Shown piece by piece: positions 1-64,000 of a DNA stretch of 64,000 nucleotides. Positions within the stretch are counted from its first letter, which is position 1. The number at the start of each line of letters is the position of its first letter. The notes under the pieces are model-generated. The model was given only the letters and a program-made list of their open reading frames with translations. It was not told the origin of the DNA and made no database searches. A program made the position numbers and the translations under genes. Origin of the DNA: a virus; IMG/VR virus record IMGVR_UViG_3300036828_000667, positions 49,839 through 113,838 of that record; one strand, given 5' to 3'.

Positions 1-10
1 AAGTGTAAGT

Positions 11-36
11 GGGGCTGGTGACTTACCACCAGCCCC
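11..36. terminator. Stem-loop 3' of pentamer unit U1 (minus-strand reading)
   Basis: GGGGCTGGTG-acttac-CACCAGCCCC perfect 10-bp inverted repeat. Confidence 0.6.
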
Positions 37-70
37 TTTGGACTACGCTGTCTCTTATTCTCAGGGACTA

Positions 71-140
71 AATTGTGCGGTTTGGCCTGCAGCGGAGCGG
101 ATAGGCTAGGTTCGGATAGGCAAGGAAAGGCGTGGTATGA
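71..140 (-). ncRNA. Pentamer-coded guide-like unit U1 (NNN-CC periods)
   Basis: Plus strand reads ggttt ggcct gcagc ggagc ggata ggcta ggttc ggata ggcaa ggaaa ggcgt ggtat. The minus strand ends in the shared ACCGCACAATT handle and has its own promoter at 151-179. Confidence 0.75.
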
Positions 141-150
141 ACAATCACTC

Positions 151-179
151 CCTTAGCCTAGCTCACAAAAGCTGTCAAG
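151..179 (-). promoter_or_regulatory. Sigma70-type promoter driving U1
   Basis: CTTGAC-N17-CTAAGG on the minus strand, about 10 nt before the unit. Confidence 0.6.
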
Positions 180-189
180 GTTCTTTTCG

Positions 190-714
190 ATGTACTTACC
201 ACCTTGGGTGAAGGTCGACATGATTGCACTGAAAAATAGAAAACGGTTATCACAGTTGGTCAGGATGCTAAGTTCTGGCCATCAAGGTGAAGCAATGGCA
301 GCCAGAGACGCTGTTCAAAAAATCTGTTCTTTTAACGATCTAGCAGATTTGATCGAGAGTGGTAGTGATTTTAAAAAAGCAGAATTGCAGTTCGTGTACG
401 ACTCAGGACATGAGGATGGATTCAAAAAAGGTTTTGAAAAAGGGCTTCAAGAAGGAAAACTCGGTAGTAATAGCTCACGTCCTCCTCCCAGTTCTCATAA
501 GAAGGGCGACATTTTCTTCGACATTGGCGATAAACCTGACATAATTAAAGAAAAGATACAATTTTGTCAAAAGCATAAAGATAGACTCAGAAAAGATAGG
601 GAAAAAGAATTCATCGCCAATATAGTTAATTGGACCACGGTTTTAAATAGACCTCTAACTCCAGGTCAAGAGAACTGGCTAAACGATATATACGCCAGAC
701 TAGGGGGTAAATAA
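190..714 (+). CDS. Hypothetical phage protein (GF..G repeat region)
   Basis: 174-aa ORF, first of a tightly packed plus-strand run; true start may be at 220. Confidence 0.65.
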   Translation: MYLPPWVKVDMIALKNRKRLSQLVRMLSSGHQGEAMAARDAVQKICSFNDLADLIESGSDFKKAELQFVYDSGHEDGFKKGFEKGLQEGKLGSNSSRPPPSSHKKGDIFFDIGDKPDIIKEKIQFCQKHKDRLRKDREKEFIANIVNWTTVLNRPLTPGQENWLNDIYARLGGK

Positions 715-715
715 T

Positions 716-901
716 ATGAAAACAATTACTACAAATGACGCACTTGATCTCACTCGTAAAAGAGCCTACGAGCTAATAGAAGAACACACACTTTCAATAC
801 CTTACAGTGAGCTTATACCCACAGAACAACTAGTAAGTCGTGTACTCATGGAACTAGTAGCTAAGTACTTAAAACAGGAACTGGGGAGGACTCCTAAATG
901 A
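716..901 (+). CDS. Hypothetical protein
   Basis: Abuts neighbours, overlapping stop/start with next ORF. Confidence 0.6.
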   Translation: MKTITTNDALDLTRKRAYELIEEHTLSIPYSELIPTEQLVSRVLMELVAKYLKQELGRTPK

Positions 902-1230
902 AGCTAGAGAAAGTCATATCAGAAGCCGTCGAGAACATCCTTACCAATAACTTCGAAATTATTGATAAGCAAATAGTCAGACTTGTAGAGAACGAAGTGA
1001 TGAAGGCCCTAGAACAACTTCTTAAGGATAGGATAAGAACTAAGGTAATAGAGATCATCGAAGAACATAGCCAAAGGATCATTGAGAGGTCCCAAGAAAT
1101 ACTTCTAGTATACGAAGGTGGGGATTCTGATCTCAAAGAGGTAAATAACGTAGCCGAAAAACATCTAGACCAAGTTGAGGCTGATATGAGAAATAAAGTA
1201 CAAAGAAAAAAGGGAACTACAGAGGAGTGA
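898..1230 (+). CDS. Hypothetical helical protein
   Basis: GGAGGA RBS, overlaps upstream ORF. Confidence 0.65.
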   Translation: MKLEKVISEAVENILTNNFEIIDKQIVRLVENEVMKALEQLLKDRIRTKVIEIIEEHSQRIIERSQEILLVYEGGDSDLKEVNNVAEKHLDQVEADMRNKVQRKKGTTEE

Positions 1231-1233
1231 CCC

Positions 1234-1473
1234 ATGCCTATGGGACCTGACGACCATCTGGTTGAAACAATCAAGAACGTCCTCTGGAAAGATGAAGAAT
1301 TACTGGATAGGGCTATTCATAAGATAATAGAAAAGAGAATACATTTCATACTAGAACAGCACATAAACAATGGTTTGTCATCTAGACATATTTCAGAAGT
1401 TCTAGATGAATACATAACTTACCATATCAAAAGAATTCTCAGTTCGACTTTGGAACTGGAGGGAAAGGAGTAG
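1234..1473 (+). CDS. Hypothetical protein
   Basis: GAGGAG RBS, operon packing. Confidence 0.6.
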   Translation: MPMGPDDHLVETIKNVLWKDEELLDRAIHKIIEKRIHFILEQHINNGLSSRHISEVLDEYITYHIKRILSSTLELEGKE

Positions 1474-1559
1474 TGGTTCACGATTTGGTCTTTTTGCCAT
1501 TATTTAAACAGTAGGGAGGTCTAGATGTTGGCCGGCCCCTTTGGTAGAGTAGAGGCGAT

Positions 1560-2033
1560 ATGACTATTTACACTATCTACCATGTTCCTAATATAAAAGT
1601 AGGAGCAACCGATAATTTAAAAACTAGAATGGCTAGATACAAGTCTAGATACAAGGAGGTTGAGATAGAAATACTCTTGAAAATGAGATTCGAACAAGTA
1701 CCAGAATATGCAAGATGGTATATAGTAGGAACTTATGAATGGATATTTGCTGATATGTATGGATACCCTAGAGGTTTTCATTACTATATCAGCAGATATA
1801 GTAATAGAGTAAAACAAAGTCCATATAGCACTTTAGAACAAATTAAGTCTAATTACGGGAAACAACATGCAAATGATTACTTTAATCAAATTACTGTAAC
1901 AAACGAAACACTATGGAAATTCCTATCGTTGCTTTTAAATCAACAAAGTTACATAGAGAGACTTGTCAAAGAGATATTCCCAAATTCTTCTCCTCAATCC
2001 TTTCCTCTGGCACTCTTTCTCTTCACCAGCTAG
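1560..2033 (+). CDS. GIY-YIG-like nuclease-related protein (paralog of 49846-50550)
   Basis: IYHVPNIKVGAT.NLK.R...Y and EW.FAD.YGY.RG.HY match IYHIPGVKVGCT.NLK.R and EW.WAD.LGY.RG.HY in 49846-50550. Confidence 0.5.
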   Translation: MTIYTIYHVPNIKVGATDNLKTRMARYKSRYKEVEIEILLKMRFEQVPEYARWYIVGTYEWIFADMYGYPRGFHYYISRYSNRVKQSPYSTLEQIKSNYGKQHANDYFNQITVTNETLWKFLSLLLNQQSYIERLVKEIFPNSSPQSFPLALFLFTS

Positions 2034-2539
2034 TTAAATCACCAGTTAGTTAAGTCAGTAAAAGACGAGGGGAGTATGAGGGGAGTTTTTCAATAGTTTG
2101 TCAATTCTACTTAGGTATAGGTTTATATCACACTATGTTACAAACTGTAAGAATGGGATATACTTTAGACACGACAAAAAGCCCCATTAGACTATGTCTA
2201 GGGGTTTATGGTCATTTGGGGGTTGTTTTTAGGATGTAAGGAGGTGCTGTTGTGGATAGCCTCTTGGTTTTATCAGGCGCCTGATAAAATTCCCTGGATT
2301 ACCTGCGGTGCACCACCGTAACCCAGTATGGTTAGGAGAATAGCTTCCCCCTGGAATACAGGGGCCTGCTCGTCTATTAAAGATCCACGGGCCAGACCGT
2401 CAGTCGCTGGATTTTTCTCACCGTGGTAGCAGCCATGGCAGTCGCCGTTAGGTCGGCCCCATGGCACCGCTGTAACTCGCGGGTAAACGCATCTTCCATA
2501 TTAGAAAACGAACTGCTAGTCAACATCACTTGGAGATAA

Positions 2540-2602
2540 AATTGTGCGGTATGGGATGCATGGGGCAGGTCCGGCAGGGTAAGCGTCGGGGTGGGGTGGA
2601 CA
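2540..2602 (-). ncRNA. Pentamer-coded guide-like unit U2
   Basis: 11 GG/GC-NNN periods on plus strand; minus strand ends ACCGCACAATT; promoter at 2609-2637. Confidence 0.7.
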
Positions 2603-2608
2603 AAGCTT

Positions 2609-2637
2609 CATTACTATCATTGCAATCCATTGTCAAG
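2609..2637 (-). promoter_or_regulatory. Sigma70-type promoter driving U2
   Basis: CTTGAC-N17-GTAATG on minus strand. Confidence 0.5.
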
Positions 2638-2682
2638 AAGTCTAAAATCAAGCCTCCCGTCCTCCCCTGGCTGGAGCATAGG

Positions 2683-2877
2683 ATGAAAAAAGGCCCATAT
2701 CGCAGAAGAACCCTTGTCAGAAAATACAGGTTTCATCCCTATGAGAATTTTGAGTCAGGTAAGGGATGGAACCTTCCCCATAACAGAAAAAGGGTAAAGA
2801 AACATCATGGTCCAGCACTAAATAAACTAGGTCAATTAAGACGTTTTTGGATTACTGTTACAAGAACATACAGATGA
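2683..2877 (+). CDS. Basic hypothetical protein (MKKGPYRR...)
   Basis: GGAG upstream of ATG 2683; the track ORF start at 2530 runs through U2 and is probably too long. Confidence 0.45.
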   Translation: MKKGPYRRRTLVRKYRFHPYENFESGKGWNLPHNRKRVKKHHGPALNKLGQLRRFWITVTRTYR

Positions 2878-3239
2878 AAGACCTTACCTATCTCGACAAA
2901 TACAGAATGCCTATCCCTGAGGTCTGCCTTGTAGGAAGTGGTACAGTCGACCTAAAGTTCAACGGAGCCTTTGCATTTGCCATAAAAGGTGTTAGTGTTG
3001 TGGTAATAGCAGGACGCGGTAAGGGATGGGATCACGTATCAGTCTCTTGTGAAAACAGAACTCCAACTTGGGAAGAAATGGAAACGGTCAAGAGGATGTT
3101 CTTCAAAGACGATGAAGTAGCCATGCAATTGCATGTAGCTGTTGAGGATCACATCAATATGCACCCTTATTGTCTTCATTTATGGCGCAGTTACAATAAG
3201 CTTAGGCCAATTCCACTTCCACCAAAAGGATTCGTGTAA
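2847..3239 (+). CDS. Conserved phage protein (GWDHVSVS/PTWEEM/HP.CLHLW family)
   Basis: Recognisable widespread phage motif set; likely start ATG 2874. Confidence 0.8.
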   Translation: MDYCYKNIQMKDLTYLDKYRMPIPEVCLVGSGTVDLKFNGAFAFAIKGVSVVVIAGRGKGWDHVSVSCENRTPTWEEMETVKRMFFKDDEVAMQLHVAVEDHINMHPYCLHLWRSYNKLRPIPLPPKGFV

Positions 3240-3493
3240 TGAAACGAGCAGATTTCGTTAGAGCCTACGCAAATCGTTCTGGACTATCAGATAAGTGGGC
3301 AAACATAGGGTTGATAGATAGACATGATGGCTGGGTATTTGTAGCTCTGCCTTGTGTATGTGGTGAAGATGGTTGTCAGGGATGGGCCATGCTCTCAGCT
3401 GAGCAAGTCTTACACCACTTACAATTCAATGCTCCTGATGGGCTACGTGAAGCCTATATGAAATCTGTTGAAGACGAGGAAGCAAAGACATAG
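3239..3493 (+). CDS. Hypothetical protein (C.CG...C.GW)
   Basis: Overlapping stop/start, Cys motif. Confidence 0.65.
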   Translation: MKRADFVRAYANRSGLSDKWANIGLIDRHDGWVFVALPCVCGEDGCQGWAMLSAEQVLHHLQFNAPDGLREAYMKSVEDEEAKT

Positions 3494-3505
3494 GCATGAA
3501 TTGAT

Positions 3506-3775
3506 ATGAAGTATAGGCATTACAAACTACCGCAAAGAGGATATAGACACGACTGGAATGAAGCCAGAAGAATTCACGTATTTCTTCTAAGATGTGAAGG
3601 ATTGTCATATGGAGAAATTGCATTACGTCTTGGTGTAACCAGACAAGCAGCTAGAGAAATGTATCGTAGAGCAGCCCATATGTTAATGTGGGCATGGCGA
3701 CATATACTACAACCTCATACAATGATAGACCCAGAGTGTAGACTAGAGGCAGAGGAACATGAGAGCGACGAATAA
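3506..3775 (+). CDS. HTH DNA-binding protein (sigma region-4-like)
   Basis: EGLSYGEIALRLGVTRQAARE helix-turn-helix. Confidence 0.7.
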   Translation: MKYRHYKLPQRGYRHDWNEARRIHVFLLRCEGLSYGEIALRLGVTRQAAREMYRRAAHMLMWAWRHILQPHTMIDPECRLEAEEHESDE

Positions 3776-3974
3776 CCGTGACTTCCACCCAGTACCGATT
3801 TTAGGTGGAGATCACTGTCCGAAGTGTGGTAACATCATGCAAAGGTACACTCATAACCCAAAGTGGAAGCCTCTCCCTGGCCGTGGCTTCTACAAACACT
3901 GGGATCGGTGCATAGACTGTCGGCGATATTACAATCCAGCTGATGCCTATGTTAAAGGAAGTAAAGATGAGTGA
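3759..3974 (+). CDS. Small zinc-ribbon protein
   Basis: CPKC...CIDC. Confidence 0.6.
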   Translation: MRATNNRDFHPVPILGGDHCPKCGNIMQRYTHNPKWKPLPGRGFYKHWDRCIDCRRYYNPADAYVKGSKDE

Positions 3975-4155
3975 TGATTGTAAAAAGCGTCAACTTGCAA
4001 TGCTCATGATTGATGAAATAGAAAAATCATTGGCACGTGGCACTAAACATTACAACAAGAGTGGGAAGTTGCTAAAGACACCTAAGGCTGTCTTAGAATG
4101 CTTACTTAAAGACGGAAGTGTTGAACTCAAGTATAGGAAAGAGAAGGATGAATAG
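3943..4155 (+). CDS. Hypothetical protein
   Basis: Packed ORF, likely start at MSDD. Confidence 0.55.
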   Translation: MPMLKEVKMSDDCKKRQLAMLMIDEIEKSLARGTKHYNKSGKLLKTPKAVLECLLKDGSVELKYRKEKDE

Positions 4156-4360
4156 TGTAGTCAAATTACTGATAGAAATAGCTGGGGAGGTTGGAAGTGC
4201 TGTTGTGTTTGTAGCTGGTCTAAGAGCCTTAGCACTTTCTGTAGTTACAGAAGTAACCTCAACTTCCCCAGAGGAACGTGGTAAGATAAATAATCTGATA
4301 ATCAAAGCAATGGTGTTTATCGCAATTGCTTTTTCATTTCTCATACATACAAGACTATAG
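4118..4360 (+). CDS. Small membrane protein
   Basis: Two hydrophobic segments. Confidence 0.55.
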   Translation: MLNSSIGKRRMNSVVKLLIEIAGEVGSAVVFVAGLRALALSVVTEVTSTSPEERGKINNLIIKAMVFIAIAFSFLIHTRL

Positions 4361-4368
4361 GAGTCGAA

Positions 4369-4749
4369 ATGAAGCTAGTTGGATGTGTGGTTCTCTTATC
4401 GGTAGTCTTCTCCCCAGTTGCCTATTCTGAATTTGTCCCTGGTAATGTGTTTATTGAAAGCTGTAACAACCCTAGTCCTGAACGTCAGGCAGCTTGTATA
4501 GGTTTTACGGCAGGGGTTACCGATAGCTATCTCAGGTCTGGTCAATTTTGCTTACCACCAAATGTTACTCCAAAAGAGATTTCAGATTTCACGAAGTACT
4601 ACATCAACAAAACTGTTTCAATCCGCAATCAATCAGCCCTCATGATGGTGCTGTATGCATTGAAATCACGGTGGCCGTGTGTTAATAGTGGACCACGGAT
4701 GGTCTTCCAACTACCTCCCCAGTTCCAGTTTCAATTCCGTGGGTTCTAA
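4369..4749 (+). CDS. Rap1a/Tai-like secreted immunity-family protein
   Basis: Signal peptide, GN.F...C...C.G+..GV.D, FC.P, and WPC ending. Confidence 0.7.
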   Translation: MKLVGCVVLLSVVFSPVAYSEFVPGNVFIESCNNPSPERQAACIGFTAGVTDSYLRSGQFCLPPNVTPKEISDFTKYYINKTVSIRNQSALMMVLYALKSRWPCVNSGPRMVFQLPPQFQFQFRGF

Positions 4750-4761
4750 AGGAACAGTACG

Positions 4762-5025
4762 ATGATGACAAAAATCTACCTGATCGACCCGGGGGCATCA
4801 GACGGTTATCCTGGTCTTGTAAAAGAAATTGTCAGAGAGAACATCGAAGCGTTCGATATTGTCGAGTACACGAATTTATATGGAAAACATGGGTATTACG
4901 TGTTTGACGGCATGGTAAAAGATGATATCGTTTACAGACGGGTGATTCGCGTCGCTAGAATTGCAGAAAAGAAGGAACAAAAGAATGGCCAAGGCGGTCA
5001 GACGACCTCCGAAGGGACACCATGA
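4762..5025 (+). CDS. Hypothetical protein
   Basis: Packed ORF with RBS. Confidence 0.55.
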   Translation: MMTKIYLIDPGASDGYPGLVKEIVRENIEAFDIVEYTNLYGKHGYYVFDGMVKDDIVYRRVIRVARIAEKKEQKNGQGGQTTSEGTP

Positions 5026-5224
5026 TGGCAGTGGAATAAAACTTGCTGTCAAATTTACACCGAAGCTTTTTAAAAGAATAAACGAACGGGCAACCAAACA
5101 TAACAAAAACTTTTCAGAAATCGTGAATGAGACTTGTGAATGTGGTCTATTATGCTTGGAAGAATCGGAGCGGGACGAGCCTAATTATAAGACAGTGGTG
5201 AGCCAACATGAAGATCGGGCCTAG
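4961..5224 (+). CDS. Possible ribbon-helix-helix protein
   Basis: LAVKFTPKLFKRINERA...NFSEIV pattern. Confidence 0.45.
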   Translation: MQKRRNKRMAKAVRRPPKGHHDGSGIKLAVKFTPKLFKRINERATKHNKNFSEIVNETCECGLLCLEESERDEPNYKTVVSQHEDRA

Positions 5225-5374
5225 GTTCTAAAGCTTCCTGGACAGCCTAGGTCTGACGGTGGAGGAGTACAGGACTATACCTTAGTGCCCCCAGTACTCC
5301 TCCACTACACTATAAGGAATCCCATAGCAAATGACGAAGGGGGTTCCTAAACTGTAACACTAGGAGTAACTAAC

Positions 5375-5965
5375 ATGATGAAGCAAACCTCGTTGGCAAG
5401 GCATATAACCGTAGAGATTCCTAGTGAGAACTCAGCTGATGTTGACTTTCTTCATGAGCTAGAAGAAGCTCATGACCACGACAATTTGAAAGACGTAGGT
5501 GCTGGTGTCGAGAAAGCATTCAAGGACAGAGTTGAAAAAGAGTTCTCAGGACAAGACATTACACCAAAGACACGGGCGTCCATCACAGACTTCTGTATAT
5601 ATTTAATGTCGATTGCAAAATTTTACGGTTATGATCTTTTACTAGGTGGGTTTATTACTACTGTTCACGAAGACATGTTTTCTGTACGAACTCAACCTAC
5701 CAAAGGGATTACGGCTCTCATAGAGTCAACGTTCACGTATTTTGACGATGAGGGAAACTATAAACTCACTGCCAATGGTTTCATGAGAAGGGATTGGGCA
5801 ACTGCCCCAGACGATCCAGTCAGCCGACGTAATCAGATCCTGAGAGATAACAACGATATTTTTCCCGGATTGCAATACAGTAATGCCAACACCAATAAGC
5901 TCCATATTCATATAGAAATAACAGGACAGTTCCCGCTATTAATCCTCCCAGTTACCTACCAATAA
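5375..5965 (+). CDS. Hypothetical protein; C-terminal domain duplicated in the next gene
   Basis: AGGAG RBS; FTYF...G...L.A.G.MR.DWAT motif. Confidence 0.7.
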   Translation: MMKQTSLARHITVEIPSENSADVDFLHELEEAHDHDNLKDVGAGVEKAFKDRVEKEFSGQDITPKTRASITDFCIYLMSIAKFYGYDLLLGGFITTVHEDMFSVRTQPTKGITALIESTFTYFDDEGNYKLTANGFMRRDWATAPDDPVSRRNQILRDNNDIFPGLQYSNANTNKLHIHIEITGQFPLLILPVTYQ

Positions 5966-5999
5966 ATTATAGGGGCTGGGAAGATGGGGGGATTATTGT

Positions 6000-6260
6000 A
6001 TGTCCAATGTAATCAACTTACCTATAATGGTAAGAGCGAGATTCTCTTATTTTAATACCAAAGGTATATTTCAATTATCAGCAGACGGTCATATGAGGCA
6101 AGATTGGGCTACTCACTCCAATCTGCCACGGCCTAGACGTACCCAAATCATCCAAGACAATAAAGGAATGCCAGGAATGCCTGGAAGGGCTTCCGCGTAT
6201 TTCATACATATTGTCACACAGGATAAGAAACGAACTCTCGTACTTCCGGAGACACCTTGA
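6000..6260 (+). CDS. Paralog of the C-terminal domain of 5375-5965
   Basis: FSYFNTKGIFQLSADGHMRQDWAT vs FTYFDDEGNYKLTANGFMRRDWAT. Confidence 0.7.
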   Translation: MSNVINLPIMVRARFSYFNTKGIFQLSADGHMRQDWATHSNLPRPRRTQIIQDNKGMPGMPGRASAYFIHIVTQDKKRTLVLPETP

Positions 6261-6320
6261 ACAGGGAGGAAAATCAGAACTCAACATGAACAACAAGCAG
6301 AAAACCGTAATCACCTATAG

Positions 6321-6599
6321 ATGAAATACTCTAAGGATCGGAGACAAACCATGGATCACGCTGAACTTCTTGCTAACCTCAATACAGCACTAGACAACTT
6401 CGTGAACAGTAGTGATGGAACTAAGCAAGAACTGAAAGATGATCTCGAAGACTTTCGAGACGATATAGACGGACGTATCATGGCCCTGGAAGAAGAAATC
6501 GAGGAGGAGCAAGGCGAAGATACAGATGAAGATGAAGGAGATGACGGTGAGGAAGCGCCGATTGTAGAAACGGGAGAAATGGGAGAAGAGCCGAAGTAA
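6321..6599 (+). CDS. Highly acidic small protein
   Basis: D/E-rich; GGAG before ATG 6351. Confidence 0.7.
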   Translation: MKYSKDRRQTMDHAELLANLNTALDNFVNSSDGTKQELKDDLEDFRDDIDGRIMALEEEIEEEQGEDTDEDEGDDGEEAPIVETGEMGEEPK

Positions 6600-6607
6600 T
6601 AGAGATT

Positions 6608-6645
6608 AAGTCATCCTCTGTTTTTGAAATGACAGAGGATGACTT
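6608..6645. terminator. Stem-loop between a convergent gene and unit U3
   Basis: AAGTCATCCTCTGT...ACAGAGGATGACTT 14-bp inverted repeat. Confidence 0.7.
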
Positions 6646-6704
6646 GTGCGGTTTGGTTAGGAATGCAGTGGCTCGGCAGGGTTCGCTTCGGTTTGGTATG
6701 GTTC
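6644..6704 (-). ncRNA. Pentamer-coded guide-like unit U3
   Basis: 11 GG/GC-NNN periods on plus strand, ACCGCACAA handle, 3' hairpin, promoter at 6716-6744. Confidence 0.75.
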
Positions 6705-6715
6705 GAACATGCGGG

Positions 6716-6744
6716 ACGTAGCAGAACTTGACCGTCTTGTCAAA
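6716..6744 (-). promoter_or_regulatory. Sigma70-type promoter driving U3
   Basis: TTTGAC-N17-CTACGT on minus strand. Confidence 0.65.
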
Positions 6745-6754
6745 TGGGTGCAAA

Positions 6755-7345
6755 ATGTCCAAGAAGTTCTCAATATCAGTGGACCATAATGCATTAAGGC
6801 AATTTCCGTTTCTGGATCGACTCCAGAAACAACAATTCCCCATTTCAACCCTCAATGAAGTTATGTACGTTCTTGAAAATAGACCTGAAGGATTCAAAAT
6901 CGAGTTGGTTTATAGTGTATTGAAAGTGTCGTTAATTAACGTCAATAGAGACACCAATGACGACTACTTGGGATTGCCGAAGATTGAAGGTCAGTTGAAA
7001 GACCTGTGTGATGTGATCAGAGAGACCACGTCATATGGAACACGTGGGGGAGTCGACCCAAGGACACAAATATATTATAGTAGGAAGTCGTCTATTCTAC
7101 AGGGTAGTAACCTTAGTGATGATGCTCTGATAGCTCCTAATTATGTTTCTAATAGAGGTTTGAGAAAACGCCATCCTCTTGATCTTGTGTCCACAGAAGA
7201 GGTCGTTAAAAGAAGGGAACTTGCTAACCGACACTGGCAAGAACAGAAAAAAGAGCAACGAAGAAAACAACAGTCCAGTATCAACTCAAAAATCCGGAAT
7301 GCTCAGGACTTTTTGACAAGAAGCAATTTTGACAAGAAGCAATAA
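6755..7345 (+). CDS. Hypothetical protein; matched by unit U4
   Basis: Track ORF 6728-7345 with in-frame ATG at 6755. Confidence 0.7.
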   Translation: MSKKFSISVDHNALRQFPFLDRLQKQQFPISTLNEVMYVLENRPEGFKIELVYSVLKVSLINVNRDTNDDYLGLPKIEGQLKDLCDVIRETTSYGTRGGVDPRTQIYYSRKSSILQGSNLSDDALIAPNYVSNRGLRKRHPLDLVSTEEVVKRRELANRHWQEQKKEQRRKQQSSINSKIRNAQDFLTRSNFDKKQ

Positions 7346-7356
7346 TAATGTTAACC
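7328..7356 (+). promoter_or_regulatory. Sigma70-type promoter driving U4
   Basis: TTTGAC-N17-TTAACC(T). Confidence 0.55.
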
Positions 7357-7362
7357 TTCTTC

Positions 7363-7426
7363 GGCGAACCGGTCCAATCCGAACCGACCCTATCCCTACC
7401 GGACCCTTGCACAGCATACCGCACAT
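7363..7426 (+). ncRNA. Pentamer-coded guide-like unit U4
   Basis: 12 periods; decodes to EGNEDYLGL vs DTNDDYLGL in the upstream gene. Confidence 0.8.
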
Positions 7427-7429
7427 CTA

Positions 7430-7460
7430 CCCCTCAGGCTGTATTACACAGCCTGAGGGG
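7430..7460 (+). terminator. Intrinsic terminator after U4
   Basis: CCCCTCAGGCTGT...ACAGCCTGAGGGG followed by TTATTATT. Confidence 0.7.
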
Positions 7461-7483
7461 TTATTATTATTAGGAGGTTAGAG

Positions 7484-8080
7484 ATGGTGACCAAAGAAAT
7501 GGTAGATGAGTTCTGTAAGCATCTGATTGATGAAGGAAAGATCGTAGAAGCTGGGTGGCTAGGCTTTAAAATCATGGTGCTTGAACCTGTTGATCTCTCG
7601 GAGAATCAAGTCGAAGATATGAAAATGGCATTCTTTGGTGGTGCTTATCATCTGTTCACGTCGATGACAAGGATGTTAGACCCTGGCAAAGAGCCGTCAG
7701 ACAATGACATAAAGCGTATAGATCAAATCAATACAGAGCTTGAAGCATTCGTAGGAGTGTTTGAAGAAGAGCTAAGGAAACGTCAACAGAAACCACCTAT
7801 ATCAGAAGATCCAGCACCAACTCTAGGTGATGCGCCTATCGAACAAGAGTATCGTAGTAAAATGCAAGCTGTTGCCATGACCTTAGATAAATTCTTCAAT
7901 GGCGAGCTTGAAGGAAACGACAGACACACCGGATTTGTCCTACTAGTATTCCCCTTTGAAGAAAGGGAAGGACGGTGTAACTTCATTTCAAATGGTGCTG
8001 ATCGAGAGGATGTAGTCACACTTTTCAAAGAAATGATCCAAAAATTTTCTGGCCAACCAGATATAGTTGGACATGCTTAA
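7484..8080 (+). CDS. Two-domain hypothetical phage protein
   Basis: AGGAGG RBS; C-terminal half paralogous to 16148-16408. Confidence 0.8.
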   Translation: MVTKEMVDEFCKHLIDEGKIVEAGWLGFKIMVLEPVDLSENQVEDMKMAFFGGAYHLFTSMTRMLDPGKEPSDNDIKRIDQINTELEAFVGVFEEELRKRQQKPPISEDPAPTLGDAPIEQEYRSKMQAVAMTLDKFFNGELEGNDRHTGFVLLVFPFEEREGRCNFISNGADREDVVTLFKEMIQKFSGQPDIVGHA

Positions 8081-8091
8081 GGAGGTTAACA

Positions 8092-8730
8092 ATGACCAAA
8101 AAGGGACCGCCTAACGTTTTTTGTCTACTATGCAATGAAGGATTTGGAAACAATGTTCATCTAGGTCGTCACGTACTGCAAATGCATGGAATTAACTTTG
8201 CCGATTATGATTGGTACAAAGTACAGAATAACATCGAACCACCTTGCTGTGCCAATTGTCAAGGTCCAGCAAAGATACACTCAGGTCGATATATAAAATT
8301 TTGCAGCACTGAGTGTAGTAGCGCCGGCCATATGATTTCTGACGAAGCTAGAGAAAGAGTTGCGAAGAGTGCGAAGCTAGTAGGTCTAGCAAATCGTACA
8401 CATGGCGAAAGTAGTAAAGATAATCTGACACCTGAATATAGAGCGTATCACAGTATGCTCTCACGATGCTTGAACTCAGCTGACGCACGCTATCCTAATT
8501 ATGGCGGGAGAGGCATCAAAATCTGTGACCGTTGGCTTGGTGAAAATGGCTTCCGCCATTTTCTTGAAGATATGGGACGTAGACCGTCTAGCGACTTATC
8601 TCTTGATCGCTATCCCAACAATAATGGAAATTATGAGCCAAACAACTGCCGTTGGGCAACACGTAGCCAGCAACAGCGTAATAAGAGTCGTGTAAAATCA
8701 CTAGACAATCCTCCCGATATACTACCATGA
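8092..8730 (+). CDS. HNH-type homing endonuclease with N-terminal Zn fingers
   Basis: C2H2 finger, YGGRGIKICDRW, SLDR..NN.GNYEP.NCRWAT..QQ.RN. Confidence 0.85.
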   Translation: MTKKGPPNVFCLLCNEGFGNNVHLGRHVLQMHGINFADYDWYKVQNNIEPPCCANCQGPAKIHSGRYIKFCSTECSSAGHMISDEARERVAKSAKLVGLANRTHGESSKDNLTPEYRAYHSMLSRCLNSADARYPNYGGRGIKICDRWLGENGFRHFLEDMGRRPSSDLSLDRYPNNNGNYEPNNCRWATRSQQQRNKSRVKSLDNPPDILP

Positions 8731-9302
8731 AATCAAAAACAATAAAACTTATCAGGAACCGTAACGTCCCCTTACCTGGGGACGTATATATTAAGAGGCT
8801 TGCTGTGTATCGTGTCGTCATGTACGATGAGACTAACGATACTACACTATTCGCTACCACTAACGATATCATTACTATCTATGGTCAAATACCACGGTTG
8901 GAGATAAGAAAAAACGACTTTTACCCTTGTCCCTACCAGCTACTAGGTCCTGCCATTCAGGTATTCGAACTAGATGAAAAATACAGTGAAAAGAGTCTAG
9001 TAAACCTACAAGACTATCGCTTACAGCATGTCAAAACATATGAGAGGATCGGCCTACCTGAATTGTTTGAAGACATTGAAGACGCAAGGACTAGAGTTTA
9101 CACAGTGCCAGACGAGCAAGGAGAACAATTTCCTGGACTGAAAGGAAAGTCGTTCCAGGTATTGGTACCTTTCATGTGCATCTCAAAAGGGACATATAAA
9201 GAACGTTATCAGACACTTGACTTGCCAGCTGATAAGGGGTATTTCAAAGCAATGAGATATACGGCATGGCCAATCTTCTACGTCCCCAGTAGATTTGAAT
9301 AA
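8727..9302 (+). CDS. Hypothetical protein
   Basis: 191 aa, overlapping stop/start. Confidence 0.7.
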   Translation: MKSKTIKLIRNRNVPLPGDVYIKRLAVYRVVMYDETNDTTLFATTNDIITIYGQIPRLEIRKNDFYPCPYQLLGPAIQVFELDEKYSEKSLVNLQDYRLQHVKTYERIGLPELFEDIEDARTRVYTVPDEQGEQFPGLKGKSFQVLVPFMCISKGTYKERYQTLDLPADKGYFKAMRYTAWPIFYVPSRFE

Positions 9303-9377
9303 TCACTTGCGTCGTACCATCAGAGATGATAGGGAGCCAATCATGACATTCCTGGTGACGTGATATGAGGTAATTAT

Positions 9378-9584
9378 ATGAGACGGTCAGATGATTTGCT
9401 GATACTTTTAATTCGAGAACACCATATACAACTATCACCAAGAACTGTGAAATCACTACTAACTAGCATAGGTCTCTTGTCCAACAACAAATATCTAAGT
9501 GCAACTCAGGTGAAAAAGTTCAGAAAACCACGGATAAGTTCTAGTTCTAAAAAAGTAGCAGTAAAAAGAGGGAAAGTAACATGA
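9378..9584 (+). CDS. Small basic hypothetical protein
   Basis: GAGG RBS, overlaps next gene. Confidence 0.5.
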   Translation: MRRSDDLLILLIREHHIQLSPRTVKSLLTSIGLLSNNKYLSATQVKKFRKPRISSSSKKVAVKRGKVT

Positions 9585-9823
9585 CGAAGCATGTAATGAA
9601 TATTCTAGATCAAACTGGCCACACTACTATCGGATGGGATGCAGGCAACGAACAGGAAATAGCTATTGCTAAAGAAGCTTTCGATAGTGCTATAAAGAAA
9701 GGATACCATGCGTTTCACGTTATTGAAGAAAAGGGTGGAGAGACTAGACGTGGAGAACGTATGACAAGATTTGATTCTGACGCAGAACGGATGATCCTGA
9801 TGCCGCAATTACAAGGAGGTTGA
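9581..9823 (+). CDS. Small protein ending in a di-glycine (..PQLQGG)
   Basis: 80 aa, C-terminal GG, coupled to the next gene. Confidence 0.75.
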   Translation: MTKHVMNILDQTGHTTIGWDAGNEQEIAIAKEAFDSAIKKGYHAFHVIEEKGGETRRGERMTRFDSDAERMILMPQLQGG

Positions 9824-9824
9824 T

Positions 9825-10508
9825 ATGATATTTGCCGCCTATCAACGATCTATAGGCATCTCCACACCTCTCCCACAGTCTGTAATTTTTACAATGGCCG
9901 ACTCTATGACAAATACCTGTAGCTCAACCTATCCAACCTATCCAGTCTGGCATAATAACATAATAGTTTTTAACGACAGTACTCGTACATATAGTGTATA
10001 TAACCCCACCACCTGTACCAACAACACGGTTGCAAGCACCTGTTTTCCTATTATACTCCAATGGCCAGATTGGCATGATCACATTTCTATGCCAAACATT
10101 ATCCAAGAAAGGATGGAGGCAGAGAACGCTAGGCTAGAACTCCAAAGACAAGCTATTGCGGAAGCTAATAGAATTGAAATGGAGAGAGCTAAGGAAAGAA
10201 GACTTAGCTCTGAGAAGGCCAAGCAGTTACTTCTAGAACACCTAACGTCTGAACAACGTGAAACAGTTGAGAAGAATGGATGGTTTGTTATCGAAGGTGG
10301 TCGATCGAAGAAACGTTACCGGATAAGATCCAGTGGTGTTACTGGTAATGTTGAGGAGATGGATGGAGAAAGAGTCATAGCCAAATATTGTTGTCACATA
10401 TCACATAGTTATCCACGCTCGGACCATCATCTCACCCAAAAGCTCATGCTAGAATGGGATGAAGAAACCTTCTTACGACTAGCTAATAAAACTGCGATAG
10501 GCTCATAG
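9825..10508 (+). CDS. Conserved hypothetical protein (coiled coil plus C-terminal YCCH/P..D domain)
   Basis: AGGAGG RBS, globular C-terminal domain. Confidence 0.75.
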   Translation: MIFAAYQRSIGISTPLPQSVIFTMADSMTNTCSSTYPTYPVWHNNIIVFNDSTRTYSVYNPTTCTNNTVASTCFPIILQWPDWHDHISMPNIIQERMEAENARLELQRQAIAEANRIEMERAKERRLSSEKAKQLLLEHLTSEQRETVEKNGWFVIEGGRSKKRYRIRSSGVTGNVEEMDGERVIAKYCCHISHSYPRSDHHLTQKLMLEWDEETFLRLANKTAIGS

Positions 10509-10835
10509 TCTCTCAAATGACAACCAGCAACCTGTACGGTTATGCTCGGCCTTGGTGGAGACAAGCAAGCGTAGCCTTTGATCTTTGACCAGTTCAAGAA
10601 ACTCCTCGCAGTGTGGTAGTCGCAAAAACTCATTGGTTGCTTCAGTAAGATCGTCTAGGGGAACGAATGAATCCTGCCAGTGCGCACCAATGAGCAATGT
10701 GATCTGGACTGTCAGTTCGTCTTTTTGGGTAGTCATGTGCTCTCGCCTGTAATAAGGTGTGTAAAAAGGAATGTAACAATGAAAAAACGAATTATCAAGA
10801 AGGCCATGCGAAAAAATATGGTGTGGTGCACCCAT
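10503..10835 (-). CDS. Hypothetical protein (likely start MTTQKDE)
   Basis: Minus-strand ORF, GAGAG before the internal ATG. Confidence 0.45.
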   Translation of the reverse strand: MGAPHHIFSHGLLDNSFFHCYIPFYTPYYRREHMTTQKDELTVQITLLIGAHWQDSFVPLDDLTEATNEFLRLPHCEEFLELVKDQRLRLLVSTKAEHNRTGCWLSFERL

Positions 10836-11063
10836 GAAGTCTATGCCCCAAACATATTACCGTGTTCAGATCTTAACTGCCCCTTCAAGGAAGACAAAGC
10901 CCGCTTAGCCAAGCCAAAAGAACTCAAGCAATGCAGGTCATTTCAAATAACCAAGCCTACTGACGAGTTCGAAAACTCGGTTAGCGTCCTCATAGCAAAG
11001 AGAAAAGCAGTACCTGAGATAATACCAGATAAAACCATTAGACGAAAGATAGCAGTCGCCTGA
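10680..11063 (+). CDS. Basic Cys-containing hypothetical protein (likely start MKKRII)
   Basis: AAGGA before internal ATG; abuts next gene. Confidence 0.55.
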   Translation: MRTNEQCDLDCQFVFLGSHVLSPVIRCVKRNVTMKKRIIKKAMRKNMVWCTHEVYAPNILPCSDLNCPFKEDKARLAKPKELKQCRSFQITKPTDEFENSVSVLIAKRKAVPEIIPDKTIRRKIAVA

Positions 11064-11064
11064 G

Positions 11065-11490
11065 ATGGTGAAGATACGTAATGTCGACCTGAGTGATCTA
11101 GTCGACCAATTCAAGGACTTCACAAAAGTCCTTGGACCCGAGGAGGTCAAAATCCTCTCTGATGCTGATCTCCTCCTACATGTTACCATACCTCATGACG
11201 AACCTGGGAAGCTAGCCTACTTAAGCAAGAGCGCTCAAATCCAATCTAAGCTCAATAACCTTCTTTCACGACTATCCTATATTTTTAATATGACCACTAT
11301 CGATAGAGATAGTTATTGGGGAAACTTGATAGAATCACAAGAAGTCGAAGGCCGAGAAAAACGATACATAGCCTTAACACGTGATCCTAAATTCAGAGAT
11401 TTAGAAGAGACCAAGTCAGCCTTGGAAGTCATACGGGATCACACTAGTAGTTTACTTTGGATACTCAAAACCATAGCCGGGAGGCTGTAA
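11065..11490 (+). CDS. Helical hypothetical protein (possibly UvsY-like)
   Basis: Size and coiled-coil pattern only. Confidence 0.6.
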   Translation: MVKIRNVDLSDLVDQFKDFTKVLGPEEVKILSDADLLLHVTIPHDEPGKLAYLSKSAQIQSKLNNLLSRLSYIFNMTTIDRDSYWGNLIESQEVEGREKRYIALTRDPKFRDLEETKSALEVIRDHTSSLLWILKTIAGRL

Positions 11491-11491
11491 A

Positions 11492-11773
11492 TTGGCAAAA
11501 GCAACAACGCGAGAACGTCAACCATTGACTAAGCGTGCGTTGCGTATTTATATAATAGTCAAACAGTACGGTCCCCCAGTAGGACTTCCTATGTCCGTAG
11601 TGGACATACAGAAATATATTCCAGAAATAACCGTTGATTGTATCAGTCCACGTATGCCAGAGCTTCGTGAAAAAAGATGGCTTCTGCGTATTGGAAAAGC
11701 ACCGCGTCCAAATCGAACTGGACGTTCGCAAAGCCAGTGGGTTTATAGAGTAATTAACGAGGATGAACTTTGA
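11492..11773 (+). CDS. Winged-helix-like DNA-binding protein
   Basis: ISPRMPELREK...R..RTGR....Y pattern. Confidence 0.6.
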   Translation: MAKATTRERQPLTKRALRIYIIVKQYGPPVGLPMSVVDIQKYIPEITVDCISPRMPELREKRWLLRIGKAPRPNRTGRSQSQWVYRVINEDEL

Positions 11774-11810
11774 GTGGCAACAGATGGACGTGTAGCTCAG
11801 CGGTAGCATC

Positions 11811-12338
11811 ATGGCAAAACACAATGAAGAAAATGATCTATGGTTCCTTAGCAAAATCGCAGATGGAACCATTTCTGTATCCGAAGACGGAGAGGTCTTC
11901 AACAACAAGACAGGTAGATATATAGGCGCTCAACAAGGAGCAGGTTACCTTAAGATTTCTATGGCAAAGAGAGTTGATGGAAAACTTGTTATTGTCCATA
12001 TGCAAATCCATAGGTTAGTATGGCTACATTTCAAAGGACCTATTCCTCAGGGACTAGAAGTCAATCACAAAGATTTAAACAAATCGAACCCACGATTGTC
12101 AAATCTAGATTTACAAACACCCAAAGGGAATGCTGAACATGCCACCTTAAATGGTGTTGACCGACGCTCAAAAACAGGAGGCCATAAAAACGCTAATGCC
12201 AAATTTACACGTGAACAAGTCGAGATGCTACGGAGACAATTCAAATCGAAAGAAACCACAGTTAAAGAAATAATGATAAACTATAGTGTTTCTAAGCCAG
12301 TTGTGTATTGGATGCTGGAAGGAAGGACCTATAAATAG
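11811..12338 (+). CDS. HNH homing endonuclease
   Basis: HRLVW..F.G.IP.GLEVNHKD.NK.N....NL. Confidence 0.9.
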   Translation: MAKHNEENDLWFLSKIADGTISVSEDGEVFNNKTGRYIGAQQGAGYLKISMAKRVDGKLVIVHMQIHRLVWLHFKGPIPQGLEVNHKDLNKSNPRLSNLDLQTPKGNAEHATLNGVDRRSKTGGHKNANAKFTREQVEMLRRQFKSKETTVKEIMINYSVSKPVVYWMLEGRTYK

Positions 12339-12363
12339 CTACTAACCTGTAGGATTTATAACA

Positions 12364-12693
12364 ATGGTAGAATTTGGAGCGTTCATTCGCAAAGAACGAG
12401 AGGCCAGAGATATTAGCTTACGAAAGATGGCCAAGAAGATTGGTGTAAGTGCAACCTATCTATCACAAGTGGAACTTGATAGGTTCCCACCACCAACTGA
12501 GGATAGGGTAAAGGCTATTGCCAAGATCATTGACTGTAATCCTGACTACCTACTGGCCAAAGCTGGACGGATCTCGACCGACATTTCCGACATCATTAAA
12601 CGTCGTCCGATCGAGCTTTCGATGCTTATTCGAGCCGCCAAGTACTTGAGTAACGATGACATTGCCCAATTGATTAATGCGGCGTCAGCGTAG
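12364..12693 (+). CDS. XRE-family HTH transcriptional regulator
   Basis: FGAFIRKERE...SLRKMA..IGVSATYLSQVE. Confidence 0.9.
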   Translation: MVEFGAFIRKEREARDISLRKMAKKIGVSATYLSQVELDRFPPPTEDRVKAIAKIIDCNPDYLLAKAGRISTDISDIIKRRPIELSMLIRAAKYLSNDDIAQLINAASA

Positions 12694-12787
12694 GAGCCTC
12701 ACTGGTAAGTCTTTTAGGCCTGGAGGCCCTACCACCTGGCCTGTCCATAATTCGCGTCAGTGGGCTTCCAACAAAGAGGAGAGGGTA

Positions 12788-12973
12788 ATGCGTTGCGATC
12801 GGTGTCAGGGAACAGGCTGGGATCGGGCAGGAGTACACCCTGTACTTGGGCCGCTCTTCGATTGCAACCATCCGTGTACTGAATGCGGCGGGTCAGGCAT
12901 CGCCCACTGTTGCGACGGCATCTGCGAACAGCCTTCAATTGACAAGTCTATAGATGACAAGCTAACATCTTGA
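12788..12973 (+). CDS. Small DnaJ-type zinc-finger protein
   Basis: CDRCQGTG...CTECGGSG; GGAGAGG RBS. Confidence 0.65.
   Translation: MRCDRCQGTGWDRAGVHPVLGPLFDCNHPCTECGGSGIAHCCDGICEQPSIDKSIDDKLTS
12938..12968 (+). promoter_or_regulatory. Sigma70-type promoter driving U5
   Basis: TTGACA-N18-TAACAT. Confidence 0.55.
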
Positions 12974-13046
12974 CGCCTACCGTACCACTCCGACGCCAAC
13001 CACACCGAGCCGGTCCATACCTTTCCAAACCAAACCACACTTTTTT
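12974..13046 (+). ncRNA. Pentamer-coded guide-like unit U5
   Basis: 13 periods ending ACCAAACCACAC-TTTTTT. Confidence 0.75.
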
Positions 13047-13224
13047 ATTACTACTAGATATTCAGGAAAGGCGAACATGAGAGGTTAGGTTAAACTAACT
13101 TCGTTCTTCCTTTAGCTCAGCTACAAACTTCTTAATCAGAGTTGTTAAGGTTGGAGTGTGCTTAGCTGGAAAGTTACCAGCAAGTACCTTGGCAATAGCA
13201 TACCGAATTACCTTAAACTCTTCC

Positions 13225-13476
13225 TCAGTTAGCTCCAACGTTATCACTAGGCACCTCGCCTTTCTTTATCACGCTAACCTTACTATCATCGATCTTCAGA
13301 GTAAACCTCTTATTATCCACAACTTCTCGCCATCTATTTTCCTCAATATAAGCACAGGCTTTAAGGTAGTCCGTCAAACAAAAAACATGAGTATGTATCT
13401 GTGACCAACACGGATGCTCACGGCATAAGTGTTCAATCTTGGCGGCTAACTCCCTGAGTGGTGATTGCATACCCAA
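13225..13476 (-). CDS. Hypothetical protein
   Basis: GGAGG near start, plausible composition. Confidence 0.5.
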   Translation of the reverse strand: MGMQSPLRELAAKIEHLCREHPCWSQIHTHVFCLTDYLKACAYIEENRWREVVDNKRFTLKIDDSKVSVIKKGEVPSDNVGAN

Positions 13477-13571
13477 CCTCCCTTTTGTGTGACCATAAAG
13501 TTACACTTAAATTGAATCTGATTCTGGGAATTGACCTGCCAAGGCTGATAGGCGAAAACTCATATTGCAAG

Positions 13572-13641
13572 GTCGAACCGCTGCCTTGCTTGCCAAACCG
13601 GGCCAAGCCGGCGCGGACCAAACCTCCGCACACCGCACAAT
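13572..13641 (+). ncRNA. Pentamer-coded guide-like unit U6
   Basis: 13 periods decoding to EALLKGKGGKSTA, the peptide encoded at 13756-13794. Confidence 0.9.
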
Positions 13642-13676
13642 GGGAGTAGTCAAATGGCTTGCAGACTACTCCCATT
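13639..13676 (+). terminator. Stem-loop 3' of U6
   Basis: AATGGGAGTAGTC...GACTACTCCCATT 13-bp stem. Confidence 0.65.
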
Positions 13677-13695
13677 AACACAGGAGTAAAACAAC

Positions 13696-14337
13696 ATGCT
13701 AATTTCAGTCACGATCTCCGGAATCCGACCTTTAATCCTCGACGCGTTTTCCGAGGAAGCGTTGCTTAAGGGGAAGGGAGGAAAGAGTACAGCCCAGCCC
13801 AAGGAACTGAGTCCCTTGGATCAAGCCAAGCGTAGGTTATACTATAATGGAGATGGTACCGACGTTCCTATATTCCCAGCAGACAACCTACTCAGCTGTA
13901 TCATCGCTGCCGGGCGGTTTATCAAGGTCGGGAAAAGGCAACTAACTACTCGCGACAGTACGACAGTAACTTCATTCCTACAGATATCAGAACTATATCT
14001 TCCCATTAGGTCGATAGATGGATGGCGAGTCGACTCCAGGAGCATCGTCAACCCGTCTACAAAAGGTCGTCACATATGCTACCGTCCCATCTTTGACGAC
14101 TGGGAGTTAGATTTCACGCTCGACATCGATACGAATGAAGCGAGCGACAGCTTGGTTAGACAGTTGATTGATAGAGCAGGTAGGTTTATCGGGATCGGGG
14201 TCATGCGGCCCGAAAGGAAGCGGCAGTATGGGCAATACGTGGTGCGCTGCTGGGATTGCCGTTCAGAACATGAAGAGCTTGACAACATACCAAAACTTGC
14301 TAAGAAAACTAAGACTAGATCGAAAGAACTAGTCTAA
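13696..14337 (+). CDS. Stand-alone RAMP / Cas7-like RNA-binding protein, candidate effector of the pentamer guides
   Basis: N-terminal strand ISGIRPLIL, PIFPADNLLSCI (cf. RAMP P.IPGSSLKG), C-terminal Gly-rich loop GIGVMRPERKRQYGQYVV; AGGAG RBS. Confidence 0.75.
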   Translation: MLISVTISGIRPLILDAFSEEALLKGKGGKSTAQPKELSPLDQAKRRLYYNGDGTDVPIFPADNLLSCIIAAGRFIKVGKRQLTTRDSTTVTSFLQISELYLPIRSIDGWRVDSRSIVNPSTKGRHICYRPIFDDWELDFTLDIDTNEASDSLVRQLIDRAGRFIGIGVMRPERKRQYGQYVVRCWDCRSEHEELDNIPKLAKKTKTRSKELV

Positions 14338-14467
14338 CACTGGTTCATCGCGGACCGTACCGGAGCGTGCCATGCCCGTCCCCGCCGAGCCCGACCAAAC
14401 CAGACCCAACCTACGCGGACCCAGCCTATCCTTAGCGTAGCACACCGCACAGTTAAGGCCAAAACCA

Positions 14468-14511
14468 GAAGGAAGGAGATACGGAAATGAAACCACGCAT
14501 CTCCTTCCTTC
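14468..14511 (+). terminator. Stem-loop 3' of unit A
   Basis: GAAGGAAGGAGAT...ATCTCCTTCCTTC. Confidence 0.6.
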
Positions 14512-15110
14512 AAACCCAAGTTTCGAACAATCCATGCCACTGCAAACCGCGCCAGCCCTATGCCTACCACTGTGAACCGCTCCACACCATTCTTTTATCA
14601 ATTATCAAGTCAACACTCCGAACCAGACCCCGCCTTACCCAACAGCACCCCACCAAACCGGACCGACCCACTCCAATGTGCACCTCAGCAGACCGAAGCA
14701 CACCATACTTTATCAATTGCCTTCCCGACCCGAGCTATGCCCAACCGACCCGACCCACTCCGGGCCGCACCCCTCCCTCCCATCCCGCAGCACACCATAC
14801 TTTATTTCATTACGACTCTCCGGCCCTACGCCAACCACACCAGCCCGGAGCGTGCCATACCGCACCATACTTTTATCATTTCAATGCGCACCGTCCCTCA
14901 CCGTGCCATCTCTCACCCGACCATACCATCCCTCCCCACCTCGGCCCGGACCCCGCCGATGCAAACCACACCATACTTTATCAATTTTCAGAACCATCCC
15001 GACCGTACCAGTGCGCGCCATTCCAATGCAGCCCTCGCCTCCGCATGTCAGGCCGCCCCGACCCATGCCGCACCAAACCACACTTTCTTTATCAACTAAG
15101 GAGAACCAGC

Positions 15111-15311
15111 ATGACCACACATCGTCCCACATTCGAAGACTGGCAGCTAGACTTCACTTTGGATTATAATGAAACTGAAATAGATGAAGGTACTATACGT
15201 AAGCTAATCGAAGTAGTAGCTGGAACGCACATAGGACTTGGCTCTATGCGCCCAGAACGACATGGACCCTATGGACAGTTTAAGATCAAGGAATGGACTC
15301 CACATTCTTAG
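15111..15311 (+). CDS. 66-aa truncated paralog of the RAMP protein C-terminus
   Basis: AAGGAG RBS; RPTFEDWQLDFTLD...IGLGSMRPERHGPYGQF aligns with RPIFDDWELDFTLD...IGIGVMRPERKRQYGQY. Confidence 0.8.
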   Translation: MTTHRPTFEDWQLDFTLDYNETEIDEGTIRKLIEVVAGTHIGLGSMRPERHGPYGQFKIKEWTPHS

Positions 15312-15598
15312 TCTTATCCATCTCTGCTTACCGTAGCCCTCATCACCGCACCCGTGAGCACCGACCCATGCCTGAGCCTACCTCAGCATACCCAACCGCA
15401 GCAACCCGGTGCGAACCAAACCACACTATTTTTTATACAATTTCAACTTACCGTCCCGGCCCGAGCCAGTCCATCGTGCGCCGACCCGTCGCTCCCCATA
15501 CCGCACTATACTTTATTCATTACCAACCATGCCATACCATGCCATTCCGGAACGCTGCCCTCCGGTCCACACCACACTTTCTTTAGGAGTTTAACCAG

Positions 15599-15844
15599 AT
15601 GGCAAAGGTAACTGGTATTGACGGTAAAAGCTTTATCAAAGGTCAACGTTTTGGTAAGCTAGTTGCGGTACGTCCACTAGGCTGGAGTAGTGACCGCAGC
15701 TGGTGTTGGCTATGTAAGTGTGATTGCGGCAATGAGACTATCTTAAGTGCTAACAGACTTCGAAGTGGTGAAGTTCAAGCTTGTGGATACGCTGTAACTA
15801 TAAAATCAGACACAAATGAGGAACACTGTAACGGACAGATATAA
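15599..15844 (+). CDS. N-terminal fragment of an HNH/AP2-type endonuclease family protein
   Basis: GQRFGKLV...W.CKCDCG......LRSG...CG; no nuclease domain. Confidence 0.65.
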   Translation: MAKVTGIDGKSFIKGQRFGKLVAVRPLGWSSDRSWCWLCKCDCGNETILSANRLRSGEVQACGYAVTIKSDTNEEHCNGQI

Positions 15845-16158
15845 TGACAAAGCCTACCATTACTGTCAAACAGAATCCCAATGAAGGTGACGTAGCTGAC
15901 TTCGTAGTTTGTCACCGTGTTTCTGTGCTACCTATCCCGTACGTGTCAGCTGAGATCCAACATTGCTCCAGATGTAACGAAAGGATATGGGTTGCAAACA
16001 CCTCTCCATCTAAGCCTCCTAAACTATGCTGGGAATGTTCAATTCCTCTAATTGCCAAAGACGACGATACAAGAATAATGATTACCGAACGGCAACGGGC
16101 AGAGGTTCAGAAGTATATGCAACTAGTCCAGAAACTCCAGGAGAAAAATGAAAAGTGA
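15844..16158 (+). CDS. Zinc-binding hypothetical protein
   Basis: CSRC...CWEC. Confidence 0.65.
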   Translation: MTKPTITVKQNPNEGDVADFVVCHRVSVLPIPYVSAEIQHCSRCNERIWVANTSPSKPPKLCWECSIPLIAKDDDTRIMITERQRAEVQKYMQLVQKLQEKNEK

Positions 16159-16408
16159 ACGTCATAAGATGCTCGAAATAGCCATGAGGTATCTCGACAG
16201 ACTATTCAACGGTAATGATAAAACAATAGAAAAAAGCACTGGAATTGTATTACTTACGTTCTCCTTTACTGACGAAGATGGTAATCATTGCGGTGATGAC
16301 AATGGGACTATCATCACCAATGGCATAGAAAGGGAACACATTGTAGGCATTATGGAAGCAATGCTAGAAAGACTGAAGGCAGACGATATACTTTTCAGAC
16401 GACATTAA
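16148..16408 (+). CDS. Hypothetical protein, paralog of the 7484-8080 C-terminal half
   Basis: LDRLFNG...TGIVLLTF.F...ITNG. Confidence 0.7.
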   Translation: MKSERHKMLEIAMRYLDRLFNGNDKTIEKSTGIVLLTFSFTDEDGNHCGDDNGTIITNGIEREHIVGIMEAMLERLKADDILFRRH

Positions 16409-16414
16409 AGACCT

Positions 16415-16969
16415 TTAAGTAGCATCATAGGCAAACTCACCAGCCAAACGTTTGGAAGCTTCCTCATACGCCTGAACCGCCTCTTCTACTGTGTTAAAGG
16501 TACCGATCTGAACGTCTTTATACATATGTTTTATTCTAGCCTCCCATTTTCCTGTGCTTTTCTTGTACCTTACTCCCTTAAAACCACTTGTATTATTTTT
16601 GAACATAGGACGATTGTAGCAATTCTGCTGTGTCGTCGCTGGACGAAGATTAGTCCATATATTGTTACCTGGATTTAGATCCTTATGATCTATCTCATAA
16701 TTAGGCCATTCTCCTGTCACATATAACCATATAATACGATGTACTTGATACATTCTGCCATTAACTTTTACCTGTATACGTCCTCCTTTCTTAATAGAAC
16801 CCGCCGTACTTCCAATAACAATCCTCCAGTTTAACGCCTCCTTCCATGTAAGTATACCAGTTTCAGGATCATAGTTAAAAATCTGCCTAACAAACTCAGC
16901 TGTTAGACTATTGTTATAGATACGAGTCCCCATTTTTACGCTCCTGTAGTGGCAGCCTTTACTGCCCAA
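16415..16969 (-). CDS. HNH endonuclease with C-terminal AP2 domain (likely start 16933)
   Basis: YDPETG, HRIIW, IDHKD....NN...NLR, NNTSGFKGV..W.A.I. Confidence 0.9.
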   Translation of the reverse strand: MGSKGCHYRSVKMGTRIYNNSLTAEFVRQIFNYDPETGILTWKEALNWRIVIGSTAGSIKKGGRIQVKVNGRMYQVHRIIWLYVTGEWPNYEIDHKDLNPGNNIWTNLRPATTQQNCYNRPMFKNNTSGFKGVRYKKSTGKWEARIKHMYKDVQIGTFNTVEEAVQAYEEASKRLAGEFAYDAT

Positions 16970-17139
16970 TGAACAGCCTCTTCATAAGCGGTTTGTGCTA
17001 AGGACGCTAACCTAGCATCTTTCGATTTCAGAGTTTCACATAGGTCGATCAACTCAGCAGACTTTTGCTTGATCTCATCAACTATAGTATCTGCACTTGG
17101 ATTAAATGCAGTCCGAACTCGTTGTTCACCGATTGTCAT
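16936..17139 (-). CDS. Acb2/Tad1-like helical-hairpin protein (possible nucleotide-signal sponge)
   Basis: R.ASLAQT.YEEA..WAVKA motif; AGGAG RBS. Confidence 0.55.
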   Translation of the reverse strand: MTIGEQRVRTAFNPSADTIVDEIKQKSAELIDLCETLKSKDARLASLAQTAYEEAVHWAVKAATTGA

Positions 17140-17150
17140 AGTACTCTCCT

Positions 17151-17181
17151 CTTGACAAGTTCACCTTGTTACACCTACGAT
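17151..17181 (+). promoter_or_regulatory. Sigma70-type promoter driving unit K
   Basis: CTTGACA-N18-TACGAT. Confidence 0.65.
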
Positions 17182-17186
17182 GATTA

Positions 17187-17246
17187 CTCGAACCGACCCC
17201 GTCCAGGCCACTCCTCCGCCCACCGACGCAAACCGCACAATTTTAT
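17187..17246 (+). ncRNA. Pentamer-coded guide-like unit K
   Basis: 10 periods ending ACCGCACAATTTT. Confidence 0.75.
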
Positions 17247-17361
17247 ATCCTACCATTTTCCACTACTTAGTTGGCTAGCAATAAGTCAAGCGTATAATTC
17301 TAAGACCCTACAAGACATACAAATGGGAACGTCCTAAAACCCGCAACAGAAAGTCCCGATC

Positions 17362-17529
17362 ATGCTAAGCATGGGCGACAAGGTAATAAAGGACACTGGC
17401 GACTATACTTTTTCGGGTGTCGTCATCGCAGTATTCCTAAAACGCAATGGTACTGCTGTAAGGTATGTAGTAGAGAACGAAGAAGGTATCTGCCACATAT
17501 TCAACGACCGCCAAATTAGAAAGGTTTAA
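17362..17529 (+). CDS. 55-aa SH3-like phage protein, not in the ORF track
   Basis: MLSMGDKVIKDTGDYTFSGVVIAVFLKRNGTAVRYVVENEEGICHIFNDRQIRKV, translated by hand. Confidence 0.65.
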   Translation: MLSMGDKVIKDTGDYTFSGVVIAVFLKRNGTAVRYVVENEEGICHIFNDRQIRKV

Positions 17530-17534
17530 TTTAT

Positions 17535-17777
17535 GTGAAGAAGTGTGACTATGCACATCAAGAAAGGTACAGAAGAGTGACAAAGGCAGAACTGACTTGT
17601 AGCGTATGCGGCAAACGTTATGAAACTCTAGGAGACTATGGGGACGACGTTGACTGCCAAATGATCTGTTTTCGCTGCTTCGAACAAGCTGATGCCATCT
17701 CTGCTCAGCAGAATCGCTGGCCTGATGGTCGAGACTTTCGTTACTTACGAGATATGAAAAAGCATCATCAAAAGTAG
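17535..17777 (+). CDS. Zinc-binding hypothetical protein
   Basis: CSVC...CFRC. Confidence 0.55.
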   Translation: MKKCDYAHQERYRRVTKAELTCSVCGKRYETLGDYGDDVDCQMICFRCFEQADAISAQQNRWPDGRDFRYLRDMKKHHQK

Positions 17778-17812
17778 ACCACACAATTACCATAATCAGA
17801 TTATACAAACTA

Positions 17813-17915
17813 ACCATACCGAGCCGAGCCGTTGCCGCACCATACTTTATCAATTTGATTCCCACCACACCTCCCCGGACCTATCCAGCCCCCTGCAAAC
17901 CGCACCATACTTACT
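17813..17915 (+). ncRNA. Two short pentamer units: L (17813-17855, with a 1-nt phase slip) and M (17859-17915)
   Basis: Same period and ACCATACTT tail as the main array. Confidence 0.7.
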
Positions 17916-17928
17916 TGTAATATAAATA

Positions 17929-18237
17929 TCAGTGAGTGTAGCTAGACTGACCATGCCCATCAGCATCCAATTCTTCACTAATTTCGTTGATCTCAATAGA
18001 CAGCATTTTACCAAACTCACTAAAAGCTTCCGGCCTATCCTCAGTCGAGGTAGCTCCAACAATTGCTCTAGCAACTACTTCACAAAGCACAGAACTAAGT
18101 TCCTCATAGTCAATTTGATCTCCTGGACTACCGTCCGGGTTTCCATTACGGCGATAAAAATCCGTAATGACTTCATTGAAAAAACAGCTAAGACATTCGC
18201 GTTCCCTACCGTCATCCGCTTTGATCTTATGTGCCAT
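17929..18237 (-). CDS. Acidic hypothetical protein
   Basis: AGGAGG RBS. Confidence 0.7.
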   Translation of the reverse strand: MAHKIKADDGRERECLSCFFNEVITDFYRRNGNPDGSPGDQIDYEELSSVLCEVVARAIVGATSTEDRPEAFSEFGKMLSIEINEISEELDADGHGQSSYTH

Positions 18238-18321
18238 ATTTAAACCTCCTACCTTTCACAGAACCGCTATACTTTATCCATAATCCACACTTAGTGATTT
18301 AGAAGTCAGCCAAGAGTTCTC

Positions 18322-18457
18322 TGCGTACCGACTCTTTCCGGACCGGACTGTACCACACTATACCATACCTCACCTACCCATACCTCGCCTAACCACGCCT
18401 TTGCGACCCGGAGCGTGCCTCGCCTACCCAATGCGACCCTGACCACAGCACACAATT
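18322..18457 (+). ncRNA. Pentamer-coded guide-like unit N (26 periods)
   Basis: Decoded reverse complement reads VVQSLYDTPSNVYDMYDIIVTPPKST, matching the terminase C-terminus. Confidence 0.9.
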
Positions 18458-18477
18458 ATAGGACTAAAAGACATGAG

Positions 18478-18510
18478 GTGGTGACTTGTATGGTTTGGGC
18501 AAGTCACCAC
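18478..18510. terminator. Stem-loop between unit N and the terminase stop
   Basis: GTGGTGACTTG...CAAGTCACCAC. Confidence 0.65.
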
Positions 18511-18514
18511 TTCC

Positions 18515-20440
18515 CTACGCAATTCTTTGAAACCTATCACCAAGAGACTGCAACGTATCCCTTATAGAGCCGTAAGCTTCATATACGTTGCTGGGCGTGT
18601 CGTAAAGCGACTGTACCGCATTATAAGTCGCAGCGCATAGGCTGTCCGCCATGTCGCAATGACTACCTTCTAATTGCGCCTTCACGACCTTATTATTTTC
18701 GAACCAGATGGATTCCAGTTCCTTCTTCAAGTCACGCATCATTCCAGTTTTGAGGCAATCAGTCGCGACAATGTTACTAAGAACATCATATGGTGTACGT
18801 GTCTTTTCCACGCTCAACACCTCCACAGTCTCAGCATACCCTATCGATGTAAGCTTCTGTATCAATTGTTCACTCTGATATTGGTCAGCTGTGAAAGTCT
18901 TGAACCCTAGACCATAGTAATCTCTCAAGTCTATAATGAACTCCTTGACTGCTTCCAAATTGATACGGTTTGGACTTGTGATCCTTAGAACCAAATCAGC
19001 GACGTATATCACCTTGCCTGTCCGGCTAAGCTCCTTGTGGACTACGGATAGCCCAGCTGAACTCACAGCAGCACCGTCCCAAGCTCCGTATCTAGTAGCC
19101 GCTGGATATCTTTTCCATCTGTATCCTTCAGGCGTAGCTATAAACAAGTCTCTCGGTAGCTGCTCTCGTAGCGGGGCTGGGATAGGCTGATTGGCATTAC
19201 CAAGAGGTGCCGAAACATAAAGAATCGGGCAGAGGTTTGGATCTTCGACTTTGCTGAGGTCATCGAAAGGCACCTCCTGACCCATGCTCGCTTGACCAGC
19301 TAGATTCATCAGGGATTGCTCTGTCCTTCTTTCAAAGTCACGTTGATATCGCTTAGGGACTTTCACTAGTGTACAAGACGGTGGAAGATCAAACTTGTCA
19401 TTCTCAGCTAGTACACTTTCTCTAGGTTCAAGTACCCTTGATGGGTGTCTTTGAGTACCACGCATACACCAGAAGTGACCATCATGTTTAAGCGCATCAG
19501 GATACTTGGTATCCCATATGGAGTACTGACTGACTTTACCAGCTGGATCATTTCGAAGCTGGGCGATGTGAGTAGCCATAACCCCCTTCTCATGAGCAAT
19601 AGAAGACAATAGAGTCATTAGCGTATAGCGGACTCCCAAGAACCTGGACCTTATGCGTTCAAAGATGTTGTCATATAGTGTAAATGCCTTGTCTACGAGA
19701 CCCTTGCTACCAATTCGAAATTCTGCCTCGTCGAGCATACCTCCAAACACATCTTCACCCAGAACATGTCGATCCTGTGATCCAGCGTAAATCTTTACGT
19801 TATTAGGAAACTCAAATCCTTCTCCATTGAATACCCATGGTGTAAGTTTCTCTAATTCAGGATCGTTCTCAAATTCAAGGAAGTCCCTTAAATGATTCAC
19901 CTTCCTGTAGTCCTTACAGGCTGAGAGCAATATCCCAACACGTTCAATCAGAGTGCTCTGGGCCTTCTCCTTAGTAACAGTAAACAGCTGTAGGATCATC
20001 GGCTTTGATGGGCCGGTACCCATACTCAGCTGAGGATTCCTGAAAGAGTTTATCCTGTAAACATTATACAATTGTGCTATTAAACCAGCAGTGCTCTTAC
20101 CAGTGCCAATAGCACCAGTTACTCCCCATCTACAGATAATAGATTTAGGAGCAAATATCTCAATCAAATCCTTCTTCCAGTTAGGAAACAAGATTAGTGC
20201 ATCATCCCCTATATAATCAGGAGTTAGAAACTCTTCTATAGTAGGTATTGGTCTCTTGAAACACATAGTAGTCAAGTCAGGGACTTCTTTAAAATGACCT
20301 AGCATTGTCAACGCTAGGCCAAGACGTTTCTTCTCAGGTGGAATCTCCCTAAGTCGAGGGTTTCTGGCGTCCATATCCAACATAAACTGAGCAAACTCGC
20401 TAGACTCAGCAATTCTGTCAAGCTCCACAGGATCTATCAT
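18515..20440 (-). CDS. terL: Terminase large subunit
   Basis: Walker A GAIGTGKS, Walker B GMLDEAE, C-terminal RNase H-like acidic residues (WD, ADQYQS, D.AD). Confidence 0.85.
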   Translation of the reverse strand: MIDPVELDRIAESSEFAQFMLDMDARNPRLREIPPEKKRLGLALTMLGHFKEVPDLTTMCFKRPIPTIEEFLTPDYIGDDALILFPNWKKDLIEIFAPKSIICRWGVTGAIGTGKSTAGLIAQLYNVYRINSFRNPQLSMGTGPSKPMILQLFTVTKEKAQSTLIERVGILLSACKDYRKVNHLRDFLEFENDPELEKLTPWVFNGEGFEFPNNVKIYAGSQDRHVLGEDVFGGMLDEAEFRIGSKGLVDKAFTLYDNIFERIRSRFLGVRYTLMTLLSSIAHEKGVMATHIAQLRNDPAGKVSQYSIWDTKYPDALKHDGHFWCMRGTQRHPSRVLEPRESVLAENDKFDLPPSCTLVKVPKRYQRDFERRTEQSLMNLAGQASMGQEVPFDDLSKVEDPNLCPILYVSAPLGNANQPIPAPLREQLPRDLFIATPEGYRWKRYPAATRYGAWDGAAVSSAGLSVVHKELSRTGKVIYVADLVLRITSPNRINLEAVKEFIIDLRDYYGLGFKTFTADQYQSEQLIQKLTSIGYAETVEVLSVEKTRTPYDVLSNIVATDCLKTGMMRDLKKELESIWFENNKVVKAQLEGSHCDMADSLCAATYNAVQSLYDTPSNVYEAYGSIRDTLQSLGDRFQRIA

Positions 20441-20946
20441 TTATCAGACTCATCTTCGTTTGGCTTCAAATCAATAGTTTTCCTCTCCTTAAAATAAGCT
20501 GCAATATGCTCTAGAGACTCCAAGAGTTCACCTGCATCCTTCACAGGATTTCCTCCAGGACTAATACCACCTTGTCCCATTATGCTACCCAAGTTCTGTT
20601 GCACAGTGAATAGTGGTCCGCTCTTCGCCCCAGATCCACCTGCAATCAATTCCAAGTCTCTAGCACCCGCCCCAGAAAGGTTTTCAACCAATCTCATCAA
20701 CATATTATCAGACATGTTCTCTAGTCTACCTATCAGAATGTCCAAAGCTTTGAGTCTGGTATCCTCTGCCTTGACCGCTGAATGATACCTCGTCATAAGA
20801 AACTGATCTCTAATAGCTTTGATGAAAACACCCCTATCTCTACTCTTATCATATAGCTCTAGCTCTCGCTTTAGGTCTAATGCGACCTCTAAAGGATGCC
20901 TAGATACCGCTCTAAAAGGTCTCTTAGCTTTCCTGGTTTGTGTCAT
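20437..20946 (-). CDS. Hypothetical protein (possible terminase small subunit)
   Basis: Position directly upstream of terL. Confidence 0.5.
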   Translation of the reverse strand: MTQTRKAKRPFRAVSRHPLEVALDLKRELELYDKSRDRGVFIKAIRDQFLMTRYHSAVKAEDTRLKALDILIGRLENMSDNMLMRLVENLSGAGARDLELIAGGSGAKSGPLFTVQQNLGSIMGQGGISPGGNPVKDAGELLESLEHIAAYFKERKTIDLKPNEDESDK

Positions 20947-21350
20947 CGGACTTCTTCTTGTTTCTCTCGTGCGTTCTCATGCTGCTTAAGGCTTAGAACA
21001 AAATCACGTTCCCCTGGAGACAACTTAGATAGCCAATTCTCCATCCTAATCTTAAGCGATCGGATGTAGTTGCCGTCCACGTTGTATTTCAACGCTACCC
21101 AATCCCAACTCTTTCCTTCAACAGCGACGTGGTAACAAACCAAGGCTACCATAAGGTCCTTGTTGAATTCCTCAGCAGTTGGAATACGTATCGTTTCTCC
21201 ACCAAAAGCCTTGATGAAATTAAATATCTGTTTAGGAGATAGAAGGTATAGTATCTCTGGGACAAGACTGGTCTGACTGGCGCACAGTATCGATAGCGCC
21301 ATGTAAACTAAGCTCGATCCAGGATCAATTTGATCATAGTCTCTAGCCAT
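20943..21350 (-). CDS. Hypothetical protein, Mor-like GG.T.RIP motif
   Basis: FGGETIRIP followed by an HTH-like region. Confidence 0.55.
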   Translation of the reverse strand: MARDYDQIDPGSSLVYMALSILCASQTSLVPEILYLLSPKQIFNFIKAFGGETIRIPTAEEFNKDLMVALVCYHVAVEGKSWDWVALKYNVDGNYIRSLKIRMENWLSKLSPGERDFVLSLKQHENAREKQEEVR

Positions 21351-22003
21351 TACAGGTACTCAGCCACATCAGCTGTATAGAACTTCTCGCTCTCCACCAG
21401 CGACAACATTATTCGTAGTGCTACACGATCTCGAAAGCCCAAGCTGTTAAACAAGGCACTTCTGTCTTCCAAGAACAGTGACACGATCATTGGCCATAAT
21501 AGGTAATTGGCCTTATACTTAAACCTAGGAGAAGCACTTATCTTAGAATATATCTTACCAACAAAAAATGCGTATCTATCATTCCTCTTCAAAGTATCGT
21601 AGGGCGTCGTAAATTCCACAAATAAGGCATCTTCATCGTATTCATCCAGAGACACAACATTCTTACGAAACTCGTAAAAATCTGATATTACTTTACCCAC
21701 CCTACTTTTAAGTACAAATCTATAATAAGGATAGAAATTATCATAACCATAGATAAAGTGTGCAGGCTGTCTTTGAATACTTAGCAACACATCTTCGGCT
21801 ATTTGATTCACAGCCTCATATAATAGATAATCATCTACATTGCTGTACTCTTTGTAAACTGTCCTCATACCAATATCAATCAATATATGAAATATCTCAC
21901 TCAAGTCCTTTTGCTGATTATTATCAGCATAACTAACTATTCTCTCATAAATCATCTTTCCCAAGTCATAATATCCAACTGTGGTCAAGCGTCCTGTGGT
22001 CAA
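21350..22003 (-). CDS. Hypothetical protein (sigma-factor-like helices possible)
   Basis: 217-aa ORF coupled on both sides. Confidence 0.6.
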   Translation of the reverse strand: MTTGRLTTVGYYDLGKMIYERIVSYADNNQQKDLSEIFHILIDIGMRTVYKEYSNVDDYLLYEAVNQIAEDVLLSIQRQPAHFIYGYDNFYPYYRFVLKSRVGKVISDFYEFRKNVVSLDEYDEDALFVEFTTPYDTLKRNDRYAFFVGKIYSKISASPRFKYKANYLLWPMIVSLFLEDRSALFNSLGFRDRVALRIMLSLVESEKFYTADVAEYL

Positions 22004-22008
22004 GCGTC
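21979..22008. repeat. 15-bp tandem duplication CTGTGGTCAAGCGTC x2
   Basis: Exact direct repeat spanning a stop/start junction. Confidence 0.9.
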
Positions 22009-22266
22009 AGTCTCCCGGAGGAGCTTGTCAACAAGATGCTTTCTATCCAACATTTTCTTAATCTGAGTATTCGGACTCTCTATGATAAGGTGACCCTCGC
22101 CATTCATCTTTATCTTTCCGATAAGAGTTTGAGATTCCCCCTTGATGCCGAGGTCACGTAGCACCATAGCCAATTGGATATCAACAATCCGCGTTGTAAT
22201 AGATACGGACGTAGAACTAATCCTAGCAAGCTCCGCTACGTATTGACCTTCCTCATCCGAGTTGAT
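22000..22266 (-). CDS. Uncalled 88-aa ORF with a probable ATC start
   Basis: GAGGAGG-N5-ATC; open to a TGA overlapping the TTG of the next gene; fills the operon gap. Confidence 0.55.
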   Translation of the reverse strand: MNSDEEGQYVAELARISSTSVSITTRIVDIQLAMVLRDLGIKGESQTLIGKIKMNGEGHLIIESPNTQIKKMLDRKHLVDKLLRETDA

Positions 22267-22292
22267 AGTAACCTCCTCATGCTATTTTCACA

Positions 22293-22577
22293 TCATTCTT
22301 TTGGCCCTATACCCACACCAACTGTCTGATCTCCAAGTTTTTGCATTACCCGCCAATGAAACTCGTTGACAATTTCCGCATCGGTGAAATCAGATAAACC
22401 AGGAACTGGATGCGAAGTATTATTGGGGATACATTCATTACAACAATAAGGACCAAGATTGTTACTATATATAACATGGCAGTATTTTTGACCATTAGCG
22501 TCTTGGCGTTCAAGTGACCGACCACAGCTGATACAGTAACTATTCATATTATCATCTTTCTTTTTTGTACAACCCAT
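22293..22577 (-). CDS. Zinc-binding hypothetical protein
   Basis: CISC...CCNEC. Confidence 0.55.
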   Translation of the reverse strand: MGCTKKKDDNMNSYCISCGRSLERQDANGQKYCHVIYSNNLGPYCCNECIPNNTSHPVPGLSDFTDAEIVNEFHWRVMQKLGDQTVGVGIGPKE

Positions 22578-23226
22578 CCAAAAGAGCTTCCCGCTCTTCC
22601 TGTGTCATACGATAATTCTCACGCAAATGCCAAGCCTTGGCATAACGACTGAGTACACTACGTTTCATACTAGGGGATGAATACTTTGCCAAAATCTCAG
22701 TAACAGGGTCAACGTCCTCAACTTGATAATCTTCTAGCGGTGCTTCGCTTGTCATAACACGTGGTTTTTTAACAGAAACTCCTTTTTCCAGGACTTCCGT
22801 AAGGATTTTAACAAATGGATCATCTTCATTATCACATTCATACCAGCGTAACAACTCGATCGGTGTAGATGGAGGACAGACGACCCAACCACAGGCGTGA
22901 CGGTTCCTCGAATCAAGATGGGGACGACCACTCAATCCAAGGGCAGTCCAAACGTGTTGTGGAATGTCACGACCCCTTGCACGACAAGGCGTAACAGAAA
23001 GACCTTCTTTATTACAACGCTTCTCGTCAATACAACAAAAACGCTGCATTTTATTTCTAGTATTCCCCCCTGTAGCTTTAGGAATATGACGACACCACCC
23101 AAATGCCATGTCTTCTGAGACATAGGTAGATCCACCATTTTCCATCAGCTTACGAATATGTAGCGATAAAGACGCAGTAATCTTCTTGTCAGTTATACTC
23201 GCCATATCTTCTTCTGTAATAGCCAT
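22552..23226 (-). CDS. Cys-containing hypothetical protein
   Basis: 224-aa coupled ORF. Confidence 0.7.
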   Translation of the reverse strand: MAITEEDMASITDKKITASLSLHIRKLMENGGSTYVSEDMAFGWCRHIPKATGGNTRNKMQRFCCIDEKRCNKEGLSVTPCRARGRDIPQHVWTALGLSGRPHLDSRNRHACGWVVCPPSTPIELLRWYECDNEDDPFVKILTEVLEKGVSVKKPRVMTSEAPLEDYQVEDVDPVTEILAKYSSPSMKRSVLSRYAKAWHLRENYRMTQEEREALLDGLYKKER

Positions 23227-23768
23227 TAGGCTTCTGTCTTCTTATCCTTCCAATTTTTACCAATACGAATACTACGAATCGTATGTGATGAAACACCAAA
23301 TTCTTCACCTAACCTCGTATCAAATCCATGATACCATTTTCTAGACCTGATATCATCGACCTGAGACTGGGTAAGTATGGCTTGACTATGACGCTCACCA
23401 CGACCATCAGTTCGGTGCCTAGTTTTATCTTCATAGTTTTCTTTTGGAGTGCCCCATTTAATATTTTCAGGCCAACGATTATCAGAACGATTTCCATTAA
23501 GATGTCGACATTCCTGCCCGGAAGGCCGTGGCCCAACAAACGCGTTAAGAACCAGACGATGAACTTTCACTACTGTTTCCCTTTTTCTAACCGTCATATA
23601 TCCTTTTCGATCAGTTGTTTGTTTTAAAAGTTCTATTTGTAAAGCAATTCTCCTTCCCTTTCGTTTAGCTCCGGGCAAGGCTCTAACACGACCACGATTT
23701 GATATTTGATGAAAAGGCCAATTCTCTACATCCACATCTTTCCAGACTTCACCATCATCACTGTTCAT
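23226..23768 (-). CDS. NUMOD4-HNH homing endonuclease
   Basis: EVWKD...ISNRGRVR, VHRLVL.AFVG, CRHLNGNRSDN. Confidence 0.9.
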   Translation of the reverse strand: MNSDDGEVWKDVDVENWPFHQISNRGRVRALPGAKRKGRRIALQIELLKQTTDRKGYMTVRKRETVVKVHRLVLNAFVGPRPSGQECRHLNGNRSDNRWPENIKWGTPKENYEDKTRHRTDGRGERHSQAILTQSQVDDIRSRKWYHGFDTRLGEEFGVSSHTIRSIRIGKNWKDKKTEA

Positions 23769-23773
23769 TTGTT

Positions 23774-25120
23774 TTACCCTCCTAGTTTATCTGCTGCTTT
23801 ATCACGAAAACTAATTCCCTCTAGCCTAAAATCACCTACCTCCTTATGAGCGTTGTGATGCTGTTTCAATATAACTTCATACTCATTAGGAGATATCTCA
23901 GATATCCTTGAATGAGAATCGTCAAATCTTACTTTGGTAGTTACAGCAGACTCTCCCCTTCTTACCAAAGGAAGATGCATCGTCCCTATACTTTTCAACT
24001 TCTCATTACGACCACCTGTAATCATAATGTCTACTACGTGTTGTTTTCTGCTAGACTCTGCTGCAGAATCAAATTCCAGAACTTCCTTATCCCAGAAACC
24101 AATTTTAGGCTGGCACCCAATCATTACTACTGGACCTTCCTGTTGGCCAAATCCTTTAAATGTAGAATACATAACACCTCCACTCTCATACATCCCAGCG
24201 TCTTGTGGAGGCCTAACGTTTGAGTCATAGTCTATTACCAACATGTCGAATGGAAATTTCTTTCTATAGTTTCTGGCATAGGAAACGATCTCATTACAGT
24301 CCAAGGCAAAAGCTGGGAAGGCAGCCACCCGCCAGTTCTCCAGCCATGACTCACACCTCTTTTTGTAATGCTCAGGAGCATTGACCACATTGGAAATAAG
24401 ATCCCCAGTCACACAACTCATAAATTTACAGAGACCATCGAACTCAGTGAAGTCCCCAAAGAACATATGGACTACTTTAAACCCCTGATCAGCAGCAGCT
24501 GCTGCTTCTTGAACCATGTAAGTCGACTTACCCCCCTTTGGTTTCATTACAACCATGACCAAATCACCATTCTTATAACCCTTATATAACAATGACGAAT
24601 TAATCAACCCTAGTGAACTCTTTATAACCCTCCCTCCAGCCGGAAGATCCTTCGCTTTAAGATGCTCTATTATTCCTTCCTGTAAAGGATTTACAAACGG
24701 ATCGGTTAGTATGGTGAATGACGACGCTTTAGAAAAGTACCCTTCTGCTGATCCAAGATCACCCTTGACGTATAGGTCGACACCTCTCAGAAATATTCTG
24801 TTCTTGATGAAATTTCCTATAAGACGAGTTACATGCTCAACGTCCTCGCTCTTGATAACCTTGTGACTATTAAATAGGTCCTCGACAATTTCCCAGTCAT
24901 GACTATACATGTCTTTATAAGTATGCTTCATATGTAATTGGAGAACACTGAGATCGATATTATTGTCTCTAAAGGGATTACTAATCAGAGCCGAAACTAG
25001 CTGAGAATGGATAGTCCTTTGAAACATCCACGGTTCTAAAAATGAATGGCATAATTGTCTAATTTGGAGGTCAAACAACATCTTGAGGACCATAGGTTCT
25101 ATTTCAGTATCGTTAGCCAT
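23774..25120 (-). CDS. dnaB: Replicative DnaB-like helicase
   Basis: KPKGGKST, LVIDYD, Q motif, AESSRKQHVVD. Confidence 0.85.
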   Translation of the reverse strand: MANDTEIEPMVLKMLFDLQIRQLCHSFLEPWMFQRTIHSQLVSALISNPFRDNNIDLSVLQLHMKHTYKDMYSHDWEIVEDLFNSHKVIKSEDVEHVTRLIGNFIKNRIFLRGVDLYVKGDLGSAEGYFSKASSFTILTDPFVNPLQEGIIEHLKAKDLPAGGRVIKSSLGLINSSLLYKGYKNGDLVMVVMKPKGGKSTYMVQEAAAAADQGFKVVHMFFGDFTEFDGLCKFMSCVTGDLISNVVNAPEHYKKRCESWLENWRVAAFPAFALDCNEIVSYARNYRKKFPFDMLVIDYDSNVRPPQDAGMYESGGVMYSTFKGFGQQEGPVVMIGCQPKIGFWDKEVLEFDSAAESSRKQHVVDIMITGGRNEKLKSIGTMHLPLVRRGESAVTTKVRFDDSHSRISEISPNEYEVILKQHHNAHKEVGDFRLEGISFRDKAADKLGG

Positions 25121-25613
25121 TTGACCCCCTGAGCTTATAGAACTTTATGTATACCGCGATGTAATGCGGAGGACTTTGTATCTCTCTCGGTAGGATACAT
25201 TTGCTTTGAGAGTTAAACACTCCAAAAGCATCGTCGATATCTAGTCCTGGAAATATACCATCTTCAATAACCTTCCATAAGTTCGTTAGGTCAAGCAATC
25301 TTAGCTTAGTCCCATCGCCAATGATCCAATCATGTTTGCTAGAACAAAAGGCAGTATGACAAGCGTAGCAATATGTATCTTTAGGAGCTTTTATTTTGAG
25401 ATCTTCTATCTGATCTTTAATATGGCTTTGAAGAAGAGTAACTCTCTCGTCCTTCCGAATCCAAACTCTACCATTCATACTTTGGGCTTTGTACATATTA
25501 TTAGAACTAAAATAATAAGGGATGGATATACAAAAACAGTATGTAGAAATTTGCTTTAGGTCAGTTGCATTAAGAATGCAGTTTTGCGGAACAGATCCTC
25601 CTTCTATAGCCAT
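25113..25613 (-). CDS. RusA-like Holliday junction resolvase
   Basis: S.NN.Y and DL.N..K...D.......DD. Confidence 0.7.
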   Translation of the reverse strand: MAIEGGSVPQNCILNATDLKQISTYCFCISIPYYFSSNNMYKAQSMNGRVWIRKDERVTLLQSHIKDQIEDLKIKAPKDTYCYACHTAFCSSKHDWIIGDGTKLRLLDLTNLWKVIEDGIFPGLDIDDAFGVFNSQSKCILPREIQSPPHYIAVYIKFYKLRGSNG

Positions 25614-25840
25614 GTCTCGACGATAACAGGATCATCATCAGGAGACCTGGGTATCATATTAAGTCCAGAAGGAAGCAACCTATGTAGTTCTTCTATAGTA
25701 TCAGCTACAAACATCTCATTAGTAGGAGTTAACTTACCATCACCAACTAGCCATAACCTAGCGACAAACTGGTCAGGTTGATCCTTAGGATGATCATAGA
25801 TCGTCCAAATTCGAAGTAAGTCTTCGTCATTCTTTGCCAT
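25604..25840 (-). CDS. Conserved small phage protein (IYDHP.D.P...D.P.IVETW)
   Basis: Recognisable motif, coupled. Confidence 0.75.
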   Translation of the reverse strand: MAKNDEDLLRIWTIYDHPKDQPDQFVARLWLVGDGKLTPTNEMFVADTIEELHRLLPSGLNMIPRSPDDDPVIVETWL

Positions 25841-26165
25841 GGTCTGGACCTAGCAAGCTTATGATATCTTCTTCCGTAGGAGCTACGTTTACTATCGGGA
25901 CAGATTTAATAGGTCTTTTCGGATCAGGCAATAGACTACTTTGAACTCTAGCATTCACGGCTTCCTGAATAGTTATACCACCAGAAAACGCCGGATACAT
26001 GATGGCTATCAGGTTCAAATCATCAGCAGTTTCTACAAACAGATTGCTATTACATAAGCTCTCCGGATGATGACCCAGCCCAGAGACCATAAGCGTATCC
26101 GCGTAGATATAATATCGTTCTAGAATCCTTGCCATAACAGCTGCTTGACTAGAAGAAATCTTCAT
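25827..26165 (-). CDS. Hypothetical protein
   Basis: GGAG RBS. Confidence 0.65.
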   Translation of the reverse strand: MKISSSQAAVMARILERYYIYADTLMVSGLGHHPESLCNSNLFVETADDLNLIAIMYPAFSGGITIQEAVNARVQSSLLPDPKRPIKSVPIVNVAPTEEDIISLLGPDHGKE

Positions 26166-26195
26166 ATATTAGTCTCTCCGTACGACAGCTCTGTT

Positions 26196-29100
26196 TCATG
26201 TATAAGGCTCTCTTTGTACGTTACTGAAGTCAAGTCTCATTTTTCCAGTCACCAACTTACGTGACTGGCCAAGCGATAAGGCAAAGGCTCCACGAGCTAT
26301 GAATAGCTCTCCCATTGATCGCACACTCTCTACCTCTTCGTCAACAGTAATATAAGTCTTGACACCGTATGCGGATAGCCTACTATCCAAGGCTTCTACT
26401 GCGGTCTGCTTACTTTCATGAAACTCAGAAGATATAATAGGTCCATCAACTACAGCGTTCTTTAACTCTACCATCTGGTCTCCAGACACACCAATCTCAT
26501 ACTCTGCTTTAATCGGTATGTTGAATTCTTCAACTACTTTGTCTATAACGTATCTGGGGAGAGCAGAGATGATTTTTGGCAAGTCAGCGATCTGTACGTC
26601 CAAATCAGCCGCGTCATGAGTAAAGCAATCAATCCTTGCAGACATGTCTTGGTCTAGAGTATACTCACTCATATAGTAGATACCTAGCCCAGCAAGAACA
26701 GAAGAAGCATTTTGGATCGGGTAATTCTGGGCATTCCTAAAAGACTCTGATATAAACATGCGAAGCTTCTTATCTACCTCTCTATTAGAACTAAGTTTGA
26801 CCTTTCTGGAGAACACGTTTTCCAACAGCTGATCTTTACTCCACTGGCTTAGAGATAGAGCTTCATGCGGTAGTCCTACGTCGTAAATAGGGTCTCCTAA
26901 GGGAGTCAAGATGTAGCCGTTTTCTAGTAAGAAGCTGTGCTGTGCTTTTATCCATATCTCTATGTTAGGAAACGTGCTGAAAAGCTGGGTGAATATATAC
27001 TTAGCCAATTGGATATTACCATTTAAAAATTTAATTGCAAAACTTGGTGGACTATCTCCATATAGAACAGCAAACACAGCGCTCTTGGCATAACGACGCT
27101 CTTGCTTTGTAATCTGCTTTTCTGGTTTACCCCAAATCTTGCTGGCAATGAACAGATGAATGTCTGCACCTTCACGGAACTTCTGAAGCAAGGCTTCGTC
27201 CTTGGCTATAGTCGCCAGAACACGGATTTCACTCTGACTCAAGTCCCAATGGAGTCTAACACCGTCAATAAATCTAGATACCATAAGGTCAATAAGTTCT
27301 CCTGCGGGCACGGTATGGTCCCCACTGCGGAACCTTTTTGTTACCGCAGTACACACTCCGAAGGAAGTCTCTTTGATCCAAATTTTGTCTGTTGGCGTCT
27401 TCTCTGTCCAACCTGGATGTCTCAGAGCCCGAACGTTTCTCTTATCTACTAGCGTTGCATTACCTCTCCCAACGTCTCCCCAAATGTAAGTCGAATAAAC
27501 CTTCATTACCTTCTTGTATAATCGGAACAGAAATACGATACGAAACTCATCTACCCAAGTTGATTTGTCGTCTACATTAACACCACCAATATGCCAAAAA
27601 GCATTGTAAATATCCTCAATAACTTCTGAGGCCATACCCGGCAATGTCCACCCGTAAAATTCGATAAACACTTTTATTTCTGGAGGAGTAATCTTTATGT
27701 TATTATCATCTTTCCAAAGTTCAGATGAATTTGCAGGATGGTTTTGAACCTTGTTTCCAATACACTCAGATGCCTCTACTAGAGTATCAACCACCTTGAA
27801 CCGTTCTGCTGAGTCAGATTCCGCTAGCACTTGTTCAAGTGTAGGACCTAGTACAGGGTATTCCTTAAAACATTCATCCTTGCTATTCTGATACTCCTTG
27901 AATACAGTAAAAAGCATCATAAGGAATTTCAGTCTAGGCGTTACGATAAGCTTTGAAAACCTATCCCTCGTATCCTTGTGATTGGACCTTGGATTGAAAA
28001 ACTTCGTCAGATTGTCTAGCTCAGTAGTTGTCTGGATTTCAAGAACGTCCTGAGTATTATCAATTACGGGGACAAAGGTCTGATCGGTACTAAGAGACGA
28101 CGGCAATATCTTTTGAAATCTAGGGATCATTAGTATCGATCTAAGGGAGTCTATCGCTGTATCAAGATATACCTTATCAAGCTTTGTAGCTAACTCGTCA
28201 TTCCAGGCAATTCCAGAGGCCTCCAACTCGAACCCGAGCTTGCCTAGATTATTATAGATTTCAGATACCCGGACTAGACCAAGTTTCTGGACTTCCTCTC
28301 CCAGATGGTCTTTCAACCGATCCGTAAATTCTATATCCCTAATAGCATACGGAGCTATGATCTCAACAGGTACATCAGTGAACTTGTCCTCAAAATCCTT
28401 GTCAGTAGACCGCTGTATGATCAGAGTGAAAAACCGTTTGCAAAATTCAGTATATCTTTCTCTATTGTAATACTTCTTAGCTAATCTATTGATTTGGACG
28501 AAGTCAGTTCGAAGGTTTACGATCCTATCAGTAGGCTTTTTAACTGCATCAAACCATGCAATCAGAGTATCAATAGAGTTACATTTACTGTCTTGAATAA
28601 AAATAACCTCTTCCCTAATCCTGCCCTTGTAGGTTGGCTTTACGTACTTGATGATCTTCTGGAGAAGGCTGTTCCACTCATCGACTTCAGCATCCCATGT
28701 CTGTATACCTAGTCGAGTGCTAGCGATCTCTTTCAAACCGCCGCTACGACCTAGACACCTGTTCATCATCATTACATCAAGAACGTCTCTAATATATACT
28801 CCGAAATAACTTAGGCTAGCGGCACATTCATATTGGAGATTGAATACTATCAGTTTCTTTGATAGAAGCCATACTCCAATCTTGGCTTTCAGTTTATCAG
28901 GAATGACGAATTCTCCAGGTGTTCGCCAAAAATTATAGAGCATAACGTAAACACAGGTCTTAGTCGTCCTGCCCTTAAGAGCAAGGCCACCGACAAAGTA
29001 ATTATAGTGATACGTATTGAGGCCTGATGCTTCATAGTCCAATACCACTTCAGTATCGTTTTTGAAAATTTCTTCAACTCTAGACCATTCTAGTACGTCA

Positions 29101-29729
29101 ATCACCTCATACTTAAGTATATTGGATACAGTTTCTTTCTTAAAGCCACTCCAAGCTCTTTTAAGGTCGCCAATCAACGTCTCGAAGGACTCAGAAGTCC
29201 CTCGGGTCAGAATGCCCCAACCACTGACTCTCAGCACGAAGCTTGGATGGTAGGTGACAAAGACTGGAATGTCAAGATAGCTATAGGTGTGGACTCTAGC
29301 CGCCCCTACAGACGTGTCTATATCAAAAGCCGACATAGCAGATTTTCCAGTCAATAAAATCACTTTAGGCCTTGTCTTCTCTATATCCTTCCGTAGAAAT
29401 ACAGAGTACTTTTGAATCTCATGATGCTCTGGTGTCCTATCTTTAATTCTGGACCCTTCTCTAACTATAGGACGATATGGAATTACGTTGAAGTATCGTA
29501 TCTTAGTAGGATCAATATCACCAGTCTTTGCAGCTTCAACAATCGCCCGGTCCAGTGTTTGTCCCGCAGGACCTACGAACGGCGTACCCTGTTCAACTTC
29601 TTCTTTACCAGGACCTTCTCCTGCTATATATAAATGTACATCAGTATAACAACCTTTTGGCCCTACAAACAGTGGATCAAGTCCAGGACCTGGGTTTACT
29701 AAGCTGTCAGTCAATTCTAAACTAGACAT
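26196..29729 (-). CDS. polA: Family A DNA polymerase with N-terminal uracil-DNA glycosylase domain
   Basis: UDG GEGPG..E...G.PFVG.AG and TYHPS; exonuclease LDYE; polymerase motifs DLSQSEIR, R..AK...F..LYG, HD. Confidence 0.92.
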   Translation of the reverse strand: MSSLELTDSLVNPGPGLDPLFVGPKGCYTDVHLYIAGEGPGKEEVEQGTPFVGPAGQTLDRAIVEAAKTGDIDPTKIRYFNVIPYRPIVREGSRIKDRTPEHHEIQKYSVFLRKDIEKTRPKVILLTGKSAMSAFDIDTSVGAARVHTYSYLDIPVFVTYHPSFVLRVSGWGILTRGTSESFETLIGDLKRAWSGFKKETVSNILKYEVIDVLEWSRVEEIFKNDTEVVLDYEASGLNTYHYNYFVGGLALKGRTTKTCVYVMLYNFWRTPGEFVIPDKLKAKIGVWLLSKKLIVFNLQYECAASLSYFGVYIRDVLDVMMMNRCLGRSGGLKEIASTRLGIQTWDAEVDEWNSLLQKIIKYVKPTYKGRIREEVIFIQDSKCNSIDTLIAWFDAVKKPTDRIVNLRTDFVQINRLAKKYYNRERYTEFCKRFFTLIIQRSTDKDFEDKFTDVPVEIIAPYAIRDIEFTDRLKDHLGEEVQKLGLVRVSEIYNNLGKLGFELEASGIAWNDELATKLDKVYLDTAIDSLRSILMIPRFQKILPSSLSTDQTFVPVIDNTQDVLEIQTTTELDNLTKFFNPRSNHKDTRDRFSKLIVTPRLKFLMMLFTVFKEYQNSKDECFKEYPVLGPTLEQVLAESDSAERFKVVDTLVEASECIGNKVQNHPANSSELWKDDNNIKITPPEIKVFIEFYGWTLPGMASEVIEDIYNAFWHIGGVNVDDKSTWVDEFRIVFLFRLYKKVMKVYSTYIWGDVGRGNATLVDKRNVRALRHPGWTEKTPTDKIWIKETSFGVCTAVTKRFRSGDHTVPAGELIDLMVSRFIDGVRLHWDLSQSEIRVLATIAKDEALLQKFREGADIHLFIASKIWGKPEKQITKQERRYAKSAVFAVLYGDSPPSFAIKFLNGNIQLAKYIFTQLFSTFPNIEIWIKAQHSFLLENGYILTPLGDPIYDVGLPHEALSLSQWSKDQLLENVFSRKVKLSSNREVDKKLRMFISESFRNAQNYPIQNASSVLAGLGIYYMSEYTLDQDMSARIDCFTHDAADLDVQIADLPKIISALPRYVIDKVVEEFNIPIKAEYEIGVSGDQMVELKNAVVDGPIISSEFHESKQTAVEALDSRLSAYGVKTYITVDEEVESVRSMGELFIARGAFALSLGQSRKLVTGKMRLDFSNVQREPYT

Positions 29730-30564
29730 GGATAGAATAACCCTTATCTATCTTGTTAGAGTGCTTTCTATTAATAATCATACTATTGATCCAAATTTTA
29801 TATTCCTCTAGAGTACTTCGATTATAAATCCTAATATGTCCTCTTCTCAAATGCCGTCTTGGTGAATTGTGTGATCCTCCTAAAGAAACTCTATTCAAAG
29901 AATGCTCAGTTGGAACACTTAAGGTAAGAATTTTATACTCATATACAAGACATTTTCCTTCTAAAAGTCTTCTCTTATTTAACTTTTCTGGAGGAAGTAT
30001 TGTTTCAAGATAAACATTTGAACAAGAAAGAGCTTCTATAAGCTCTAAGACTGCACGTACCCCACTCTCATGTATCTCACGCATAACTTTCTGATCACAT
30101 CTTTTATATATTTCTTCAAATAGGACTTTTGTTCCAAAGGGAAATCCTCGCTCTGTCATCTTAGAATCCAAGTCTAAAGTAGATTGAAAACAATTGGGCC
30201 ACCAGTATGAATTTCCAGTTCTTGGATCTTTTGTCCAACCAGTTTTCGAATCTTTAAGTTTATGAAATGATGTTATTACAATAAGATCTTTCGTGGCATT
30301 TTCATTAGCAAGAATAATTGAACCTGAAAATTCTATCGAGATAGTTGGAAACGGAAGTCGTATCTTATTTGGAATTCCTCTAAACTCGTCATCGAATAAT
30401 ACTCCATTATCAGGAATCGCAAATTTAATCGTGTTAGAATCCTCGACGACTTCCCATATCTTTATTATCCTACTTACAAGCTCTTGTGAGTAAGGATTAT
30501 GATTTCTACCCTTTATTGACTTAAAATACTCTGCTGCATTCGTTATCAAATGTCTAGGTTCCAT
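29722..30564 (-). CDS. Conserved phage protein (RLPF / SPRRHLRRGH family)
   Basis: Motifs shared with 34272-34544 and 61195-62082. Confidence 0.75.
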   Translation of the reverse strand: MEPRHLITNAAEYFKSIKGRNHNPYSQELVSRIIKIWEVVEDSNTIKFAIPDNGVLFDDEFRGIPNKIRLPFPTISIEFSGSIILANENATKDLIVITSFHKLKDSKTGWTKDPRTGNSYWWPNCFQSTLDLDSKMTERGFPFGTKVLFEEIYKRCDQKVMREIHESGVRAVLELIEALSCSNVYLETILPPEKLNKRRLLEGKCLVYEYKILTLSVPTEHSLNRVSLGGSHNSPRRHLRRGHIRIYNRSTLEEYKIWINSMIINRKHSNKIDKGYSIHV

Positions 30565-30687
30565 AAGGTTTTCCCCTATATATCACGCAAACCATGTCAA
30601 TGGCTTTCCATAAGACTACTCCCCAAAGACATGAAAGGGCGGTAGTTTTACCTACCGCCCTAACACCAGCCCTTACCTCTAACCTAC

Positions 30688-31329
30688 TTACTTAGTAGAC
30701 GGCACTGGGTGGGGTATGGTCGGAACGCCTACTACTACCCAACCTGTACTCGGGCTCCAGCCCACCTTCCATTCGACCAACGGCTCCCGACCACCGTCGC
30801 CAACCGGCGGAATGTAGATCGGTGGAGTCGCGTACCCTGGCCATGGCGCATCTCCACCCCAAGTACCAAGCGGTGGCACAGGGGGTAACACAATCGGGTG
30901 TGTTGGAACTCCAGGTTCAATCGCATCCGGCGGGATCACGATCGGATGGGCTGGATGCGGTGGAGGCAGGACGATGGGATGTGTCGGAACTCCAGGCCCA
31001 ATTGCTTCCGGAGGGATCACAATCGGGTGTGCAGGATAGACCGGGATGTAGATGGGATGGGTCGGCACTCCCGGTGCAATTGCATCAGGTGGGATCACAA
31101 TAGGGTGTTCAGGATGTGGTTGAGGACCGGGGAGACCGATATCAACATAGTTTGGAGGTCGACCACCCCAAGTACCTAAAGGTGGAACAGGACCTCCTGG
31201 CGCAATCGGGTGCGAAGGAAACGGACCGCCTGGCATAGGACCTCCACCAACTCCTACGTCGGTATAGTGCATATACCCTACGAAAGTAACAGGAATTGCA
31301 GCCATATCTTTACTCCTCTGTTTTACCAA
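30688..31329 (-). CDS. Proline-rich repeat protein (HPI.IPP repeats)
   Basis: Repeated P(T/A/E)HPI(V/Y)(I/L)P; AGGAG precedes MAAIP. Confidence 0.75.
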   Translation of the reverse strand: MVKQRSKDMAAIPVTFVGYMHYTDVGVGGGPMPGGPFPSHPIAPGGPVPPLGTWGGRPPNYVDIGLPGPQPHPEHPIVIPPDAIAPGVPTHPIYIPVYPAHPIVIPPEAIGPGVPTHPIVLPPPHPAHPIVIPPDAIEPGVPTHPIVLPPVPPLGTWGGDAPWPGYATPPIYIPPVGDGGREPLVEWKVGWSPSTGWVVVGVPTIPHPVPSTK

Positions 31330-31370
31330 AACACGGTCTTTAAACTATCCTATCGGACCGCACGATAGTA

Positions 31371-32933
31371 CTAAACTCCAACCGTGACCAGTGACCGTTG
31401 AACCAAAGTTTGAACAACACGTAATAGATCATCAGCTTCAGACTTAATTTCCACCTCATATCTAACTATTGGTCCCCAGTGATTACAGCGATTACGTAGA
31501 CCGGTCGCGGACATGAAGACCGTAAAAGCTGGACAGAATTTCGACAACCACTGGTATTGAGTACCTTGATCGCCTTTGCCATAATTTTGTAGATCAGCTG
31601 ACGATGGGTTTAAACCCTCCGTAAAGATAGGCTGGAAACCCTGCGGTTTATCCCAGAAATAATCGAATAACCTCTCAATGTCAACATCAGAACTCGACAA
31701 ATTCCAGGAACTCTGCATGAGCCCGGCTTCTGCCGTTTCCGGACTGGTATTTGTAGCTGACTGGTCACGGCCACACCAATGGTTACCACTGGTTTCTCGC
31801 ATACCAAGACCAATCATCAACGTAAATAGATGACGTAAAGTATCAACCCCATCGTTACTATTATCCATACCAAGCGAATAAAACTTGTCTCCATAATAAG
31901 TCATAACGTCGTCGTCATTACTACCATTCTCAGCTTCAGCCATAGTCATAGCTGCACTATTGCCGTCATTCAGAGCTACGACTGCCCAAGCGAACGACAA
32001 TGCCATACCAGCAATATATCCCGGAGGAGCAACACCACGGTCATCCCAGCTGTATTCAACAATCTCTGATCTATCGACAATGTTTAAAATCTGTGCCTGT
32101 AAATCAGGTCCAATTGGAGTAACAGTTCCTGCCATTTTCTGTTCTAGTTCGATTAGCTTGGTCCAGGTGTTTTTTCCCACTACACCATCAACACCAAGAT
32201 CCACTGCGGCTTGGAAGCCCTTCACAGCTGCGTCGGTCCGGCCTCCAAAATCCCCATCAACAGGAATGCCTAGGTCCCTCTGGACGCGTTCAACGGAACG
32301 ACCACTATCGCCTTGGCTCAGTACAACATCAGGCACTGTAGGGCCTTCTGGCGGCCTCCCCGGGGCTATTGGGGGTCGGTCTGTCGGAGGCTCAACCGGC
32401 TTGGGCGGTTGCTCGACCTCCTGACCACTGATCGCCCCGGCAATAGCTGTACATATCTGAGAGAAGTATTGCCTATATAGTTCAGCATCCTTACTACTAT
32501 CTACAAAACAGGTTTCTATTAGTATAGAAGGTTTACTAGTATTGTTCAGGAAGAATAGATCAGTTCGTTTCTTTGGACCACGGTCAATGAAATGACCAGC
32601 AGAAGCAATAGCAGCTGATACTTCATCAGCCAAGGTTTGCTGAGTTATATACAGACACTCAACACCCATTGGATTTGACGTATGGTTATAGGCATTAAAA
32701 TGGACAGAAACATCCAAATCCCTACTTTGGCTATTATGATAGTTTACTATTCTATTTAGGTTCTCGTTTTGTGAAGTACTCACATCGTCATGGAAAGTCT
32801 TTATACCAACACCGATATTCCGAAGCACAGTAGCTACTTGCTCGACTACTTTTCGAGCTTCATTCACTTCATCAAGGATATCTGACGCTCCCCTGATATG
32901 TTTCCCATGTCCTGAAGACAGAACGATATCCAT
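31371..32933 (-). CDS. Modular endolysin: amidase_3, peptidoglycan-binding domain, C-terminal domain
   Basis: GHG..E, SVHFNA, ILIETCFVD; DGDFG..T..AVK.FQ....L.VDGVVG..TW. Confidence 0.9.
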   Translation of the reverse strand: MDIVLSSGHGKHIRGASDILDEVNEARKVVEQVATVLRNIGVGIKTFHDDVSTSQNENLNRIVNYHNSQSRDLDVSVHFNAYNHTSNPMGVECLYITQQTLADEVSAAIASAGHFIDRGPKKRTDLFFLNNTSKPSILIETCFVDSSKDAELYRQYFSQICTAIAGAISGQEVEQPPKPVEPPTDRPPIAPGRPPEGPTVPDVVLSQGDSGRSVERVQRDLGIPVDGDFGGRTDAAVKGFQAAVDLGVDGVVGKNTWTKLIELEQKMAGTVTPIGPDLQAQILNIVDRSEIVEYSWDDRGVAPPGYIAGMALSFAWAVVALNDGNSAAMTMAEAENGSNDDDVMTYYGDKFYSLGMDNSNDGVDTLRHLFTLMIGLGMRETSGNHWCGRDQSATNTSPETAEAGLMQSSWNLSSSDVDIERLFDYFWDKPQGFQPIFTEGLNPSSADLQNYGKGDQGTQYQWLSKFCPAFTVFMSATGLRNRCNHWGPIVRYEVEIKSEADDLLRVVQTLVQRSLVTVGV

Positions 32934-32982
32934 CGCTCGCTCCTATTCGAAGCAGGCCAAGCTCTGAATACTGTTACAGCTT

Positions 32983-33222
32983 TTAGTATTTAGTCTTAAC
33001 TATTCCGTTATCATCACAGAATTTAGCTCCCTTGGGAGTAAGCAAATAAATATCGGCACCTACAGTGTTGGACAACATAGCAGTATCTAACCACACAATA
33101 TACCCAGCGTCTTTAAGCCCATTCATAGCACTTTGAATACTAGATGGTCTATTATATTTAGAATAGAAGATTTTGTTTTTCGTATTCCTGAGAGACAGTA
33201 TCTTTCTCCACTCAGGCTTCAT
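32983..33222 (-). CDS. Small winged-helix-like protein
   Basis: L...GYI.......Y.LT.KG. Confidence 0.55.
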   Translation of the reverse strand: MKPEWRKILSLRNTKNKIFYSKYNRPSSIQSAMNGLKDAGYIVWLDTAMLSNTVGADIYLLTPKGAKFCDDNGIVKTKY

Positions 33223-33231
33223 GCTACTAAT

Positions 33232-34272
33232 TTATGCTACTAATTTTCTGATATATTCTTTAACATCGTTCCTAATGTTGCTTTCTATTATGTTACTGAC
33301 AAATGTTTTAGCAACTCTCATATCCATCTTATGTAACTGTTCTTCTAGCAAATCTTGGTTGATATCGAAAATAAAAGCTGTAGCTATCTCAGATCGGATG
33401 TCTTCAACAATTGAAAACTTATTATCTATAGGATATCTCAAATCCATTAGCTTAAAGTTTCTAAGAAGTATATCATGCCCATTTTTCAAAGCTTCATATC
33501 CTGAGGTTCTGGCTCCAGTAGGTCTCTCGAGCTTTGTCAGAGAATCGTATAAAGTATAATGTTTGTTATGCTGCAAGTCAATTAACTGGGAGGCGTATTT
33601 CTCAGCTGTCTCCCATCCACAAAACCCGGGAATGTTGTCAGATGTATCACCAGCAATAGCCCTGATCGTAAGCCAGTGGGCTCTCCAACAATCCTTATTT
33701 AGATTATTATCTCTGATAAGACTTTCGACAGTATACATTGTATCAGTCCTACTATCATATAAGTCAATATTTTTCGTAACCAGCTGAACTAAATCCATAT
33801 CTGAAGAATAGATGGTAACCCTTTCATTCGGGAGCTTACTACATATATAAGCTATGATATCATCAGCTTCACAATTTGGGACTTGAATCGACAGACATCC
33901 CGACAAAGGAAGAATTTGAGAATGCAACATTCTTGTTGTCATAACAAGCTTAGCTATATAATCATCTCTAGCCTCATCTCCCTCTTTAGCTAACAGATTA
34001 TCTGCTGATTTAAGACTGTCAGACACATTTCCAATTGGTATCTTATGAGGCTTATATTCTTTATATAATTCACGTCTAAATATAGGAATACCTAAATCCC
34101 AGCCACCTATAACTTGATCTTTAAGCTGATGCTTTAGTACGATCTTTGATAATGAACTTAAAGCGCCATGAACGCCACCCGTAAATCTTCCTTTACTGTC
34201 TTTTAATTCAGACTGAGGCGTATGTAAAGAAGCGTGAATAATAGAATGCATATCAGCCACGATAAGTCCCAC
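33232..34272 (-). CDS. 5'-3' flap exonuclease / T4 RNase H-like
   Basis: FR...Y..YK, EADDII, SSD.D..QL, GD.SDNIPG. Confidence 0.92.
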   Translation of the reverse strand: MGLIVADMHSIIHASLHTPQSELKDSKGRFTGGVHGALSSLSKIVLKHQLKDQVIGGWDLGIPIFRRELYKEYKPHKIPIGNVSDSLKSADNLLAKEGDEARDDYIAKLVMTTRMLHSQILPLSGCLSIQVPNCEADDIIAYICSKLPNERVTIYSSDMDLVQLVTKNIDLYDSRTDTMYTVESLIRDNNLNKDCWRAHWLTIRAIAGDTSDNIPGFCGWETAEKYASQLIDLQHNKHYTLYDSLTKLERPTGARTSGYEALKNGHDILLRNFKLMDLRYPIDNKFSIVEDIRSEIATAFIFDINQDLLEEQLHKMDMRVAKTFVSNIIESNIRNDVKEYIRKLVA

Positions 34273-34544
34273 TATCTGATACCCACGTCATACATTTTTT
34301 CAATTTTGTAAGGATTTTTTCTGCTTATAACCATACTATTGACCCATATTTTATACTCGCTAGGAGTTCCTCTGTTATATATTCTAACATGCCCACCATC
34401 ATCAAAAATAGCCCCGTCAAGAGGTAACTGGAACTTTACTGTAGATACATCAACTACCATACTCCAGATACGCCTAAAAGACTCTACAGGTACTGACTGA
34501 AATGATGCTGAAGCTCTCTGTATTAGATTAAGTGCTTGTGTCAT
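34272..34544 (-). pseudogene. Internally deleted paralog of 29722-30564
   Basis: N- and C-termini align; roughly 190 central residues missing. Confidence 0.6.
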
Positions 34545-34549
34545 CTTAT

Positions 34550-35098
34550 TTACGCTGCCACTCTCTTCTCGAAGTCGGCATCCTTCTCCATCTCCCTCCT
34601 AAGATCGTTAATCTCAACAAAGCTATCAGCTGCTCTTCTCAGAGCATCTGAAACCATTTTTTGATTCAGCAAGGTCGAACATATTGTAACAACCTTGCCA
34701 GCGTCGTCGAGATGTTTAACCAGTGGAACAAACTGGCTATTTCCTGTAAATAGGATGAAATGGTCAACTGCTGGAATCAGCTTCATCGCCTGAATAGTAA
34801 AGTCAACCTGTATCCCTCGGTTACGCTCGTCAGTATCTGTAACTTTGCAGATGAACCCATTGTAGTCCAACCAATCAATCAACCTGATAATCGAGTTTTC
34901 CTCTTGGTCCTTATCAAGAGATACAAAATAGTAGATTTTCTTCAAGATAAGCATTCTCCTAAAATAATCGAGCATCTTCTTGTAATCAGGACTCCAATTA
35001 AGAGACTTAAATCCGTAATGCGAATTGATCCCATCAATCAAAACAGCTGCTGAAAGATCTTCGAATCCACCAAATGGCCTATTTTGTTCCATAGACAT
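34550..35098 (-). CDS. NYN/LabA (DUF88) domain protein
   Basis: IDG.N, IDWLDYNG, LFTG...F.PLV, SD.LRR.AD.FV. Confidence 0.85.
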   Translation of the reverse strand: MSMEQNRPFGGFEDLSAAVLIDGINSHYGFKSLNWSPDYKKMLDYFRRMLILKKIYYFVSLDKDQEENSIIRLIDWLDYNGFICKVTDTDERNRGIQVDFTIQAMKLIPAVDHFILFTGNSQFVPLVKHLDDAGKVVTICSTLLNQKMVSDALRRAADSFVEINDLRREMEKDADFEKRVAA

Positions 35099-35116
35099 TT
35101 TTTACTCTCCAATTTT

Positions 35117-36559
35117 TTACAACGCGTTCTCATCAAGCATAATCGGTGCCTCAGTAAGCTCGATATCACCCTCGACAACATCATCAGGGTCAAGCTCATG
35201 AGGATTATCTTCTGTATCCAAAGCTGCCTCTTCTACATCCTCTGGTTTCTCCTTTCCAGCCTCCTTCGGTTGGTCATCTGGGATGATAGGTCTAGAAACG
35301 TTTCTCTCATAAATTTTGTCTCGCTCCTCCAAGTCCTTCTTAGAAAGACTACCAAGCGTCAAACCAAGTTTCTCATACACTATATTCAGTGTGTAGTAGT
35401 TCTTTCTGAAATGTCTAGCTATGGCATCGAGAAACAATTCACGTAGCTTAGGATTTTTTGAAATGTAGTTATCCCCAGTAACCGCTTCCTTCTCCCACCT
35501 ATAAGACTTATCCTTATTATTAAGAAGTCGCCACCAACCACCGCTGGAGTATAAGATACCTAGGTCAGCGGCAACCATCGCAGCTTCATCATCAGGGACG
35601 ATCTTGCCTCCCATCTGATCGTTGATGTAGATTGGAATATTGTCCAGAGTCGGCCCGAATTTTGACTTCCTGACACTGACCTTACTAGAAGATCCAATAT
35701 ACATCTTCAAGCTTTCATCATAAACCTTCTTGTTCTTACTAAACCAGAAATAGTAGTGGTTCGCATGTTTAAGCGCGTTCCCACCTGAAGAGACTTCAGT
35801 CACGTTATAGGACCCTAGACCAGTAGTCCTTATTTGATTCAATAGGAATATGGTAACAGGCTTATTGAATAAGGAACTCATTACTATTGCAAGATTTATT
35901 TCGTTAATTCTAGCTCGTAGTCCCAGGCCTCCTGCGTCGCGTGGGTCATTTCCCTTCATCGCCTCTTCAACTTCTTTGGCAGGTTTAGAAGTCGCTATAG
36001 TGTCCCATATGACAAGAACTGGCGTAGGTCTACTAGGCTTTAGCAACCCCCTAAAAGCAAGAAGCGTAGCTAGGCTTTTCTGTGCTAGTAAGACTACCTC
36101 CTTAGAACTTACGGTATCATCAAGCAAGCTCAGATCAGGCTCTAGCTCAACTGTCTTCATCAACTTGATAGCGTCTTTCAGATTCCAGTCTTTTACAAAG
36201 TCCTCCACTGTAATCTTAGCTAGAGCTTGCCTATCTTGATCACCCAGGATACGATATATCTCACCGTAGCCACTTTCAAGTGTTCGAGCATTCTTGATAA
36301 TGGTACGAGTCATGTCAAGTTTGAAGGTGTACTCTAGTCGGATCAAGTCTACTGATAGTTCCGGGTCCAAGATAACGACAACACCATCTTTGTTATCTTC
36401 CAAAAAGTTTGCAGCAGTATCGTAGGCATATGCTGACTTTCCACTACCGGGTGGACCTGCTAATTCTGTTATAGTAGATTGATCAATCCCACCGGCTCCT
36501 ATGATGTTAATAGTATCTACCGGAGTTCTTATAGTATTGTGTGACCAAATATGCTTCAT
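35117..36559 (-). CDS. recA: RecA/UvsX-like recombinase
   Basis: GPPGSGKS, LDPE, WDT, NQIR, GGNALKH, KSKF. Confidence 0.9.
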   Translation of the reverse strand: MKHIWSHNTIRTPVDTINIIGAGGIDQSTITELAGPPGSGKSAYAYDTAANFLEDNKDGVVVILDPELSVDLIRLEYTFKLDMTRTIIKNARTLESGYGEIYRILGDQDRQALAKITVEDFVKDWNLKDAIKLMKTVELEPDLSLLDDTVSSKEVVLLAQKSLATLLAFRGLLKPSRPTPVLVIWDTIATSKPAKEVEEAMKGNDPRDAGGLGLRARINEINLAIVMSSLFNKPVTIFLLNQIRTTGLGSYNVTEVSSGGNALKHANHYYFWFSKNKKVYDESLKMYIGSSSKVSVRKSKFGPTLDNIPIYINDQMGGKIVPDDEAAMVAADLGILYSSGGWWRLLNNKDKSYRWEKEAVTGDNYISKNPKLRELFLDAIARHFRKNYYTLNIVYEKLGLTLGSLSKKDLEERDKIYERNVSRPIIPDDQPKEAGKEKPEDVEEAALDTEDNPHELDPDDVVEGDIELTEAPIMLDENAL

Positions 36560-37110
36560 TTATCACCTCTCCATATATGACCACGACGGATAGCAGAAAT
36601 TGTTGAAAAGTGAACTCCAAATTCTTCAGCCAATTTATTGTTGATCCCACGAGGCCCTTGACGTGATCTTATCTCACCCACCTGAGCCTGTGTAAGTTTT
36701 GACCAAGAATGTTGTTCTCCTCTAATAGCTGTCCCATGACTAATTTTATCTTCATATTGCTCCCCATAAGTTCCCCATTCAAGATTCTCTGGCCAACGAT
36801 TATCAGACTTATTACCGTTAAGATGACGACACTCGTCTTTTCCTAAAGGACATGGACCAACAAACGCATTTAATACCAGTTGATGAATATAAAATTTGCG
36901 TGTACGCCCATTTTCTTCCATAAAGACACAAAGATACCCAGTAGACGGATCAGGCTTTGGATTTTTTATTCCTTTCCTAAATCCACGGCCGATCTGTCCA
37001 GGTAACACTCTAATCCTTCCCATGTTTGATACTTGATGGAAAGGCCACTCAGGTTGATGATAAGGTATAAGTTCAATATCTTTCCAAACCTCACCTTCCA
37101 AGTCTTCCAT
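36556..37110 (-). CDS. NUMOD4-HNH homing endonuclease
   Basis: EVWKD, VSNMGR, HQLVL.AFVG, CRHLNGNKSDN. Confidence 0.9.
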   Translation of the reverse strand: MEDLEGEVWKDIELIPYHQPEWPFHQVSNMGRIRVLPGQIGRGFRKGIKNPKPDPSTGYLCVFMEENGRTRKFYIHQLVLNAFVGPCPLGKDECRHLNGNKSDNRWPENLEWGTYGEQYEDKISHGTAIRGEQHSWSKLTQAQVGEIRSRQGPRGINNKLAEEFGVHFSTISAIRRGHIWRGDK

Positions 37111-37146
37111 AATAGTGACCTCCCATACTTTTATCTTATGGTCTTA

Positions 37147-38241
37147 TCAAGCAGCCTTCTTCGCTTTTTCTGTGGCTATAGTGCACAATTCTTCATAGTC
37201 ACATGCAAGACAGAAAGGATTTGCTTTAGTAGGTTTATTTGCGAACCTTACGTTGGGGTACACTTCAGACATTTTGGCGTTAATCTTACACTGATTGGCT
37301 AGTCTGCATTCGATTTCATCTGGATTAGCGGCTGTTGTCATCACAGCGGTTGACGATGATGCCTGAACCGATGCAGACTGCTGAGGCACAGCTGTAACAG
37401 AGGCTGAAGAGGCATTGGATGTTGTAGGAGCCTCAGCTGCTTTATCGCTGAACTTATGCGCTTCTGAAGACTTATCTTTAGCTTTTCCTCCAGAAGCACG
37501 AAAATTCGTGATCTCTTCATAGACAGCATTCTTCAGCTTGAAAAAATCTTCGTCAGAAATTTTGTCATCTTCATTGATATAGATACTATCCAGTCCGGTG
37601 TATGGAATCACCTCACCATCTTCGTTTTTAAACTCTAAGTCTGGTAAATCTAATGCCGTCATTCCTGCTATGCCACAACTCACGTTAGCCTTGCCACTTC
37701 CTCTAGCAATGGAAATTTTGATCCCAGGAGCCGCATTGTTAGGATCAAGCATTTTTCGCTTATCGTCCAGGTGCAATCCCGCGATAAAATCCTGGATAGC
37801 AAACATCTGACGACGGTCAAGAATTGCACCGTAATAATGCTTAGCCTTCGTAAATTCCTCGTCAGAAGATTCATAGAAATACGCCATCATATACCCATGT
37901 TCACGAGACTTGTATTGCCAAACTGGCTTTCCCCAAATCTTCTCCAACCCAGCGTCTGCAGCTTCAGTAAGTAAGTTGTCTACTCTATCATCTTTCCAAA
38001 ACCGGAGCTTCTTACCTTCCACAGGAATTCGGCTATGTATCCAAGCACGTCTGATCAAACGTACAAAACCCTTGGAATCACGATCTGGGAGAATGCGAAA
38101 AACGTAGGTGCCGTCTCCTAGAAAACAGACAGGAACTCCAGCTTGAAACCCGCCACGTTCTTTATATTCTTTACGGTACGCTTCTGCATCTTCATTTATT
38201 TTATTGATATCTTCATTTCCTAAGTTGAAGTTAAACTTCAT
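37147..38241 (-). CDS. Probable single-stranded DNA-binding protein (gp32-like)
   Basis: G...FRILP motif; position beside recA and primase. Confidence 0.6.
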   Translation of the reverse strand: MKFNFNLGNEDINKINEDAEAYRKEYKERGGFQAGVPVCFLGDGTYVFRILPDRDSKGFVRLIRRAWIHSRIPVEGKKLRFWKDDRVDNLLTEAADAGLEKIWGKPVWQYKSREHGYMMAYFYESSDEEFTKAKHYYGAILDRRQMFAIQDFIAGLHLDDKRKMLDPNNAAPGIKISIARGSGKANVSCGIAGMTALDLPDLEFKNEDGEVIPYTGLDSIYINEDDKISDEDFFKLKNAVYEEITNFRASGGKAKDKSSEAHKFSDKAAEAPTTSNASSASVTAVPQQSASVQASSSTAVMTTAANPDEIECRLANQCKINAKMSEVYPNVRFANKPTKANPFCLACDYEELCTIATEKAKKAA

Positions 38242-38272
38242 GATTGTTCTCTCCTCTTTCAGACTGTTAAGG

Positions 38273-38680
38273 TCAAAAGGGTTGGTTTCCTTGTGCTGTA
38301 GTTGGTGCTCTAGTTACGACCTTCACTCCAGAGTTAGCCTGCATCTCTCCATAGAGGTGTACCGACTCAACAATAAGCTCCAGGATAGTGTCTGGGAGAA
38401 ATGACTCATTACTCTTATCTCCTGATGTCGCCTTAGCCCTAAGAGTTAGGTACCTCACCAGCTTGGCAATACATTCTCCGGCAATATGACTCTCACCACC
38501 AGGGACATCGGCCTTATCATACCCTGTAACTGCGAATACAAGATCAATGATCTCAGATGTAGAATCACGTGGCTTAGATTGAGCAAGCTCTAAAGTTTGT
38601 TTAATAACATCAACTTCAATAGCAGTCTTTGCCGTACTCATAGATTGAATAAACCCTTTCACGGACTTATCTTCAGGCAT
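38273..38680 (-). CDS. Hypothetical protein
   Basis: Packed ORF. Confidence 0.65.
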   Translation of the reverse strand: MPEDKSVKGFIQSMSTAKTAIEVDVIKQTLELAQSKPRDSTSEIIDLVFAVTGYDKADVPGGESHIAGECIAKLVRYLTLRAKATSGDKSNESFLPDTILELIVESVHLYGEMQANSGVKVVTRAPTTAQGNQPF

Positions 38681-38686
38681 GGACTT

Positions 38687-39634
38687 TCACTTTCGCCTAA
38701 CGCCATAAGCGTTACGCCTTAGAATGTTAGTCATCAGAGGTTGAAACTGGTAAATCTCTTTCTCGAATATCTCTTTAAATCTCTTCCTAGAAACTGAGTT
38801 TGGATCTTGTTTCCAAGGAAGCCTTAGTAGAAATACGTCTTGACGATCAAGAGACTTGTAAACCGATCTAGCTATCTTGATACCATTTTCAAATGCGCCA
38901 CCGTCAGGGGCTATGTATATCTTATCAATATGTTTAAATGAAACCATCTCTTTTAACTGGGAGAGTTGAAATGGGCTTATTGTCTTGCCTAAGAGAACTA
39001 AGGGGCAAATACTTCCATCCAAGTGTTGGTAAGCTGACAATCCAGAAATTGTACCTTCAACGAGTATAACCTGATCAGTGTTAACATAATTAAGCCATAA
39101 AAGAGGTTTTACTTGGTCATGAATATTGGTATGACGTATAGTACTATTAACGTTTCTGATAGATAGAAAGTCAGTAACTCTTGATAATCCGTCTGTCCAA
39201 ATCTTGTTACAAAATATAACTCCTAACCTAGGAGTTCTCGTAGCCAGTATATTGAACCTATCAAGGACCTCAGGGAATATCCTTCGGTCATTGACCATAT
39301 AGTCTAGGCATTCTTGGTTATCTCTAATAGGAGAAGTCCAGTCGCCTAGCGAGAGTCTTTGGTAGGGGTAACGCTGTTCGTCCGGTACGGTTTCAAGCTG
39401 TTGGCGTATTAGTTCTGGCGTACGCAGAGCATCAGATATAATCACAGTTTCGCATCGAAAACAATGCCCAATTTGCTTCACTGTGTTGTAATAAAAATGC
39501 CCGGTGGTATCAGCAGTTTTAGTGAGTTCTACACAGTACGGGCAAATCCACACTTCTTCATAACCAGACTTTCTGACAAGGGTCCTTAAATCAAGGAATT
39601 CTCCAAAATGTAAAATCCCACTCTTTTTAAGCAA
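38687..39634 (-). CDS. DNA primase (Zn ribbon plus TOPRIM)
   Basis: CPYC...HCFRC, LVEG, LG, PDG, DPN. Confidence 0.85.
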   Translation of the reverse strand: MLKKSGILHFGEFLDLRTLVRKSGYEEVWICPYCVELTKTADTTGHFYYNTVKQIGHCFRCETVIISDALRTPELIRQQLETVPDEQRYPYQRLSLGDWTSPIRDNQECLDYMVNDRRIFPEVLDRFNILATRTPRLGVIFCNKIWTDGLSRVTDFLSIRNVNSTIRHTNIHDQVKPLLWLNYVNTDQVILVEGTISGLSAYQHLDGSICPLVLLGKTISPFQLSQLKEMVSFKHIDKIYIAPDGGAFENGIKIARSVYKSLDRQDVFLLRLPWKQDPNSVSRKRFKEIFEKEIYQFQPLMTNILRRNAYGVRRK

Positions 39635-39940
39635 TCATTCTTCCTCCTTACCATTACGACTATGTCTTATGAGATTTAGAAAAGAGGTAGTCGGTCTGAA
39701 TATAACAGTTGGCTGGACAGTCTCTTCCATACATCTTTGATTTATATCATAATATCGTTTCTTCTGCATGATACCCCGCATCTGACCAAACCCACGAATA
39801 TACACAGTTTCATCGCAAATCTTATCCTGGAGAATTCCAAGAAAAGAATTGACTACAGTTTTCACGCTGTCCTTAGTGAACCCAGTCTCCAGCACGATAG
39901 CATTTATGATATCATGCTTGGCATCCTTTTTCGCGCCCAT
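39635..39940 (-). CDS. HU/IHF-like DNA-binding protein
   Basis: V.IRGFG and V.FRP motifs. Confidence 0.8.
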   Translation of the reverse strand: MGAKKDAKHDIINAIVLETGFTKDSVKTVVNSFLGILQDKICDETVYIRGFGQMRGIMQKKRYYDINQRCMEETVQPTVIFRPTTSFLNLIRHSRNGKEEE

Positions 39941-39960
39941 TGTACGCTATGCCACCTCTC

Positions 39961-40335
39961 TCACGTCCTATTCTTACTATCAGAAAATGATGCAGCTGTC
40001 ACCAATCCTGCTCTTGCAGCCAGATAGTTCTTAACGAACGTCTCGTCCGGAGAACACATGAAGGCTATAGCTGACAAGGGCACTTGGATTTCTTTATGAA
40101 CTATAGGATTAGCATCATGAAAGACTATAAAGTTAAACCTTTTTACATCCTTTTGATCACGACTCACAAGGATAGGGTCCTTCACAATAGCAATAGCATC
40201 TATTATTTGAACAATCTCTCCAATAAACTCAATATTTCTTCCATTTATTGAAATAAACTTTACACCTGTTATGGGATGTACTGGTGGTACTATATCAGCT
40301 GGTCCACTAGTCAAAAAGTCTTTGGTATTATTCAT
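39961..40335 (-). CDS. Sm-like small protein
   Basis: Beta-rich pattern, E.IG...VK.P. Confidence 0.5.
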   Translation of the reverse strand: MNNTKDFLTSGPADIVPPVHPITGVKFISINGRNIEFIGEIVQIIDAIAIVKDPILVSRDQKDVKRFNFIVFHDANPIVHKEIQVPLSAIAFMCSPDETFVKNYLAARAGLVTAASFSDSKNRT

Positions 40336-41003
40336 TTGAGAACTCCACGGTATGAATCAAGATGCTTCCATTTTTTGCCACTCTTAATATGACTAATCAA
40401 AGATCGTGCAACACCATAATCACGCGCGATCTCATGCTGAGTGCGCTGGTCATTGATAATCGCAATAGCTTGAACCTCAGTTAGCTTTGCATTACCATGG
40501 GTTTCACCCTTACTACGATCTTCAATCTTGTTCTGGCGATCAAGATACTCCCAGCTTTTACCGCTCTTAATCAAGCTGATAGTTACCGGATTAACATTGT
40601 AGTCAAACGCAATCTCTCTATAAACACGATTGTCGTTAATGATCGCAATAACCTGAGCTTCAGTCAACTTCGCTTTACCGTGGTTCTCACCCTTACTCTG
40701 ACGACCTTTAGTGTTTCTATCATCCATGTTAATTTGATGATCACCTTCGAACAAATGATCTGGGTTGACACAATGCGGGACATCACAGCTATGCAAAATC
40801 TGTTGATCATCAGTAAGTGGACCTCGAAAAAGTTTCCAGGACAGTCGATGAGCACTATGTTTCCCACCTAAGATCGCCCAATTAACCCACCCATAACCAC
40901 CCACCAGTGTCCCAGTCCATAGCCAACATCCACGATTTGGTTCTAATACATAGTGAGCTTCAAAGCACTCTAATAAATTTTCGTCTGTTATTTCTCTACT
41001 CAT
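40332..41003 (-). CDS. HNH endonuclease with two C-terminal DNA-binding repeats
   Basis: CWLW.G, AHR.SW, HSCD...CVNPDHL; duplicated KGE.HG.AKLTE.Q.IAIIND. Confidence 0.9.
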   Translation of the reverse strand: MSREITDENLLECFEAHYVLEPNRGCWLWTGTLVGGYGWVNWAILGGKHSAHRLSWKLFRGPLTDDQQILHSCDVPHCVNPDHLFEGDHQINMDDRNTKGRQSKGENHGKAKLTEAQVIAIINDNRVYREIAFDYNVNPVTISLIKSGKSWEYLDRQNKIEDRSKGETHGNAKLTEVQAIAIINDQRTQHEIARDYGVARSLISHIKSGKKWKHLDSYRGVLK

Positions 41004-41007
41004 TTTG

Positions 41008-41241
41008 CTACTCCTCCGGAATAATTGATACCTTCACCTTATGACCCTCAATTAAATCTGGCTTATCTCTGCCTAAATATATGGACTCTCTGCTGCCCTG
41101 AAGAGTAATGTACCAACCTATTGAAACTTTATCACATTCGTGAGTTTTTTGACCATCACGAACTTCTAATCTCCAGTTTATATTTTCAAAATGTTCATTT
41201 ACACTAGTAATCTTCGTCTTGAAAGAGTACATTGTAGTCAT
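41008..41241 (-). CDS. Hypothetical protein
   Basis: Packed ORF. Confidence 0.6.
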   Translation of the reverse strand: MTTMYSFKTKITSVNEHFENINWRLEVRDGQKTHECDKVSIGWYITLQGSRESIYLGRDKPDLIEGHKVKVSIIPEE

Positions 41242-41656
41242 CTAGATCACCGCCATCTTGTTCCAAGGTCGGAACTTCAGCAACTGTTCTGGATCAAGCT
41301 TCGTCCAGTCGCCATCAAAGAGAATAGCCCTATCATCAATCGTAAGAAATGCTGCTGGTTTTTCGTGAGCAAATGCAATAGGCGAAGCGTCTTCGTTTGC
41401 TAAAACGTGGTCACGGCCGAACTCCTCCGTCGCATGACGAGTGAACCACTCCCGCATCGCCCGGAGGCCTGAAGGCTCTTTGCTCCGGCTGCTGTAGATC
41501 ACCACCTGGAACGTCTTAGTCGCCTCGTAGAGCCACTGTAAGGCCCCTGGCACCGGTCCGTCAACGATCGTCCAGGCGTTCACCCACGGGCTGGTGTATA
41601 GGTGGATAACACCGTCAAAAATCCACGCAAAGGATCGGTTTCGATCTTATAGTCAT
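41242..41656 (-). pseudogene. Frameshifted HAD-superfamily (5'-nucleotidase-like) gene
   Basis: MTIRSKPILCVDF then an extra T breaks the DFDGVIH motif; downstream frame has YSSR and KP....IDDR. Confidence 0.75.
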
Positions 41657-41669
41657 TGCGTACCTCCTT

Positions 41670-41855
41670 TCATTTGTTGTTTTGGTTAAACCACTCCAGG
41701 TCACGCCTTAGAGTGGCTTGAGAGTGTTTACTGCCATTAAACTTGACAAAAACATAGTCCTTGTTAACAGAGGTAATAACACCTTTTTCAGCCATACCAT
41801 CAAAAGACTTGTAAATCACTATACGACCAACATCGGATGATTTAGCCTTGATCAT
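41670..41855 (-). CDS. Small SH3-like protein
   Basis: E.G.ITS.N..YVFVKF. Confidence 0.65.
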   Translation of the reverse strand: MIKAKSSDVGRIVIYKSFDGMAEKGVITSVNKDYVFVKFNGSKHSQATLRRDLEWFNQNNK

Positions 41856-44631
41856 ACCAGTCCCCTACCCAGTTCTTGGTATACACCGAACTATCCGATC
41901 CTTCTAAAGTTACATTTATCTCATGATTAAATTTACTGATCAACGACTCATCATGCGTGACCACAATCTTTTTTGGAACGTTAGCTTTGTTAATTAGCTC
42001 GAAGCAATACTCAGAGTAGCTAGGATCAAGGAACGATAGTACTTCATCAAAAATCACTACACCAAGAACACCATGATCCATACCATACATTTGTGTGAAT
42101 AGATTATTTAAACTTACCATCATAATAATATCGACAACTCTAGCTTGACCTGTCGAAAGCTGATCATAATCTGCCTTCTCCCGCCCCATGAACATAGCTG
42201 ACACACTCAGGTCATCCTCGATTATAACTCTAAAACTTTCCCCGTCAGTTAGCAGGTCAACTTGATTTTGTAATAATCTCTGTCCCTGTTTTGCTAGCTC
42301 CGAAATCAGAAGTCCGTTACGTTTGAGCAGAGTCTTCTGAGTCCAGTTCATAGCTTCTTGTAAATTGCTTTTAGTCTCCAGACTCAATTCAGTAGTTTGA
42401 ATTTCTGTATTAAACTCAGAGATACTACTGGCTTCCGCTTGGATCAAAGCTTCATAGTTAGTACGCGCTTCCTTAACTTCAGCTAGACCAGAATTGATCA
42501 ACGCCAAGCGATCCTCTAAAATAAGAATCCTTTCTAACTTGGTTTTTAGACTAGCTATATCTTCATTGTTGGACAAGTACTCTATATCTTTTTCGGTAAG
42601 CCTGATCGTCAATGTCCTTTCCAATCCAGTATTAGGTAACTGTGCTTTAAGAGATTCAATCTCTACAGTTAATTTATCTACTACATCTTCATTAAGCAGT
42701 TGCTGGTGACAAGTAGGACACTTGCCATCAAGAGACATTCGTAAACTAGCTTTCTTCGTTTCTATCTCTCTTGATATACGACTGACCATATTACGTACAT
42801 CTTTGATACCAGCTTCTAGAGCAAACTTCTCACTTGCAAGAACATTAGACCTGTAATTGCATCTATCAAGGCTTTCTCTAATACCCTTACTAGGTACAGT
42901 CAATTTTAGTTGAGCTTCAATTTCATTCCTCTCACGTTCCAGACTCGTAGTGTCAACAGTGCTCTGGGCATCTCGTTTGGTGAGGTATTCACTTAATTTG
43001 TTCTTGCTAATGTCTCTGATATCTTTTAGAGTCTTGATCTTCGATTCAATTTGAACGATAGTAGAACTATTGTCTTTTATCAAGTCTCCTAGCTTATCTC
43101 TAGCAGTGTCAACAGCACTCATACCAACAATAGTAGAGAGAAGAGTGTAACGATCAGACTTCGTGATAGATCCAAACAAGCTTGGACTCTTAGCTGGGAA
43201 ATAGGAGAGTAGTTTAATCTCCCATTCCGAGATACCAAGGAGTTCGTATATAGTCTCTTGAGTAATAGAAGTCTTACTACCTGTATAAGGTAGCCATTTG
43301 TCGATGAATGTAAAGATTTGCAGCTGAGGACCGGAGTCCGTCCTGCCCCGGCCGATCCGATACATGACCCCCTCAACCTCTATCACGACAGCGACGAAGG
43401 TACCCGTGTCGCCATACCAATTTCTCACTTCATTGGCGGCAACTCCCTTTGTCGTAGAACCAGTTAGGCACCAAAAAATCGCTTCAACAACAGAACTCTT
43501 GCCCGATCCGTTCTTCCCAGTCAGAACCAAGCTATCAGGGAATTCTTTCAAGTTCAAGGCGAAATCTTCTATTGACAAGAAGTTATGAGCCTCTAGGCTA
43601 TGGAGCTTAGACCTTGGGACCTTCCTGTCTGAACTGGGGAGGGATTCCATGAGCTTGTAAAAGATGTTTGAAACAAGCTCTTGATTGTCTATTTTAGACC
43701 GTTTGATAATTGATAGTCCAAGTTCAGTAATTGAACTTGTATCTTTCTTGAATTCAAGGGCCTTTCCTTTAGACTGTCCAACACTCTTGGGTGCTCTATA
43801 CCTATAGTGGACCAGCCTAGAAGATATTCGTTCTGGATCATCAGTAAACATAAATTTATGATAGTGGTTTGGATGAATGTCTTGAATTGAAGTGAACTCA
43901 CACTCTGGTGTATCAGAATATTTGAAGACCTTACATTGCCAAAAACCTGTTGCAGGACTGTCTCTGTAGTCGAACTGAATTGGAGAGCCTGGGATTAGTA
44001 TGGTCCTTCCCCACTGGCCGGTGAAAACCTGCCCGTTATGAATATCACCAATAATAGAGAGCTTGAATTTTGAGAATAAGTCCTCTTGGCTAAACCCAGA
44101 ACGAAACTGATGCCCTTCAGCATTCGTACAACCTTGGACCATCCCATGACCAATAAAGACATCACCCTGTAGATCAGATGGGATCTTGTGTTCAGAATTC
44201 CACGGGACTCCACATATCCTAAAGTCTTCACAGTTGACGATCGTAAAACTAGTAGCGTCATGCATATACACTACATTTTGCTTGAGTCCAAATCTACGTA
44301 ACACACTGTGAAAATGAGCCAAGTTCTCAGTTTTTGTGTCGATATCGTGTTGTCCATGGGTAACGAGCAAAGGTCGGTCATGAGATAGTGTTTCAATTAC
44401 AGATTCTAGTATATCTAATACCATAGGCTTCATGACAGCGTTATCTACAATGTCTCCTGCAATAACTGAAAAGTCAGCATCGATACTATTAGCAAATGCA
44501 CGAAAGTCTTTGGCTAGAGCTTCAAATTGCAGCAAACGGCTAGGTCTACCTGTGTCGTCTATCTCAGAGAACTGAGTATGGTTTGAGATATGCCAGTCCG
44601 AACTCGCAGCTATTATTATATGGTCTTTCAT
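41842..44631 (-). CDS. Fused SbcD(Mre11)-SbcC(Rad50) recombination nuclease
   Basis: SDWH, GD, GQHD, GDIH phosphoesterase motifs, then GKNGSGKS, CPTC hook, LSTGQ, IFDE, VTH; GGAGG RBS before ATG 44631 (track start 44703). Confidence 0.88.
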   Translation of the reverse strand: MKDHIIIAASSDWHISNHTQFSEIDDTGRPSRLLQFEALAKDFRAFANSIDADFSVIAGDIVDNAVMKPMVLDILESVIETLSHDRPLLVTHGQHDIDTKTENLAHFHSVLRRFGLKQNVVYMHDATSFTIVNCEDFRICGVPWNSEHKIPSDLQGDVFIGHGMVQGCTNAEGHQFRSGFSQEDLFSKFKLSIIGDIHNGQVFTGQWGRTILIPGSPIQFDYRDSPATGFWQCKVFKYSDTPECEFTSIQDIHPNHYHKFMFTDDPERISSRLVHYRYRAPKSVGQSKGKALEFKKDTSSITELGLSIIKRSKIDNQELVSNIFYKLMESLPSSDRKVPRSKLHSLEAHNFLSIEDFALNLKEFPDSLVLTGKNGSGKSSVVEAIFWCLTGSTTKGVAANEVRNWYGDTGTFVAVVIEVEGVMYRIGRGRTDSGPQLQIFTFIDKWLPYTGSKTSITQETIYELLGISEWEIKLLSYFPAKSPSLFGSITKSDRYTLLSTIVGMSAVDTARDKLGDLIKDNSSTIVQIESKIKTLKDIRDISKNKLSEYLTKRDAQSTVDTTSLERERNEIEAQLKLTVPSKGIRESLDRCNYRSNVLASEKFALEAGIKDVRNMVSRISREIETKKASLRMSLDGKCPTCHQQLLNEDVVDKLTVEIESLKAQLPNTGLERTLTIRLTEKDIEYLSNNEDIASLKTKLERILILEDRLALINSGLAEVKEARTNYEALIQAEASSISEFNTEIQTTELSLETKSNLQEAMNWTQKTLLKRNGLLISELAKQGQRLLQNQVDLLTDGESFRVIIEDDLSVSAMFMGREKADYDQLSTGQARVVDIIMMVSLNNLFTQMYGMDHGVLGVVIFDEVLSFLDPSYSEYCFELINKANVPKKIVVTHDESLISKFNHEINVTLEGSDSSVYTKNWVGDWYDQG

Positions 44632-44653
44632 CTTACCTCCAGAGGGATAAGCT

Positions 44654-44965
44654 ATGCCAAGGAAGTTCGCAATCTGGGAGCTAAGCCTAGTGGACAACAC
44701 CAAGCCGAACGAACCGCAAAACGACGATATTTGCCAATGTCGTTATTGCGGCCGTCTGCATAAGCCGCTCGGCTCTCCGCCCTGGAGAACAGAGGACGCG
44801 GAAAAGCTCGCTGGCTTTATTGCTGACCAGCTGACTTACCAAGGAAACGAGATCGACAACTTGGGAGACTGCGAAAGTGTTGTGTTTGTCAGTACCGTAC
44901 CAACGATCAATCTGAATCTACTAGCAGAGAATATAATAAAGTGGATACACCAAGAGAAACCCTAG
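44654..44965 (+). CDS. Hypothetical protein inverted relative to the operon
   Basis: Plus-strand ORF with CRYC filling the gap. Confidence 0.45.
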   Translation: MPRKFAIWELSLVDNTKPNEPQNDDICQCRYCGRLHKPLGSPPWRTEDAEKLAGFIADQLTYQGNEIDNLGDCESVVFVSTVPTINLNLLAENIIKWIHQEKP

Positions 44966-44968
44966 TGG

Positions 44969-45223
44969 TCAATCACGTTTTTTCTTAACATTAGCTATGG
45001 CTTTTTGAGCTATGAGAATGTCCTTATGTCCAGCCACCTCTATAACTTCTTTGTCGGTCAATGGCCTTAGCTTCAATTTCGAGTCATACGCCGCTAAATT
45101 TCCACACCAAGCACAAACACTAACGTCACCTTCAGATGGGAGATCATCAGGACTTTCTACACCAGTAGCCGCATCTAAAGATATTCCGCAAGAAAGACAT
45201 TTAGATTCAGGTAGCTTTCTCAC
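44969..45223 (-). CDS. Zinc-binding hypothetical protein
   Basis: CLSC...CAWC; AGGAGG RBS. Confidence 0.7.
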   Translation of the reverse strand: MRKLPESKCLSCGISLDAATGVESPDDLPSEGDVSVCAWCGNLAAYDSKLKLRPLTDKEVIEVAGHKDILIAQKAIANVKKKRD

Positions 45224-45775
45224 TACCTCCTCCTATTTATAAAGCTCGTCCCGGCCATTCTGGATATGCTCAGCACGTCCTTCTTTAGGATCAACGACAA
45301 TGTATGCCCACAATGACTTGATCTCAGGCATGGTACCATGTGGTTGATTAAAAAATCCAGTATCAGCTGTCATAGTCTTTTCCACCATCTATTTGTAACA
45401 GATTTATCCACACCATCTAAACTCCAATGCGTTGTCTCTGCCCTAAATCTAATTACATAACTATCACGTGAATATAAACGTAAACGATCCACCTTCACAA
45501 TTTTCTCATGTCTAGCCGCTGAAATTCTCACGCCAGCAATAATAACTTCCCGACCTGGGCACAGTTCACAATAAGCAACCATAACTAATTCCTTACCATC
45601 TATTATTACTTCAAGCGGAAATAGTCCTGAAGTAACTACGGCATCGTCATCGTCAAGTAATTCAACTAACAAATTGGCGGCCATGCCGCAACCCACCTCT
45701 AATTGTAAGAAGTGTATTGAGTTATGGTTCTCATTGCGTCTTCTCCTCACTCGGGATATCTTTAACTCTAACCCA

Positions 45776-46294
45776 TCACACGCTCTTCCGTCTCTTGCCA
45801 CAACGGATGCGCTGAATTGTTGAATCCCGTACTCCATATTCTATTGCTAAGTGGGTATTGACCCCATGATATTGAGGTCTGGCTCTAATGTCAACAATGT
45901 CGGCTTCCGTGAGCTTAGACATACCATTACGTTCTCCGTGATTGCTTGTCCCGTGACTAACACGATCTCCCTGATTTTCCTTGTCTGTTCCCCATTTAAT
46001 ATTTTCAGGCCAGCGGTTATCAGAAGGATTTCCATTAAGATGACGACATTCAAGTCCAGGAGGACATGGACCAGAAAATGCTTCCAAGACAAGACGATGA
46101 ACATAAAACATTTGGTCACCACGACTAACCATCATATAGTCGTCTTTTGATACCAGCGTCTTCAGTTCTATATCAGTGACAATACGTCTCCAATACAAGC
46201 CGCCTGGCAATATACGAACACGTCCAAAATTTGAAACTTGATAAAACGGCCAATCAGAAATATCTTTCCAAATTTCACCATCTAAGTCATTCAT
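45776..46294 (-). CDS. NUMOD4-HNH homing endonuclease
   Basis: EIWKD, YQVSNFGRVR, HRLVL, CRHLNGNPSDN. Confidence 0.9.
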   Translation of the reverse strand: MNDLDGEIWKDISDWPFYQVSNFGRVRILPGGLYWRRIVTDIELKTLVSKDDYMMVSRGDQMFYVHRLVLEAFSGPCPPGLECRHLNGNPSDNRWPENIKWGTDKENQGDRVSHGTSNHGERNGMSKLTEADIVDIRARPQYHGVNTHLAIEYGVRDSTIQRIRCGKRRKSV

Positions 46295-47817
46295 AAGCTT
46301 GCCCTTTCTATTAAACCTAGAGTAGTCTTTAATTTAGCAAGAGAGGTCACTTCATAAGATTCTGGATCAAATTCCCTAATAGTTACCTGTCTCCTTTCTT
46401 CACTATGTCTAGGAAGTATCCACAAGCCAGAGTCTACGAGATTCACAATAACAGAGGACTTTTTACCAGGCCTCGTGATTCTCCCAGATTTTTGGAGAAC
46501 TTGTCTAGCATTTTTTCCGTCCCATAGGACAATTGCATTTAAAGGCGACTCAAGGTCCATCCCTTCAATTAGATGCTGCGTTCCAATGATCCCAAGAATT
46601 GAATTACCAGCCTCCTTTCTCAACCACTCAGCTGAGTATCTATTATTAGATTTATCAATCACCTTTCCCCCGCCATACCAAGCAACACACTTATCACTAT
46701 CAACTAACCTCAATAGGTCAATTCCAAGTTCTTTCTCACTCACATGAATTATAGTATTATATTGCCTGTCAATCAGTAGTCTGATAACGGTTGCAATCAA
46801 GTTTAGTCTGTCTATATTCTTGTATTGCAACTGACGTAGCTTATGCCAATCGTCAGTCCTCTGCTCAGCCCATTTGTCCTTAGGCCAAGTATAATGAAGA
46901 TTGATCAGCTTAGGTATGTTGAGAAAATCCTTAAGCTCCCGAGCAGACTTCTCGTAAATTATAGGTCCCATAGCTGAGATAATCAGAGCGCTTTCTATAT
47001 CCATTCCAGAAAAATTCATCGCATTATTAACAGAGTAATCCATAGGCATAGCACTAAACCCATATGACCTAGTTACATTTGGTAATGCCATAAAAATAGT
47101 ATGCCATGTATGTGCAGAAACATGATGACACTCATCAGCTATTATCGTGGATATCAGTTTAAATTGCTCTTTATATTTGCTGGAGATGATATCATTATAA
47201 ACTACTCCTGGTGTAGATAAAAGTATCATCGGCTCCTGATTAGAACCAGCTACCCGCTCTCTATAATCCACCATTGGAATATCATACATTCTTGCAGAGC
47301 CTAAAAACTGAGAGTAAATGGGATAAGAAGGAACAAGAATTAAAGTTGTATTCTTCTCCATGAGAAGAGAATATGCTATAATCAATTGAAGAATAGTCTT
47401 ACTACTACCTGTCGGTAACTTAACAGTTCCATTATGATGTTTACGACAAGCTTCAGCCGCCTCTTCTATATACCACCTCTTCTTGCCATTGACCAGCCAT
47501 TTAGAAGACTCTAGAATACTCTTAGGAATTTCAATGCGAGCAAAGATGCTGCGAGGAGGATCAATAGAATTAAACTCAATAGTACAAAAAGGATTATTTT
47601 TTGTGAGGAATAAAAGTGCTCCAAGTCCACACGTAATTGTTCCATCCTCGTTTTCATAGTAGCAAGGATCGTAGGATATTTCAGTTTTAAATCGTCCACT
47701 GTCCTTACCTCCACGTATTCTGACTTTGACTTCCGTACGGGCAGTGAGGTCACTTTCAAGAGTACCTTTAGCAAAGGTACAAGCTAATCCCTGAACTTTG
47801 CAGGAGACCTCACGCAT
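46291..47817 (-). CDS. SF2 (UvsW-like) helicase
   Basis: PTGSSKT, DECH, GFSA.P, EG.D, Q..GR..R. Confidence 0.88.
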   Translation of the reverse strand: MREVSCKVQGLACTFAKGTLESDLTARTEVKVRIRGGKDSGRFKTEISYDPCYYENEDGTITCGLGALLFLTKNNPFCTIEFNSIDPPRSIFARIEIPKSILESSKWLVNGKKRWYIEEAAEACRKHHNGTVKLPTGSSKTILQLIIAYSLLMEKNTTLILVPSYPIYSQFLGSARMYDIPMVDYRERVAGSNQEPMILLSTPGVVYNDIISSKYKEQFKLISTIIADECHHVSAHTWHTIFMALPNVTRSYGFSAMPMDYSVNNAMNFSGMDIESALIISAMGPIIYEKSARELKDFLNIPKLINLHYTWPKDKWAEQRTDDWHKLRQLQYKNIDRLNLIATVIRLLIDRQYNTIIHVSEKELGIDLLRLVDSDKCVAWYGGGKVIDKSNNRYSAEWLRKEAGNSILGIIGTQHLIEGMDLESPLNAIVLWDGKNARQVLQKSGRITRPGKKSSVIVNLVDSGLWILPRHSEERRQVTIREFDPESYEVTSLAKLKTTLGLIERASL

Positions 47818-47821
47818 TTAC

Positions 47822-48244
47822 TTACTTCATCGTTTCTTGATCTAGTGAAACCAGATTTATAGCATAGCGTCCAGGCTCATACTCTTCAACCCATTTATTA
47901 CTATCTTCGAAAGAAATCCCAAAGTGATCGGCTATTATTTTAACTGCTTCCACTCCAGGCATAGTTCCTGGATCTTTCTCAATTGAAATAGATAGGTGAC
48001 GGCAGAGACCTAGGGGCTGATGTTCAAACGAAATGGCTGCACGATATCCAAAGGGGATCAGAACTTGTTCAGATGACCTAAGCGGTTCATAGCCAGGAGG
48101 ACGGTCCTTCAATTCCAAGGTTGATTTTTCTTTAGCTAATGCCTTCTCTTTAACAACATCAAGCGGGATTACATTCTTACGTGCTTTATCTATAGCATAA
48201 GCAATCGAGTTAAGTGTCTCTTCATCTAGGAGAAGTGTCGACAT
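47822..48244 (-). CDS. Hypothetical phage protein (CRHLSIS)
   Basis: Packed ORF. Confidence 0.7.
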   Translation of the reverse strand: MSTLLLDEETLNSIAYAIDKARKNVIPLDVVKEKALAKEKSTLELKDRPPGYEPLRSSEQVLIPFGYRAAISFEHQPLGLCRHLSISIEKDPGTMPGVEAVKIIADHFGISFEDSNKWVEEYEPGRYAINLVSLDQETMK

Positions 48245-48245
48245 G

Positions 48246-48821
48246 TTATTTACCTACATCCTCTAGGATCACATCAACTAGCTCTTTCGGAGTCATCTGT
48301 CCATACTTATCATTTCCCAAGTTATAAACTAGTACTTTATAAGTCTTTGCACAAACGATTGCAGTTCTGGTACCTCCGATCAGCTGGCCATCCTCAGTCC
48401 AACAGATCAGAAATCTGGAAGGTGTTTTTAGGTCATCTCCTAGAACCTGATGGATGTTCCTGGCATGAAGTCTTTTAGCAGGGTCACCAAGACGGTCCCA
48501 AGTCGGATGAATACGTGAAGCAATTGCAAATGCCTTTATGTCTATTTTGTAAATGTCGCCTTCTTGACTGTCTTTCCTACTCTCAAACCCCTTCCATGGG
48601 ACGTAGATTCTCTTTGGCAGTAGTGTCTCTGACTTTGGTCTTCTCTCTAGTGCATCGTCCACACCCCTCTCAAACGAAGCATCCGCTCCAGCAGCCCCAC
48701 CAGAACGTAAGATATATCCAGCATCGTACAACAGAATGGCTATTTGTCGCATTTTTAAAAGAATAGGATCAGGTGTAGCCCTACTGCCAACCCCTGTATA
48801 ATATAAGGATTTAAGGACCAT
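48246..48821 (-). CDS. SLOG/DprA-like nucleotide-binding protein
   Basis: YTGVGSR.TP, LRSGGA.GAD, ARN, GGT. Confidence 0.85.
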   Translation of the reverse strand: MVLKSLYYTGVGSRATPDPILLKMRQIAILLYDAGYILRSGGAAGADASFERGVDDALERRPKSETLLPKRIYVPWKGFESRKDSQEGDIYKIDIKAFAIASRIHPTWDRLGDPAKRLHARNIHQVLGDDLKTPSRFLICWTEDGQLIGGTRTAIVCAKTYKVLVYNLGNDKYGQMTPKELVDVILEDVGK

Positions 48822-48824
48822 TTC

Positions 48825-49046
48825 TTACGTCCTAGGCTCTTCGGATGATTCCTTCCAGGAGTGTATATCTTGTATTGAGAAGGTTCTGATTTCGTCACGA
48901 TCTAGATCAATTGCAACAATGTAATAGCCTTCCTTATGCCATTGACTTGAACCGTAGACCATTCTCACAGGCAAAATACGCCTAAGTGATCGTACTCCCT
49001 TATAGTCAGTGTAATCAATGTTTACTTCCTTTTTATTCACTGCCAC
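48825..49046 (-). CDS. Stand-alone WYL-domain protein
   Basis: IDY.DY.G..S.R.I.P...Y..A.D..R...RTF. Confidence 0.8.
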   Translation of the reverse strand: MAVNKKEVNIDYTDYKGVRSLRRILPVRMVYGSSQWHKEGYYIVAIDLDRDEIRTFSIQDIHSWKESSEEPRT

Positions 49047-49107
49047 CTGTTTAGATATCCTTTTTCATTGGTTAAGGTCCTAGTTTTTAGACTAGGACCT
49101 TTCTTGC

Positions 49108-49431
49108 TTATGGATCTTTTCTTAGATTGACTGCCCACCCATGAAGAACGTTGGATATTTCTACAGGATTGAGCTTATCCTGGGTGAGGGCAGAGACTGC
49201 GTTGCCTACCTCCATCATCTCGCCATATGTTAGTTCAGTCAAGAGCCTAGCAATAGCTTGAGACTTACTAGGTGCTGGAGGCATGGTGTAAGGAGAAGTT
49301 GAACTGGGAAGAGAATATGGGCTTGCCGCTTTGCCATTACTCTCAGATGATCCTAACTCCCGTAGTTTACCAAAGGTCCTTTCGGTATCCGTTACTGTTA
49401 CTGATGTATCTGTCATATTGTAACCCCCCAT
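49108..49431 (-). CDS. Hypothetical protein
   Basis: ORF followed by a hairpin at about 49074-49100. Confidence 0.6.
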   Translation of the reverse strand: MGGYNMTDTSVTVTDTERTFGKLRELGSSESNGKAASPYSLPSSTSPYTMPPAPSKSQAIARLLTELTYGEMMEVGNAVSALTQDKLNPVEISNVLHGWAVNLRKDP

Positions 49432-49845
49432 TTATGACCAAGTTACGGAAGGGGCGAAGCCACATGTAAAATGGCACAAAACATGAGACTTGCCCCTCCC
49501 GCTTCTTCCCAACCTGTAGAAGTTGCCTGCTAAGCACTACAGATTGGAAACATAGAAATGGAAGGGACAGGTTCGCATTTGTCCCTCCCACTCCACCTTC
49601 TAGCCCAGAACCATAGCGACGGGAGCCCTGGACCAGAAAGCTCTAATCCTTTACCCCAACTCTTCGGAAAAAGAAAGGGGAGAGAGCCTTCAATTCTCTC
49701 CCCTTTGCGCAATTTTCAACAGCCGTATTCGAACGACCTTTCCCTTTCTATCACAGGTGAAATCATTTTCACCAGATCCGGCTCTCACCGAATTCTGTCA
49801 CTCGATTCGCCAGATACGAACTCCCCCTTAAATATAGCGATTAAG

Positions 49846-50550
49846 TCATGGTTTCTTTTTCCATTTACATTTGTCGAAGTGCCAGCGGTACATAGCAAAT
49901 CCAGTACCTGTAAAACCACAATTAGGATGAGGACAGGTCAGGACTTGTTTAGTATTATGATTAGGACCAGCAAGAGCCTTACGTCCTCCCTTACTAGTCC
50001 ATTCAATCTTTTGTTCTGGACTTGCAGTTTTACTTACATGATTGGGACCTTCGAAAGCTTTACGACTCCACTCAGAAAGCTTTTCTGGGGTTGCAGCATG
50101 TATTCCTAGCCCAAGCTCGGCCGCTCTACGTCCTGCTTTACTAGTCCATTCAGCGCGCTGTTCTGGCGTCATAGCGTGTATTCCTACTCTAAGTTCAACA
50201 GTTTTATATCCTCCGGTATTCCCTGCTGCGATCCTTTGTGCATGAGTCAACTTAACATTCCAATTATATTCAGCATAATGTAGACCCCTTTCGTATCCAA
50301 GCTTATCAGCCCACTCCCATTCTCTGTCTCCAGCCACTTGGGTCGTACATTTTATAATTTCCAATATTTCAATTACAGTTCCTTCTGGATATTGCGTCTT
50401 TCTCATCTTAAGATTTACAGTACAACCTACTTTTACTCCAGGAATGTGATAGATAATATGCTCCCTAATTTGCATCTCGATAGGGATACCATCTATGATT
50501 TGGTGTTCTTCCTGATCTTCCATTTGAGTAGTCCTTTTCAATTTACTCAA
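49846..50550 (-). CDS. GIY-YIG-like nuclease with C-terminal repeats and Zn knuckle
   Basis: IYHIPGVKVG; repeats GIHA.TPE...EW..K.G; CPHPNC...WHFDKC. Confidence 0.65.
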   Translation of the reverse strand: MSKLKRTTQMEDQEEHQIIDGIPIEMQIREHIIYHIPGVKVGCTVNLKMRKTQYPEGTVIEILEIIKCTTQVAGDREWEWADKLGYERGLHYAEYNWNVKLTHAQRIAAGNTGGYKTVELRVGIHAMTPEQRAEWTSKAGRRAAELGLGIHAATPEKLSEWSRKAFEGPNHVSKTASPEQKIEWTSKGGRKALAGPNHNTKQVLTCPHPNCGFTGTGFAMYRWHFDKCKWKKKP

Positions 50551-50806
50551 TTCGCCATATTCTTACTCCCCCTTCTACTATTCTAGTAGACATTTCCCAA
50601 TTTAAGTTATGTTCCTTTAAAAACCGTCGTTTCCAGATTAGAATTTTTCGCTGTAGATATAATTGGTCCAATCCATCAAGTTCATAGAAGATAGATTCCC
50701 CGGGCTTCAACTTTAACCACGTTTTGTAAAAGCTATCGTCTCTTACACGAGTGCCTCTACGAGATGGCATCGGTATATTTTTTTCTATTTTCGGCTCTCT
50801 AATCAT
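50543..50806 (-). CDS. Conserved small phage DNA-binding protein
   Basis: KIEKNIPMP...GES...GVRIWR. Confidence 0.75.
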   Translation of the reverse strand: MIREPKIEKNIPMPSRRGTRVRDDSFYKTWLKLKPGESIFYELDGLDQLYLQRKILIWKRRFLKEHNLNWEMSTRIVEGGVRIWRIE

Positions 50807-51032
50807 GATCGTTCCTCACGTATGGATTATTCCGGTTGCTTCCTGGCTCAGAACACTCCGTTTGTTCGACATTCGGAAACTCATAATGAAATCCCATTTC
50901 CGAATCATCATCTACTTCTATATAGTTTCCATCAGCTAACGCTATCTCGATAGGGTCCTCACAACCACAATCAAGACACCAAGCACCGGGCCAACCGCTC
51001 CATCGATGACCTACGCCTTTTTCTTCTCCCAT
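50799..51032 (-). CDS. Hypothetical protein
   Basis: H.WSGWPGAWCLDCG. Confidence 0.6.
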   Translation of the reverse strand: MGEEKGVGHRWSGWPGAWCLDCGCEDPIEIALADGNYIEVDDDSEMGFHYEFPNVEQTECSEPGSNRNNPYVRNDHD

Positions 51033-51268
51033 GAGTCATCCTCGTATGCGAGATCAGCTAGTTTCAATATAGCCCGTGCACGGGACAACATCAACGATTG
51101 AAACTTCTCCTGATTGTGATCAGGGTACTTCTGCCACTCACGCCCAGGCAAGCGCTGGGACAACGCAGTTACAGATTGACAATCGCAACTCTCAGTCTTA
51201 AAGTCAATATGTCCGACATACTGGCAATATGTTGAGAGACTTGTTGGCTGTTTGACATAGTGAAACAC
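51011..51268 (-). CDS. Hypothetical protein
   Basis: Overlap with the next ORF. Confidence 0.45.
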   Translation of the reverse strand: MFHYVKQPTSLSTYCQYVGHIDFKTESCDCQSVTALSQRLPGREWQKYPDHNQEKFQSLMLSRARAILKLADLAYEDDSWEKKKA

Positions 51269-51417
51269 CTAAACCTACTACTGGTGTTGGGCAGAGTAGA
51301 ACCCTGCCCTTTTTACGTTTGCTCAACTGTCATCAATTCCACGTTGAGTTAGATGCCGCTTGACAGCGGTTGATATCAGACCTATCTATGCATTTAGATG
51401 CACCTGACGAGCGATGT

Positions 51418-52269
51418 TCAGCAAACAACCTTGAGGTGATTTTTCTTTAGACTGTCAGTTCCTGTCAAAGCAAATCGCTTTAATAGAAGCAGTTGTGTGG
51501 CTTCCTTACGCTTAGTCTTAGAAGCTACATTGTCCTCGTGACAACACATTAGTATCAACTCGTATTCTACGTTCGTGAACATCTTTTTTGCCTCTGCTAA
51601 GTAACGTCGGTATAGCTCCTTTTCTCTAAAGGTTTCATTCTGAGCTTCTTGCAGACGAGGAAAAGCAGAGTCACACTGCTTCTGAACTTCTACTCTCACA
51701 GCCTCTCTAAATTGAACATCGAAGTCATGCTGCAGTTTCTTCTGCATTGAACGTACAGCTGCTGTATACTTCTCTTTCATCGAAGCACTTCGGAGTGCTT
51801 CGATAGAGATGGCGTTGATCTCAGCAAAAGCCTTCTGGCGACCTTCTTCCCTAGCTCTAGCTATAGTAACTGTATGTTCAGTAACGTTGAAATCTTTAGC
51901 AACCTTCTCACGAGAGATCGCTTCATCATTCTGTACAGCAGACCGCACATAGTCTTGGACTGGTTCAGTATCTGTCTTCTTAGTGGTACGACGCTGCTTC
52001 TGCTTAGACTTAGATGACGCTGGATATGCTTTGCCATCCTTGCCGACACGCTTTTCATCAGGTGCGTAATTTTGCGCACCTGACCTCGCGTTCCTAATTG
52101 TGCCCTCAGACACCCCCATTTCCTCAGCGATAGCACGATTCGACTTCCCTCGATTAGCCTCAGACTCCACTGCCCTACGAGCACGTTCACCAGCAGTGAT
52201 ATAAGATACACCACAGCCACATGTTACCGTTGCTGAGGCATCACACTTAGAACAATACATAGTAGTCAT
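51418..52269 (-). CDS. HTH-containing protein (SNRAIA..GVS...R.GKDGK.Y family)
   Basis: N-terminal Cys knuckle, HTH, GKDGK motif. Confidence 0.7.
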   Translation of the reverse strand: MTTMYCSKCDASATVTCGCGVSYITAGERARRAVESEANRGKSNRAIAEEMGVSEGTIRNARSGAQNYAPDEKRVGKDGKAYPASSKSKQKQRRTTKKTDTEPVQDYVRSAVQNDEAISREKVAKDFNVTEHTVTIARAREEGRQKAFAEINAISIEALRSASMKEKYTAAVRSMQKKLQHDFDVQFREAVRVEVQKQCDSAFPRLQEAQNETFREKELYRRYLAEAKKMFTNVEYELILMCCHEDNVASKTKRKEATQLLLLKRFALTGTDSLKKNHLKVVC

Positions 52270-52353
52270 GATATTTTTCTTTCTATAGTTAATGTTAATA
52301 TCTTCAAGGTAGCGGAAGGTCAGAGCGGTAACTCTGACCTTCGTTAGTGGTTT

Positions 52354-52755
52354 TTATTCCCCAGTAGACGAGAGTGCTAACTGCGCTTCCCTAGCCCCAG
52401 TCAACAGGTCAGTCCTTGACGCCTTAAAGCGATGCAAGACCCGTTGGATCATGGTTGCGATCTTTGCCGACGTGAATGTGTCAAACATGTCACACATACC
52501 AACATCATCTTTGATAACAGCCCTAAGCTGTATCACTGCATGGGCATCATCATGCTTGATGTTACCGTTTGGCGAGCTAGCCGCCGACAAGCTAGTAACG
52601 AGTTTCTTCCAAAGATCGGAAGTCTCGTAGAGACGCTTGACGATAGGCTCCAAGATATCGATCAGCCGGATCTTAGCTTTCTGCGTTCGAACCAAAGTGG
52701 CTGGAACAGCAGCGTATCTCAGTAACTCTTGACGCTTTTTAATATGATTATACAT
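52354..52755 (-). CDS. Hypothetical protein
   Basis: AAGGAG RBS. Confidence 0.65.
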   Translation of the reverse strand: MYNHIKKRQELLRYAAVPATLVRTQKAKIRLIDILEPIVKRLYETSDLWKKLVTSLSAASSPNGNIKHDDAHAVIQLRAVIKDDVGMCDMFDTFTSAKIATMIQRVLHRFKASRTDLLTGAREAQLALSSTGE

Positions 52756-52864
52756 CTCCTTTACCTTTCACTGTTTCGACAAACAGGACCTTAACACAGT
52801 GAAAGAGTATCAACAACTTAAAAGTTCTAATGCATACCTGCCATACTAGAAATGCATATCAATC

Positions 52865-53095
52865 TCAGGCGCAGTTTCCTCTATATAAATCCGGCCGCAG
52901 CTTTTCTCTTGGAATCTTTGTCACCTCCTCAATTTTCAAGAGACGGCTAGCAGGGATACGCTTCCACGATAAAACCGCTGTTGGACTTATGCCAAGTAAC
53001 CTAGCGAGTGCATGGGCTGATCCAGCAATGTTTATAGCATGGATCAAACCCGGCTCACGTTCCACTAAGCTCATCTTTGGACCGGGTTTATGCAT
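52865..53095 (-). CDS. Cro/YdaS-like HTH repressor
   Basis: AGS..ALA..LGIS..AV..W..IP..R...IE........LRPDLY. Confidence 0.85.
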   Translation of the reverse strand: MHKPGPKMSLVEREPGLIHAINIAGSAHALARLLGISPTAVLSWKRIPASRLLKIEEVTKIPREKLRPDLYRGNCA

Positions 53096-53191
53096 CTCGG
53101 CTTCCCTATAATAGCTAGTCTGCTGACTAGAGATATCTGTCCAATACCTTATAGTACTTGTCAAGACTATACTCAAAAACCACATTTGGTC

Positions 53192-53377
53192 CTATTTTGG
53201 TTTACCTGCCTGTTCCCACTTCATCGCAGCTTCCGCTCCCCGATCCCAACCTTGGGCTGCTACACCATCACCGTAAGGGTTACGATACCTTCGGTCAAGG
53301 TAGTCTTGCCATCCTATATGGAACTCAGCAAAGTTATGATATGGAGCATATAGTTCCTGAATTTGATACTTGGTCAT
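53192..53377 (-). CDS. Small hypothetical protein (NPY...AQGWDRG)
   Basis: Motif-like C-terminus. Confidence 0.6.
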   Translation of the reverse strand: MTKYQIQELYAPYHNFAEFHIGWQDYLDRRYRNPYGDGVAAQGWDRGAEAAMKWEQAGKPK

Positions 53378-53412
53378 TTGATTTCCATTCTACTGTCAGA
53401 TATAAAGTAATT

Positions 53413-54324
53413 TTACAATTTGAGAGCCTGTCGGATCAACTCAAACTGTTCAGCTGGAAAGGTGACATTGACAACAGGCTCGCCCTTCTCGTTGACACAC
53501 TCGTCATCGATGATAGCATACTCGAAAGCTTCGAACACGGTTTTCTCAATATCGAGATTCCTATTCTTCTTCTTAGATTCTTGGACAGGTGGCGTATCGT
53601 CCTCGTCTTCTGAGAAGGGAACTCCATCAATGATTTGCATATCATCTTTGGAAGCTCCTCCGTTCAGATGCCTAGGGGAAACTCGTTTCTTACCTGCCTT
53701 CTTAGCAGTGGCCATTCCAGTTCGAAGCGTCTGGACAGCTTCAGTAGCAGTGCCAGCCCCAGCCGTGACCTTCTGGGCTAAGCTAGCACTTACTTCACCA
53801 GCTGCCACCATCTTTTTGATCGGTTCAGGCAAACATAGTAAAGCCAACACCTGACCAATTCGTGATAGTGAGATCCCTGACTTCTCCGCGATCTCGGCTT
53901 CTTCCCAACCAAACTCCAGCAAGCGTCTAAAAACATTCGCTTGCTCCATCGGAGAAAATGGTTTACCCCCATTGCGAAGGACCTGGGAGAAGAGCCTATC
54001 GGCCTCATTCTGGTAACGGTCTTCTGCCTTGACAGGAATAGCTTTAATGTCATGCCCCTTGCTGATTGCCAACAGGGTAGCTCGGAGACGACACTCGCCA
54101 TCGGAAAGGTATGCATTGCCACCTTCCCAGTAACACGTGATCGGCTCCTTGACGCCAACTCGGGCAATAGACCGGGCAAGCTTCTCGATATGCTCAACGT
54201 TCTCGGGATCGGTGAAATCCCGTCCGTTCCATCCTGGCCTTGTCAGAATCAGCCTAGGATCAATTTTATGTATATCCGATCGACCTAGAGAAACCGATGC
54301 AAGTCCGCTTTTTTCGTTTGCCAT
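53413..54324 (-). CDS. ParB/Srx-domain protein
   Basis: LA.SI...G...PI, DGECRLRA, N....SP.E, HTH. Confidence 0.85.
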   Translation of the reverse strand: MANEKSGLASVSLGRSDIHKIDPRLILTRPGWNGRDFTDPENVEHIEKLARSIARVGVKEPITCYWEGGNAYLSDGECRLRATLLAISKGHDIKAIPVKAEDRYQNEADRLFSQVLRNGGKPFSPMEQANVFRRLLEFGWEEAEIAEKSGISLSRIGQVLALLCLPEPIKKMVAAGEVSASLAQKVTAGAGTATEAVQTLRTGMATAKKAGKKRVSPRHLNGGASKDDMQIIDGVPFSEDEDDTPPVQESKKKNRNLDIEKTVFEAFEYAIIDDECVNEKGEPVVNVTFPAEQFELIRQALKL

Positions 54325-54437
54325 TTTGTTCTCCTGTAGTCTTCAAGCTATATTTTCAAAAACTACTTTATCATCTAACTTTAGAATACGCTTTTCAGGC
54401 CGATTCGTCAAGCCCCGACCGGTCGAGTTTCATCTGA

Positions 54438-54737
54438 TCATTGAAAAAACTTGATGCTCGTCAACGCAGCAAACAACGCTACTGCGATCATGCCCATGCG
54501 AATAGTCATGTCACGAACAGCAAGGTCGATCTTGTGTTCGACACTAACAATATCAGACTTCAAGATAGCAATATCCGACTTAGTCGCCACACTCTCATGC
54601 AACGCTTCATCCATTGCCTCAGCATGAGCACGGGCATGATCGTCACTTATACCAGCACGTTTAAGCCGATCTATATAAGAAAGCCTATCAAACAAGATTT
54701 CAGTCATGGGATATTTGCTCCATAGCCCTTGATCCAC
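54438..54737 (-). CDS. DUF1640/CCDC90-like coiled-coil membrane protein
   Basis: FD....RL..AG....A.A, ATK.D, C-terminal TM segment. Confidence 0.75.
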   Translation of the reverse strand: MDQGLWSKYPMTEILFDRLSYIDRLKRAGISDDHARAHAEAMDEALHESVATKSDIAILKSDIVSVEHKIDLAVRDMTIRMGMIAVALFAALTSIKFFQ

Positions 54738-54784
54738 TTTGGAGAGGTGAACCTGTCACCTCTCGGAAGTAGATCAAGCTCCAG

Positions 54785-55267
54785 TTAGAAAGTATACACC
54801 CTCACTTGATCATCAGAAGTCGTTACAGAGACTTCCAGGATTTTATCACAACGTGGCCCAATTTTTATCTGTTCTCCAAATTTCAGTTCTACTGTGGTAG
54901 CTTCATAATGCATTTCAGGTCGCTTCCATCCTTGGATATCTTCTTTTCCTTTTATCTCATAATCCTTACCATCAGCTTTTAAGAAGCCATCACAATTACC
55001 TCTATTCAATACAATCTTCTTAATTGTAACTGTGTCAACAGTAGAAGTTATCAGGATACGTAACGCAAGGTACGCCTCAGGTTGCCCTATCCTAATCCGG
55101 TAATCTAATTCAGAGGTCTGTTCTACAAGATATCTAACACCCAACACTCGTGCTGCGTCAGCATCATAATCCCCACTCTTTACACGATTGTTGTTAGGAA
55201 CTCCAGCAAGTCCATAGACAGTTCCAAACACGACAGCAGCTATTCCAAAGATTTTCGGTAACGACAT
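54785..55267 (-). CDS. Exported hypothetical protein
   Basis: GGAG RBS, N-terminal hydrophobic segment. Confidence 0.65.
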   Translation of the reverse strand: MSLPKIFGIAAVVFGTVYGLAGVPNNNRVKSGDYDADAARVLGVRYLVEQTSELDYRIRIGQPEAYLALRILITSTVDTVTIKKIVLNRGNCDGFLKADGKDYEIKGKEDIQGWKRPEMHYEATTVELKFGEQIKIGPRCDKILEVSVTTSDDQVRVYTF

Positions 55268-55364
55268 TTGTATTCTCCATTTTGTAAGGGTTTTATGTAT
55301 ATGGTGGATCACCCACCTTGGAGGAGTAAACCTGTTACTCCTCGGAGGTAGATCAATCAATCAG

Positions 55365-55652
55365 CTACCATAACTGAACCGGATTGGGTTCTTCAGTATC
55401 TCTAGTACATGACCACACAATAGCGACAACCCATCCCACAAGAGTCCAACCTGCAAAGAAGTTGAGAGCAAAGATCGCTAGTCGGTTGTTATGACGACGA
55501 TTGACAGCAACAATCGTCGGAAGAAAATAAGAAACCACTAATATCCCGACCATAACTAAAGCTCCTGCCGTATCAGGTCCATAATTTTTAGCAACATACC
55601 CAACCCCCATCATCATCCCAGTCAATACAAGAACATTAACTACTATTCTCAT
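55365..55652 (-). CDS. Superinfection immunity protein (T4 Imm-like)
   Basis: YFLPTIVA..R.H.N..AIF.LN...GWT..GW..A.VW. Confidence 0.85.
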   Translation of the reverse strand: MRIVVNVLVLTGMMMGVGYVAKNYGPDTAGALVMVGILVVSYFLPTIVAVNRRHNNRLAIFALNFFAGWTLVGWVVAIVWSCTRDTEEPNPVQLW

Positions 55653-55939
55653 TTTGTATTCTCCATTTGTAGGGGTTGTGTATCGGTTATCCATACTTCG
55701 ATCAGACTTTCGGTAGGAGGATTCACGCCACATGGCGTCAACGGAGTCCACTTATAACCTTTTGTCTTGAGTTTGGCCATAGTCTTTAACCTTTTATCGT
55801 TAGGAATGTCCAAGAAACAGCTTACCTACTATTGTGACTGTTAGTGCTAGATTGAAACCTAGCATCCACTTTACGATAAGTAATTCTCCTCGCATAGATT
55901 CAAGTTTGGACATCATTATTTTTCTCCAATGTGTAGGTT

Positions 55940-56140
55940 TTATGGTTGCTTAAACTCAATCACGATAGGTGCTAGTGGCATTTGGCCAATCTTGAAACCA
56001 AGCACGCCTGCAAGAACCGCAGTAGTTGCCACTACAAGCAATACCCCTTTTGGAGTCTCCCAGAATACCTGTTTTCGACGCAACAGGATATCTAGGCGTG
56101 TCAATTCTTGTTTTAGATCATTGTCAGGCGTGTCATTCAT
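55940..56140 (-). CDS. Small membrane protein
   Basis: GGAG RBS, TM segment, own promoter. Confidence 0.65.
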   Translation of the reverse strand: MNDTPDNDLKQELTRLDILLRRKQVFWETPKGVLLVVATTAVLAGVLGFKIGQMPLAPIVIEFKQP

Positions 56141-56179
56141 TGACTACTCCAGTTTGCCTTCGTCGCACGGTTCATAATA

Positions 56180-56208
56180 ATATAGTCTATTCAATGTTGA
56201 ATTGCAAG
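56180..56208 (-). promoter_or_regulatory. Sigma70-type promoter
   Basis: CTTGCA-N17-CTATAT. Confidence 0.8.
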
Positions 56209-56335
56209 TAGTCAATTCCAGTTTTTTATTTAAAGGGGAACTTAGAAATAGGAAAAGCCTCTTGGCAAGGGTCATGCCAAGAGGCCTAGCAGGTATTTCA
56301 GCGATGACGCTCTCCTTCTATCCCTTGACTCCCCG

Positions 56336-56764
56336 CTATTGAATATCCTTCCAGATAACACGATTAACGATGTCGTGAATCGTGTTCACATGGATACCGT
56401 ACTTCCTAGCTAAAGCCACACTACTAGTAGCTCCACGAGAACTTTTGACATATAACTTTCTAATCTCCCGGACAATCTCAGGCGTCACCTTCACACTAAG
56501 ACTATTCACCCTCTTAGTTTGTATTGCGCCCTTATTATTCTCCTCAACTAAAGTAATCTCCACATTACCAACTGCATAAGGTCCTTTGTCTCCAAACCTA
56601 GCCATACAGTACTGACCATTTTTCTTACCTCGCTCAGAAAAGTGCCCGGAATCATTCCAAATCTTTTGCCATTCATCGAAAGACAACAAGAACGGGATTC
56701 CACGCCCTTTCGCTAGGTTCTTTTGATCCGTATACGCCTTCTTTACTAGATCACGATATGGCAT
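56336..56764 (-). CDS. HNH-like endonuclease
   Basis: A..RGI.F.L...EW...W, YCMAR.GD.GPY..GNV. Confidence 0.8.
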   Translation of the reverse strand: MPYRDLVKKAYTDQKNLAKGRGIPFLLSFDEWQKIWNDSGHFSERGKKNGQYCMARFGDKGPYAVGNVEITLVEENNKGAIQTKRVNSLSVKVTPEIVREIRKLYVKSSRGATSSVALARKYGIHVNTIHDIVNRVIWKDIQ

Positions 56765-56996
56765 AATGACTCAACTTGTGAGACCAGTGTTCGTGGTGAA
56801 AGTAGCTGGCGGTCAAACGCGCTACGAACTTGCTCCCGCCAACGCCGAACCTTATTCCTACCGGGACAATGGACCACCAGATAGGTGGAATTCTTAGCAT
56901 CGTCCTACTTCTCTCACGGACCTCTTGGGGACTAAGCGGCTACGTACCTTACTGGTCTCGCAGGTTTAGTTCTCCTTTCCTTTTCTTGTAACCATC

Positions 56997-57025
56997 ATAT
57001 AGTCTATTGGATGTTGGATTGCAAG
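56997..57025 (-). promoter_or_regulatory. Sigma70-type promoter
   Basis: CTTGCA-N17-CTATAT, near copy of 56180-56208. Confidence 0.8.
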
Positions 57026-57320
57026 ATGGGAACTCAAATTTCTTTCATGAAGGGAACTCGCCAGTGCCTGGGCTGTAGTCCGGGGGAGTCCGATCAGGCT
57101 AGATGGCCTCAGGGAGGCCCGTAGGAGCCTCACTGGTGAGACTTTCCAGGGTCCCGGCTACCACCCTAGCTGGAAGGGGGTGGCTCTCGCCCACGGCCTT
57201 CATACGCCAGCCTGGAGGCATGACATCCTGGAGTTGAAACCTCGTCGAGGACATCTATTGGTTGGTCTCATTGATATCATTAGGATTTTTCCTCCAGGTC
57301 AAAAATACATCTAACGGCTA

Positions 57321-57349
57321 CTTGAAAAGACCGTATGCAGTCACCATAT
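57321..57349 (+). promoter_or_regulatory. Sigma70-type early promoter
   Basis: CTTGAA-N17-CCATAT. Confidence 0.7.
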
Positions 57350-57492
57350 CTAGTTCATACAGAGACACTACATAGAAAGGTTACCAAATGTTCCCGGTTC
57401 TGATCGTTCTTGTCGCCGTCGCCTTTGCAGGCTACAATGTCCTCATGGATGGCGCTGCCTAAGCCCTTCACCCCTTTCAAGGAACCCTACTA

Positions 57493-57690
57493 ATGAACCA
57501 CATTGCAAAGCTCACTAAAGACCGGAACGACCTTCGTGATAAGCTGGCCGCCATCCGGGAAGAACTGGCAACCCTGGAAAGCTACTATACCAGCAGCAAG
57601 TTCTCTTGGCCAGACAATGACTACGCTCATGTCCGGACCGATCTTCTCCCCCGACTGTCCACTTTGAAGTCCTTAGCAATCGAGGACTAA
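57493..57690 (+). CDS. Small hypothetical early protein
   Basis: AAGGA RBS; terminator follows. Confidence 0.7.
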   Translation: MNHIAKLTKDRNDLRDKLAAIREELATLESYYTSSKFSWPDNDYAHVRTDLLPRLSTLKSLAIED

Positions 57691-57758
57691 TCCCCAGGCC
57701 CTTGTGCAGTGCACAAGGGCTTTTCATTTAGACTAGAAAATAAAGGTAGCCTTTACCT

Positions 57759-57787
57759 CTTGCAAAGACCGTATCTAATCACTACAT
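57759..57787 (+). promoter_or_regulatory. Sigma70-type early promoter
   Basis: CTTGCA-N17-CTACAT. Confidence 0.75.
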
Positions 57788-57808
57788 CTAGAGCATAGGA
57801 GAAACGAT

Positions 57809-58171
57809 ATGAACCGGATCGAAATAAAATCGTGGCGTAAAGACCCCACCATTGTCAAGCTGGTCAAAGCCACTTTTCCCAACTATAACAAGCGGGCAGT
57901 CTACATCACGACCTCTGAAACTGTTACACTTTATGACCTCAACTGGTCTGGTGGAACTCGGAGCGAGTACAAGGTTAGCACCTTGGACGGCGAGCCTAGA
58001 GGCAACTCGGACAAATACAACGCAATCGCGCCATGGGAAAACCCCGCGGAAGGCAAGGAACTTCCCATCCCACCCGGCTTTGTAGTGGTCGAAGGTGGTT
58101 ACTTCTGCGGTAAGGAACGTGCATTGACCATCCACGTCAACCCGGCCGATATGCCCAAATACTTGACGTGA
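57809..58171 (+). CDS. Conserved hypothetical early protein
   Basis: AGGAG RBS; WSGG.R..Y and F.GK motifs. Confidence 0.8.
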   Translation: MNRIEIKSWRKDPTIVKLVKATFPNYNKRAVYITTSETVTLYDLNWSGGTRSEYKVSTLDGEPRGNSDKYNAIAPWENPAEGKELPIPPGFVVVEGGYFCGKERALTIHVNPADMPKYLT

Positions 58172-58238
58172 ACTCCAGCCCTTGGCACTAGCCAAGGGCT
58201 TTTTTTCATTAGACTAGAAGAGAAATTTGAATTTCCAT

Positions 58239-58266
58239 CTTGCGGTTAGATATAAAGTCACTATAT
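58239..58266 (+). promoter_or_regulatory. Sigma70-type early promoter
   Basis: CTTGCG-N16-CTATAT. Confidence 0.65.
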
Positions 58267-58290
58267 CAGTTCTGTACAAGGAGACACGTT

Positions 58291-58902
58291 ATGGACAAGC
58301 TCTTAAACAACTCAGTTGACCTCGAAAGCCTTTTCGACCTCAGCTTCGACACTTCCACTACCGATACGACTACTACGATTGATTTGACGTGGAAGACCCT
58401 GAAATGCCACAAGTGCAATGGCACTGGCAACTTCATCGGCTACACTGGTCGAATTGTTGGCCCCTGCTTCACTTGTAACGGCAAGGGTATCAAAAAGGAA
58501 AAGCCCGCTCCGGTCGCTGGCAACACTGTGGACGTAAGCAAGATTGTCACAGCGCTCAACACGGCCTTTTCCAACGGCAAAAAACGGCCTAAGCTCTCCC
58601 TCGGAGCGTTCACGTTCTCCAGGGCACCTGACACCGGCAAAAACCCCGGAGCGATCTACGTGAAGAAAGGTATGAAGTATCTGGGAAAGGTTACGGAGGG
58701 TGAGTTCCATCCTGTTCGAGATTGTGATGACGACACCACTAAGGCCGTCATCGAGGTTGCCTCTAAGCCGATGGAAGCGGCTATCGCCTTCGGACGGACC
58801 ACCGGCAACTGTGCTTGTTGTGGCAAGGAGTTAACAAACCCTGAGTCCATCAAGCGTAAGATCGGTCCGATTTGTGCCGAGAAGTTTGGCTTCATCTTCT
58901 AA
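58291..58902 (+). CDS. Zn-finger protein with DUF6011-like C-terminus
   Basis: CHKCNGTG..CFTCNGKG; CACCGKELTNPESI...IGPICA; AAGGAG RBS. Confidence 0.8.
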   Translation: MDKLLNNSVDLESLFDLSFDTSTTDTTTTIDLTWKTLKCHKCNGTGNFIGYTGRIVGPCFTCNGKGIKKEKPAPVAGNTVDVSKIVTALNTAFSNGKKRPKLSLGAFTFSRAPDTGKNPGAIYVKKGMKYLGKVTEGEFHPVRDCDDDTTKAVIEVASKPMEAAIAFGRTTGNCACCGKELTNPESIKRKIGPICAEKFGFIF

Positions 58903-59378
58903 AGACCTTGGCCCCTGGAACTCCCCCAGGGGCTTTTTATTTGACCGTAGAAAATAAAATAGCTAAAGCCTCTTGTAAGACTACTAGCAATGACCATATT
59001 CAAGAGACCAGAAACGATACACAGCGAGTTGACTACAATGTTAGGACTTCTTATAACCGTATCCCTTCTCTGCTTGATTTCAACATCTGCGATCGAGGCA
59101 TAAGGTCACAGGAAAAGGAAACATACATGAAAACGTACAGTGTCAGATCCCTTGATGAACTCGCCGAAGTGTTCGAAATGTTCGCAAAGAACGTTGAGAA
59201 CTCCCCTCTACAAACCACGAAACGCACAAAGGAACTCGTGGCGATGGAAGCAGCGACATGGCGAAATGCTGCAGAGGTCATAAGGGATACCATCCTCGAA
59301 ACAAACCCCTTACCGATCATAGAACTCAACGAAGGCAGCAAGAAATCTCTTGCCCGTGCCCTGAAAGGAAACCCATAA
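58872..59378 (+). CDS. Hypothetical protein (true start probably the internal MKTYSV)
   Basis: AAGGA before the internal ATG; the 5' part of the track ORF crosses a terminator and promoter. Confidence 0.5.
   Translation: MCREVWLHLLKTLAPGTPPGAFYLTVENKIAKASCKTTSNDHIQETRNDTQRVDYNVRTSYNRIPSLLDFNICDRGIRSQEKETYMKTYSVRSLDELAEVFEMFAKNVENSPLQTTKRTKELVAMEAATWRNAAEVIRDTILETNPLPIIELNEGSKKSLARALKGNP
58972..58999 (+). promoter_or_regulatory. Sigma70-type early promoter
   Basis: CTTGTA-N16-CCATAT. Confidence 0.55.
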
Positions 59379-59549
59379 AATGGACCCCCAGGCTTGTTTG
59401 AACGACCTCTTGACCGCAGTCCACGACGGGGATTGCGATCTCGCCAGCGACCTTCTCGACGGTTTGCTGAGTTGGTTTGCCAAGGATGGCTTCATGCCTA
59501 GTGTTGCCGTAGCACTCGACAAGGTACAGGATCGGATTAACGAAAGGAG

Positions 59550-59780
59550 ATGCGTGTGACATACCCTGTTATACCTTGGGAAGAGGCCCTAGCCTTGCTG
59601 AAGTCGATTCAGGATGCTCTAGGAACTGACGAGACTGGGGAAAACCTAGTTGCCGTCGCCAGTGACGCCCATAGGGCAGAGCAAGAGCTAGCTGCCTTGA
59701 GAAGTAGAACACGGTCCGATCCTAATAAATTACAGAAAGGACTAAAAAACTCAAACTTCCCTCTTGCAAAAACCAGCTAG
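59550..59780 (+). CDS. Hypothetical protein
   Basis: AAGGAG RBS. Confidence 0.55.
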   Translation: MRVTYPVIPWEEALALLKSIQDALGTDETGENLVAVASDAHRAEQELAALRSRTRSDPNKLQKGLKNSNFPLAKTS

Positions 59781-59791
59781 ATAGACTACAT
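59763..59791 (+). promoter_or_regulatory. Sigma70-type early promoter
   Basis: CTTGCA-N17-CTACAT. Confidence 0.7.
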
Positions 59792-59946
59792 TACAAACAC
59801 AGGACGGAGACATAGGAAGGTGACGCAGTTTATACCCAAACGTGAACCTACCGATACTGCGGTAGTCCCATAGACGATTGGGTATAGCCAGCGACACCGC
59901 TGATCACAACGAGCCAATATGTAGCTCAAAACGATAGGAGTAACAC

Positions 59947-60960
59947 ATGGACAATATTGATATGACCAATAATCGGGCTAATATGGCCTTTTTGGGGGAC
60001 CGGAATAACATCTGGCACCGCATGGGCGAAGAGATGAAAGAGGGTATGACCACTAAGGAGTGGGCAAAGTCCTCCGGTTTGACCTGGACCGCCGAAAAGG
60101 TTCCTGCTTTCGCCCAGCTTGACGATCGGTTCCCTAATGCGGGACTGGTTAAGGCAGATGGCCGGTATTTCCTCTGTCGGAATGACAATGGTTATATCTT
60201 GTCACCTACCACGGTATCGAATGTCTATCAGGCCGTTCAGCCTGCGGACCTTCTCGCTTGGTTCGATCGGTACGTCTCAGTTGACAGTCGTTTCAAGCTT
60301 GACGTTTGTGGTAGCCTGAAAAAGGGCGAGATCATCTGGGCCACGGCAGTTTATCAGGAACCGGTGGAAGTAGCTGGAGATAAGCATGTCATGCGGCTTC
60401 TTATGACTACCACGTTTGACGGTAGTGGTGCTACGATCAATAAGGGCTGTACAGAACGAGTGGTCTGCAATAATACTCTGGACGTGGCTCTTGGTGAAAA
60501 GCATACCCCCGTCATTCGGACTCGGCATAATACCAAGTTCGATCCGGCAAAGGTTGCCAAGGAATTGGCAGCTGTTGCACAGGGCTTCACCTACTATAAG
60601 AAAATGGGCGATGCTCTAGCTCAGAACGAAATGGCTAAGGAAGAGGTTTCCAGGTTCTTCAAAAGTCTCTTGGACATTCCTTTTGAAGCCAAACCCGATG
60701 ATGTATCTACACGTAAGCTCAATCAGTTCGAAGCTTTGAGTGATGCTTACCGAACTAGCCGGGAGGAAGGTGCCACAGGTGCATGGGCTTCACTTCAGGC
60801 GGTGACCCGGTACTGCGATCATGATCGATCGGTCAAGGCGGTTGGTAGTGATGCTACTGAGTCTAGGTTTCTTAGTAGCCAATTCGGTTCGGGCCACCTA
60901 CTAAAAGCAAAGGCGGTTGGCCTTCTCATGCCAAGGATAAAGGATAAGATCCTGGCCTGA
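59947..60960 (+). CDS. DUF932-family (LGT_TIGR03299-like) protein
   Basis: WH.MG, Y..VQ, GSL..G..IW, FDG, RVVC.NTL, RH. Confidence 0.88.
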   Translation: MDNIDMTNNRANMAFLGDRNNIWHRMGEEMKEGMTTKEWAKSSGLTWTAEKVPAFAQLDDRFPNAGLVKADGRYFLCRNDNGYILSPTTVSNVYQAVQPADLLAWFDRYVSVDSRFKLDVCGSLKKGEIIWATAVYQEPVEVAGDKHVMRLLMTTTFDGSGATINKGCTERVVCNNTLDVALGEKHTPVIRTRHNTKFDPAKVAKELAAVAQGFTYYKKMGDALAQNEMAKEEVSRFFKSLLDIPFEAKPDDVSTRKLNQFEALSDAYRTSREEGATGAWASLQAVTRYCDHDRSVKAVGSDATESRFLSSQFGSGHLLKAKAVGLLMPRIKDKILA

Positions 60961-61194
60961 TCCCAGAAATGAAAAACTGCCCCGGCACGTATGCCGAGGC
61001 ATCTACACTAGGGAGGCGTTCACATGACTTGGCTTGTAGTAGGCTATTTTCCATCAGGTTTTAAGACAGTATGCCCTATAGAGTTCGATACCAAGGCAGA
61101 GCAAGCCCGTGATGTTTCAGAACAGTTAGAAGCACCAAGCTGTCGATTTGTAGTCGAAGAAAAGAAGGAACAATCACGTCATTAAAGGATAAGG

Positions 61195-62082
61195 TTGACG
61201 CCCATGCTGTGTGATACAATGATAGGAGCGGATTACCTACGCAAAGGATACCCTGGATTCGAGATCACCCAGAAAGCAATTGCCAGGGCCAACAAGTTTG
61301 TACTAGCACCAGATATTGCGGCAGGTACTGACGGACTCACGAACAATCGCCCACAGCTAGCACGTATAGCGCCCTTCTGTCGATTACCATTCCCCTTCTG
61401 TTGGTTCGAATTGGCCCAAGCCGATCGGCCACACTTTATGGCCGCTGGCGTACACCATCCTGGCTACCAGACTAAGCCAGTACGTATTGGATTCCTATGC
61501 ATATCCTATGCAGATGATATACTATGGCGATGGCGTACTACGCTATGTTGGTCGCTTCGTGACCCACGTAGTACATACGAAGCAAACGCAAGTATGCTAG
61601 GAATAGAGTTCAATACCAAAGACCCTATCAATGACCCAGCAACTTCAAACCTAGGCGAGATCGGTAAATACGTAAAACCACACTGGTCACCATTCTGCCC
61701 ACTACTATTACGTAGTCTTGAGAAAATCACAGAACTAAACGCTTCGGACTGGGGAGGTGAGATACAATACTTAATAGCTCTTCTCGGCTTGCTCAATAGC
61801 CGTAATGTCGCGGAACACCATGAAGTTGACAACAGTGCATATAACAAGAAACGTACAAAACAAGGTAAGTCGCCACTATCGTCTCACACTCTTTTGAAGA
61901 TCAGGGCAATCCATAGACACTCTTTCACACGTCCAGGTCGCCCGCCGTCAAGCTCTGAAGAAATCAGAAAACATTTCGTTGTTGGCCATTGGAAAACAAG
62001 AAAAACAGGATTATTCTGGTGGAACCCATTCATGCGAGGGAAGCGTGGTCTCGTTACACATGATTACCTGTTAACAGAGTAG
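61195..62082 (+). CDS. Conserved phage protein (RLPF / R.H.V.GH family)
   Basis: RLPFPFCWFE, N.KR...GK.PL, RKHFVVGHWK. Confidence 0.8.
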   Translation: MTPMLCDTMIGADYLRKGYPGFEITQKAIARANKFVLAPDIAAGTDGLTNNRPQLARIAPFCRLPFPFCWFELAQADRPHFMAAGVHHPGYQTKPVRIGFLCISYADDILWRWRTTLCWSLRDPRSTYEANASMLGIEFNTKDPINDPATSNLGEIGKYVKPHWSPFCPLLLRSLEKITELNASDWGGEIQYLIALLGLLNSRNVAEHHEVDNSAYNKKRTKQGKSPLSSHTLLKIRAIHRHSFTRPGRPPSSSEEIRKHFVVGHWKTRKTGLFWWNPFMRGKRGLVTHDYLLTE

Positions 62083-62088
62083 ACAACA

Positions 62089-62160
62089 ATGACTGAAATC
62101 TGGAAGGACATTGCAGACTGGCCCGCGAGGATTAATAAGAATGCTCGCAACCAAATATAA
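62089..62160 (+). pseudogene. 5' relic of a NUMOD4-HNH gene
   Basis: MTEIWKDIADWP matches GEIWKDISDWP of 45776-46294, then stops after 23 aa. Confidence 0.55.
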
Positions 62161-62202
62161 CGTTAGCTCTCCTTGCATATCTATGATACGTAGTAACAAG
62201 CG

Positions 62203-62469
62203 ATGGAATACATGACAGGAGTAGTAATGACTAAAGCTGAATTGCACAACGCTCTTAGAATACTGCGATCAATAGACCTGTTCGAGCTACAGGAAGTTGG
62301 ATTATGGGTTGATCCAGATGCACTAGCTACGAAACGATGGGAATCATTCCGAGATAACCCATACGAGTTCTTCATCAGGTGTGATGACGATACCGTGGAC
62401 AAAATATGGTCTATAGTCCAACGCCGATCGGAGAAGAAACCACCAGTACCCTCAATTCGGAGAAAGTAA
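62203..62469 (+). CDS. Hypothetical protein
   Basis: AGGAG before MTKAEL. Confidence 0.7.
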   Translation: MEYMTGVVMTKAELHNALRILRSIDLFELQEVGLWVDPDALATKRWESFRDNPYEFFIRCDDDTVDKIWSIVQRRSEKKPPVPSIRRK

Positions 62470-62919
62470 ATGCAATTCGCTGCAATCAAACCTAAACTAC
62501 AAGTATTAGAATGGATCAACACCGACACGCTAAAAACCGCGGAATTAGCGTGTGGATTAACTAGTGTAGATCACGGTGTATTCTGGCGTAAGGATGACGG
62601 GCTAGGATTAGGCTATACGGTCTACGAATATGCACTATATGAACCACGTCCAGAAGAACAGAGCTATGCAGCTGTGTTTGGAACGTTCATTGCAGGCAAT
62701 GCCATAGTCTATGCTTTCGATGCCAGTGGAGAGACGATTCCAGTTACCTCGGAAATGATCTCATTAAAGGATATCAAATGGTTACCAGACCTACTTAGGG
62801 CTGAATTAGCAATCGCACATAGGATAGTAAAAAGGCCTATGATTGCTGTTAATGGTAAGGTCTTGTGGAGATGGCCAGAACCCAAGCCGGATCTAGATCA
62901 CATCGCTGAATTAATCTGA
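62470..62919 (+). CDS. Hypothetical protein
   Basis: Directly abuts the previous stop. Confidence 0.75.
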   Translation: MQFAAIKPKLQVLEWINTDTLKTAELACGLTSVDHGVFWRKDDGLGLGYTVYEYALYEPRPEEQSYAAVFGTFIAGNAIVYAFDASGETIPVTSEMISLKDIKWLPDLLRAELAIAHRIVKRPMIAVNGKVLWRWPEPKPDLDHIAELI

Positions 62920-63196
62920 TGAGATTAAAAATGAGAAAGATGGGACCAAAGCCAGAATAACTAAGTTGGACAAGGGAAAGGACAGATGAAAACCGAGTAC
63001 ATTGTATCTCTCATTTTATTGTTGTTTGTAACTTGTTTAATCCTTTCATTAGCATACGAAGTCTTACACTTACGACACTAGACGCGATCCATCTTCCTGA
63101 ATATTGTAACTCCGACAGGAAGATGGCTAGGGGTTGGTGTGGAGGTCATCCCCCTGTGCGCCAACCCCGACCCTAACAACCAAAGAGGAAAGACCT

Positions 63197-64000
63197 ATGA
63201 ATGAGATGTTCGATATAGAATCGATCATGCTTAATAGACAACGAGAAATTATCTCTGAAATAGAGAAACTACATATTGAGAGTACTGAGATTGATACTAC
63301 TCTCCGAGTGATAAAACGATATAAGGTAATGAAGCCAAGACAAGAGACGGAGAAAGGTCCCGATCCAAAACCAGATTCAGAACACAAAGAACCAGAAGAA
63401 CCTGAACCAGAAATTACGCAACCTATCTATTCCAACCGTAAGGAACGTCGTAGGTATGAACGAGCTAGAAAATGTCTAGATAAGTTCGTTGAACCAAAAG
63501 GTCCACACCCAACAATAACCAGAAAACCACGTGAACCACGTAAACCAAGATCACCAACAAAACCACAAGAGCCACAAATAGAAGTTGGCTCAGAGAAATT
63601 GATAGTTGATAAGATCAATGGCGAAGATGTTCTTTTTGAAATAGAAGAATTTTACGGCCAGTTCAATTTTAGAGACACGATCTTAGATCAGTTGGATAGA
63701 TACTTCTTTTACTTGTCAAGAATGAAAAAATCAGATCCTGAAGCATTTGAACTGTATTCTAAAGTCGGAGGATCAATCCTTCCATATATAAGTACATGGA
63801 TCGAGGGAGAAGACGAAAAAACAATTGATGTTGAGAAACTGAAGAGTAGGATCAAAGTACCAGCTTGGTTTAATCAACAGAGACCAGCATTTGGCTGCAT
63901 TGCTTGGGGTGCTGATCCAAGATCAGAACAGTTCGAAAAGAAACATACTGTTGGCAAATACCACATGTACGTGCCAACAGTATGTTTCTTTTCGAACTGT
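63197..64000 (+). CDS. Hypothetical protein, runs off the window end
   Basis: GAGGA RBS; open frame MNEMFDIESI... with Pro/Glu-rich linker. Confidence 0.7.
   Translation, partial: MNEMFDIESIMLNRQREIISEIEKLHIESTEIDTTLRVIKRYKVMKPRQETEKGPDPKPDSEHKEPEEPEPEITQPIYSNRKERRRYERARKCLDKFVEPKGPHPTITRKPREPRKPRSPTKPQEPQIEVGSEKLIVDKINGEDVLFEIEEFYGQFNFRDTILDQLDRYFFYLSRMKKSDPEAFELYSKVGGSILPYISTWIEGEDEKTIDVEKLKSRIKVPAWFNQQRPAFGCIAWGADPRSEQFEKKHTVGKYHMYVPTVCFFSNC

Follow-up and report, generated by a model that had tools for sequence, protein, structure and literature searches.

VIPR (Viral Interference Programmable Repeat) is a CRISPR-related system of RNA-guided DNA silencing described in 2026 preprints (bioRxiv 10.64898/2026.04.26.720920 and 10.64898/2026.04.26.720927), in which one Vipr protomer sits on each pentamer of the RNA, where it holds the fixed bases and displays the variable ones (10.64898/2026.04.26.720927). 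Besides the G-G-Y core, core variants NNNGG, YNNNG and NNNNG are mentioned in the accessible part of one preprint (10.64898/2026.04.26.720920), and the accessible part of another gives the non-canonical cores GAC/NN, CAC/NN, WGT/NN and TGH/NN (bioRxiv 10.64898/2026.10.21.760802). Solo (orphan) vrRNAs occur in Enterobacteriaceae phages and satellites (bioRxiv 10.64898/2026.10.15.759431).

The locus analysed here lies in a stretch of 64,000 nt (the window) of the 113,838-bp virus record IMGVR_UViG_3300036828_000667. The VIPR report referred to in the first-pass annotation exists and, since VIPR was already published in 2026, the system is not of a new kind. With a probability of roughly 0.6, we read it as the VIPR of a ~114-kb lytic-type phage, consisting of a stand-alone Vipr RAMP protein and ~32 vrRNA genes, with RNA made from the CC strand, codon-wise reading and alleles of rival phages as targets. 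Like the Type II VIPR of Escherichia phage SUSP1 and a Pseudomonas fulva prophage (.720920,.720927), it is phage-borne, encodes a homologous Vipr without other cas genes, and has 5-nt units of ~8-20 repeats, of which one precedes vipr and others form an array behind it, with a promoter, a tract and a constant 3' part, a 3-nt target period in codon phase and, as we propose, rival vipr genes among the guide targets.

The vipr gene and its guide units

The gene at 13696..14337 (plus strand), previously taken for a RAMP gene, is more precisely vipr: its 213-aa product (P0001, 'V/M' clade) is recognisable by sequence as a homologue of SUSP1 Vipr, whose structure is solved (PDB 36pp_D; phmmer E 4.7e-5, profile search E 7.4e-15 over residues 16-184). 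It matches PHROG 4652 (E 2e-16) and carries the G-loop GIGVMRP and the thumb motif YRPIFDDW. Its predicted fold (AF2 model, pLDDT 80) is Cas7/Csm3-like, the Foldseek comparison proposed earlier against RAMP/Cas7 structures returning Cas7/Csm3 chains as best matches (probability 1.00). Membership in VIPR follows from the 36pp profile match, this fold and the flanking 5-nt periodic tracts. The SUSP1 residues contacting G1/G2, H17, D177 and W178, are D16, V169 and M170 throughout the V/M clade, and R138 and R179 are retained, which speaks for CC-strand RNA. The change from H17/D177 to D16/V169 could, however, be a mere carboxylate shift inside the same guanine pocket.

A phase-aware scan for (CC|GC)+NNN tracts found 17 in the window, all at 76-18452 and none at 19-64 kb; each of 20 shuffled genomes gave 0-1. 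Once one merged tract is divided and three short units that the scan overlooked (15451-15505, 17814-17844 and 18323-18362) are included, the window has 21 pentamer-periodic units, 10 in an array (14350-15576) 3' of vipr and 11 dispersed (starting at 76, 2545, 6647, 7364, 12975, 13578, 17193, 17814, 17865, 18323 and 18363), with 11 more upstream in the same record. This agrees with the first-pass annotation, which counted ten of each among about 20 non-coding units, and its pentamer rule (three variable bases plus CC, sometimes GC) holds over 318 pentamers: on the CC strand the first fixed base is C in 78% and G in 20%, the second is C in 98%, and the other three positions are all variable. The related 3' handle it described is likewise seen in SCRCA-like closing pentamers (GCACA, CCGCA, CCACA, CCATA), variable-position entropy being 1.02 bits in the last three pentamers versus 1.81 in the first three. 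Of its length range, 40-135 nt, the upper figure did not stand, as units measure ~30-100 nt. Neither a match to Cas1, Cas2 or reverse transcriptase nor a tandem array of CRISPR type was found in the whole virus record, which extends what had been noted for the window.

All array units lie on the plus strand. The first (14350..14449, 20 pentamers) spells IGVGVMRPERKRQYGQYLV, the Vipr G-loop, and is followed by a hairpin (14467-14512). Units 2-7 (14532-14591, 14618-14707, 14720-14799, 14812-14869, 14886-14975 and 14998-15082) are joined by linkers of the CCATA-CTTTATCAATT type and have no match within the phage's own genome, so that they presumably target foreign DNA. Between these and units 8-10 (15326-15425, 15451-15505 and 15527-15576) lies a mini-ORF with its own RBS (15111..15311, plus strand; P0002, 66 aa). 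Its product is the counterpart of a Vipr C-terminal third, covering the thumb strand, helix and G-loop (GLGSMRP), with 49% identity to P0001 residues 129-186 (E 2e-20); no homologue of similar length was found among 5.8 billion proteins. Directly upstream of vipr, unit 13578..13637 (plus strand) is separated from the vipr RBS by a 12-bp hairpin (13640-13675). Two plus-strand pairs lie further downstream, one of short units at 17814..17909 (17814-17844 and 17865-17909) and one at 18323..18452 (18323-18362 and 18363-18452).

Probable transcribed strand of the units

The CC strand is probably the transcribed one, as suspected from the outset; promoter, terminator and layout signals in the sequence support this. 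On it, 14 of 15 lead units have a TTGAC that begins 33-52 nt before the tract, compared with one of 15 on the opposite strand (binomial P 2e-21 for the excess), and this motif is followed by TA at 17-18 nt spacing. Examples on the minus strand are units 76..135 (TTGACA at 178-173), 2545..2599 (promoter-like TTGACA at 2636-2631, 17-nt spacer, TAATGA) and 6647..6701 (TTGACA at 6743-6738), the last with a 14-bp hairpin (~6605-6645) after its handle. On the plus strand they are units 7364..7423 (TTGACA at 7329-7334, 17-nt spacer, TAACCT), 12975..13039 (TTGACA-18-TAACAT, 12939-12968), 13578 (TTGACC at 13531-13536) and 17193..17237 (TTGACA-18-TACGAT, 17152-17181). Two CC-strand unit promoters are among the prediction tool's top promoter calls, and its best terminator, of the intrinsic type, lies directly behind unit 7364 (7429-7461, then TTATTATTATT). 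In the upstream part of the genome, unit mini-genes are oriented against the surrounding minus-strand genes, so that their promoters serve nothing else. Hairpins behind two units upstream of the window (u-9108 and u-2512) and a unit of relative L076 contain G-U pairs, which would become C-A mismatches on the other strand. Terminator-like hairpins show no clear excess (5 on the CC side vs 3 on the other in this genome).

The layout points the same way. On the CC strand, the constant pentamers form the 3' end, followed by a hairpin or T-rich stretch, and in canonical relatives (L034, L018, L054) the constant part is likewise at the 3' end. The search of homologous loci for 5-nt periodicity found tracts in 20 of 22 V/M-clade loci, all 20 with CC tracts on the vipr strand, most of them abutting the vipr RBS or stop codon. 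The order is promoter-unit-vipr-terminator in L082 and vipr-unit-terminator in L076, where a TTGAAT-16-TATATT promoter precedes the first unit; in L086, a V/M vipr with CC tracts and a D/Y vipr with GGYNN tracts are neighbours on the same strand; and the promoter-tract-tail arrangement is also that of the reference SUSP1 locus on its gene strand. A lone unit would be a mini-gene in which a sigma-70-type promoter precedes the variable pentamers, which lead into two or three constant pentamers (SCRCA) and a hairpin or U-rich end. The units adjoining vipr are on its strand and, in the simplest reading, would ride on its transcript.

It is also conceivable, if rather unlikely, that the same VIPR uses the G-rich strand as its RNA, with the vipr-adjacent units antisense to vipr. 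Such an RNA would begin with the constant pentamers (UGCGG UGUGC) and continue into NNNGG repeats, with a -10-like element directly upstream; indeed, most units lacking a hairpin there have TGATAAAGT, TAAAAT or TATAAT 2-8 nt ahead of the first G pentamer. On this strand position 1 is a 98% conserved G, GGY/NN is the sole experimentally shown core, the characterised VIPR RNAs are all G-rich, and NNNGG is among the alternative consensuses in the accessible part of the preprint. Moreover, L054 has a canonical GGC/NN vrRNA opposite its vipr gene, preceded by TAAAGT, so that the family follows no rule on how units are oriented to the gene. However, the G strand has no -35 element, a hairpin occupies the required -10 site in six units, and -10-like hexamers are missing from this strand in the high-GC relatives L001 and L076. 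The RNAs would have neither a conserved 3' element nor a terminator, and would place the constant pentamers at the 5' end, unlike canonical relatives. In addition, Val here takes the place of D177, a residue whose change to alanine inactivates the SUSP1 protein, and a purine-tolerant third position clashes with the pyrimidine-only Y3 pocket.

Proposed codon reading and adjacent resident genes

By homology with the solved SUSP1 complex, Vipr protomers would line each RNA, one per pentamer (the arrangement proposed in the first-pass annotation, which matches the published complex), grip the fixed bases and offer the variable ones to double-stranded DNA, silencing the bound gene. In the published register, the pentamer would be N1-[C/G]2-C3-N4-N5, in which C3 stands for the Y of the GGY core and what was G1 is free; this base would extend the two paired bases, so that each pentamer could spell a whole target codon. 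The third variable base tracks codon wobble positions: in split codon boxes whose positions 1-2 agree with the resident gene, it preserves the amino acid in 41 of 44 cases, where random bases would preserve about half (estimated P about 8e-10). Across loci its GC content tracks GC3 (r = 0.53, P = 0.036); the values in the 63%-GC locus L001 are 0.77 vs 0.52 and 0.47. Coding information in this base is therefore supported at the sequence level, and with it the earlier suspicion that all three variable positions carry target information.

Eight dispersed guides spell a peptide of an adjacent resident gene, vipr included, with synonymous codons changed; for eight of ~17, the best own-genome match is at most 400 nt away (estimated chance of order 1e-13), and these matches fall within real ORFs. 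Unit 13578 spells EALLKGKGGKS (Vipr residues 21-31), unit 76 reads in antisense AAY.SYK, which matches the end of the gene that immediately precedes the window, and unit 18363 spells in antisense QSLYDTPSNVY, the C-terminal end of the adjoining 641-aa gene (18515-20440, minus strand), with silent changes. Array unit 1 agrees with resident vipr at 17 of 19 residues and at 34 of 38 codon positions 1-2, yet at only 2 of 19 third positions. Guide and gene share a codon less often than expected (13 of 37 two-fold and 4 of 32 four-fold sites), and at Leu, Arg and Ser there are switches of codon family; the surplus of mismatches at wobble positions has only modest significance (P 0.05 and 0.07). Resident genes may escape their neighbouring guides. 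No natural target was found in any database searched. We propose that many guides target alleles of the phage's own genes, vipr among them, in closely related rival phages, that silent recoding lets the resident copy escape, and that guide and immune allele would travel as a linked pair.

Less probable again is that the neighbour-matching guides are self-regulators, repressing vipr and other early phage genes for feedback or timing and not attacking rivals. If two bases are read and the wobble is skipped, as in the published rule, these guides agree with resident genes at 76-93% (positions 1-2: 26/32, 18/22, 13/14, 21/24, 18/22, 34/38 and 26/34), mostly above the preprint's 80% cut-off for natural targets, and the G-loop guide is closer to the own allele (ERKRQYGQY) than to 22 others. 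Nevertheless, the position 1-2 mismatches arise through synonymous Leu/Arg/Ser family switches and third bases differ beyond chance, a pattern resembling selection for escape; published systems are without self-targeting, self scores being lower than rival scores, and a skipped third base would have no reason for codon fidelity. That the tracts are not guides at all but decoy or sponge RNAs against rivals' G-rich vrRNAs, or protein-binding arrays in the DNA, is very improbable: CC tracts are the complement of the canonical core and satellite-encoded solo vrRNAs are known to redirect a phage's VIPR, but CC tracts strictly accompany V/M-type vipr (all 20 tract-bearing loci of 22), G-type tracts occur with V/M vipr only in L086, beside its second, D/Y-type vipr, and what the units spell is protein-coding sequence, not other vrRNAs.

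Comparison with known systems

In contrast to the SUSP1 and P. fulva systems (.720920,.720927), the core here would be N-[C/G]-C on the promoter-defined strand instead of G-G-Y, H17, D177 and W178 of SUSP1 are not conserved, a vap gene is absent, constant pentamers and a hairpin or U-rich end stand in place of the pseudoknot tail, the third base appears to hold codon information, and ~32 guides are spread over 52 kb. The non-canonical arrays also pair a divergent Vipr-like protein with 5-nt repeats whose fixed part is not GGY; in the accessible parts of those reports, the CC core is not named and neither strand evidence nor codon-level reading is given. On the GG strand, our tracts read NNNG[G/C], which fits the 'NNNGG' alternative consensus in the accessible part of the preprint, and the V/M clade may be this listed 'NNNGG' read from the other strand.

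As with solo vrRNAs (.759431), stand-alone genes lie away from vipr, some apparently directed against rivals' vipr, wobble-aligned and with self-match scores below rival-match scores. In contrast to them, this phage retains vipr, carries ~20 solo units, and has eight units that each lie no more than 400 nt from a resident, silently recoded homologue of the putative target.

The class 1 CRISPR Cas7 backbone (Csm3, Cmr4, type VII Cas7) shares the RRM core, thumb and G-loop (Foldseek 1.00) and, presumably, the guide-bound filament with periodic base flipping, but here there is no repeat-spacer array, Cas1, Cas2, Cas5 or Cas6, the period is 5 nt instead of 6 nt, and the guides are genomically hard-wired. 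In T4-like phages, a free-standing homing endonuclease adjoins a resistant allele and is co-inherited with it. By analogy, an attacker of rival alleles may here sit beside the immune resident allele, although the agent would be a guide RNA for a DNA-binding silencer, with cleavage not implied and allele conversion not claimed. Overall, the locus appears to be an unusual VIPR variant, in which polarity, third base and adjacency seem to set the V/M clade apart.

The vipr gene and its genomic setting

The 213-aa product of the gene at 13696–14337 (+), which the first-pass annotation had regarded as a RAMP/Cas7-like protein, shows no significant similarity to Pfam families; it matches PHROG 4652 and has 95 metagenomic homologues. 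It retrieves one solved structure, 36pp_D, the Vipr protein of the Escherichia phage SUSP1, both with the single sequence (phmmer, E = 4.7e-5) and with a profile built from 21 homologues (E = 7.4e-15, spanning residues 16–184 of 213). In Foldseek searches with its AlphaFold (AF2) model (pLDDT 80, pTM 0.74), the best 29 distinct PDB matches listed are Cas7/Csm3/Cmr4 chains with a probability of 1.00, and the predicted structure contains a minimal single-RRM RAMP fold with a thumb and a glycine-rich loop, the segments YRPIFDDW and GIGVMRP aligning to the SUSP1 thumb and G-loop, respectively. Therefore, this protein is a Vipr, and its assignment to the RAMP proteins stands. The report on phage RAMP proteins to which the annotation referred does exist: VIPR systems are the subject of preprints from 2026 (10.64898/2026.04.26.720920; 10.64898/2026.04.26.720927), and the homology to the SUSP1 Vipr makes this locus a VIPR system. 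The general idea is thus already published, and the novelty that is left lies in how this locus differs.

In the published systems, Vipr binds double-stranded DNA together with its vrRNAs, which consist of 9–16 YNNGG repeats and a 3′ tail; the NN dinucleotides are read, and every third base of the target is skipped (10.64898/2026.04.26.720920). One protomer covers each repeat, with G1 read by H17 and D177, G2 by R138 and W178, and Y3 held in a pyrimidine-only pocket (10.64898/2026.04.26.720927). VIPR targets are wobble-aligned, and the vipr genes of rivals are often targeted by solo vrRNAs (10.64898/2026.10.15.759431). Cores that deviate from the canonical one, for example GAC/NN and CAC/NN, are also known (10.64898/2026.10.21.760802).

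The 64-kb window forms the right-hand part of a linear 113,838-bp IMG/VR virus record with an estimated completeness of 77%, encoding phage replication and lysis genes (DnaB-like helicase, family-A DNA polymerase, UvsX-like recombinase, SbcC, and endolysin). Among GenBank phages (megablast and tblastn), the closest named relative of the polymerase is that of Xanthomonas phage phiXF1, at 30% identity, the only other matches being Gordonia phage proteins of about 26% identity. As the annotation had noted for the window, neither Cas1, Cas2, a reverse transcriptase, nor a CRISPR-like array was found, here in the entire record. The ORFs adjoining vipr have no Pfam match, and no gene besides vipr is common to the window and 22 loci of the same Vipr clade, characterized by V169 and M170 (the V/M clade). 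This clade therefore lacks a conserved vap accessory gene, which is typical of VIPR loci but not universal. V/M-type Vipr proteins were not detected in cellular genomes, considering one representative genome per prokaryote species. A Cro/CI-type HTH_3 protein (12364–12693, +) is encoded about 1 kb upstream of vipr, an adjacency that is not kept in related loci, and a protein with HNH_3 and AP2 domains, of the free-standing homing-endonuclease type (16415–16969, −), lies 0.8 kb downstream of the guide array.

Pentamer-periodic units and their probable transcribed strand

A phase-aware search for consecutive (CC or GC)+NNN pentamers recovered 17 tracts in the window, all at 76–18452, compared with 0–1 in shuffled genomes. 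Once a merged tract is divided and three short units overlooked by the scan are included, the window contains 21 units, ten forming an array at 14350–15576 and 11 dispersed (ten and ten had been counted initially), and 11 more are located upstream in the same record. One unit precedes vipr and ten follow it, with 6–20 pentamers per unit. In the 318 pentamers analyzed, the fixed dinucleotide of the C-rich strand consists of C (78%) or G (20%) and then C (98%), the remaining three positions all being variable, which confirms the 5-nt period originally perceived. On the opposite strand the core is G-[G/C]-N, with a pyrimidine at the Y position in only 59% of cases. The N-[C/G]-C core of the promoter-defined strand does not match the GGY/NN alternation of VIPR and fits only the “related consensus” clause of the preprint. 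The closing pentamers are related, with an entropy of 1.02 bits at the unit end versus 1.81 at the start, in line with the shared 3′ handle reported earlier; the CC-strand units finish with two or three constant pentamers and, beyond these, a hairpin or T-rich stretch, which would represent a 3′ tail only if this strand is the RNA. An Rfam search of 1–19000 at E 0.1 gave no match, and therefore no ribozyme is present between the units.

A 274-codon ORF running through the array (14487–15311) was considered spurious apart from the final 66 codons (15111–15311, +), which have a good RBS of their own. The product of this mini-ORF corresponds to the C-terminal third of a Vipr alone (thumb strand, helix, and G-loop) and is 49% identical to residues 129–186 of the complete protein. 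No counterpart of similar length was found among 5.8 billion protein sequences; it may represent a remnant or else act as a filament cap or inhibitor.

Several signals indicate that the CC strand is probably the RNA strand, as first proposed. The motif TTGAC starts 33–52 nt before the first pentamer in 14 of 15 lone or cluster-leading units on the C-rich strand, versus one of 15 on the opposite strand (320 occurrences genome-wide; binomial P about 2e-21 for the upstream enrichment), and is followed at a 17–18 nt spacing by TA-initiated hexamers (TACTAT, TAACCT, TAACAT, TACGAT, and others). Two unit promoters are among the best-scoring predictions of a promoter scan, and the strongest predicted terminator lies directly behind the unit starting at 7364. 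Units in the upstream genome half are oriented against the surrounding minus-strand genes, and therefore their promoters have nothing else to transcribe. A 12–15-bp hairpin follows the unit on the CC strand in six cases, and G-U pairs in three hairpins (those of units u-9108 and u-2512, upstream of the window, and of the related locus L076) become C-A mismatches on the opposite strand. The constant pentamers mark the 3′ end on the CC strand, as do the constant GGCAA pentamers and T-runs in the canonical loci L018, L034, and L054. An exact 16-bp tandem duplication (TTTTGACAAGAAGCAA twice, 7311–7343) doubles the −35 element before unit 7364.

The layout of related loci points in the same direction. 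Among the 22 V/M-clade loci compared (3 from IMG/VR and 19 from metagenomes), 20 bear 5-nt periodic tracts, all 20 with CC on the vipr strand, and most tracts adjoin the vipr RBS or stop codon. The order is promoter-unit-vipr-terminator in L082 and promoter (TTGAAT-16-TATATT)-unit, then vipr-unit-terminator, in L076, and the SUSP1 tract likewise shares its strand with the gene and is preceded by a TTGACA-17-TATACT promoter. On a single strand of a 2.6-kb metagenome contig (L086:1–2582), a V/M-type vipr with flanking CC tracts is accompanied by a second, D/Y-type vipr immediately followed by canonical GGYNN repeats; therefore, two possibly orthogonal VIPR systems are found side by side.

The opposite assignment, in which the vrRNA is the G-rich strand, appears rather unlikely. 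In its favor, all characterized vrRNAs are G-rich, the reading NNNG[G/C] fits the “NNNGG” variant mentioned in the preprint (10.64898/2026.04.26.720920), and −10-like hexamers (TGATAAAGT, TAAAAT, TATAAT) from AT-rich linkers occur just before the first G pentamer. In addition, a canonical GGC/NN vrRNA lies opposite its vipr at L054:9780–9996, with a 3′ GGCAAGGCAAGG, a hairpin, and a T-run on that strand, so in this family a vrRNA may be encoded on either strand relative to vipr, and this counter-example downgrades the argument that RNA and gene strands coincide family-wide. Terminator-like hairpins are not decisively one-sided (5 versus 3), and their counts were downgraded as a strand argument.

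The base-contact residues covary with tract type. At the positions of H17 and of D177 and W178, SUSP1 (GGY tracts) has H and D, W; relatives of about 30% identity (GGY or GGN) have H and D, F; those of about 40% identity (GGC) have N and D, F or Y; and the V/M clade (CC on the vipr strand) has D16 and V169, M170. These three replacements are present in all V/M-clade members, which retain R138 and R179 of SUSP1 as R130 and R171; in relatives whose tracts are GGC/GGY, the corresponding residues are N or H, then D, then F, Y, or W. Numbered as in the published systems, the pentamer of the CC strand becomes N1-[C/G]2-C3-N4-N5, placing C3 at the Y3 site (C in the 40% clade). The freed position would be G1, whose contacts were lost, which is coherent with the CC strand as RNA without proving it. 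The argument that the loss of D177 proves the loss of guanine reading was downgraded, given that D16 may compensate; this new aspartate could still read a guanine.

Codon-phased guides and probable recoding of resident genes

When the fixed pair is dropped, the CC-strand triplets spell peptides. The first array unit (14350) encodes IGVGVMRPERKRQYGQYLV, the Vipr G-loop, with 17 of 19 residues matching, and the unit upstream of vipr (13578) encodes EALLKGKGGKS, residues 21–31 of Vipr. For eight dispersed guides, the best match in their own genome (76–93% at codon positions 1–2) is located less than 400 nt from the unit, an adjacency whose chance we estimate at the order of 1e-13; all eight matches lie in real ORFs, six in sense and two in antisense. 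Their alignment to these resident genes, presumably related to the actual targets, advances in 3-nt steps and places the third base at codon wobble sites. Where positions 1–2 agree in split codon boxes, the third base of the guide conserves the encoded residue in 41 of 44 instances (P about 8e-10 for random third bases, by our estimate), and across loci third-base GC tracks GC3 (r = 0.53, P = 0.036), as in L001 (63% GC), where it reaches 0.77 versus 0.52 and 0.47 at the other two variable positions. Therefore, all three variable bases apparently carry target-derived information, as had been suggested from the window alone.

Two guides of one array in L001 (8888–9047 and 9330–9464) spell MIVR(A/V)PTF with different synonymous third bases, as if covering two alleles at one target site. 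In the V/M-clade locus L090 (531–560 and 612–736), the first downstream unit spells EDSFREAAE and the C-terminal tail of its own Vipr is EDSLREAAE, so vipr-directed guides recur in the clade.

Differences between resident genes and guides at synonymous sites exceed the saturation prediction, with the same codon at 13/37 two-fold and 4/32 four-fold sites (P = 0.05 and 0.07), and the few mismatches at positions 1–2 arise where Leu, Arg, or Ser is encoded from another codon family. We infer that silent recoding would protect the resident alleles from guides directed against those of rivals; it also hints that the third base may be read, which would give each protomer three paired bases. That these guides instead regulate the phage’s own genes is a less likely alternative, in whose favor most position 1–2 matches exceed the 80% cut-off of the preprint. 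Apart from the first, the array guides match nothing in the phage genome and are thus presumably aimed at foreign DNA. Exact-pattern scans of IMG/VR at codon positions 1–2, four with guides of this phage and one with an L001 guide, retrieved no natural target, and against 22 other V/M vipr alleles no guide matched fully, the resident allele being the best.

Altogether, this Vipr clade may have re-tooled the guide code, binding a C-rich RNA in which N-C-C replaces G-G-Y and reading three contiguous target bases per protomer, so that a guide would be a gene fragment with CC inserted after each codon. Dozens of such guides would be deployed as linked pairs of a guide and a silently recoded immune allele, excluding, gene by gene, the alleles of closely related co-infecting phages. 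We assign this combined reading of a C-rich code, three-base reading, and linked pairs a probability of roughly 35%.

Relation to known systems

VIPR is a months-old discovery whose code (GGY held, NN read, one base skipped) is under development for programmable DNA binding. If a different core, on a complementary-looking strand and with all three codon bases read, is true, the code would be shown to be re-engineerable, and the V/M clade could supply an orthogonal second channel, as both types are carried by L086. The guides beside recoded alleles, at eight genes in one phage, suggest that VIPR is used in allele-level competition among near-identical phages, in addition to its action against satellites and prophages, and would offer natural pairs of target and escape for specificity work. 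Should the strand turn out to be wrongly assigned, the locus would still be a rich example, with about 32 guides and apparent self-escape via synonymous recoding.

Compared with class 1 CRISPR-Cas systems, this locus lacks the repeat-spacer array and the adaptation and other effector genes, having in common only the Cas7-like fold. It is a genuine VIPR system, of a kind already known, and a distinct variant in its cytosine-phased core, whose RNA is probably the C-rich strand, altered base-contact residues, codon-complete guides, and unusually large dispersed guide set, which appears to be linked to silently recoded resident genes.

What the first reader, a model, noticed from the sequence alone, without database searches (positions are those of the whole stretch)
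71..17246. Solo units are self-contained transcription cassettes, and the CC-rich strand is the RNA
Six solo units have a TTGAC-N17/18-TA promoter about 5-12 nt upstream, always pointing along the CC strand regardless of genomic orientation: minus 151-179, 2609-2637 and 6716-6744; plus 7328-7356, 12938-12968 and 17151-17181. At the other end are hairpins (11-36, 6608-6645, 7430-7460, 13639-13676, 14468-14511, 18478-18510) or T-tracts. The last two decoded triplets are stereotyped (AAA/ACA/ATA/GCA, then GCA/ACA/ATA) and look like a fixed 3' handle. Simple microsatellites do not carry this architecture.
Basis: partly seen in the sequence, partly recalled or inferred. Interest (0 to 1): 0.8.

Follow-up and report, generated by a model that had tools for sequence, protein, structure and literature searches.

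The report
C-strand VIPR guide-RNA genes in phage
The five-base-repeat units are stand-alone guide-RNA genes of a phage VIPR system, a CRISPR-like silencer first described in 2026. In this phage lineage they appear to be read from the C-rich strand, the reverse of the published G-rich guides.

Summary
The window is part of a 113.8-kb soil phage contig that carries about 29 tracts of (NNN-[C/G]-C)n with period 5, against about 1 in shuffles. Fourteen tracts have TTGAC[A/T]-N17/18-TA 32-41 nt upstream, always on the C-rich strand. All end in a stereotyped (A/G)CAC(A/C) handle followed by a hairpin or a T-rich tail.

The thing is known. These are vrRNA genes of a VIPR system (bioRxiv 10.64898/2026.04.26.720920). 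The 213-aa ORF at 13696-14337 is a Vipr protein: hhalign gives 98.5% to SUSP1 Vipr, and the fold is Cas7/Csm3-like.

- In at least 12 related loci a C-sense tract sits 13-30 nt before the vipr start codon, with only a ribosome-binding site between.
- G-type relatives have a G-sense tract in the same place, with a colinear tail.
- The C-type clade has replaced the residues that hold G1 and G2 in the published structure (H17 to D, D177 to V, W178 to M).

No RNA data exist, so the strand is inferred, not shown. I rate it a non-canonical variant of a known system. This scan has met VIPR in more than 300 genomes and noted a C-strand reading once before.

The parts
11..178 (-). Solo vrRNA cassette 1. 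It has a -35 TTGACA at 173-178, a -10-like TAAGGG at 150-155, a tract at 79-138 and the handle GCACAATT at 71-78. A hairpin lies at 11-36.
   Evidence: The triplets of this tract match the adjacent gene just left of the window at 7 of 12 residues.
2536..2636 (-). Solo vrRNA cassette 2. It has a -35 at 2631-2636, a -10-like TAATGA 17 nt on and a tract at 2548-2602. The handle plus T-rich tail GCACAATTTTAT lies at 2536-2547.
6608..6743 (-). Solo vrRNA cassette 3. It has a -35 at 6738-6743, a tract at 6650-6704 and the handle GCACA at 6645-6649. A hairpin lies at 6608-6645.
7313..7471 (+). Solo vrRNA cassette 4. It has tandem -35 boxes at 7313 and 7329 and a tract at 7361-7420. The handle GCACA lies at 7421-7425. 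A hairpin at 7429-7461 is followed by a T-rich run.
   Evidence: One search lists the hairpin as the best terminator-like site on the plus strand.
12939..13050 (+). Solo vrRNA cassette 5. It has the promoter TTGACA-N18-TAACAT and a tract at 12972-13036. It ends in ACAC plus a T6 tail.
13575..13676 (+). vrRNA unit in the vipr leader. The tract and handle lie at 13575-13639 and a hairpin at 13639-13676. The triplets spell EALLKGKGGKSTA, which are residues of the phage's own Vipr.
   Evidence: The position matches the leader unit of at least 12 related loci.
13696..14337 (+). vipr gene, 213 aa. It encodes a single-RRM RAMP with the G-loop GIGVMRPERKRQYGQY.
   Evidence: It matches phrog_4652. hhalign gives 98.5% probability to SUSP1 Vipr. 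The AlphaFold model has pLDDT 82.5 and matches Csm3/Cas7 chains at E about 3e-6.
14347..15590 (+). Downstream vrRNA array of about 11 units. The units are separated by (A/G)CACC-ATACTTTATCAATT-like T-rich tails. The first unit (14347-14446) spells the Vipr G-loop and is followed by a hairpin at 14468-14511.
15111..15311 (+). A 66-aa paralog of the Vipr C-terminal third, with G-loop GLGSMRPERHGPYGQF. It lies inside the array and has its own AAGGAG ribosome-binding site.
   Evidence: phrog_4652, E 1.9e-9.
17152..17246 (+). Solo vrRNA cassette 6. It has the promoter TTGACA-N18-TACGAT and a tract at 17190-17234. It ends in GCACAATTTTAT at 17235-17246.
17816..18510 (+). They comprise short tracts at 17816-17906 and a 26-pentamer tract at 18320-18449. 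The latter ends in the handle ACAGCACACAATT and is followed by a hairpin at 18478-18510.

Best explanation
The solo units are genes for VIPR guide RNAs (vrRNAs).

Proposed working:
1. Each unit is transcribed from its own sigma-70-type promoter along the C-rich strand.
2. This gives an RNA of about 60-140 nt made of 8-26 pentamers of three variable bases plus a fixed [C>G]-C.
3. The RNA ends in a stereotyped (A/G)CAC(A/C) handle and a hairpin or U-rich tail.

The rest is by homology with the published system. Vipr protomers (gene at 13696-14337) would bind one per pentamer, sequester the fixed bases and present the variable bases. These pair with double-stranded target DNA in register with codons, so the complex silences the homologous genes of rival phages, including rival vipr genes.

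What differs from the published systems:
- the fixed letters are C-based and sit on the vipr-sense strand;
- three rather than two positions per pentamer are free;
- guides are scattered over at least 50 kb, often next to the phage's own recoded copy of the gene they spell.

Shown here: the sequence architecture, the homology of the protein, the comparative layout and the residue changes.
Inferred: transcription strand, RNA ends, protein binding, target silencing.
For: Identity as VIPR:
- hhalign of the protein family against SUSP1 Vipr gives 98.5% probability, E 1.6e-15.
- The fold matches Cas7/Csm3.
- The layout is one unit upstream and an array downstream of vipr, as in SUSP1 (preprint read).
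- Triplets of 8 units match a gene within about 400 bp as their best genome-wide hit, in codon register.

Strand:
1. 14 tracts have TTGAC[AT] 32-41 nt upstream in the C sense, with TA at +17/18. No such pattern exists in the other sense.
2. There is a terminator at 7429-7461 in the C sense. The paralogous tail hairpins at genome 40187 and 40735 differ by one compensatory change and two changes that keep G:U pairs only in the C sense.
3. In at least 12 related C-type loci the tract ends 13-30 nt before the vipr ATG, with only an RBS between. L091 and L093 have TTG(T/A)GC-N17-TATAAA just before that tract.
4. G-type relatives of about 40% identity (L023, L075) have a G-sense tract in exactly that place. 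Their tail GG-ATATTTTATTGATT is colinear with CC-ATACTTTATCAATT here.
5. On the vipr strand, loci with the G-loop V-M or V-L carry CC period-5 tracts (15 of 16 classified). About 105 loci with D+aromatic carry GG, GC or GT, and never CC.
6. The published contacts of G1 and G2 (H17, D177, W178) align to D16, V169 and M170 here, while R138 and R179 are kept.
7. The V-M clade is monophyletic (support 0.92). The intermediate L010 (S-M, fixed [C/G]C) lies just outside it.
Against: - No RNA data exist for this phage or any C-type relative, so neither the strand nor discrete ends are shown.
- At the DNA level the motif NNN-S-C is the reverse complement of G-S-NNN. The first preprint lists 'NNNGG' repeats among non-canonical vrRNAs, and that may be this clade read on the other strand.
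- Position 3 is A-enriched (44%), reminiscent of NNACC in SUSP1 DNA, where the RNA is the G strand.
- Three solo units (79-138, 2548-2602, 6650-6704) are antisense to the surrounding plus-strand genes, so G-sense copies are probably transcribed within mRNAs.
- The -10 boxes are poor, and most hairpins lack a U-tract.
- The residue switch is a single evolutionary event, so the correlation with tract type has an effective sample of about one.
- No natural target was found.
Confidence: 0.78

Rival explanations
1. Canonical polarity. The functional vrRNA is the G-rich strand, a relaxed 'NNNGG' variant of GGY/NN. It would carry a conserved 5' handle (AAUUGUGC). The TTGAC boxes would be something other than its promoter, for example promoters of antisense regulators or part of a 3' element.
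For: - Every experimentally tested VIPR uses G-based guides.
- The first preprint lists NNNGG repeats.
- G at the outer fixed position is 97% conserved when read in the G sense.
- Three solo units would then be co-directional with their neighbouring genes.
Against: - The arrays would run antisense to vipr in this clade only, while G-type relatives keep them co-directional.
- The leader tract would sit antisense between a promoter and the vipr RBS in at least 12 loci.
- The conserved handle and tail would flip to the 5' end, although they are colinear with the 3' tail of G-type relatives.
- The residues that read G1 and G2 are lost exactly in this clade.
Confidence: 0.15
2. Self-regulation rather than warfare. 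The guides act on the phage's own adjacent genes, giving timed repression or autoregulation of vipr, instead of acting on rival phages.
For: - Eight units have their best genome-wide match in a gene within about 400 bp.
- By the published first-two-bases rule, 4-6 of them match their own gene at 79-88%, around the 80% threshold used in the preprint.
- Both units flanking vipr spell Vipr itself, and the phage's own Vipr is the closest of 95 homologs.
Against: - The mismatches look selected. 6 of the 16 same-residue codon pairs at Leu, Ser or Arg in the 8 guide-gene pairs use the other codon block, and these are all the synonymous pairs that change the first two bases.
- Third bases agree less often than chance, 16 against 27.9 expected, P about 0.001. 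This is what escape from one's own guide would look like.
- The preprints report no self-targeting, and report guides aimed at rival vipr genes.
- A trans-acting RNP needs no adjacency.
Confidence: 0.15
3. DNA-level elements, not RNA genes. The phased CC/GG tracts would be protein-binding arrays, origins, packaging sites or G-quadruplex/i-motif formers.
For: The phasing of 5 bp is half a helical turn, and (GGNNN)n could form two-tetrad quadruplexes. This is inference only.
Against: - The tracts co-occur with a Vipr homolog across more than 100 loci.
- They have promoter, handle and tail architecture.
- The variable triplets carry codon-register information from genes.
- In the published systems such tracts are expressed and co-purify with Vipr.
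Confidence: 0.02

Closest known systems
VIPR type II system of Escherichia phage SUSP1 and a Pseudomonas fulva prophage (bioRxiv 10.64898/2026.04.26.720920 and .720927)
   Same: - A lone single-RRM RAMP (Vipr), homologous at 98.5% hhalign probability.
- Guide RNAs of about 100 nt made of 5-nt repeats that alternate fixed and variable letters.
- Stereotyped last repeats and a tail.
- One guide upstream and an array downstream of vipr.
- Guide information in register with codons of phage genes, and guides aimed at vipr genes.
   Different: - The fixed letters are [C>G]-C on the vipr-sense strand instead of G-G-Y.
- Three positions rather than two are free.
- The G1/G2 contact residues H17, D177 and W178 are D, V and M.
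- The tail is a short handle plus a simple hairpin or T-rich run, not a pseudoknot.
- About 17 guides are scattered over at least 50 kb with their own promoters.
- Several guides match the phage's own adjacent genes at about 80-88% by the published rule.
Non-canonical VIPR repeat units. NNNGG, YNNNG and NNNNG come from 10.64898/2026.04.26.720920 (methods). GAC/NN, CAC/NN, WGT/NN and TGH/NN come from 10.64898/2026.10.21.760802.
   Same: They are 5-nt periodic guides beside Vipr-like folds with fixed letters other than GGY. The (NNNGC)n relatives found here (L059, L106, L123) fit YNNNG.
   Different: No C-C or [C/G]-C dinucleotide motif with three free positions is named in the text I could read. 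The figures and tables are not held, so I cannot exclude that this clade is in them, possibly as 'NNNGG' on the other strand.
Solo or orphan vrRNAs (bioRxiv 10.64898/2026.10.15.759431)
   Same: They are vrRNA genes standing away from vipr with their own regulatory context, and many are aimed at vipr or at vrRNAs of rivals.
   Different: There 'solo' means carried by elements that lack vipr (satellites, vipr-null phages). Here the phage has vipr, and the solo guides are extra copies dispersed through its early-gene region.
Class 1 CRISPR Cas7-crRNA backbone (Csm3, Cmr4, Cas7, Csf2)
   Same: The RAMP fold (Foldseek E about 3e-6 to Csm3). One protomer binds per fixed number of guide nucleotides, with bases flipped out at a regular period.
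   Different: - The period is 5, not 6.
- There are no direct repeats or acquired spacers, and no cas1/cas2, Cas5, Cas6 or large subunit.
- The guide is punctuated every pentamer.
Phage homing-endonuclease genes beside an immune allele (marker exclusion in T-even phages). This is a functional analogy only.
   Same: A weapon gene sits next to the phage's own copy of its target, and that copy is protected by sequence differences. The pair can spread as a linked module in co-infection.
   Different: Here the weapon is a guide RNA for a DNA-binding silencer, not a nuclease. The linkage and the immunity are inferred from sequence only.

Membership tests
VIPR system (Vipr + vrRNA) | A Vipr protein: a small stand-alone RAMP with one RRM, a G-loop and a thumb, homologous to SUSP1 Vipr. 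| tested here: met
   hhalign gives 98.5%, E 1.6e-15, over residues 2-185. The model has pLDDT 82.5 and matches Csm3/Cas7 chains. There are 95 homologs and more than 150 related loci.
VIPR system (Vipr + vrRNA) | Non-coding tracts of tandem 5-nt repeats with fixed and hypervariable positions, flanking vipr. | tested here: met
   Period-5 tracts lie upstream (13575-13637) and downstream (14347-15590) of vipr. Positions 4-5 are fixed (C/G 98%, C 97%) and positions 1-3 are variable.
VIPR system (Vipr + vrRNA) | The fixed motif is G-G-Y on the transcribed strand. | tested here: not met
   On the vipr-sense strand the fixed letters are [C>G]-C. On the opposite strand they read G-[G>C], but the following base is a pyrimidine in only about 60%. 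G-type relatives show 80-95% there.
VIPR system (Vipr + vrRNA) | An invariable 3' tail after the repeat tract. | tested here: met
   There is a stereotyped (A/G)CAC(A/C) handle plus a T-rich tail or hairpin at the C-sense 3' end. It is colinear with the tail of G-type relatives. No pseudoknot was sought.
VIPR system (Vipr + vrRNA) | The tracts are expressed as discrete small RNAs that bind Vipr. | not testable with these tools
   No RNA run holds this DNA.
VIPR system (Vipr + vrRNA) | Variable positions specify DNA targets with a 3-nt target period (skip rule), mostly in genes of rival elements. | tested here: inconclusive
   Codon-register matches to the phage's own adjacent genes (8 units) show a 3-nt target period. 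No external target was found, so neither the pairing rule nor the real targets are established.
CRISPR-Cas | An array of identical direct repeats with acquired spacers, plus adaptation genes. | tested here: not met
   There are no long direct repeats, no cas1/cas2 among neighbouring ORFs and no Rfam CRISPR repeat family.

The most novel reading that the evidence does not exclude
This lineage would be a mirror-type VIPR with three linked properties.
- The guide is anchored by C-C rather than G-G-Y, after a switch in three Vipr contact residues.
- The guide reads all three bases of each target codon, or at least the wobble base.
- The phage protects its own genes by synonymous recoding, and each solo guide travels with the resistant allele next to it, as a selfish 'guide plus immune allele' module that excludes rival alleles in co-infection.
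Probability: 0.25. Interest if true: 0.8.

Novelty: new variant of a known kind. Interest (0 to 1): 0.5.

Why it matters
VIPR was described only in 2026, and its programmable code is defined by G-G-Y anchors and two read bases per repeat.

A natural lineage that anchors the guide with C-C, frees a third base and shows which protein residues changed with the anchor would have three uses:
- It would show how the code can be re-specified.
- It would widen the set of programmable scaffolds.
- It would warn that strand calls made by searching for GG repeats can be wrong.

The dispersed guides beside recoded own genes also offer a testable picture of allele-level competition between phages.

If small-RNA sequencing shows the G strand instead, this is simply one more non-canonical VIPR locus.

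Tried and rejected
- Rfam and tRNA scan: nothing.
- INPHARED phages: no DNA relatives, and only two distant Gordonia phage protein hits.
- RNA evidence: no RNA holder is listed, and only two soil-metagenome DNA runs hold the stretch.
- Supplementary files of the preprint are not held, so I could not see whether this clade is among its seven types.
- Target hunting: an all-against-all scan of 196 units against 1.68 Mb of related loci under three pairing rules gave no match of 0.9 or more, and no rule stood out.
- Four first-two-bases patterns of 9-10 codons were scanned in IMG/VR. Three gave no hit. One gave five hits that do not extend beyond the seed and are chance.
- Comparing folding energies of the two strands downstream of units was not decisive, because G-rich neighbours fold better anyway.
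- The generic promoter/terminator scan is barely above shuffles (51 against 37 promoters, 17 against 17 terminators). The position-specific test carries the argument.
- I first considered ring-shaped RNA-binding proteins (TRAP-like), Rho or CsrA decoys and pentanucleotide decoding by ribosomes. All were dropped once the Vipr homology and the preprints were found.
- The long ORF 14487-15311 over the array is an artefact of the C-rich frame.


Full report
**What is there.**
- The window is the right-hand 64 kb of a single 113,838-bp contig of 43% G+C. The contig has phage-type genes: HNH endonucleases, Cro/CI-type regulators and many small ORFs.
- A scan for CC or GG recurring every 5 nt finds 33 runs in the contig, against 0-5 in shuffles.
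- After merging there are about 29 tracts of (NNN-[C/G]-C)n with 8-26 pentamers each.
- Positions 4 and 5 are fixed (C 79% / G 19%, then C 97%). Positions 1-3 vary.
- Read along the C-rich strand, every tract ends in stereotyped pentamers and a handle. The handle is (A/G)CACA followed by a hairpin or AUUUUAU, or (A/G)CACC-ATACTTTATCAATT inside the array at 14347-15590.

- The six cassettes lie where stated, to within 1 nt.
- Fourteen tracts in the contig have TTGAC[A/T] 32-41 nt upstream of the first pentamer on the C-rich strand, with TA 17 or 18 nt after the hexamer.
- Such a hexamer occurs about once per 1,360 nt per strand, so a hit in a 10-nt window has a prior of under 1% per unit.
- In the opposite sense there are three hits at scattered distances, about what chance gives.
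- All the hairpins exist. One, 7429-7461 plus a T-rich run, is a good intrinsic terminator in the C sense. The others lack a clear U-tract, and three cassettes have only a T-rich tail.

**What it is.**
- The ORF at 13696-14337 matches only phrog_4652, of unknown function, and has a RAMP-like glycine-rich loop.
- A literature search found the 2026 preprint that describes VIPR systems. These consist of a lone ancestral RAMP (Vipr) and vrRNAs built of YNNGG repeats followed by a 3' tail. One Vipr binds per repeat. The variable bases pair with double-stranded DNA while skipping every third target base, usually the codon wobble. The targets are rival phages, satellites and other VIPR systems.
- The family of the ORF aligns to SUSP1 Vipr with 98.5% probability. 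Its model (pLDDT 82.5) matches Csm3 and Cas7 chains.
- The layout is one unit in the vipr leader and an array downstream, the same as in SUSP1.
- Earlier first-reader notes on this genome said that the triplets 'decode' to the phage's own proteins. I checked this. Eight units have their best genome-wide peptide match in a gene within about 400 bp. These include 13/13 residues (12/12 in the genome-wide scan) and 17/20 residues of Vipr itself. This is the codon-register signature of VIPR guides.
- The thing is therefore a VIPR system, and the solo units are vrRNA genes.

**Which strand is the RNA.** This is the substance of the finding, and it contradicts the published G-based guides. No RNA run holds this DNA, so I used comparative evidence.
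- I fetched 77 viral and 80 metagenomic loci that encode relatives of this Vipr, each oriented with vipr on the plus strand.
- In relatives of about 40% identity the G-sense of the tracts runs with vipr, and the base after GG is a pyrimidine in 80-95%. This is the canonical motif.
- In the closest relatives (50-66% identity) and in L010, the C-sense runs with vipr and the third position is free.
- The architecture is otherwise identical. G-type loci L023 and L075 have promoter, G-sense tract, ribosome-binding site, then vipr. At least 12 C-type loci have a C-sense tract ending 13-30 nt before the vipr ATG, with only the ribosome-binding site between.
- L091 and L093 carry TTG(T/A)GC-N17-TATAAA directly before that tract. 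The C-sense tract is therefore part of the vipr transcript in this clade.
- The tails are colinear: GG-ATATTTTATTGATT in L023 and L025, against CC-ATACTTTATCAATT here. The C-type L010 shares the tail CCAATCCAAGG with (NNNGC)n relatives, whose arrays end in a plus-strand terminator.

**The protein changes with the tract.**
- The cryo-EM preprint reports that G1 is read by H17 and D177, G2 by R138 and W178, and Y3 by a pocket that includes R179. These residues are present in SUSP1 Vipr.
- In the alignment they correspond to N/H, D, R, F/Y/W and R in all G-type and GC-type relatives. In this phage and its clade they are D16, V169, R130, M170 and R171. L010 has S-M.
- On the vipr strand, 15 of 16 classifiable V-M or V-L loci carry CC tracts. 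About 105 D+aromatic loci carry GG, GC or GT tracts, and none carries CC.
- The V-M clade is monophyletic (support 0.92), with L010 next to it. This is one evolutionary switch, not many independent ones.
- The series GGYNN, then G-C-NNN, then [C/G]-C-NNN, then C-C-NNN gives a stepwise path in which the first fixed position loses its G-specific contacts.
- Together with the promoters and terminators, I put the C-sense reading at about 0.8.

**Caveats.**
- At the DNA level the motif is the reverse complement of G-S-NNN, and the preprint lists 'NNNGG' repeats. I could not see its figures or tables.
- Three of the six solo units in the window lie antisense within plus-strand gene clusters, so G-sense copies probably exist inside mRNAs.
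- The -10 boxes are weak.

**How it probably works.**
- By homology, Vipr coats each vrRNA one protomer per pentamer, hides the fixed bases and presents the variable ones to duplex DNA. It then represses transcription of matching genes in co-infecting relatives. These steps are inferred from the preprints, not tested here.
- Two features point to selection against hitting the phage's own genes. First, 6 of the 16 same-residue codon pairs at Leu, Ser or Arg in the 8 guide-gene pairs use the other codon block. These 6 are all the synonymous pairs that change the first two bases.
- Second, among 70 codon pairs with the same residue and the same first two bases, the third base is identical in 16. 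Independent codon choice would give 27.9, P about 0.001, a post-hoc test.
- The second point hints that the third base is read in this clade, unlike the published skip rule.
- I could not find external targets to settle the rule.

**Novelty.**
- VIPR, solo vrRNAs, guides aimed at vipr and non-canonical fixed motifs are all in 2026 preprints.
- This scan has met VIPR in more than 300 genomes. It noted a C-strand reading in another soil phage and a guide beside a resistant allele elsewhere.
- I rate it a new variant of a known kind, of moderate interest.

Noticed in passing
window 15111-15311 (+): A 66-aa ORF with its own AAGGAG ribosome-binding site lies inside the vrRNA array. It is a paralog of the C-terminal third of Vipr. 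Its G-loop reads S-M, as in the basal relative L010, not V-M as in the resident Vipr. It may be a remnant of an exchanged VIPR locus or a filament-capping fragment.
   Followed up: partly
genome-wide; in the window, 13575-13637 against 13756-13794 and 14347-14446 against 14188-14247: Guide triplets and the phage's own adjacent genes agree at the third codon base less often than independent codon choice predicts (16 of 70 against 27.9, P about 0.001). 6 of the 16 same-residue Leu, Ser or Arg codon pairs use the other codon block. It looks like recoding to escape one's own guides.
   Followed up: partly
window 7311-7343: A perfect tandem duplication of the 16-bp unit TTTTGACAAGAAGCAA gives cassette 4 two -35 boxes 16 bp apart.
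   Followed up: no
L093:3950-4070 and L091:4620-4700: In two AT-rich relatives, a C-sense vrRNA tract sits between two conserved coding stretches of a zinc-finger (primase-like) gene downstream of the array. It looks inserted within or between ORFs.
   Followed up: no
L059:10470-10640, L106:2530-3200, L123:6310-6570: A third tract type, (NNNGC)n, runs with vipr and has the tail CCAATCCAAGG followed by a terminator. It occurs in relatives that keep the D+aromatic G-loop, and it probably corresponds to the preprint's YNNNG repeats.
   Followed up: partly
window 12364-12973 and 15599-16969: The genes flanking the VIPR locus are candidates for the accessory (vap) role. They include an HTH_3 regulator (12364-12693), a DnaJ-type zinc-finger protein (12677-12973), a short HNH-related ORF (15599-15844) and a full HNH-AP2 endonuclease on the minus strand (16415-16969).
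   Followed up: no
window 14487-15311 (+): A 274-aa open frame spans the array. It is an artefact of the C-rich, stop-poor tract and should not be annotated as a gene.
   Followed up: yes

What the first reader, a model, noticed from the sequence alone, without database searches (positions are those of the whole stretch)
6950..7426. Unit U4 decodes to a variant of the gene immediately upstream
U4 (7363-7422) decodes to gaa ggt aat gaa gac tat cta gga ctt = EGNEDYLGL. Gene 6755-7345 at 6950-6976 is gac acc aat gac gac tac ttg gga ttg = DTNDDYLGL. Both Leu codons are switched from CTN to TTG. This is the weakest of the four matches (6/9 identical, two D/E swaps), but it is again the adjacent gene and the same genomic orientation.
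Basis: seen in the sequence. Interest (0 to 1): 0.7.

Follow-up and report, generated by a model that had tools for sequence, protein, structure and literature searches.

The report
Phage VIPR guide beside its target
Unit U4 is a guide-RNA gene of a phage VIPR system, a CRISPR-like silencer first described in 2026; it spells the neighbouring gene as rival sister phages write it, not the phage's own altered copy, so it is a real example of a known kind with some unusual details.

Summary
U4 (7361-7425) is a 5-base-periodic tract, three variable bases plus CC. With the CC removed it reads EGNEDYLGL, and the adjacent gene reads DTNDDYLGL at 6950-6976. That site is the single best match for U4 in the whole 113.8-kb genome.

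The explanation is already in print as VIPR (bioRxiv 10.64898/2026.04.26.720920, .720927 and 2026.10.15.759431). A lone Cas7-like Vipr protein is loaded with pentamer-repeat guide RNAs that read codon positions 1-2 of double-stranded DNA. The vipr gene lies at 13696-14337.

- Three of 16 homologs of the gene carry exactly EGNEDYLGL.
- One syntenic relative (L012) matches U4 at 18 of 18 read bases, and two others at 17 of 18.
- The resident copy matches only 14 of 18. It differs by two Leu CTN-to-TTG switches and a Gly-to-Thr change.

U4 most likely silences sister phages' alleles while its own linked allele escapes.

Three features are unusual for this clade:
- The guides appear to be written on the C-rich strand.
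- The third base also tracks the target's codon.
- About 29 guides are spread over the genome, and ten of them sit beside their own near-self site.

This scan has already found guide-beside-target cases, and one C-rich array, on other genomes. Interest is moderate.

The parts
6755..7345 (+). Resident gene of unknown function (196 aa) whose non-self alleles U4 spells
   Evidence: ORF. It has 16 homologs in metagenomic phage contigs, 53-83% identical, and they start at the same MSKKF motif. No Pfam or PHROG family matches. The AlphaFold model has low confidence (pLDDT 66.8).
6950..6976 (+). Near-self site: resident version (DTNDDYLGL) of the sequence U4 spells; inferred escape allele
   Evidence: Unique best first-two-base match to U4 in the genome, 14/18. 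It differs from U4 at GG>AC (Gly>Thr) and at two Leu codons, CTN>TTG. N68, D70, L72, G73 and L74 are invariant among homologs.
7312..7343 (+). Perfect 16-base tandem duplication (TTTGACAAGAAGCAAT twice) at the gene's last codons; each copy carries a TTGACA box
   Evidence: Read directly. The second TTGACA (7329-7334) is the predicted -35 box of U4.
7329..7357 (+). Predicted sigma-70-type promoter of U4: TTGACA, 17-base spacer, TAACCT
   Evidence: Sequence. TTGAC lies 25-50 bases upstream of the tract, in the C-rich sense, in 13 of 29 units against 1.06 expected. Consensus promoters sit before the units at 12972 and 17190.
7361..7410 (+). U4 guide tract: 10 pentamers (NNN + CC/GC). The nine at 7366-7410 carry the code GA GG AA GA GA TA CT GG CT
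7411..7425 (+). Conserved 3' handle ACAGC ATACC GCACA, shared by the other units in the form ACACCGCACA
   Evidence: Flanks of all 29 units laid side by side.
7429..7471 (+). 14-pair hairpin followed by a T-run: intrinsic terminator and probable 3' tail of the U4 RNA
   Evidence: Terminator scan; fold energy -31.7 kcal/mol.
13696..14337 (+). vipr gene (P0001, 213 aa): the Cas7-like protein that would be loaded with U4
   Evidence: phrog_4652, E 2e-16. BLASTP to the SUSP1 Vipr gives E 7e-10. The AlphaFold model (pLDDT 84) matches Csm3/Cas7 RAMP proteins, Foldseek E 9e-7, probability 1.0.
13575..13634 (+). Unit upstream of vipr (E17); it spells vipr residues 21-32 (12/12 amino acids, 20/24 read bases)
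14347..15573 (+). Array of about 10 guide units downstream of vipr. The first (14347-14446) spells the Vipr glycine-rich loop (17/20 amino acids, 34/40 read bases)

Best explanation
U4 is a solo guide-RNA gene (vrRNA) of this phage's VIPR system.

Inferred steps:
- U4 is transcribed from its own promoter inside the last codons of gene 6755-7345 and ends at the hairpin terminator at 7429-7471.
- The phage's Vipr protein (13696-14337) polymerises on the RNA, one protomer per pentamer. It holds the constant CC and presents the variable bases.

Shown in print for the SUSP1 system: such a filament binds double-stranded DNA in codon register and blocks transcription.

Shown here:
- U4's read bases fit the allele of the neighbouring gene carried by related phages (EGNEDYLGL; 18/18 in L012).
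- They fit the resident allele less well (14/18), because of two Leu codon-family switches and a Gly-to-Thr change.

Inferred function: in a mixed infection U4 silences a sister phage's copy of this conserved gene while the phage's own copy escapes. Tight linkage keeps the guide and its escape allele together through recombination.
For: System:
- P0001 is a Vipr homolog with a RAMP fold.
- Relatives L009 and L010 carry the same gene followed by pentamer arrays.
- The VIPR papers describe pentamer vrRNAs of 9-16 repeats with a 3' tail, a two-read/one-skipped rule aligned to wobble positions, targets on either strand, and rival phages as targets.

U4:
- It has nine to ten pentamers, a handle and a hairpin.
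- Its match is in codon register and is the unique genome-wide best hit, in the adjacent gene.
- Homolog alleles fit better than the resident one: three peptide-exact; 18/18, 17/18 and 17/18 against 14/18 at the DNA level.
- L012 and L013 are syntenic relatives with no unit at that place.

Generality:
- Ten units lie within 63-400 bases of their near-self site.
- For the unit at genome 16673, homolog alleles of the form TDGMYTFAIKIQYST would fit 15/17 codons, inferred from their protein sequences, against 11/17 for the resident.
- Leu/Ser/Arg codon families are switched in 8 of 11 same-residue pairs, against about 0.47 expected.
- Within concordant two-fold codons the wobble base is identical in only 12 of 40 pairs (p = 0.008).
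Against: - There are no expression data. Strand, ends and protein loading are all inferred.
- For U4 alone the escape argument is weak. Two TTG Leu codons would occur by chance about 13% of the time given this genome's codon usage, and the region is conserved, so high matches in homologs partly follow from protein conservation.
- No target matching all 27 bases was found. The read-base pattern has no exact hit in IMG/VR.
- The guides appear C-rich in the promoter-defined sense, whereas published vrRNAs are G-rich.
- How many mismatches this Vipr tolerates is unknown, so 14/18 might still bind.
Confidence: 0.85

Rival explanations
1. Autoregulation: U4 acts on the resident gene itself. The imperfect match gives tunable self-repression of the gene in whose 3' end it sits. 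Likewise E17 and the first array unit would feed back on vipr.
For: - Several near-self matches reach or pass the 80% read-base threshold that the VIPR paper used to call targets: 0.83, 0.85, 0.85 and 0.88 (threshold).
- Adjacency is equally expected for a cis-regulatory loop.
Against: - U4's match to the resident is only 14/18 (78%), with mismatches spread across the site.
- Homolog alleles fit better.
- Wobble bases and Leu/Ser/Arg families are preferentially different from the resident, which points to avoidance rather than tuning.
- The paper reports that disturbing NN pairing abolished silencing.
Confidence: 0.08
2. Strand sub-claim, not exclusive with the main reading: the functional RNA is the opposite, G-rich strand (GG/GC + NNN), as in published VIPR systems. 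In that case the conserved ACACCGCACA would be a 5' handle.
For: - All published types are described with G-based motifs.
- Vipr homology argues for a conserved way of holding the RNA.
- Some tail hairpins fold slightly better in the antisense direction.
Against: - TTGAC lies 25-50 bases upstream in the C-rich sense in 13 of 29 units against 1.06 expected, with a TA-starting -10 box 17-18 bases after it. There is no such enrichment in the other sense.
- U4's hairpin has its T-run on the + strand only.
- Four G-U pairs in two tail stems exist only in the C-rich sense.
- In SUSP1 and two Gordonia phages the G-rich sense is on the vipr strand, whereas in G000 and L009 the C-rich sense is. This goes with a change of the G-contacting loop residues, D177-W178 or E-W, to V169-M170.
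Confidence: 0.2
3. Relic or chance: U4 is a decayed guide with no living target, and its likeness to the adjacent gene is coincidence or a leftover.
For: - The peptide-level z-score for U4 alone is only 2.0.
- There is no exact hit in IMG/VR.
Against: - U4 has an intact nine-pentamer CC register, promoter, handle and terminator.
- The unique best genome-wide hit is in the adjacent gene and in codon frame.
- One relative matches perfectly at the 18 read bases.
- The same pattern holds for nine other units.
Confidence: 0.04
4. The units are decoded into peptides, by five-base codons or by removal of CC from the RNA, giving fragments of neighbouring proteins.
For: - Matches are at amino-acid level with synonymous differences.
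- The third base follows the purine/pyrimidine class that the amino acid requires.
Against: - The units have no start codon or ribosome-binding site.
- Nine decoded units contain stop triplets.
- One unit matches only when reverse-complemented.
- The amino-acid-level pattern follows directly if the guides copy diverged homologous alleles, and the Vipr gene and the published mechanism account for everything seen.
Confidence: 0.005

Closest known systems
VIPR systems (Vipr protein + vrRNA), type II of Escherichia phage SUSP1 and a Pseudomonas fulva prophage; bioRxiv 10.64898/2026.04.26.720920 and 10.64898/2026.04.26.720927
   Same: - A lone small RAMP protein, homologous by sequence and fold.
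- Guides built of tandem pentamers with fixed and variable positions, 9-16 repeats and a 3' tail.
- One guide upstream of vipr and an array downstream.
- Target matches in codon register, with the non-read position on the wobble base, on either strand.
- Rival phages as the targets.
   Different: - The fixed part here is two bases (C/G then C), on the strand complementary to GGY as judged from promoters.
- The third base is variable (A 44, C 19, G 16, T 21%, against 83% A in SUSP1 when written in the same C-rich sense) and tracks the target codon.
- The tail is a short ACACCGCACA handle plus a simple hairpin or T-rich run, not a pseudoknot.
- The loop residues that contact the guanines in SUSP1 (D177, W178) are V and M in this clade.
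- About 29 guides are dispersed over the genome instead of sitting only at the vipr locus.
- The paper found no self hits at 80% or more, whereas this genome has several near-self hits.
Solo (orphan) vrRNAs of SUSP1-family phages and F5 satellites; bioRxiv 10.64898/2026.10.15.759431
   Same: - Stand-alone guides with their own expression signals.
- Guides against the early codons and the end of relatives' vipr genes; E17 and the first array unit here do the same.
- Self-match scores lower than non-self scores, which avoids autoimmunity.
   Different: - Those solo guides sit at the former vipr locus of phages that have lost vipr, or on satellites.
- Here the phage keeps vipr, and the solo guides lie next to the resident homolog of each target, in ordinary genes such as 6755-7345 and the terminase.
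- I found no statement of guide/escape-allele linkage in the main texts I searched.
Non-canonical VIPR repeat motifs; bioRxiv 10.64898/2026.10.21.760802, and NNNGG/YNNNG/NNNNG repeats in the methods of 10.64898/2026.04.26.720920
   Same: - Divergent Vipr-like folds paired with 5-base-periodic arrays whose fixed positions differ from GGY.
- An NNNGG class is mentioned.
   Different: - Those reports give motifs only.
- In the text I could read, no targeting rule is given for a three-variable-base class, and no C-rich sense is described.
Poison-antidote and homing-type selfish elements (for example, phage homing endonucleases with resistant resident target sites)
   Same: An agent that harms the non-self allele is tightly linked to a resident allele that is immune through a few, mostly silent, changes.
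   Different: - The agent here is a transcription-blocking RNA guide, not a nuclease.
- No cleavage or gene conversion is shown.
- This is an analogy only.

Membership tests
VIPR system | A Vipr protein: a small stand-alone RAMP (RRM core, glycine-rich loop, thumb) homologous to the described Vipr proteins | tested here: met
   - P0001 (13696-14337) gives BLASTP E 7e-10 to the SUSP1 Vipr over the YRPIF...G-loop region.
- Its AlphaFold model (pLDDT 84) matches Csm3 and type VII Cas7, Foldseek E 9e-7, probability 1.0.
- R130/P131 and R171/P172 align with SUSP1 R138/P139 and R179/P180.
VIPR system | Guide made of about 9-16 tandem pentamers in which fixed bases alternate with hypervariable bases | tested here: met
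   - U4 has 9-10 pentamers in strict register.
- Across 29 units in the genome, position 5 is C in 98% and position 4 is C or G in 99% of 389 pentamers, and positions 1-3 are variable.
VIPR system | Canonical constant triplet GGY on the RNA strand | tested here: not met
   - In the promoter-defined sense the constant part is (C/G)C, and the third base is not restricted to one class (R 60%, Y 40%).
- Even on the other strand the motif would be G(G/C)+NNN, not GGY.
- Non-canonical motifs are reported for other VIPR clades, so this lowers 'canonical type II', not 'VIPR'.
VIPR system | Invariable structured 3' tail after the repeat tract | tested here: met
   - A conserved ACACCGCACA-like handle follows every tract.
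- In U4, E17, the first array unit and five others, a 12-14-pair hairpin comes next.
- No pseudoknot was found.
VIPR system | Targets match the variable dinucleotides with one base skipped, in codon register, skip on the wobble position | tested here: met
   - U4 against L012 is 18/18; against L011 and L013, 17/18; all in the gene's reading frame.
- The antisense unit at 18360 also places its third base on the terminase gene's wobble positions.
VIPR system | Own genome spared (self match lower than non-self match) | tested here: met
   - The resident site matches 14/18, against 17-18/18 in relatives.
- Caveat: four other units reach 83-88% against their near-self sites.
VIPR system | Guide RNA is expressed, binds Vipr and silences matching DNA | not testable with these tools
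   Only promoter and terminator predictions are available.
VIPR system | Accessory vap gene next to vipr | tested here: inconclusive
   - The array follows vipr directly.
- The small ORFs after the array (15599-16408) have no Pfam match.
- A 66-aa Vipr C-terminal fragment lies inside the array.
CRISPR-Cas | Identical direct repeats of 20-50 bases separated by spacers, with cas1/cas2 or an effector module | tested here: not met
   - There are no such repeats. The units are 5-base-periodic and bounded by promoters and handles.
- The only Cas-like gene is the lone RAMP.
- Rfam gave no hit in 1-20000.

The most novel reading that the evidence does not exclude
In this Vipr clade the guide is written on the C-rich strand and uses a three-plus-two code: all three codon bases of each pentamer are matched to the target and only the CC is hidden. 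The published code is two-plus-three with one target base skipped. The phage deploys such guides as about 29 promoter-driven genes. Many of these are welded to an escape-recoded resident allele, so each guide and allele pair behaves as a killer-rescue cassette that can spread through sister-phage populations.
Probability: 0.4. Interest if true: 0.7.

Novelty: new variant of a known kind. Interest (0 to 1): 0.45.

Why it matters
VIPR was described only in 2026 and its natural biology is still being mapped. This phage adds three points.
- It gives a clean natural example of a guide linked to its own escape allele. Because the wobble base is not what gives escape, the resident gene escapes through Leu codon-family switches, the only kind of silent change that alters the read bases. 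This is directly testable with reporter constructs.
- The third pentamer base follows the target's codon in this clade, which would mean a different pairing geometry from the solved SUSP1 filament. That matters for anyone who wants to engineer these small proteins as programmable DNA binders.
- Promoter evidence suggests the guides are C-rich, together with a change in the loop residues that grip the guanines in SUSP1. This hints that Vipr proteins can switch which bases they anchor.

None of this changes the known principle, so the value is that of an informative variant.

Tried and rejected
- Rfam, E-value mode, on 1-20000: no family.
- blastn of 5300-9300 against 50,697 phage genomes: no match.
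- IMG/VR exact scans with the read-base patterns of U4 and E17, and of two array units (14717 and 14883): 0 hits each. The natural targets of the array units therefore remain unknown.
I could not fetch the DNA of P0097, P0098 and P0100, the three homologs that carry EGNEDYLGL exactly. The metagenome scan returned other homologs instead.
- Function of gene 6755-7345: Pfam and PHROGs gave nothing. The AlphaFold model is poor. The protein atlas gave only TM of about 0.3 to Tex-like proteins, which I do not credit.
- Homologs of the 137-aa gene beside the unit at genome 47329: the 50%-clustered library holds no allele closer than the resident.
- Scanning all G000 units against the related 147.5-kb and 47.6-kb phage records found only U4 (17/18 core) and the first array unit (32/40 on the relative's vipr) above background.
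- Five-base codons or CC-removing RNA editing: rejected (see rivals).
- A CRISPR-type array: rejected, because there are no direct repeats.
- Tail-hairpin energies in the two senses: mixed and not decisive.

Full report
**What is there**

Positions 7366-7410 are nine pentamers in perfect register, each made of three variable bases followed by CC (the last by GC). One weaker pentamer precedes them. A conserved handle, ACAGC ATACC GCACA (7411-7425), follows them. With the last two bases of each pentamer removed, the tract reads GAA GGT AAT GAA GAC TAT CTA GGA CTT, which is EGNEDYLGL. Gene 6755-7345 reads GAC ACC AAT GAC GAC TAC TTG GGA TTG, which is DTNDDYLGL, at 6950-6976 and in frame. Every detail in the finding is correct.

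**Is it more than chance?**

The window is part of a 113,838-base IMG/VR virus record. That record holds about 29 such units on both strands. I decoded each unit and searched all six reading frames of the genome.
- For nine units the best hit in the whole genome lies 63-400 bases from the unit. U4 is one of them.
- A tenth unit, at 18360, matches the terminase gene tail 115 bases away in the antisense direction.
- Scoring only the first two bases of each triplet, U4's unique best hit among about 227,600 positions is 6950-6976, at 14 of 18.
- By itself U4 is significant at roughly the 1% level. As one of ten, it is beyond doubt.

**What it is**

- A small stand-alone RAMP protein, Vipr, polymerises on guide RNAs (vrRNAs). 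Each vrRNA consists of 9-16 pentamers of the form GGY plus NN, followed by a 3' tail.
- The NN bases pair with double-stranded DNA while every third target base is skipped. In natural targets the skipped base is the codon wobble position.
- Targets lie on either strand, and binding silences transcription of rival phages and satellites.
- A companion structural paper shows one protomer per repeat.

The gene at 13696-14337 (P0001) is a Vipr homolog.
- It matches phrog_4652.
- BLASTP against the SUSP1 Vipr, which I located in KT454805.2 at 28474-29061, gives E 7e-10.
- A confident model matches Csm3 and Cas7 RAMP proteins at Foldseek E 9e-7.
- As in SUSP1, one unit lies upstream of vipr and an array lies downstream.
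- Two IMG/VR relatives carry the same gene followed by pentamer arrays.

U4 is therefore a solo vrRNA gene.

The gene has 16 homologs in metagenomic phage contigs. At the homologous position P0097, P0098 and P0100 read REGNEDYLGL, which is the decoded U4 string exactly. The resident DT...D version is unique.

I could obtain DNA for other homologs. At the 18 read bases the matches to U4 are:
- L012: 18 of 18.
- L011 and L013: 17 of 18.
- The resident: 14 of 18.

Over all 27 bases the figures are 21, 22, 19 and 17. L012 and L013 are syntenic with the window upstream of the gene and carry no unit after it. The resident's mismatches are GG to AC (Gly to Thr) and CT to TT at both Leu codons. So the guide fits sister phages' alleles and not its own neighbour.

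**Does this generalise?**

- For the unit at genome position 16673, homolog alleles of the form TDGMYTFAIKIQYST would fit 15 of 17 codons, inferred from their protein sequences, against 11 of 17 for the resident.
- The two units flanking vipr spell vipr residues 21-32 (12 of 12) and the glycine-rich loop (17 of 20). They resemble the resident far more than any of 94 homologs. Their targets must therefore be very close kin.
- The October 2026 preprint reports the same two target zones on vipr for solo vrRNAs of SUSP1-family phages. It also reports self-match scores below non-self scores.
- Across the nine near-self pairs, Leu, Ser and Arg codons that encode the same residue sit in different codon families in 8 of 11 cases, against about 0.47 expected.
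- Among two-fold codons of the same class, the wobble base is identical in only 12 of 40 pairs (p = 0.008).
- The resident genes therefore look recoded away from their guides.

**Unusual features of this clade**

1. *Strand.*
   - In the C-rich sense, 13 of 29 units have TTGAC 25-50 bases upstream, against 1.06 expected. A TA-starting -10 box lies 17-18 bases after it.
   - Most of the remaining units are internal to arrays.
   - U4's hairpin has its T-run only on the + strand.
   - Two tail stems contain G-U pairs only in this sense.
   - In SUSP1 and in Gordonia phages Pipp and Ecliptus the G-rich sense lies on the vipr strand. In this genome and in L009 the C-rich sense does.
   - This goes with a change in the loop residues that contact the two guanines in SUSP1: D177-W178 in SUSP1 and E-W in the Gordonia phages, but V169-M170 in this clade.
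   - I put about 0.8 on C-rich guides. Without RNA data this remains an inference.
2. *Third base.*
   - In SUSP1, written in the same sense, the third pentamer base is A in 83% of pentamers. Here it is A 44, C 19, G 16, T 21%.
   - In near-self pairs its purine/pyrimidine class agrees with the resident codon in 42 of 46 split codon boxes (permutation p below 5e-5). In four-fold boxes it agrees in only 16 of 32.
   - Across all units, TA is followed by a pyrimidine 18 times and by a purine 5 times, although purines make up 60% overall.
   - So the third base carries codon information from the target. Either it is read, giving a three-plus-two code, or guides are born as copies of target sequence.
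   - U4's third bases fit the E-G-N-E-D-Y allele of P0097-type homologs rather than the D-G-N-D-D-Y allele of L012.
3. *Dispersal.* Guides are spread over the genome, and ten of them are linked to a near-self site. I did not find this in the main texts of the preprints.

**Relation to earlier work in this scan**

First-stage notes on this genome had proposed a RAMP plus pentamer-guide system and a guide-plus-recoded-allele strategy. My tests bear both out. On other genomes the scan has already reported at least eight VIPR guides sitting beside a gene whose rival allele they spell, and one C-rich VIPR array. The architecture is therefore recurrent and not peculiar to this phage.

**Verdict**

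- The mechanism is a published one.
- U4 is a solo VIPR guide aimed at sister alleles of the adjacent gene, with the resident allele as its escape variant (confidence 0.85).
- What is new is limited to the clade's variant code and strand, and to the extent of dispersal.
- Not shown: expression, loading, silencing, mismatch tolerance, and the function of the target gene.

Noticed in passing
window 7312-7343: There is a perfect 16-base tandem duplication (TTTGACAAGAAGCAAT twice) in the last codons of gene 6755-7345. The second copy restores the family's usual FDKK(Q) C-terminus and supplies the -35 box of the U4 promoter. The promoter is thus built from the conserved Phe-Asp-Lys codons.
   Followed up: partly
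window 15111-15311: A 66-aa ORF inside the guide array is a copy of the C-terminal third of Vipr, including the glycine-rich loop (phrog_4652, E 1.9e-9). It may be a truncated paralog or a remnant of a second vipr gene.
   Followed up: partly
window 18360-18449 and 18564-18617: This unit matches the + strand over the last codons of the terminase large-subunit gene (minus strand) at 28/36 read bases. Reverse-complemented, it decodes to VQSLYDTPSNVY, 12/12 with the resident, then diverges. Its third bases fall on the gene's wobble positions even in the antisense direction.
   Followed up: yes
window 6650-6704 (minus strand) with hairpin 6610-6645: A guide unit lies on the minus strand between two plus-strand genes. 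It has its own TTGACA box at about 6735-6740 (minus strand), and a tail hairpin that could double as the terminator of gene 6321-6599. No near-self site was found for it.
   Followed up: partly
P0001 residues 169-170; alignment A3: The glycine-rich loop reads G-V-M-R-P in nearly all of the 30 family members aligned (V169 and M170 are at least 90% conserved). It reads G-D-W-R-P in SUSP1, G-E-W-R-P in two Gordonia phages, and G-D-Y/F-R-P in the most distant family members (P0091, P0095). The change coincides with the array lying C-rich on the vipr strand.
   Followed up: partly
L009 4605-5858 (IMGVR_UViG_3300036791_000741): A related phage has 12-13 guide units of 8-32 pentamers directly behind vipr. 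They are separated only by a constant ACAGGCGACAGCC and have no promoters between them, which resembles the 'staggered' array layout mentioned in the VIPR paper. Their targets are unknown.
   Followed up: no
G001 = IMGVR_UViG_3300036832_001373 (147.5 kb): A more distant relative carries homologs of at least two targeted genes but no pentamer units on my scan (C-rich pattern, both strands, score threshold 14). Its allele of the U4 site matches U4 at 17/18. It is a plausible kind of victim genome.
   Followed up: partly
window 8092-8730 (+) and 16418-16969 (-): The second is an HNH plus AP2-domain homing-endonuclease-like gene (Pfam E 4e-14 and 4e-11). The first was not run through a family search and only looks AP2-like by eye. 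The second lies just after the VIPR array on the opposite strand. No link to VIPR was tested.
   Followed up: no
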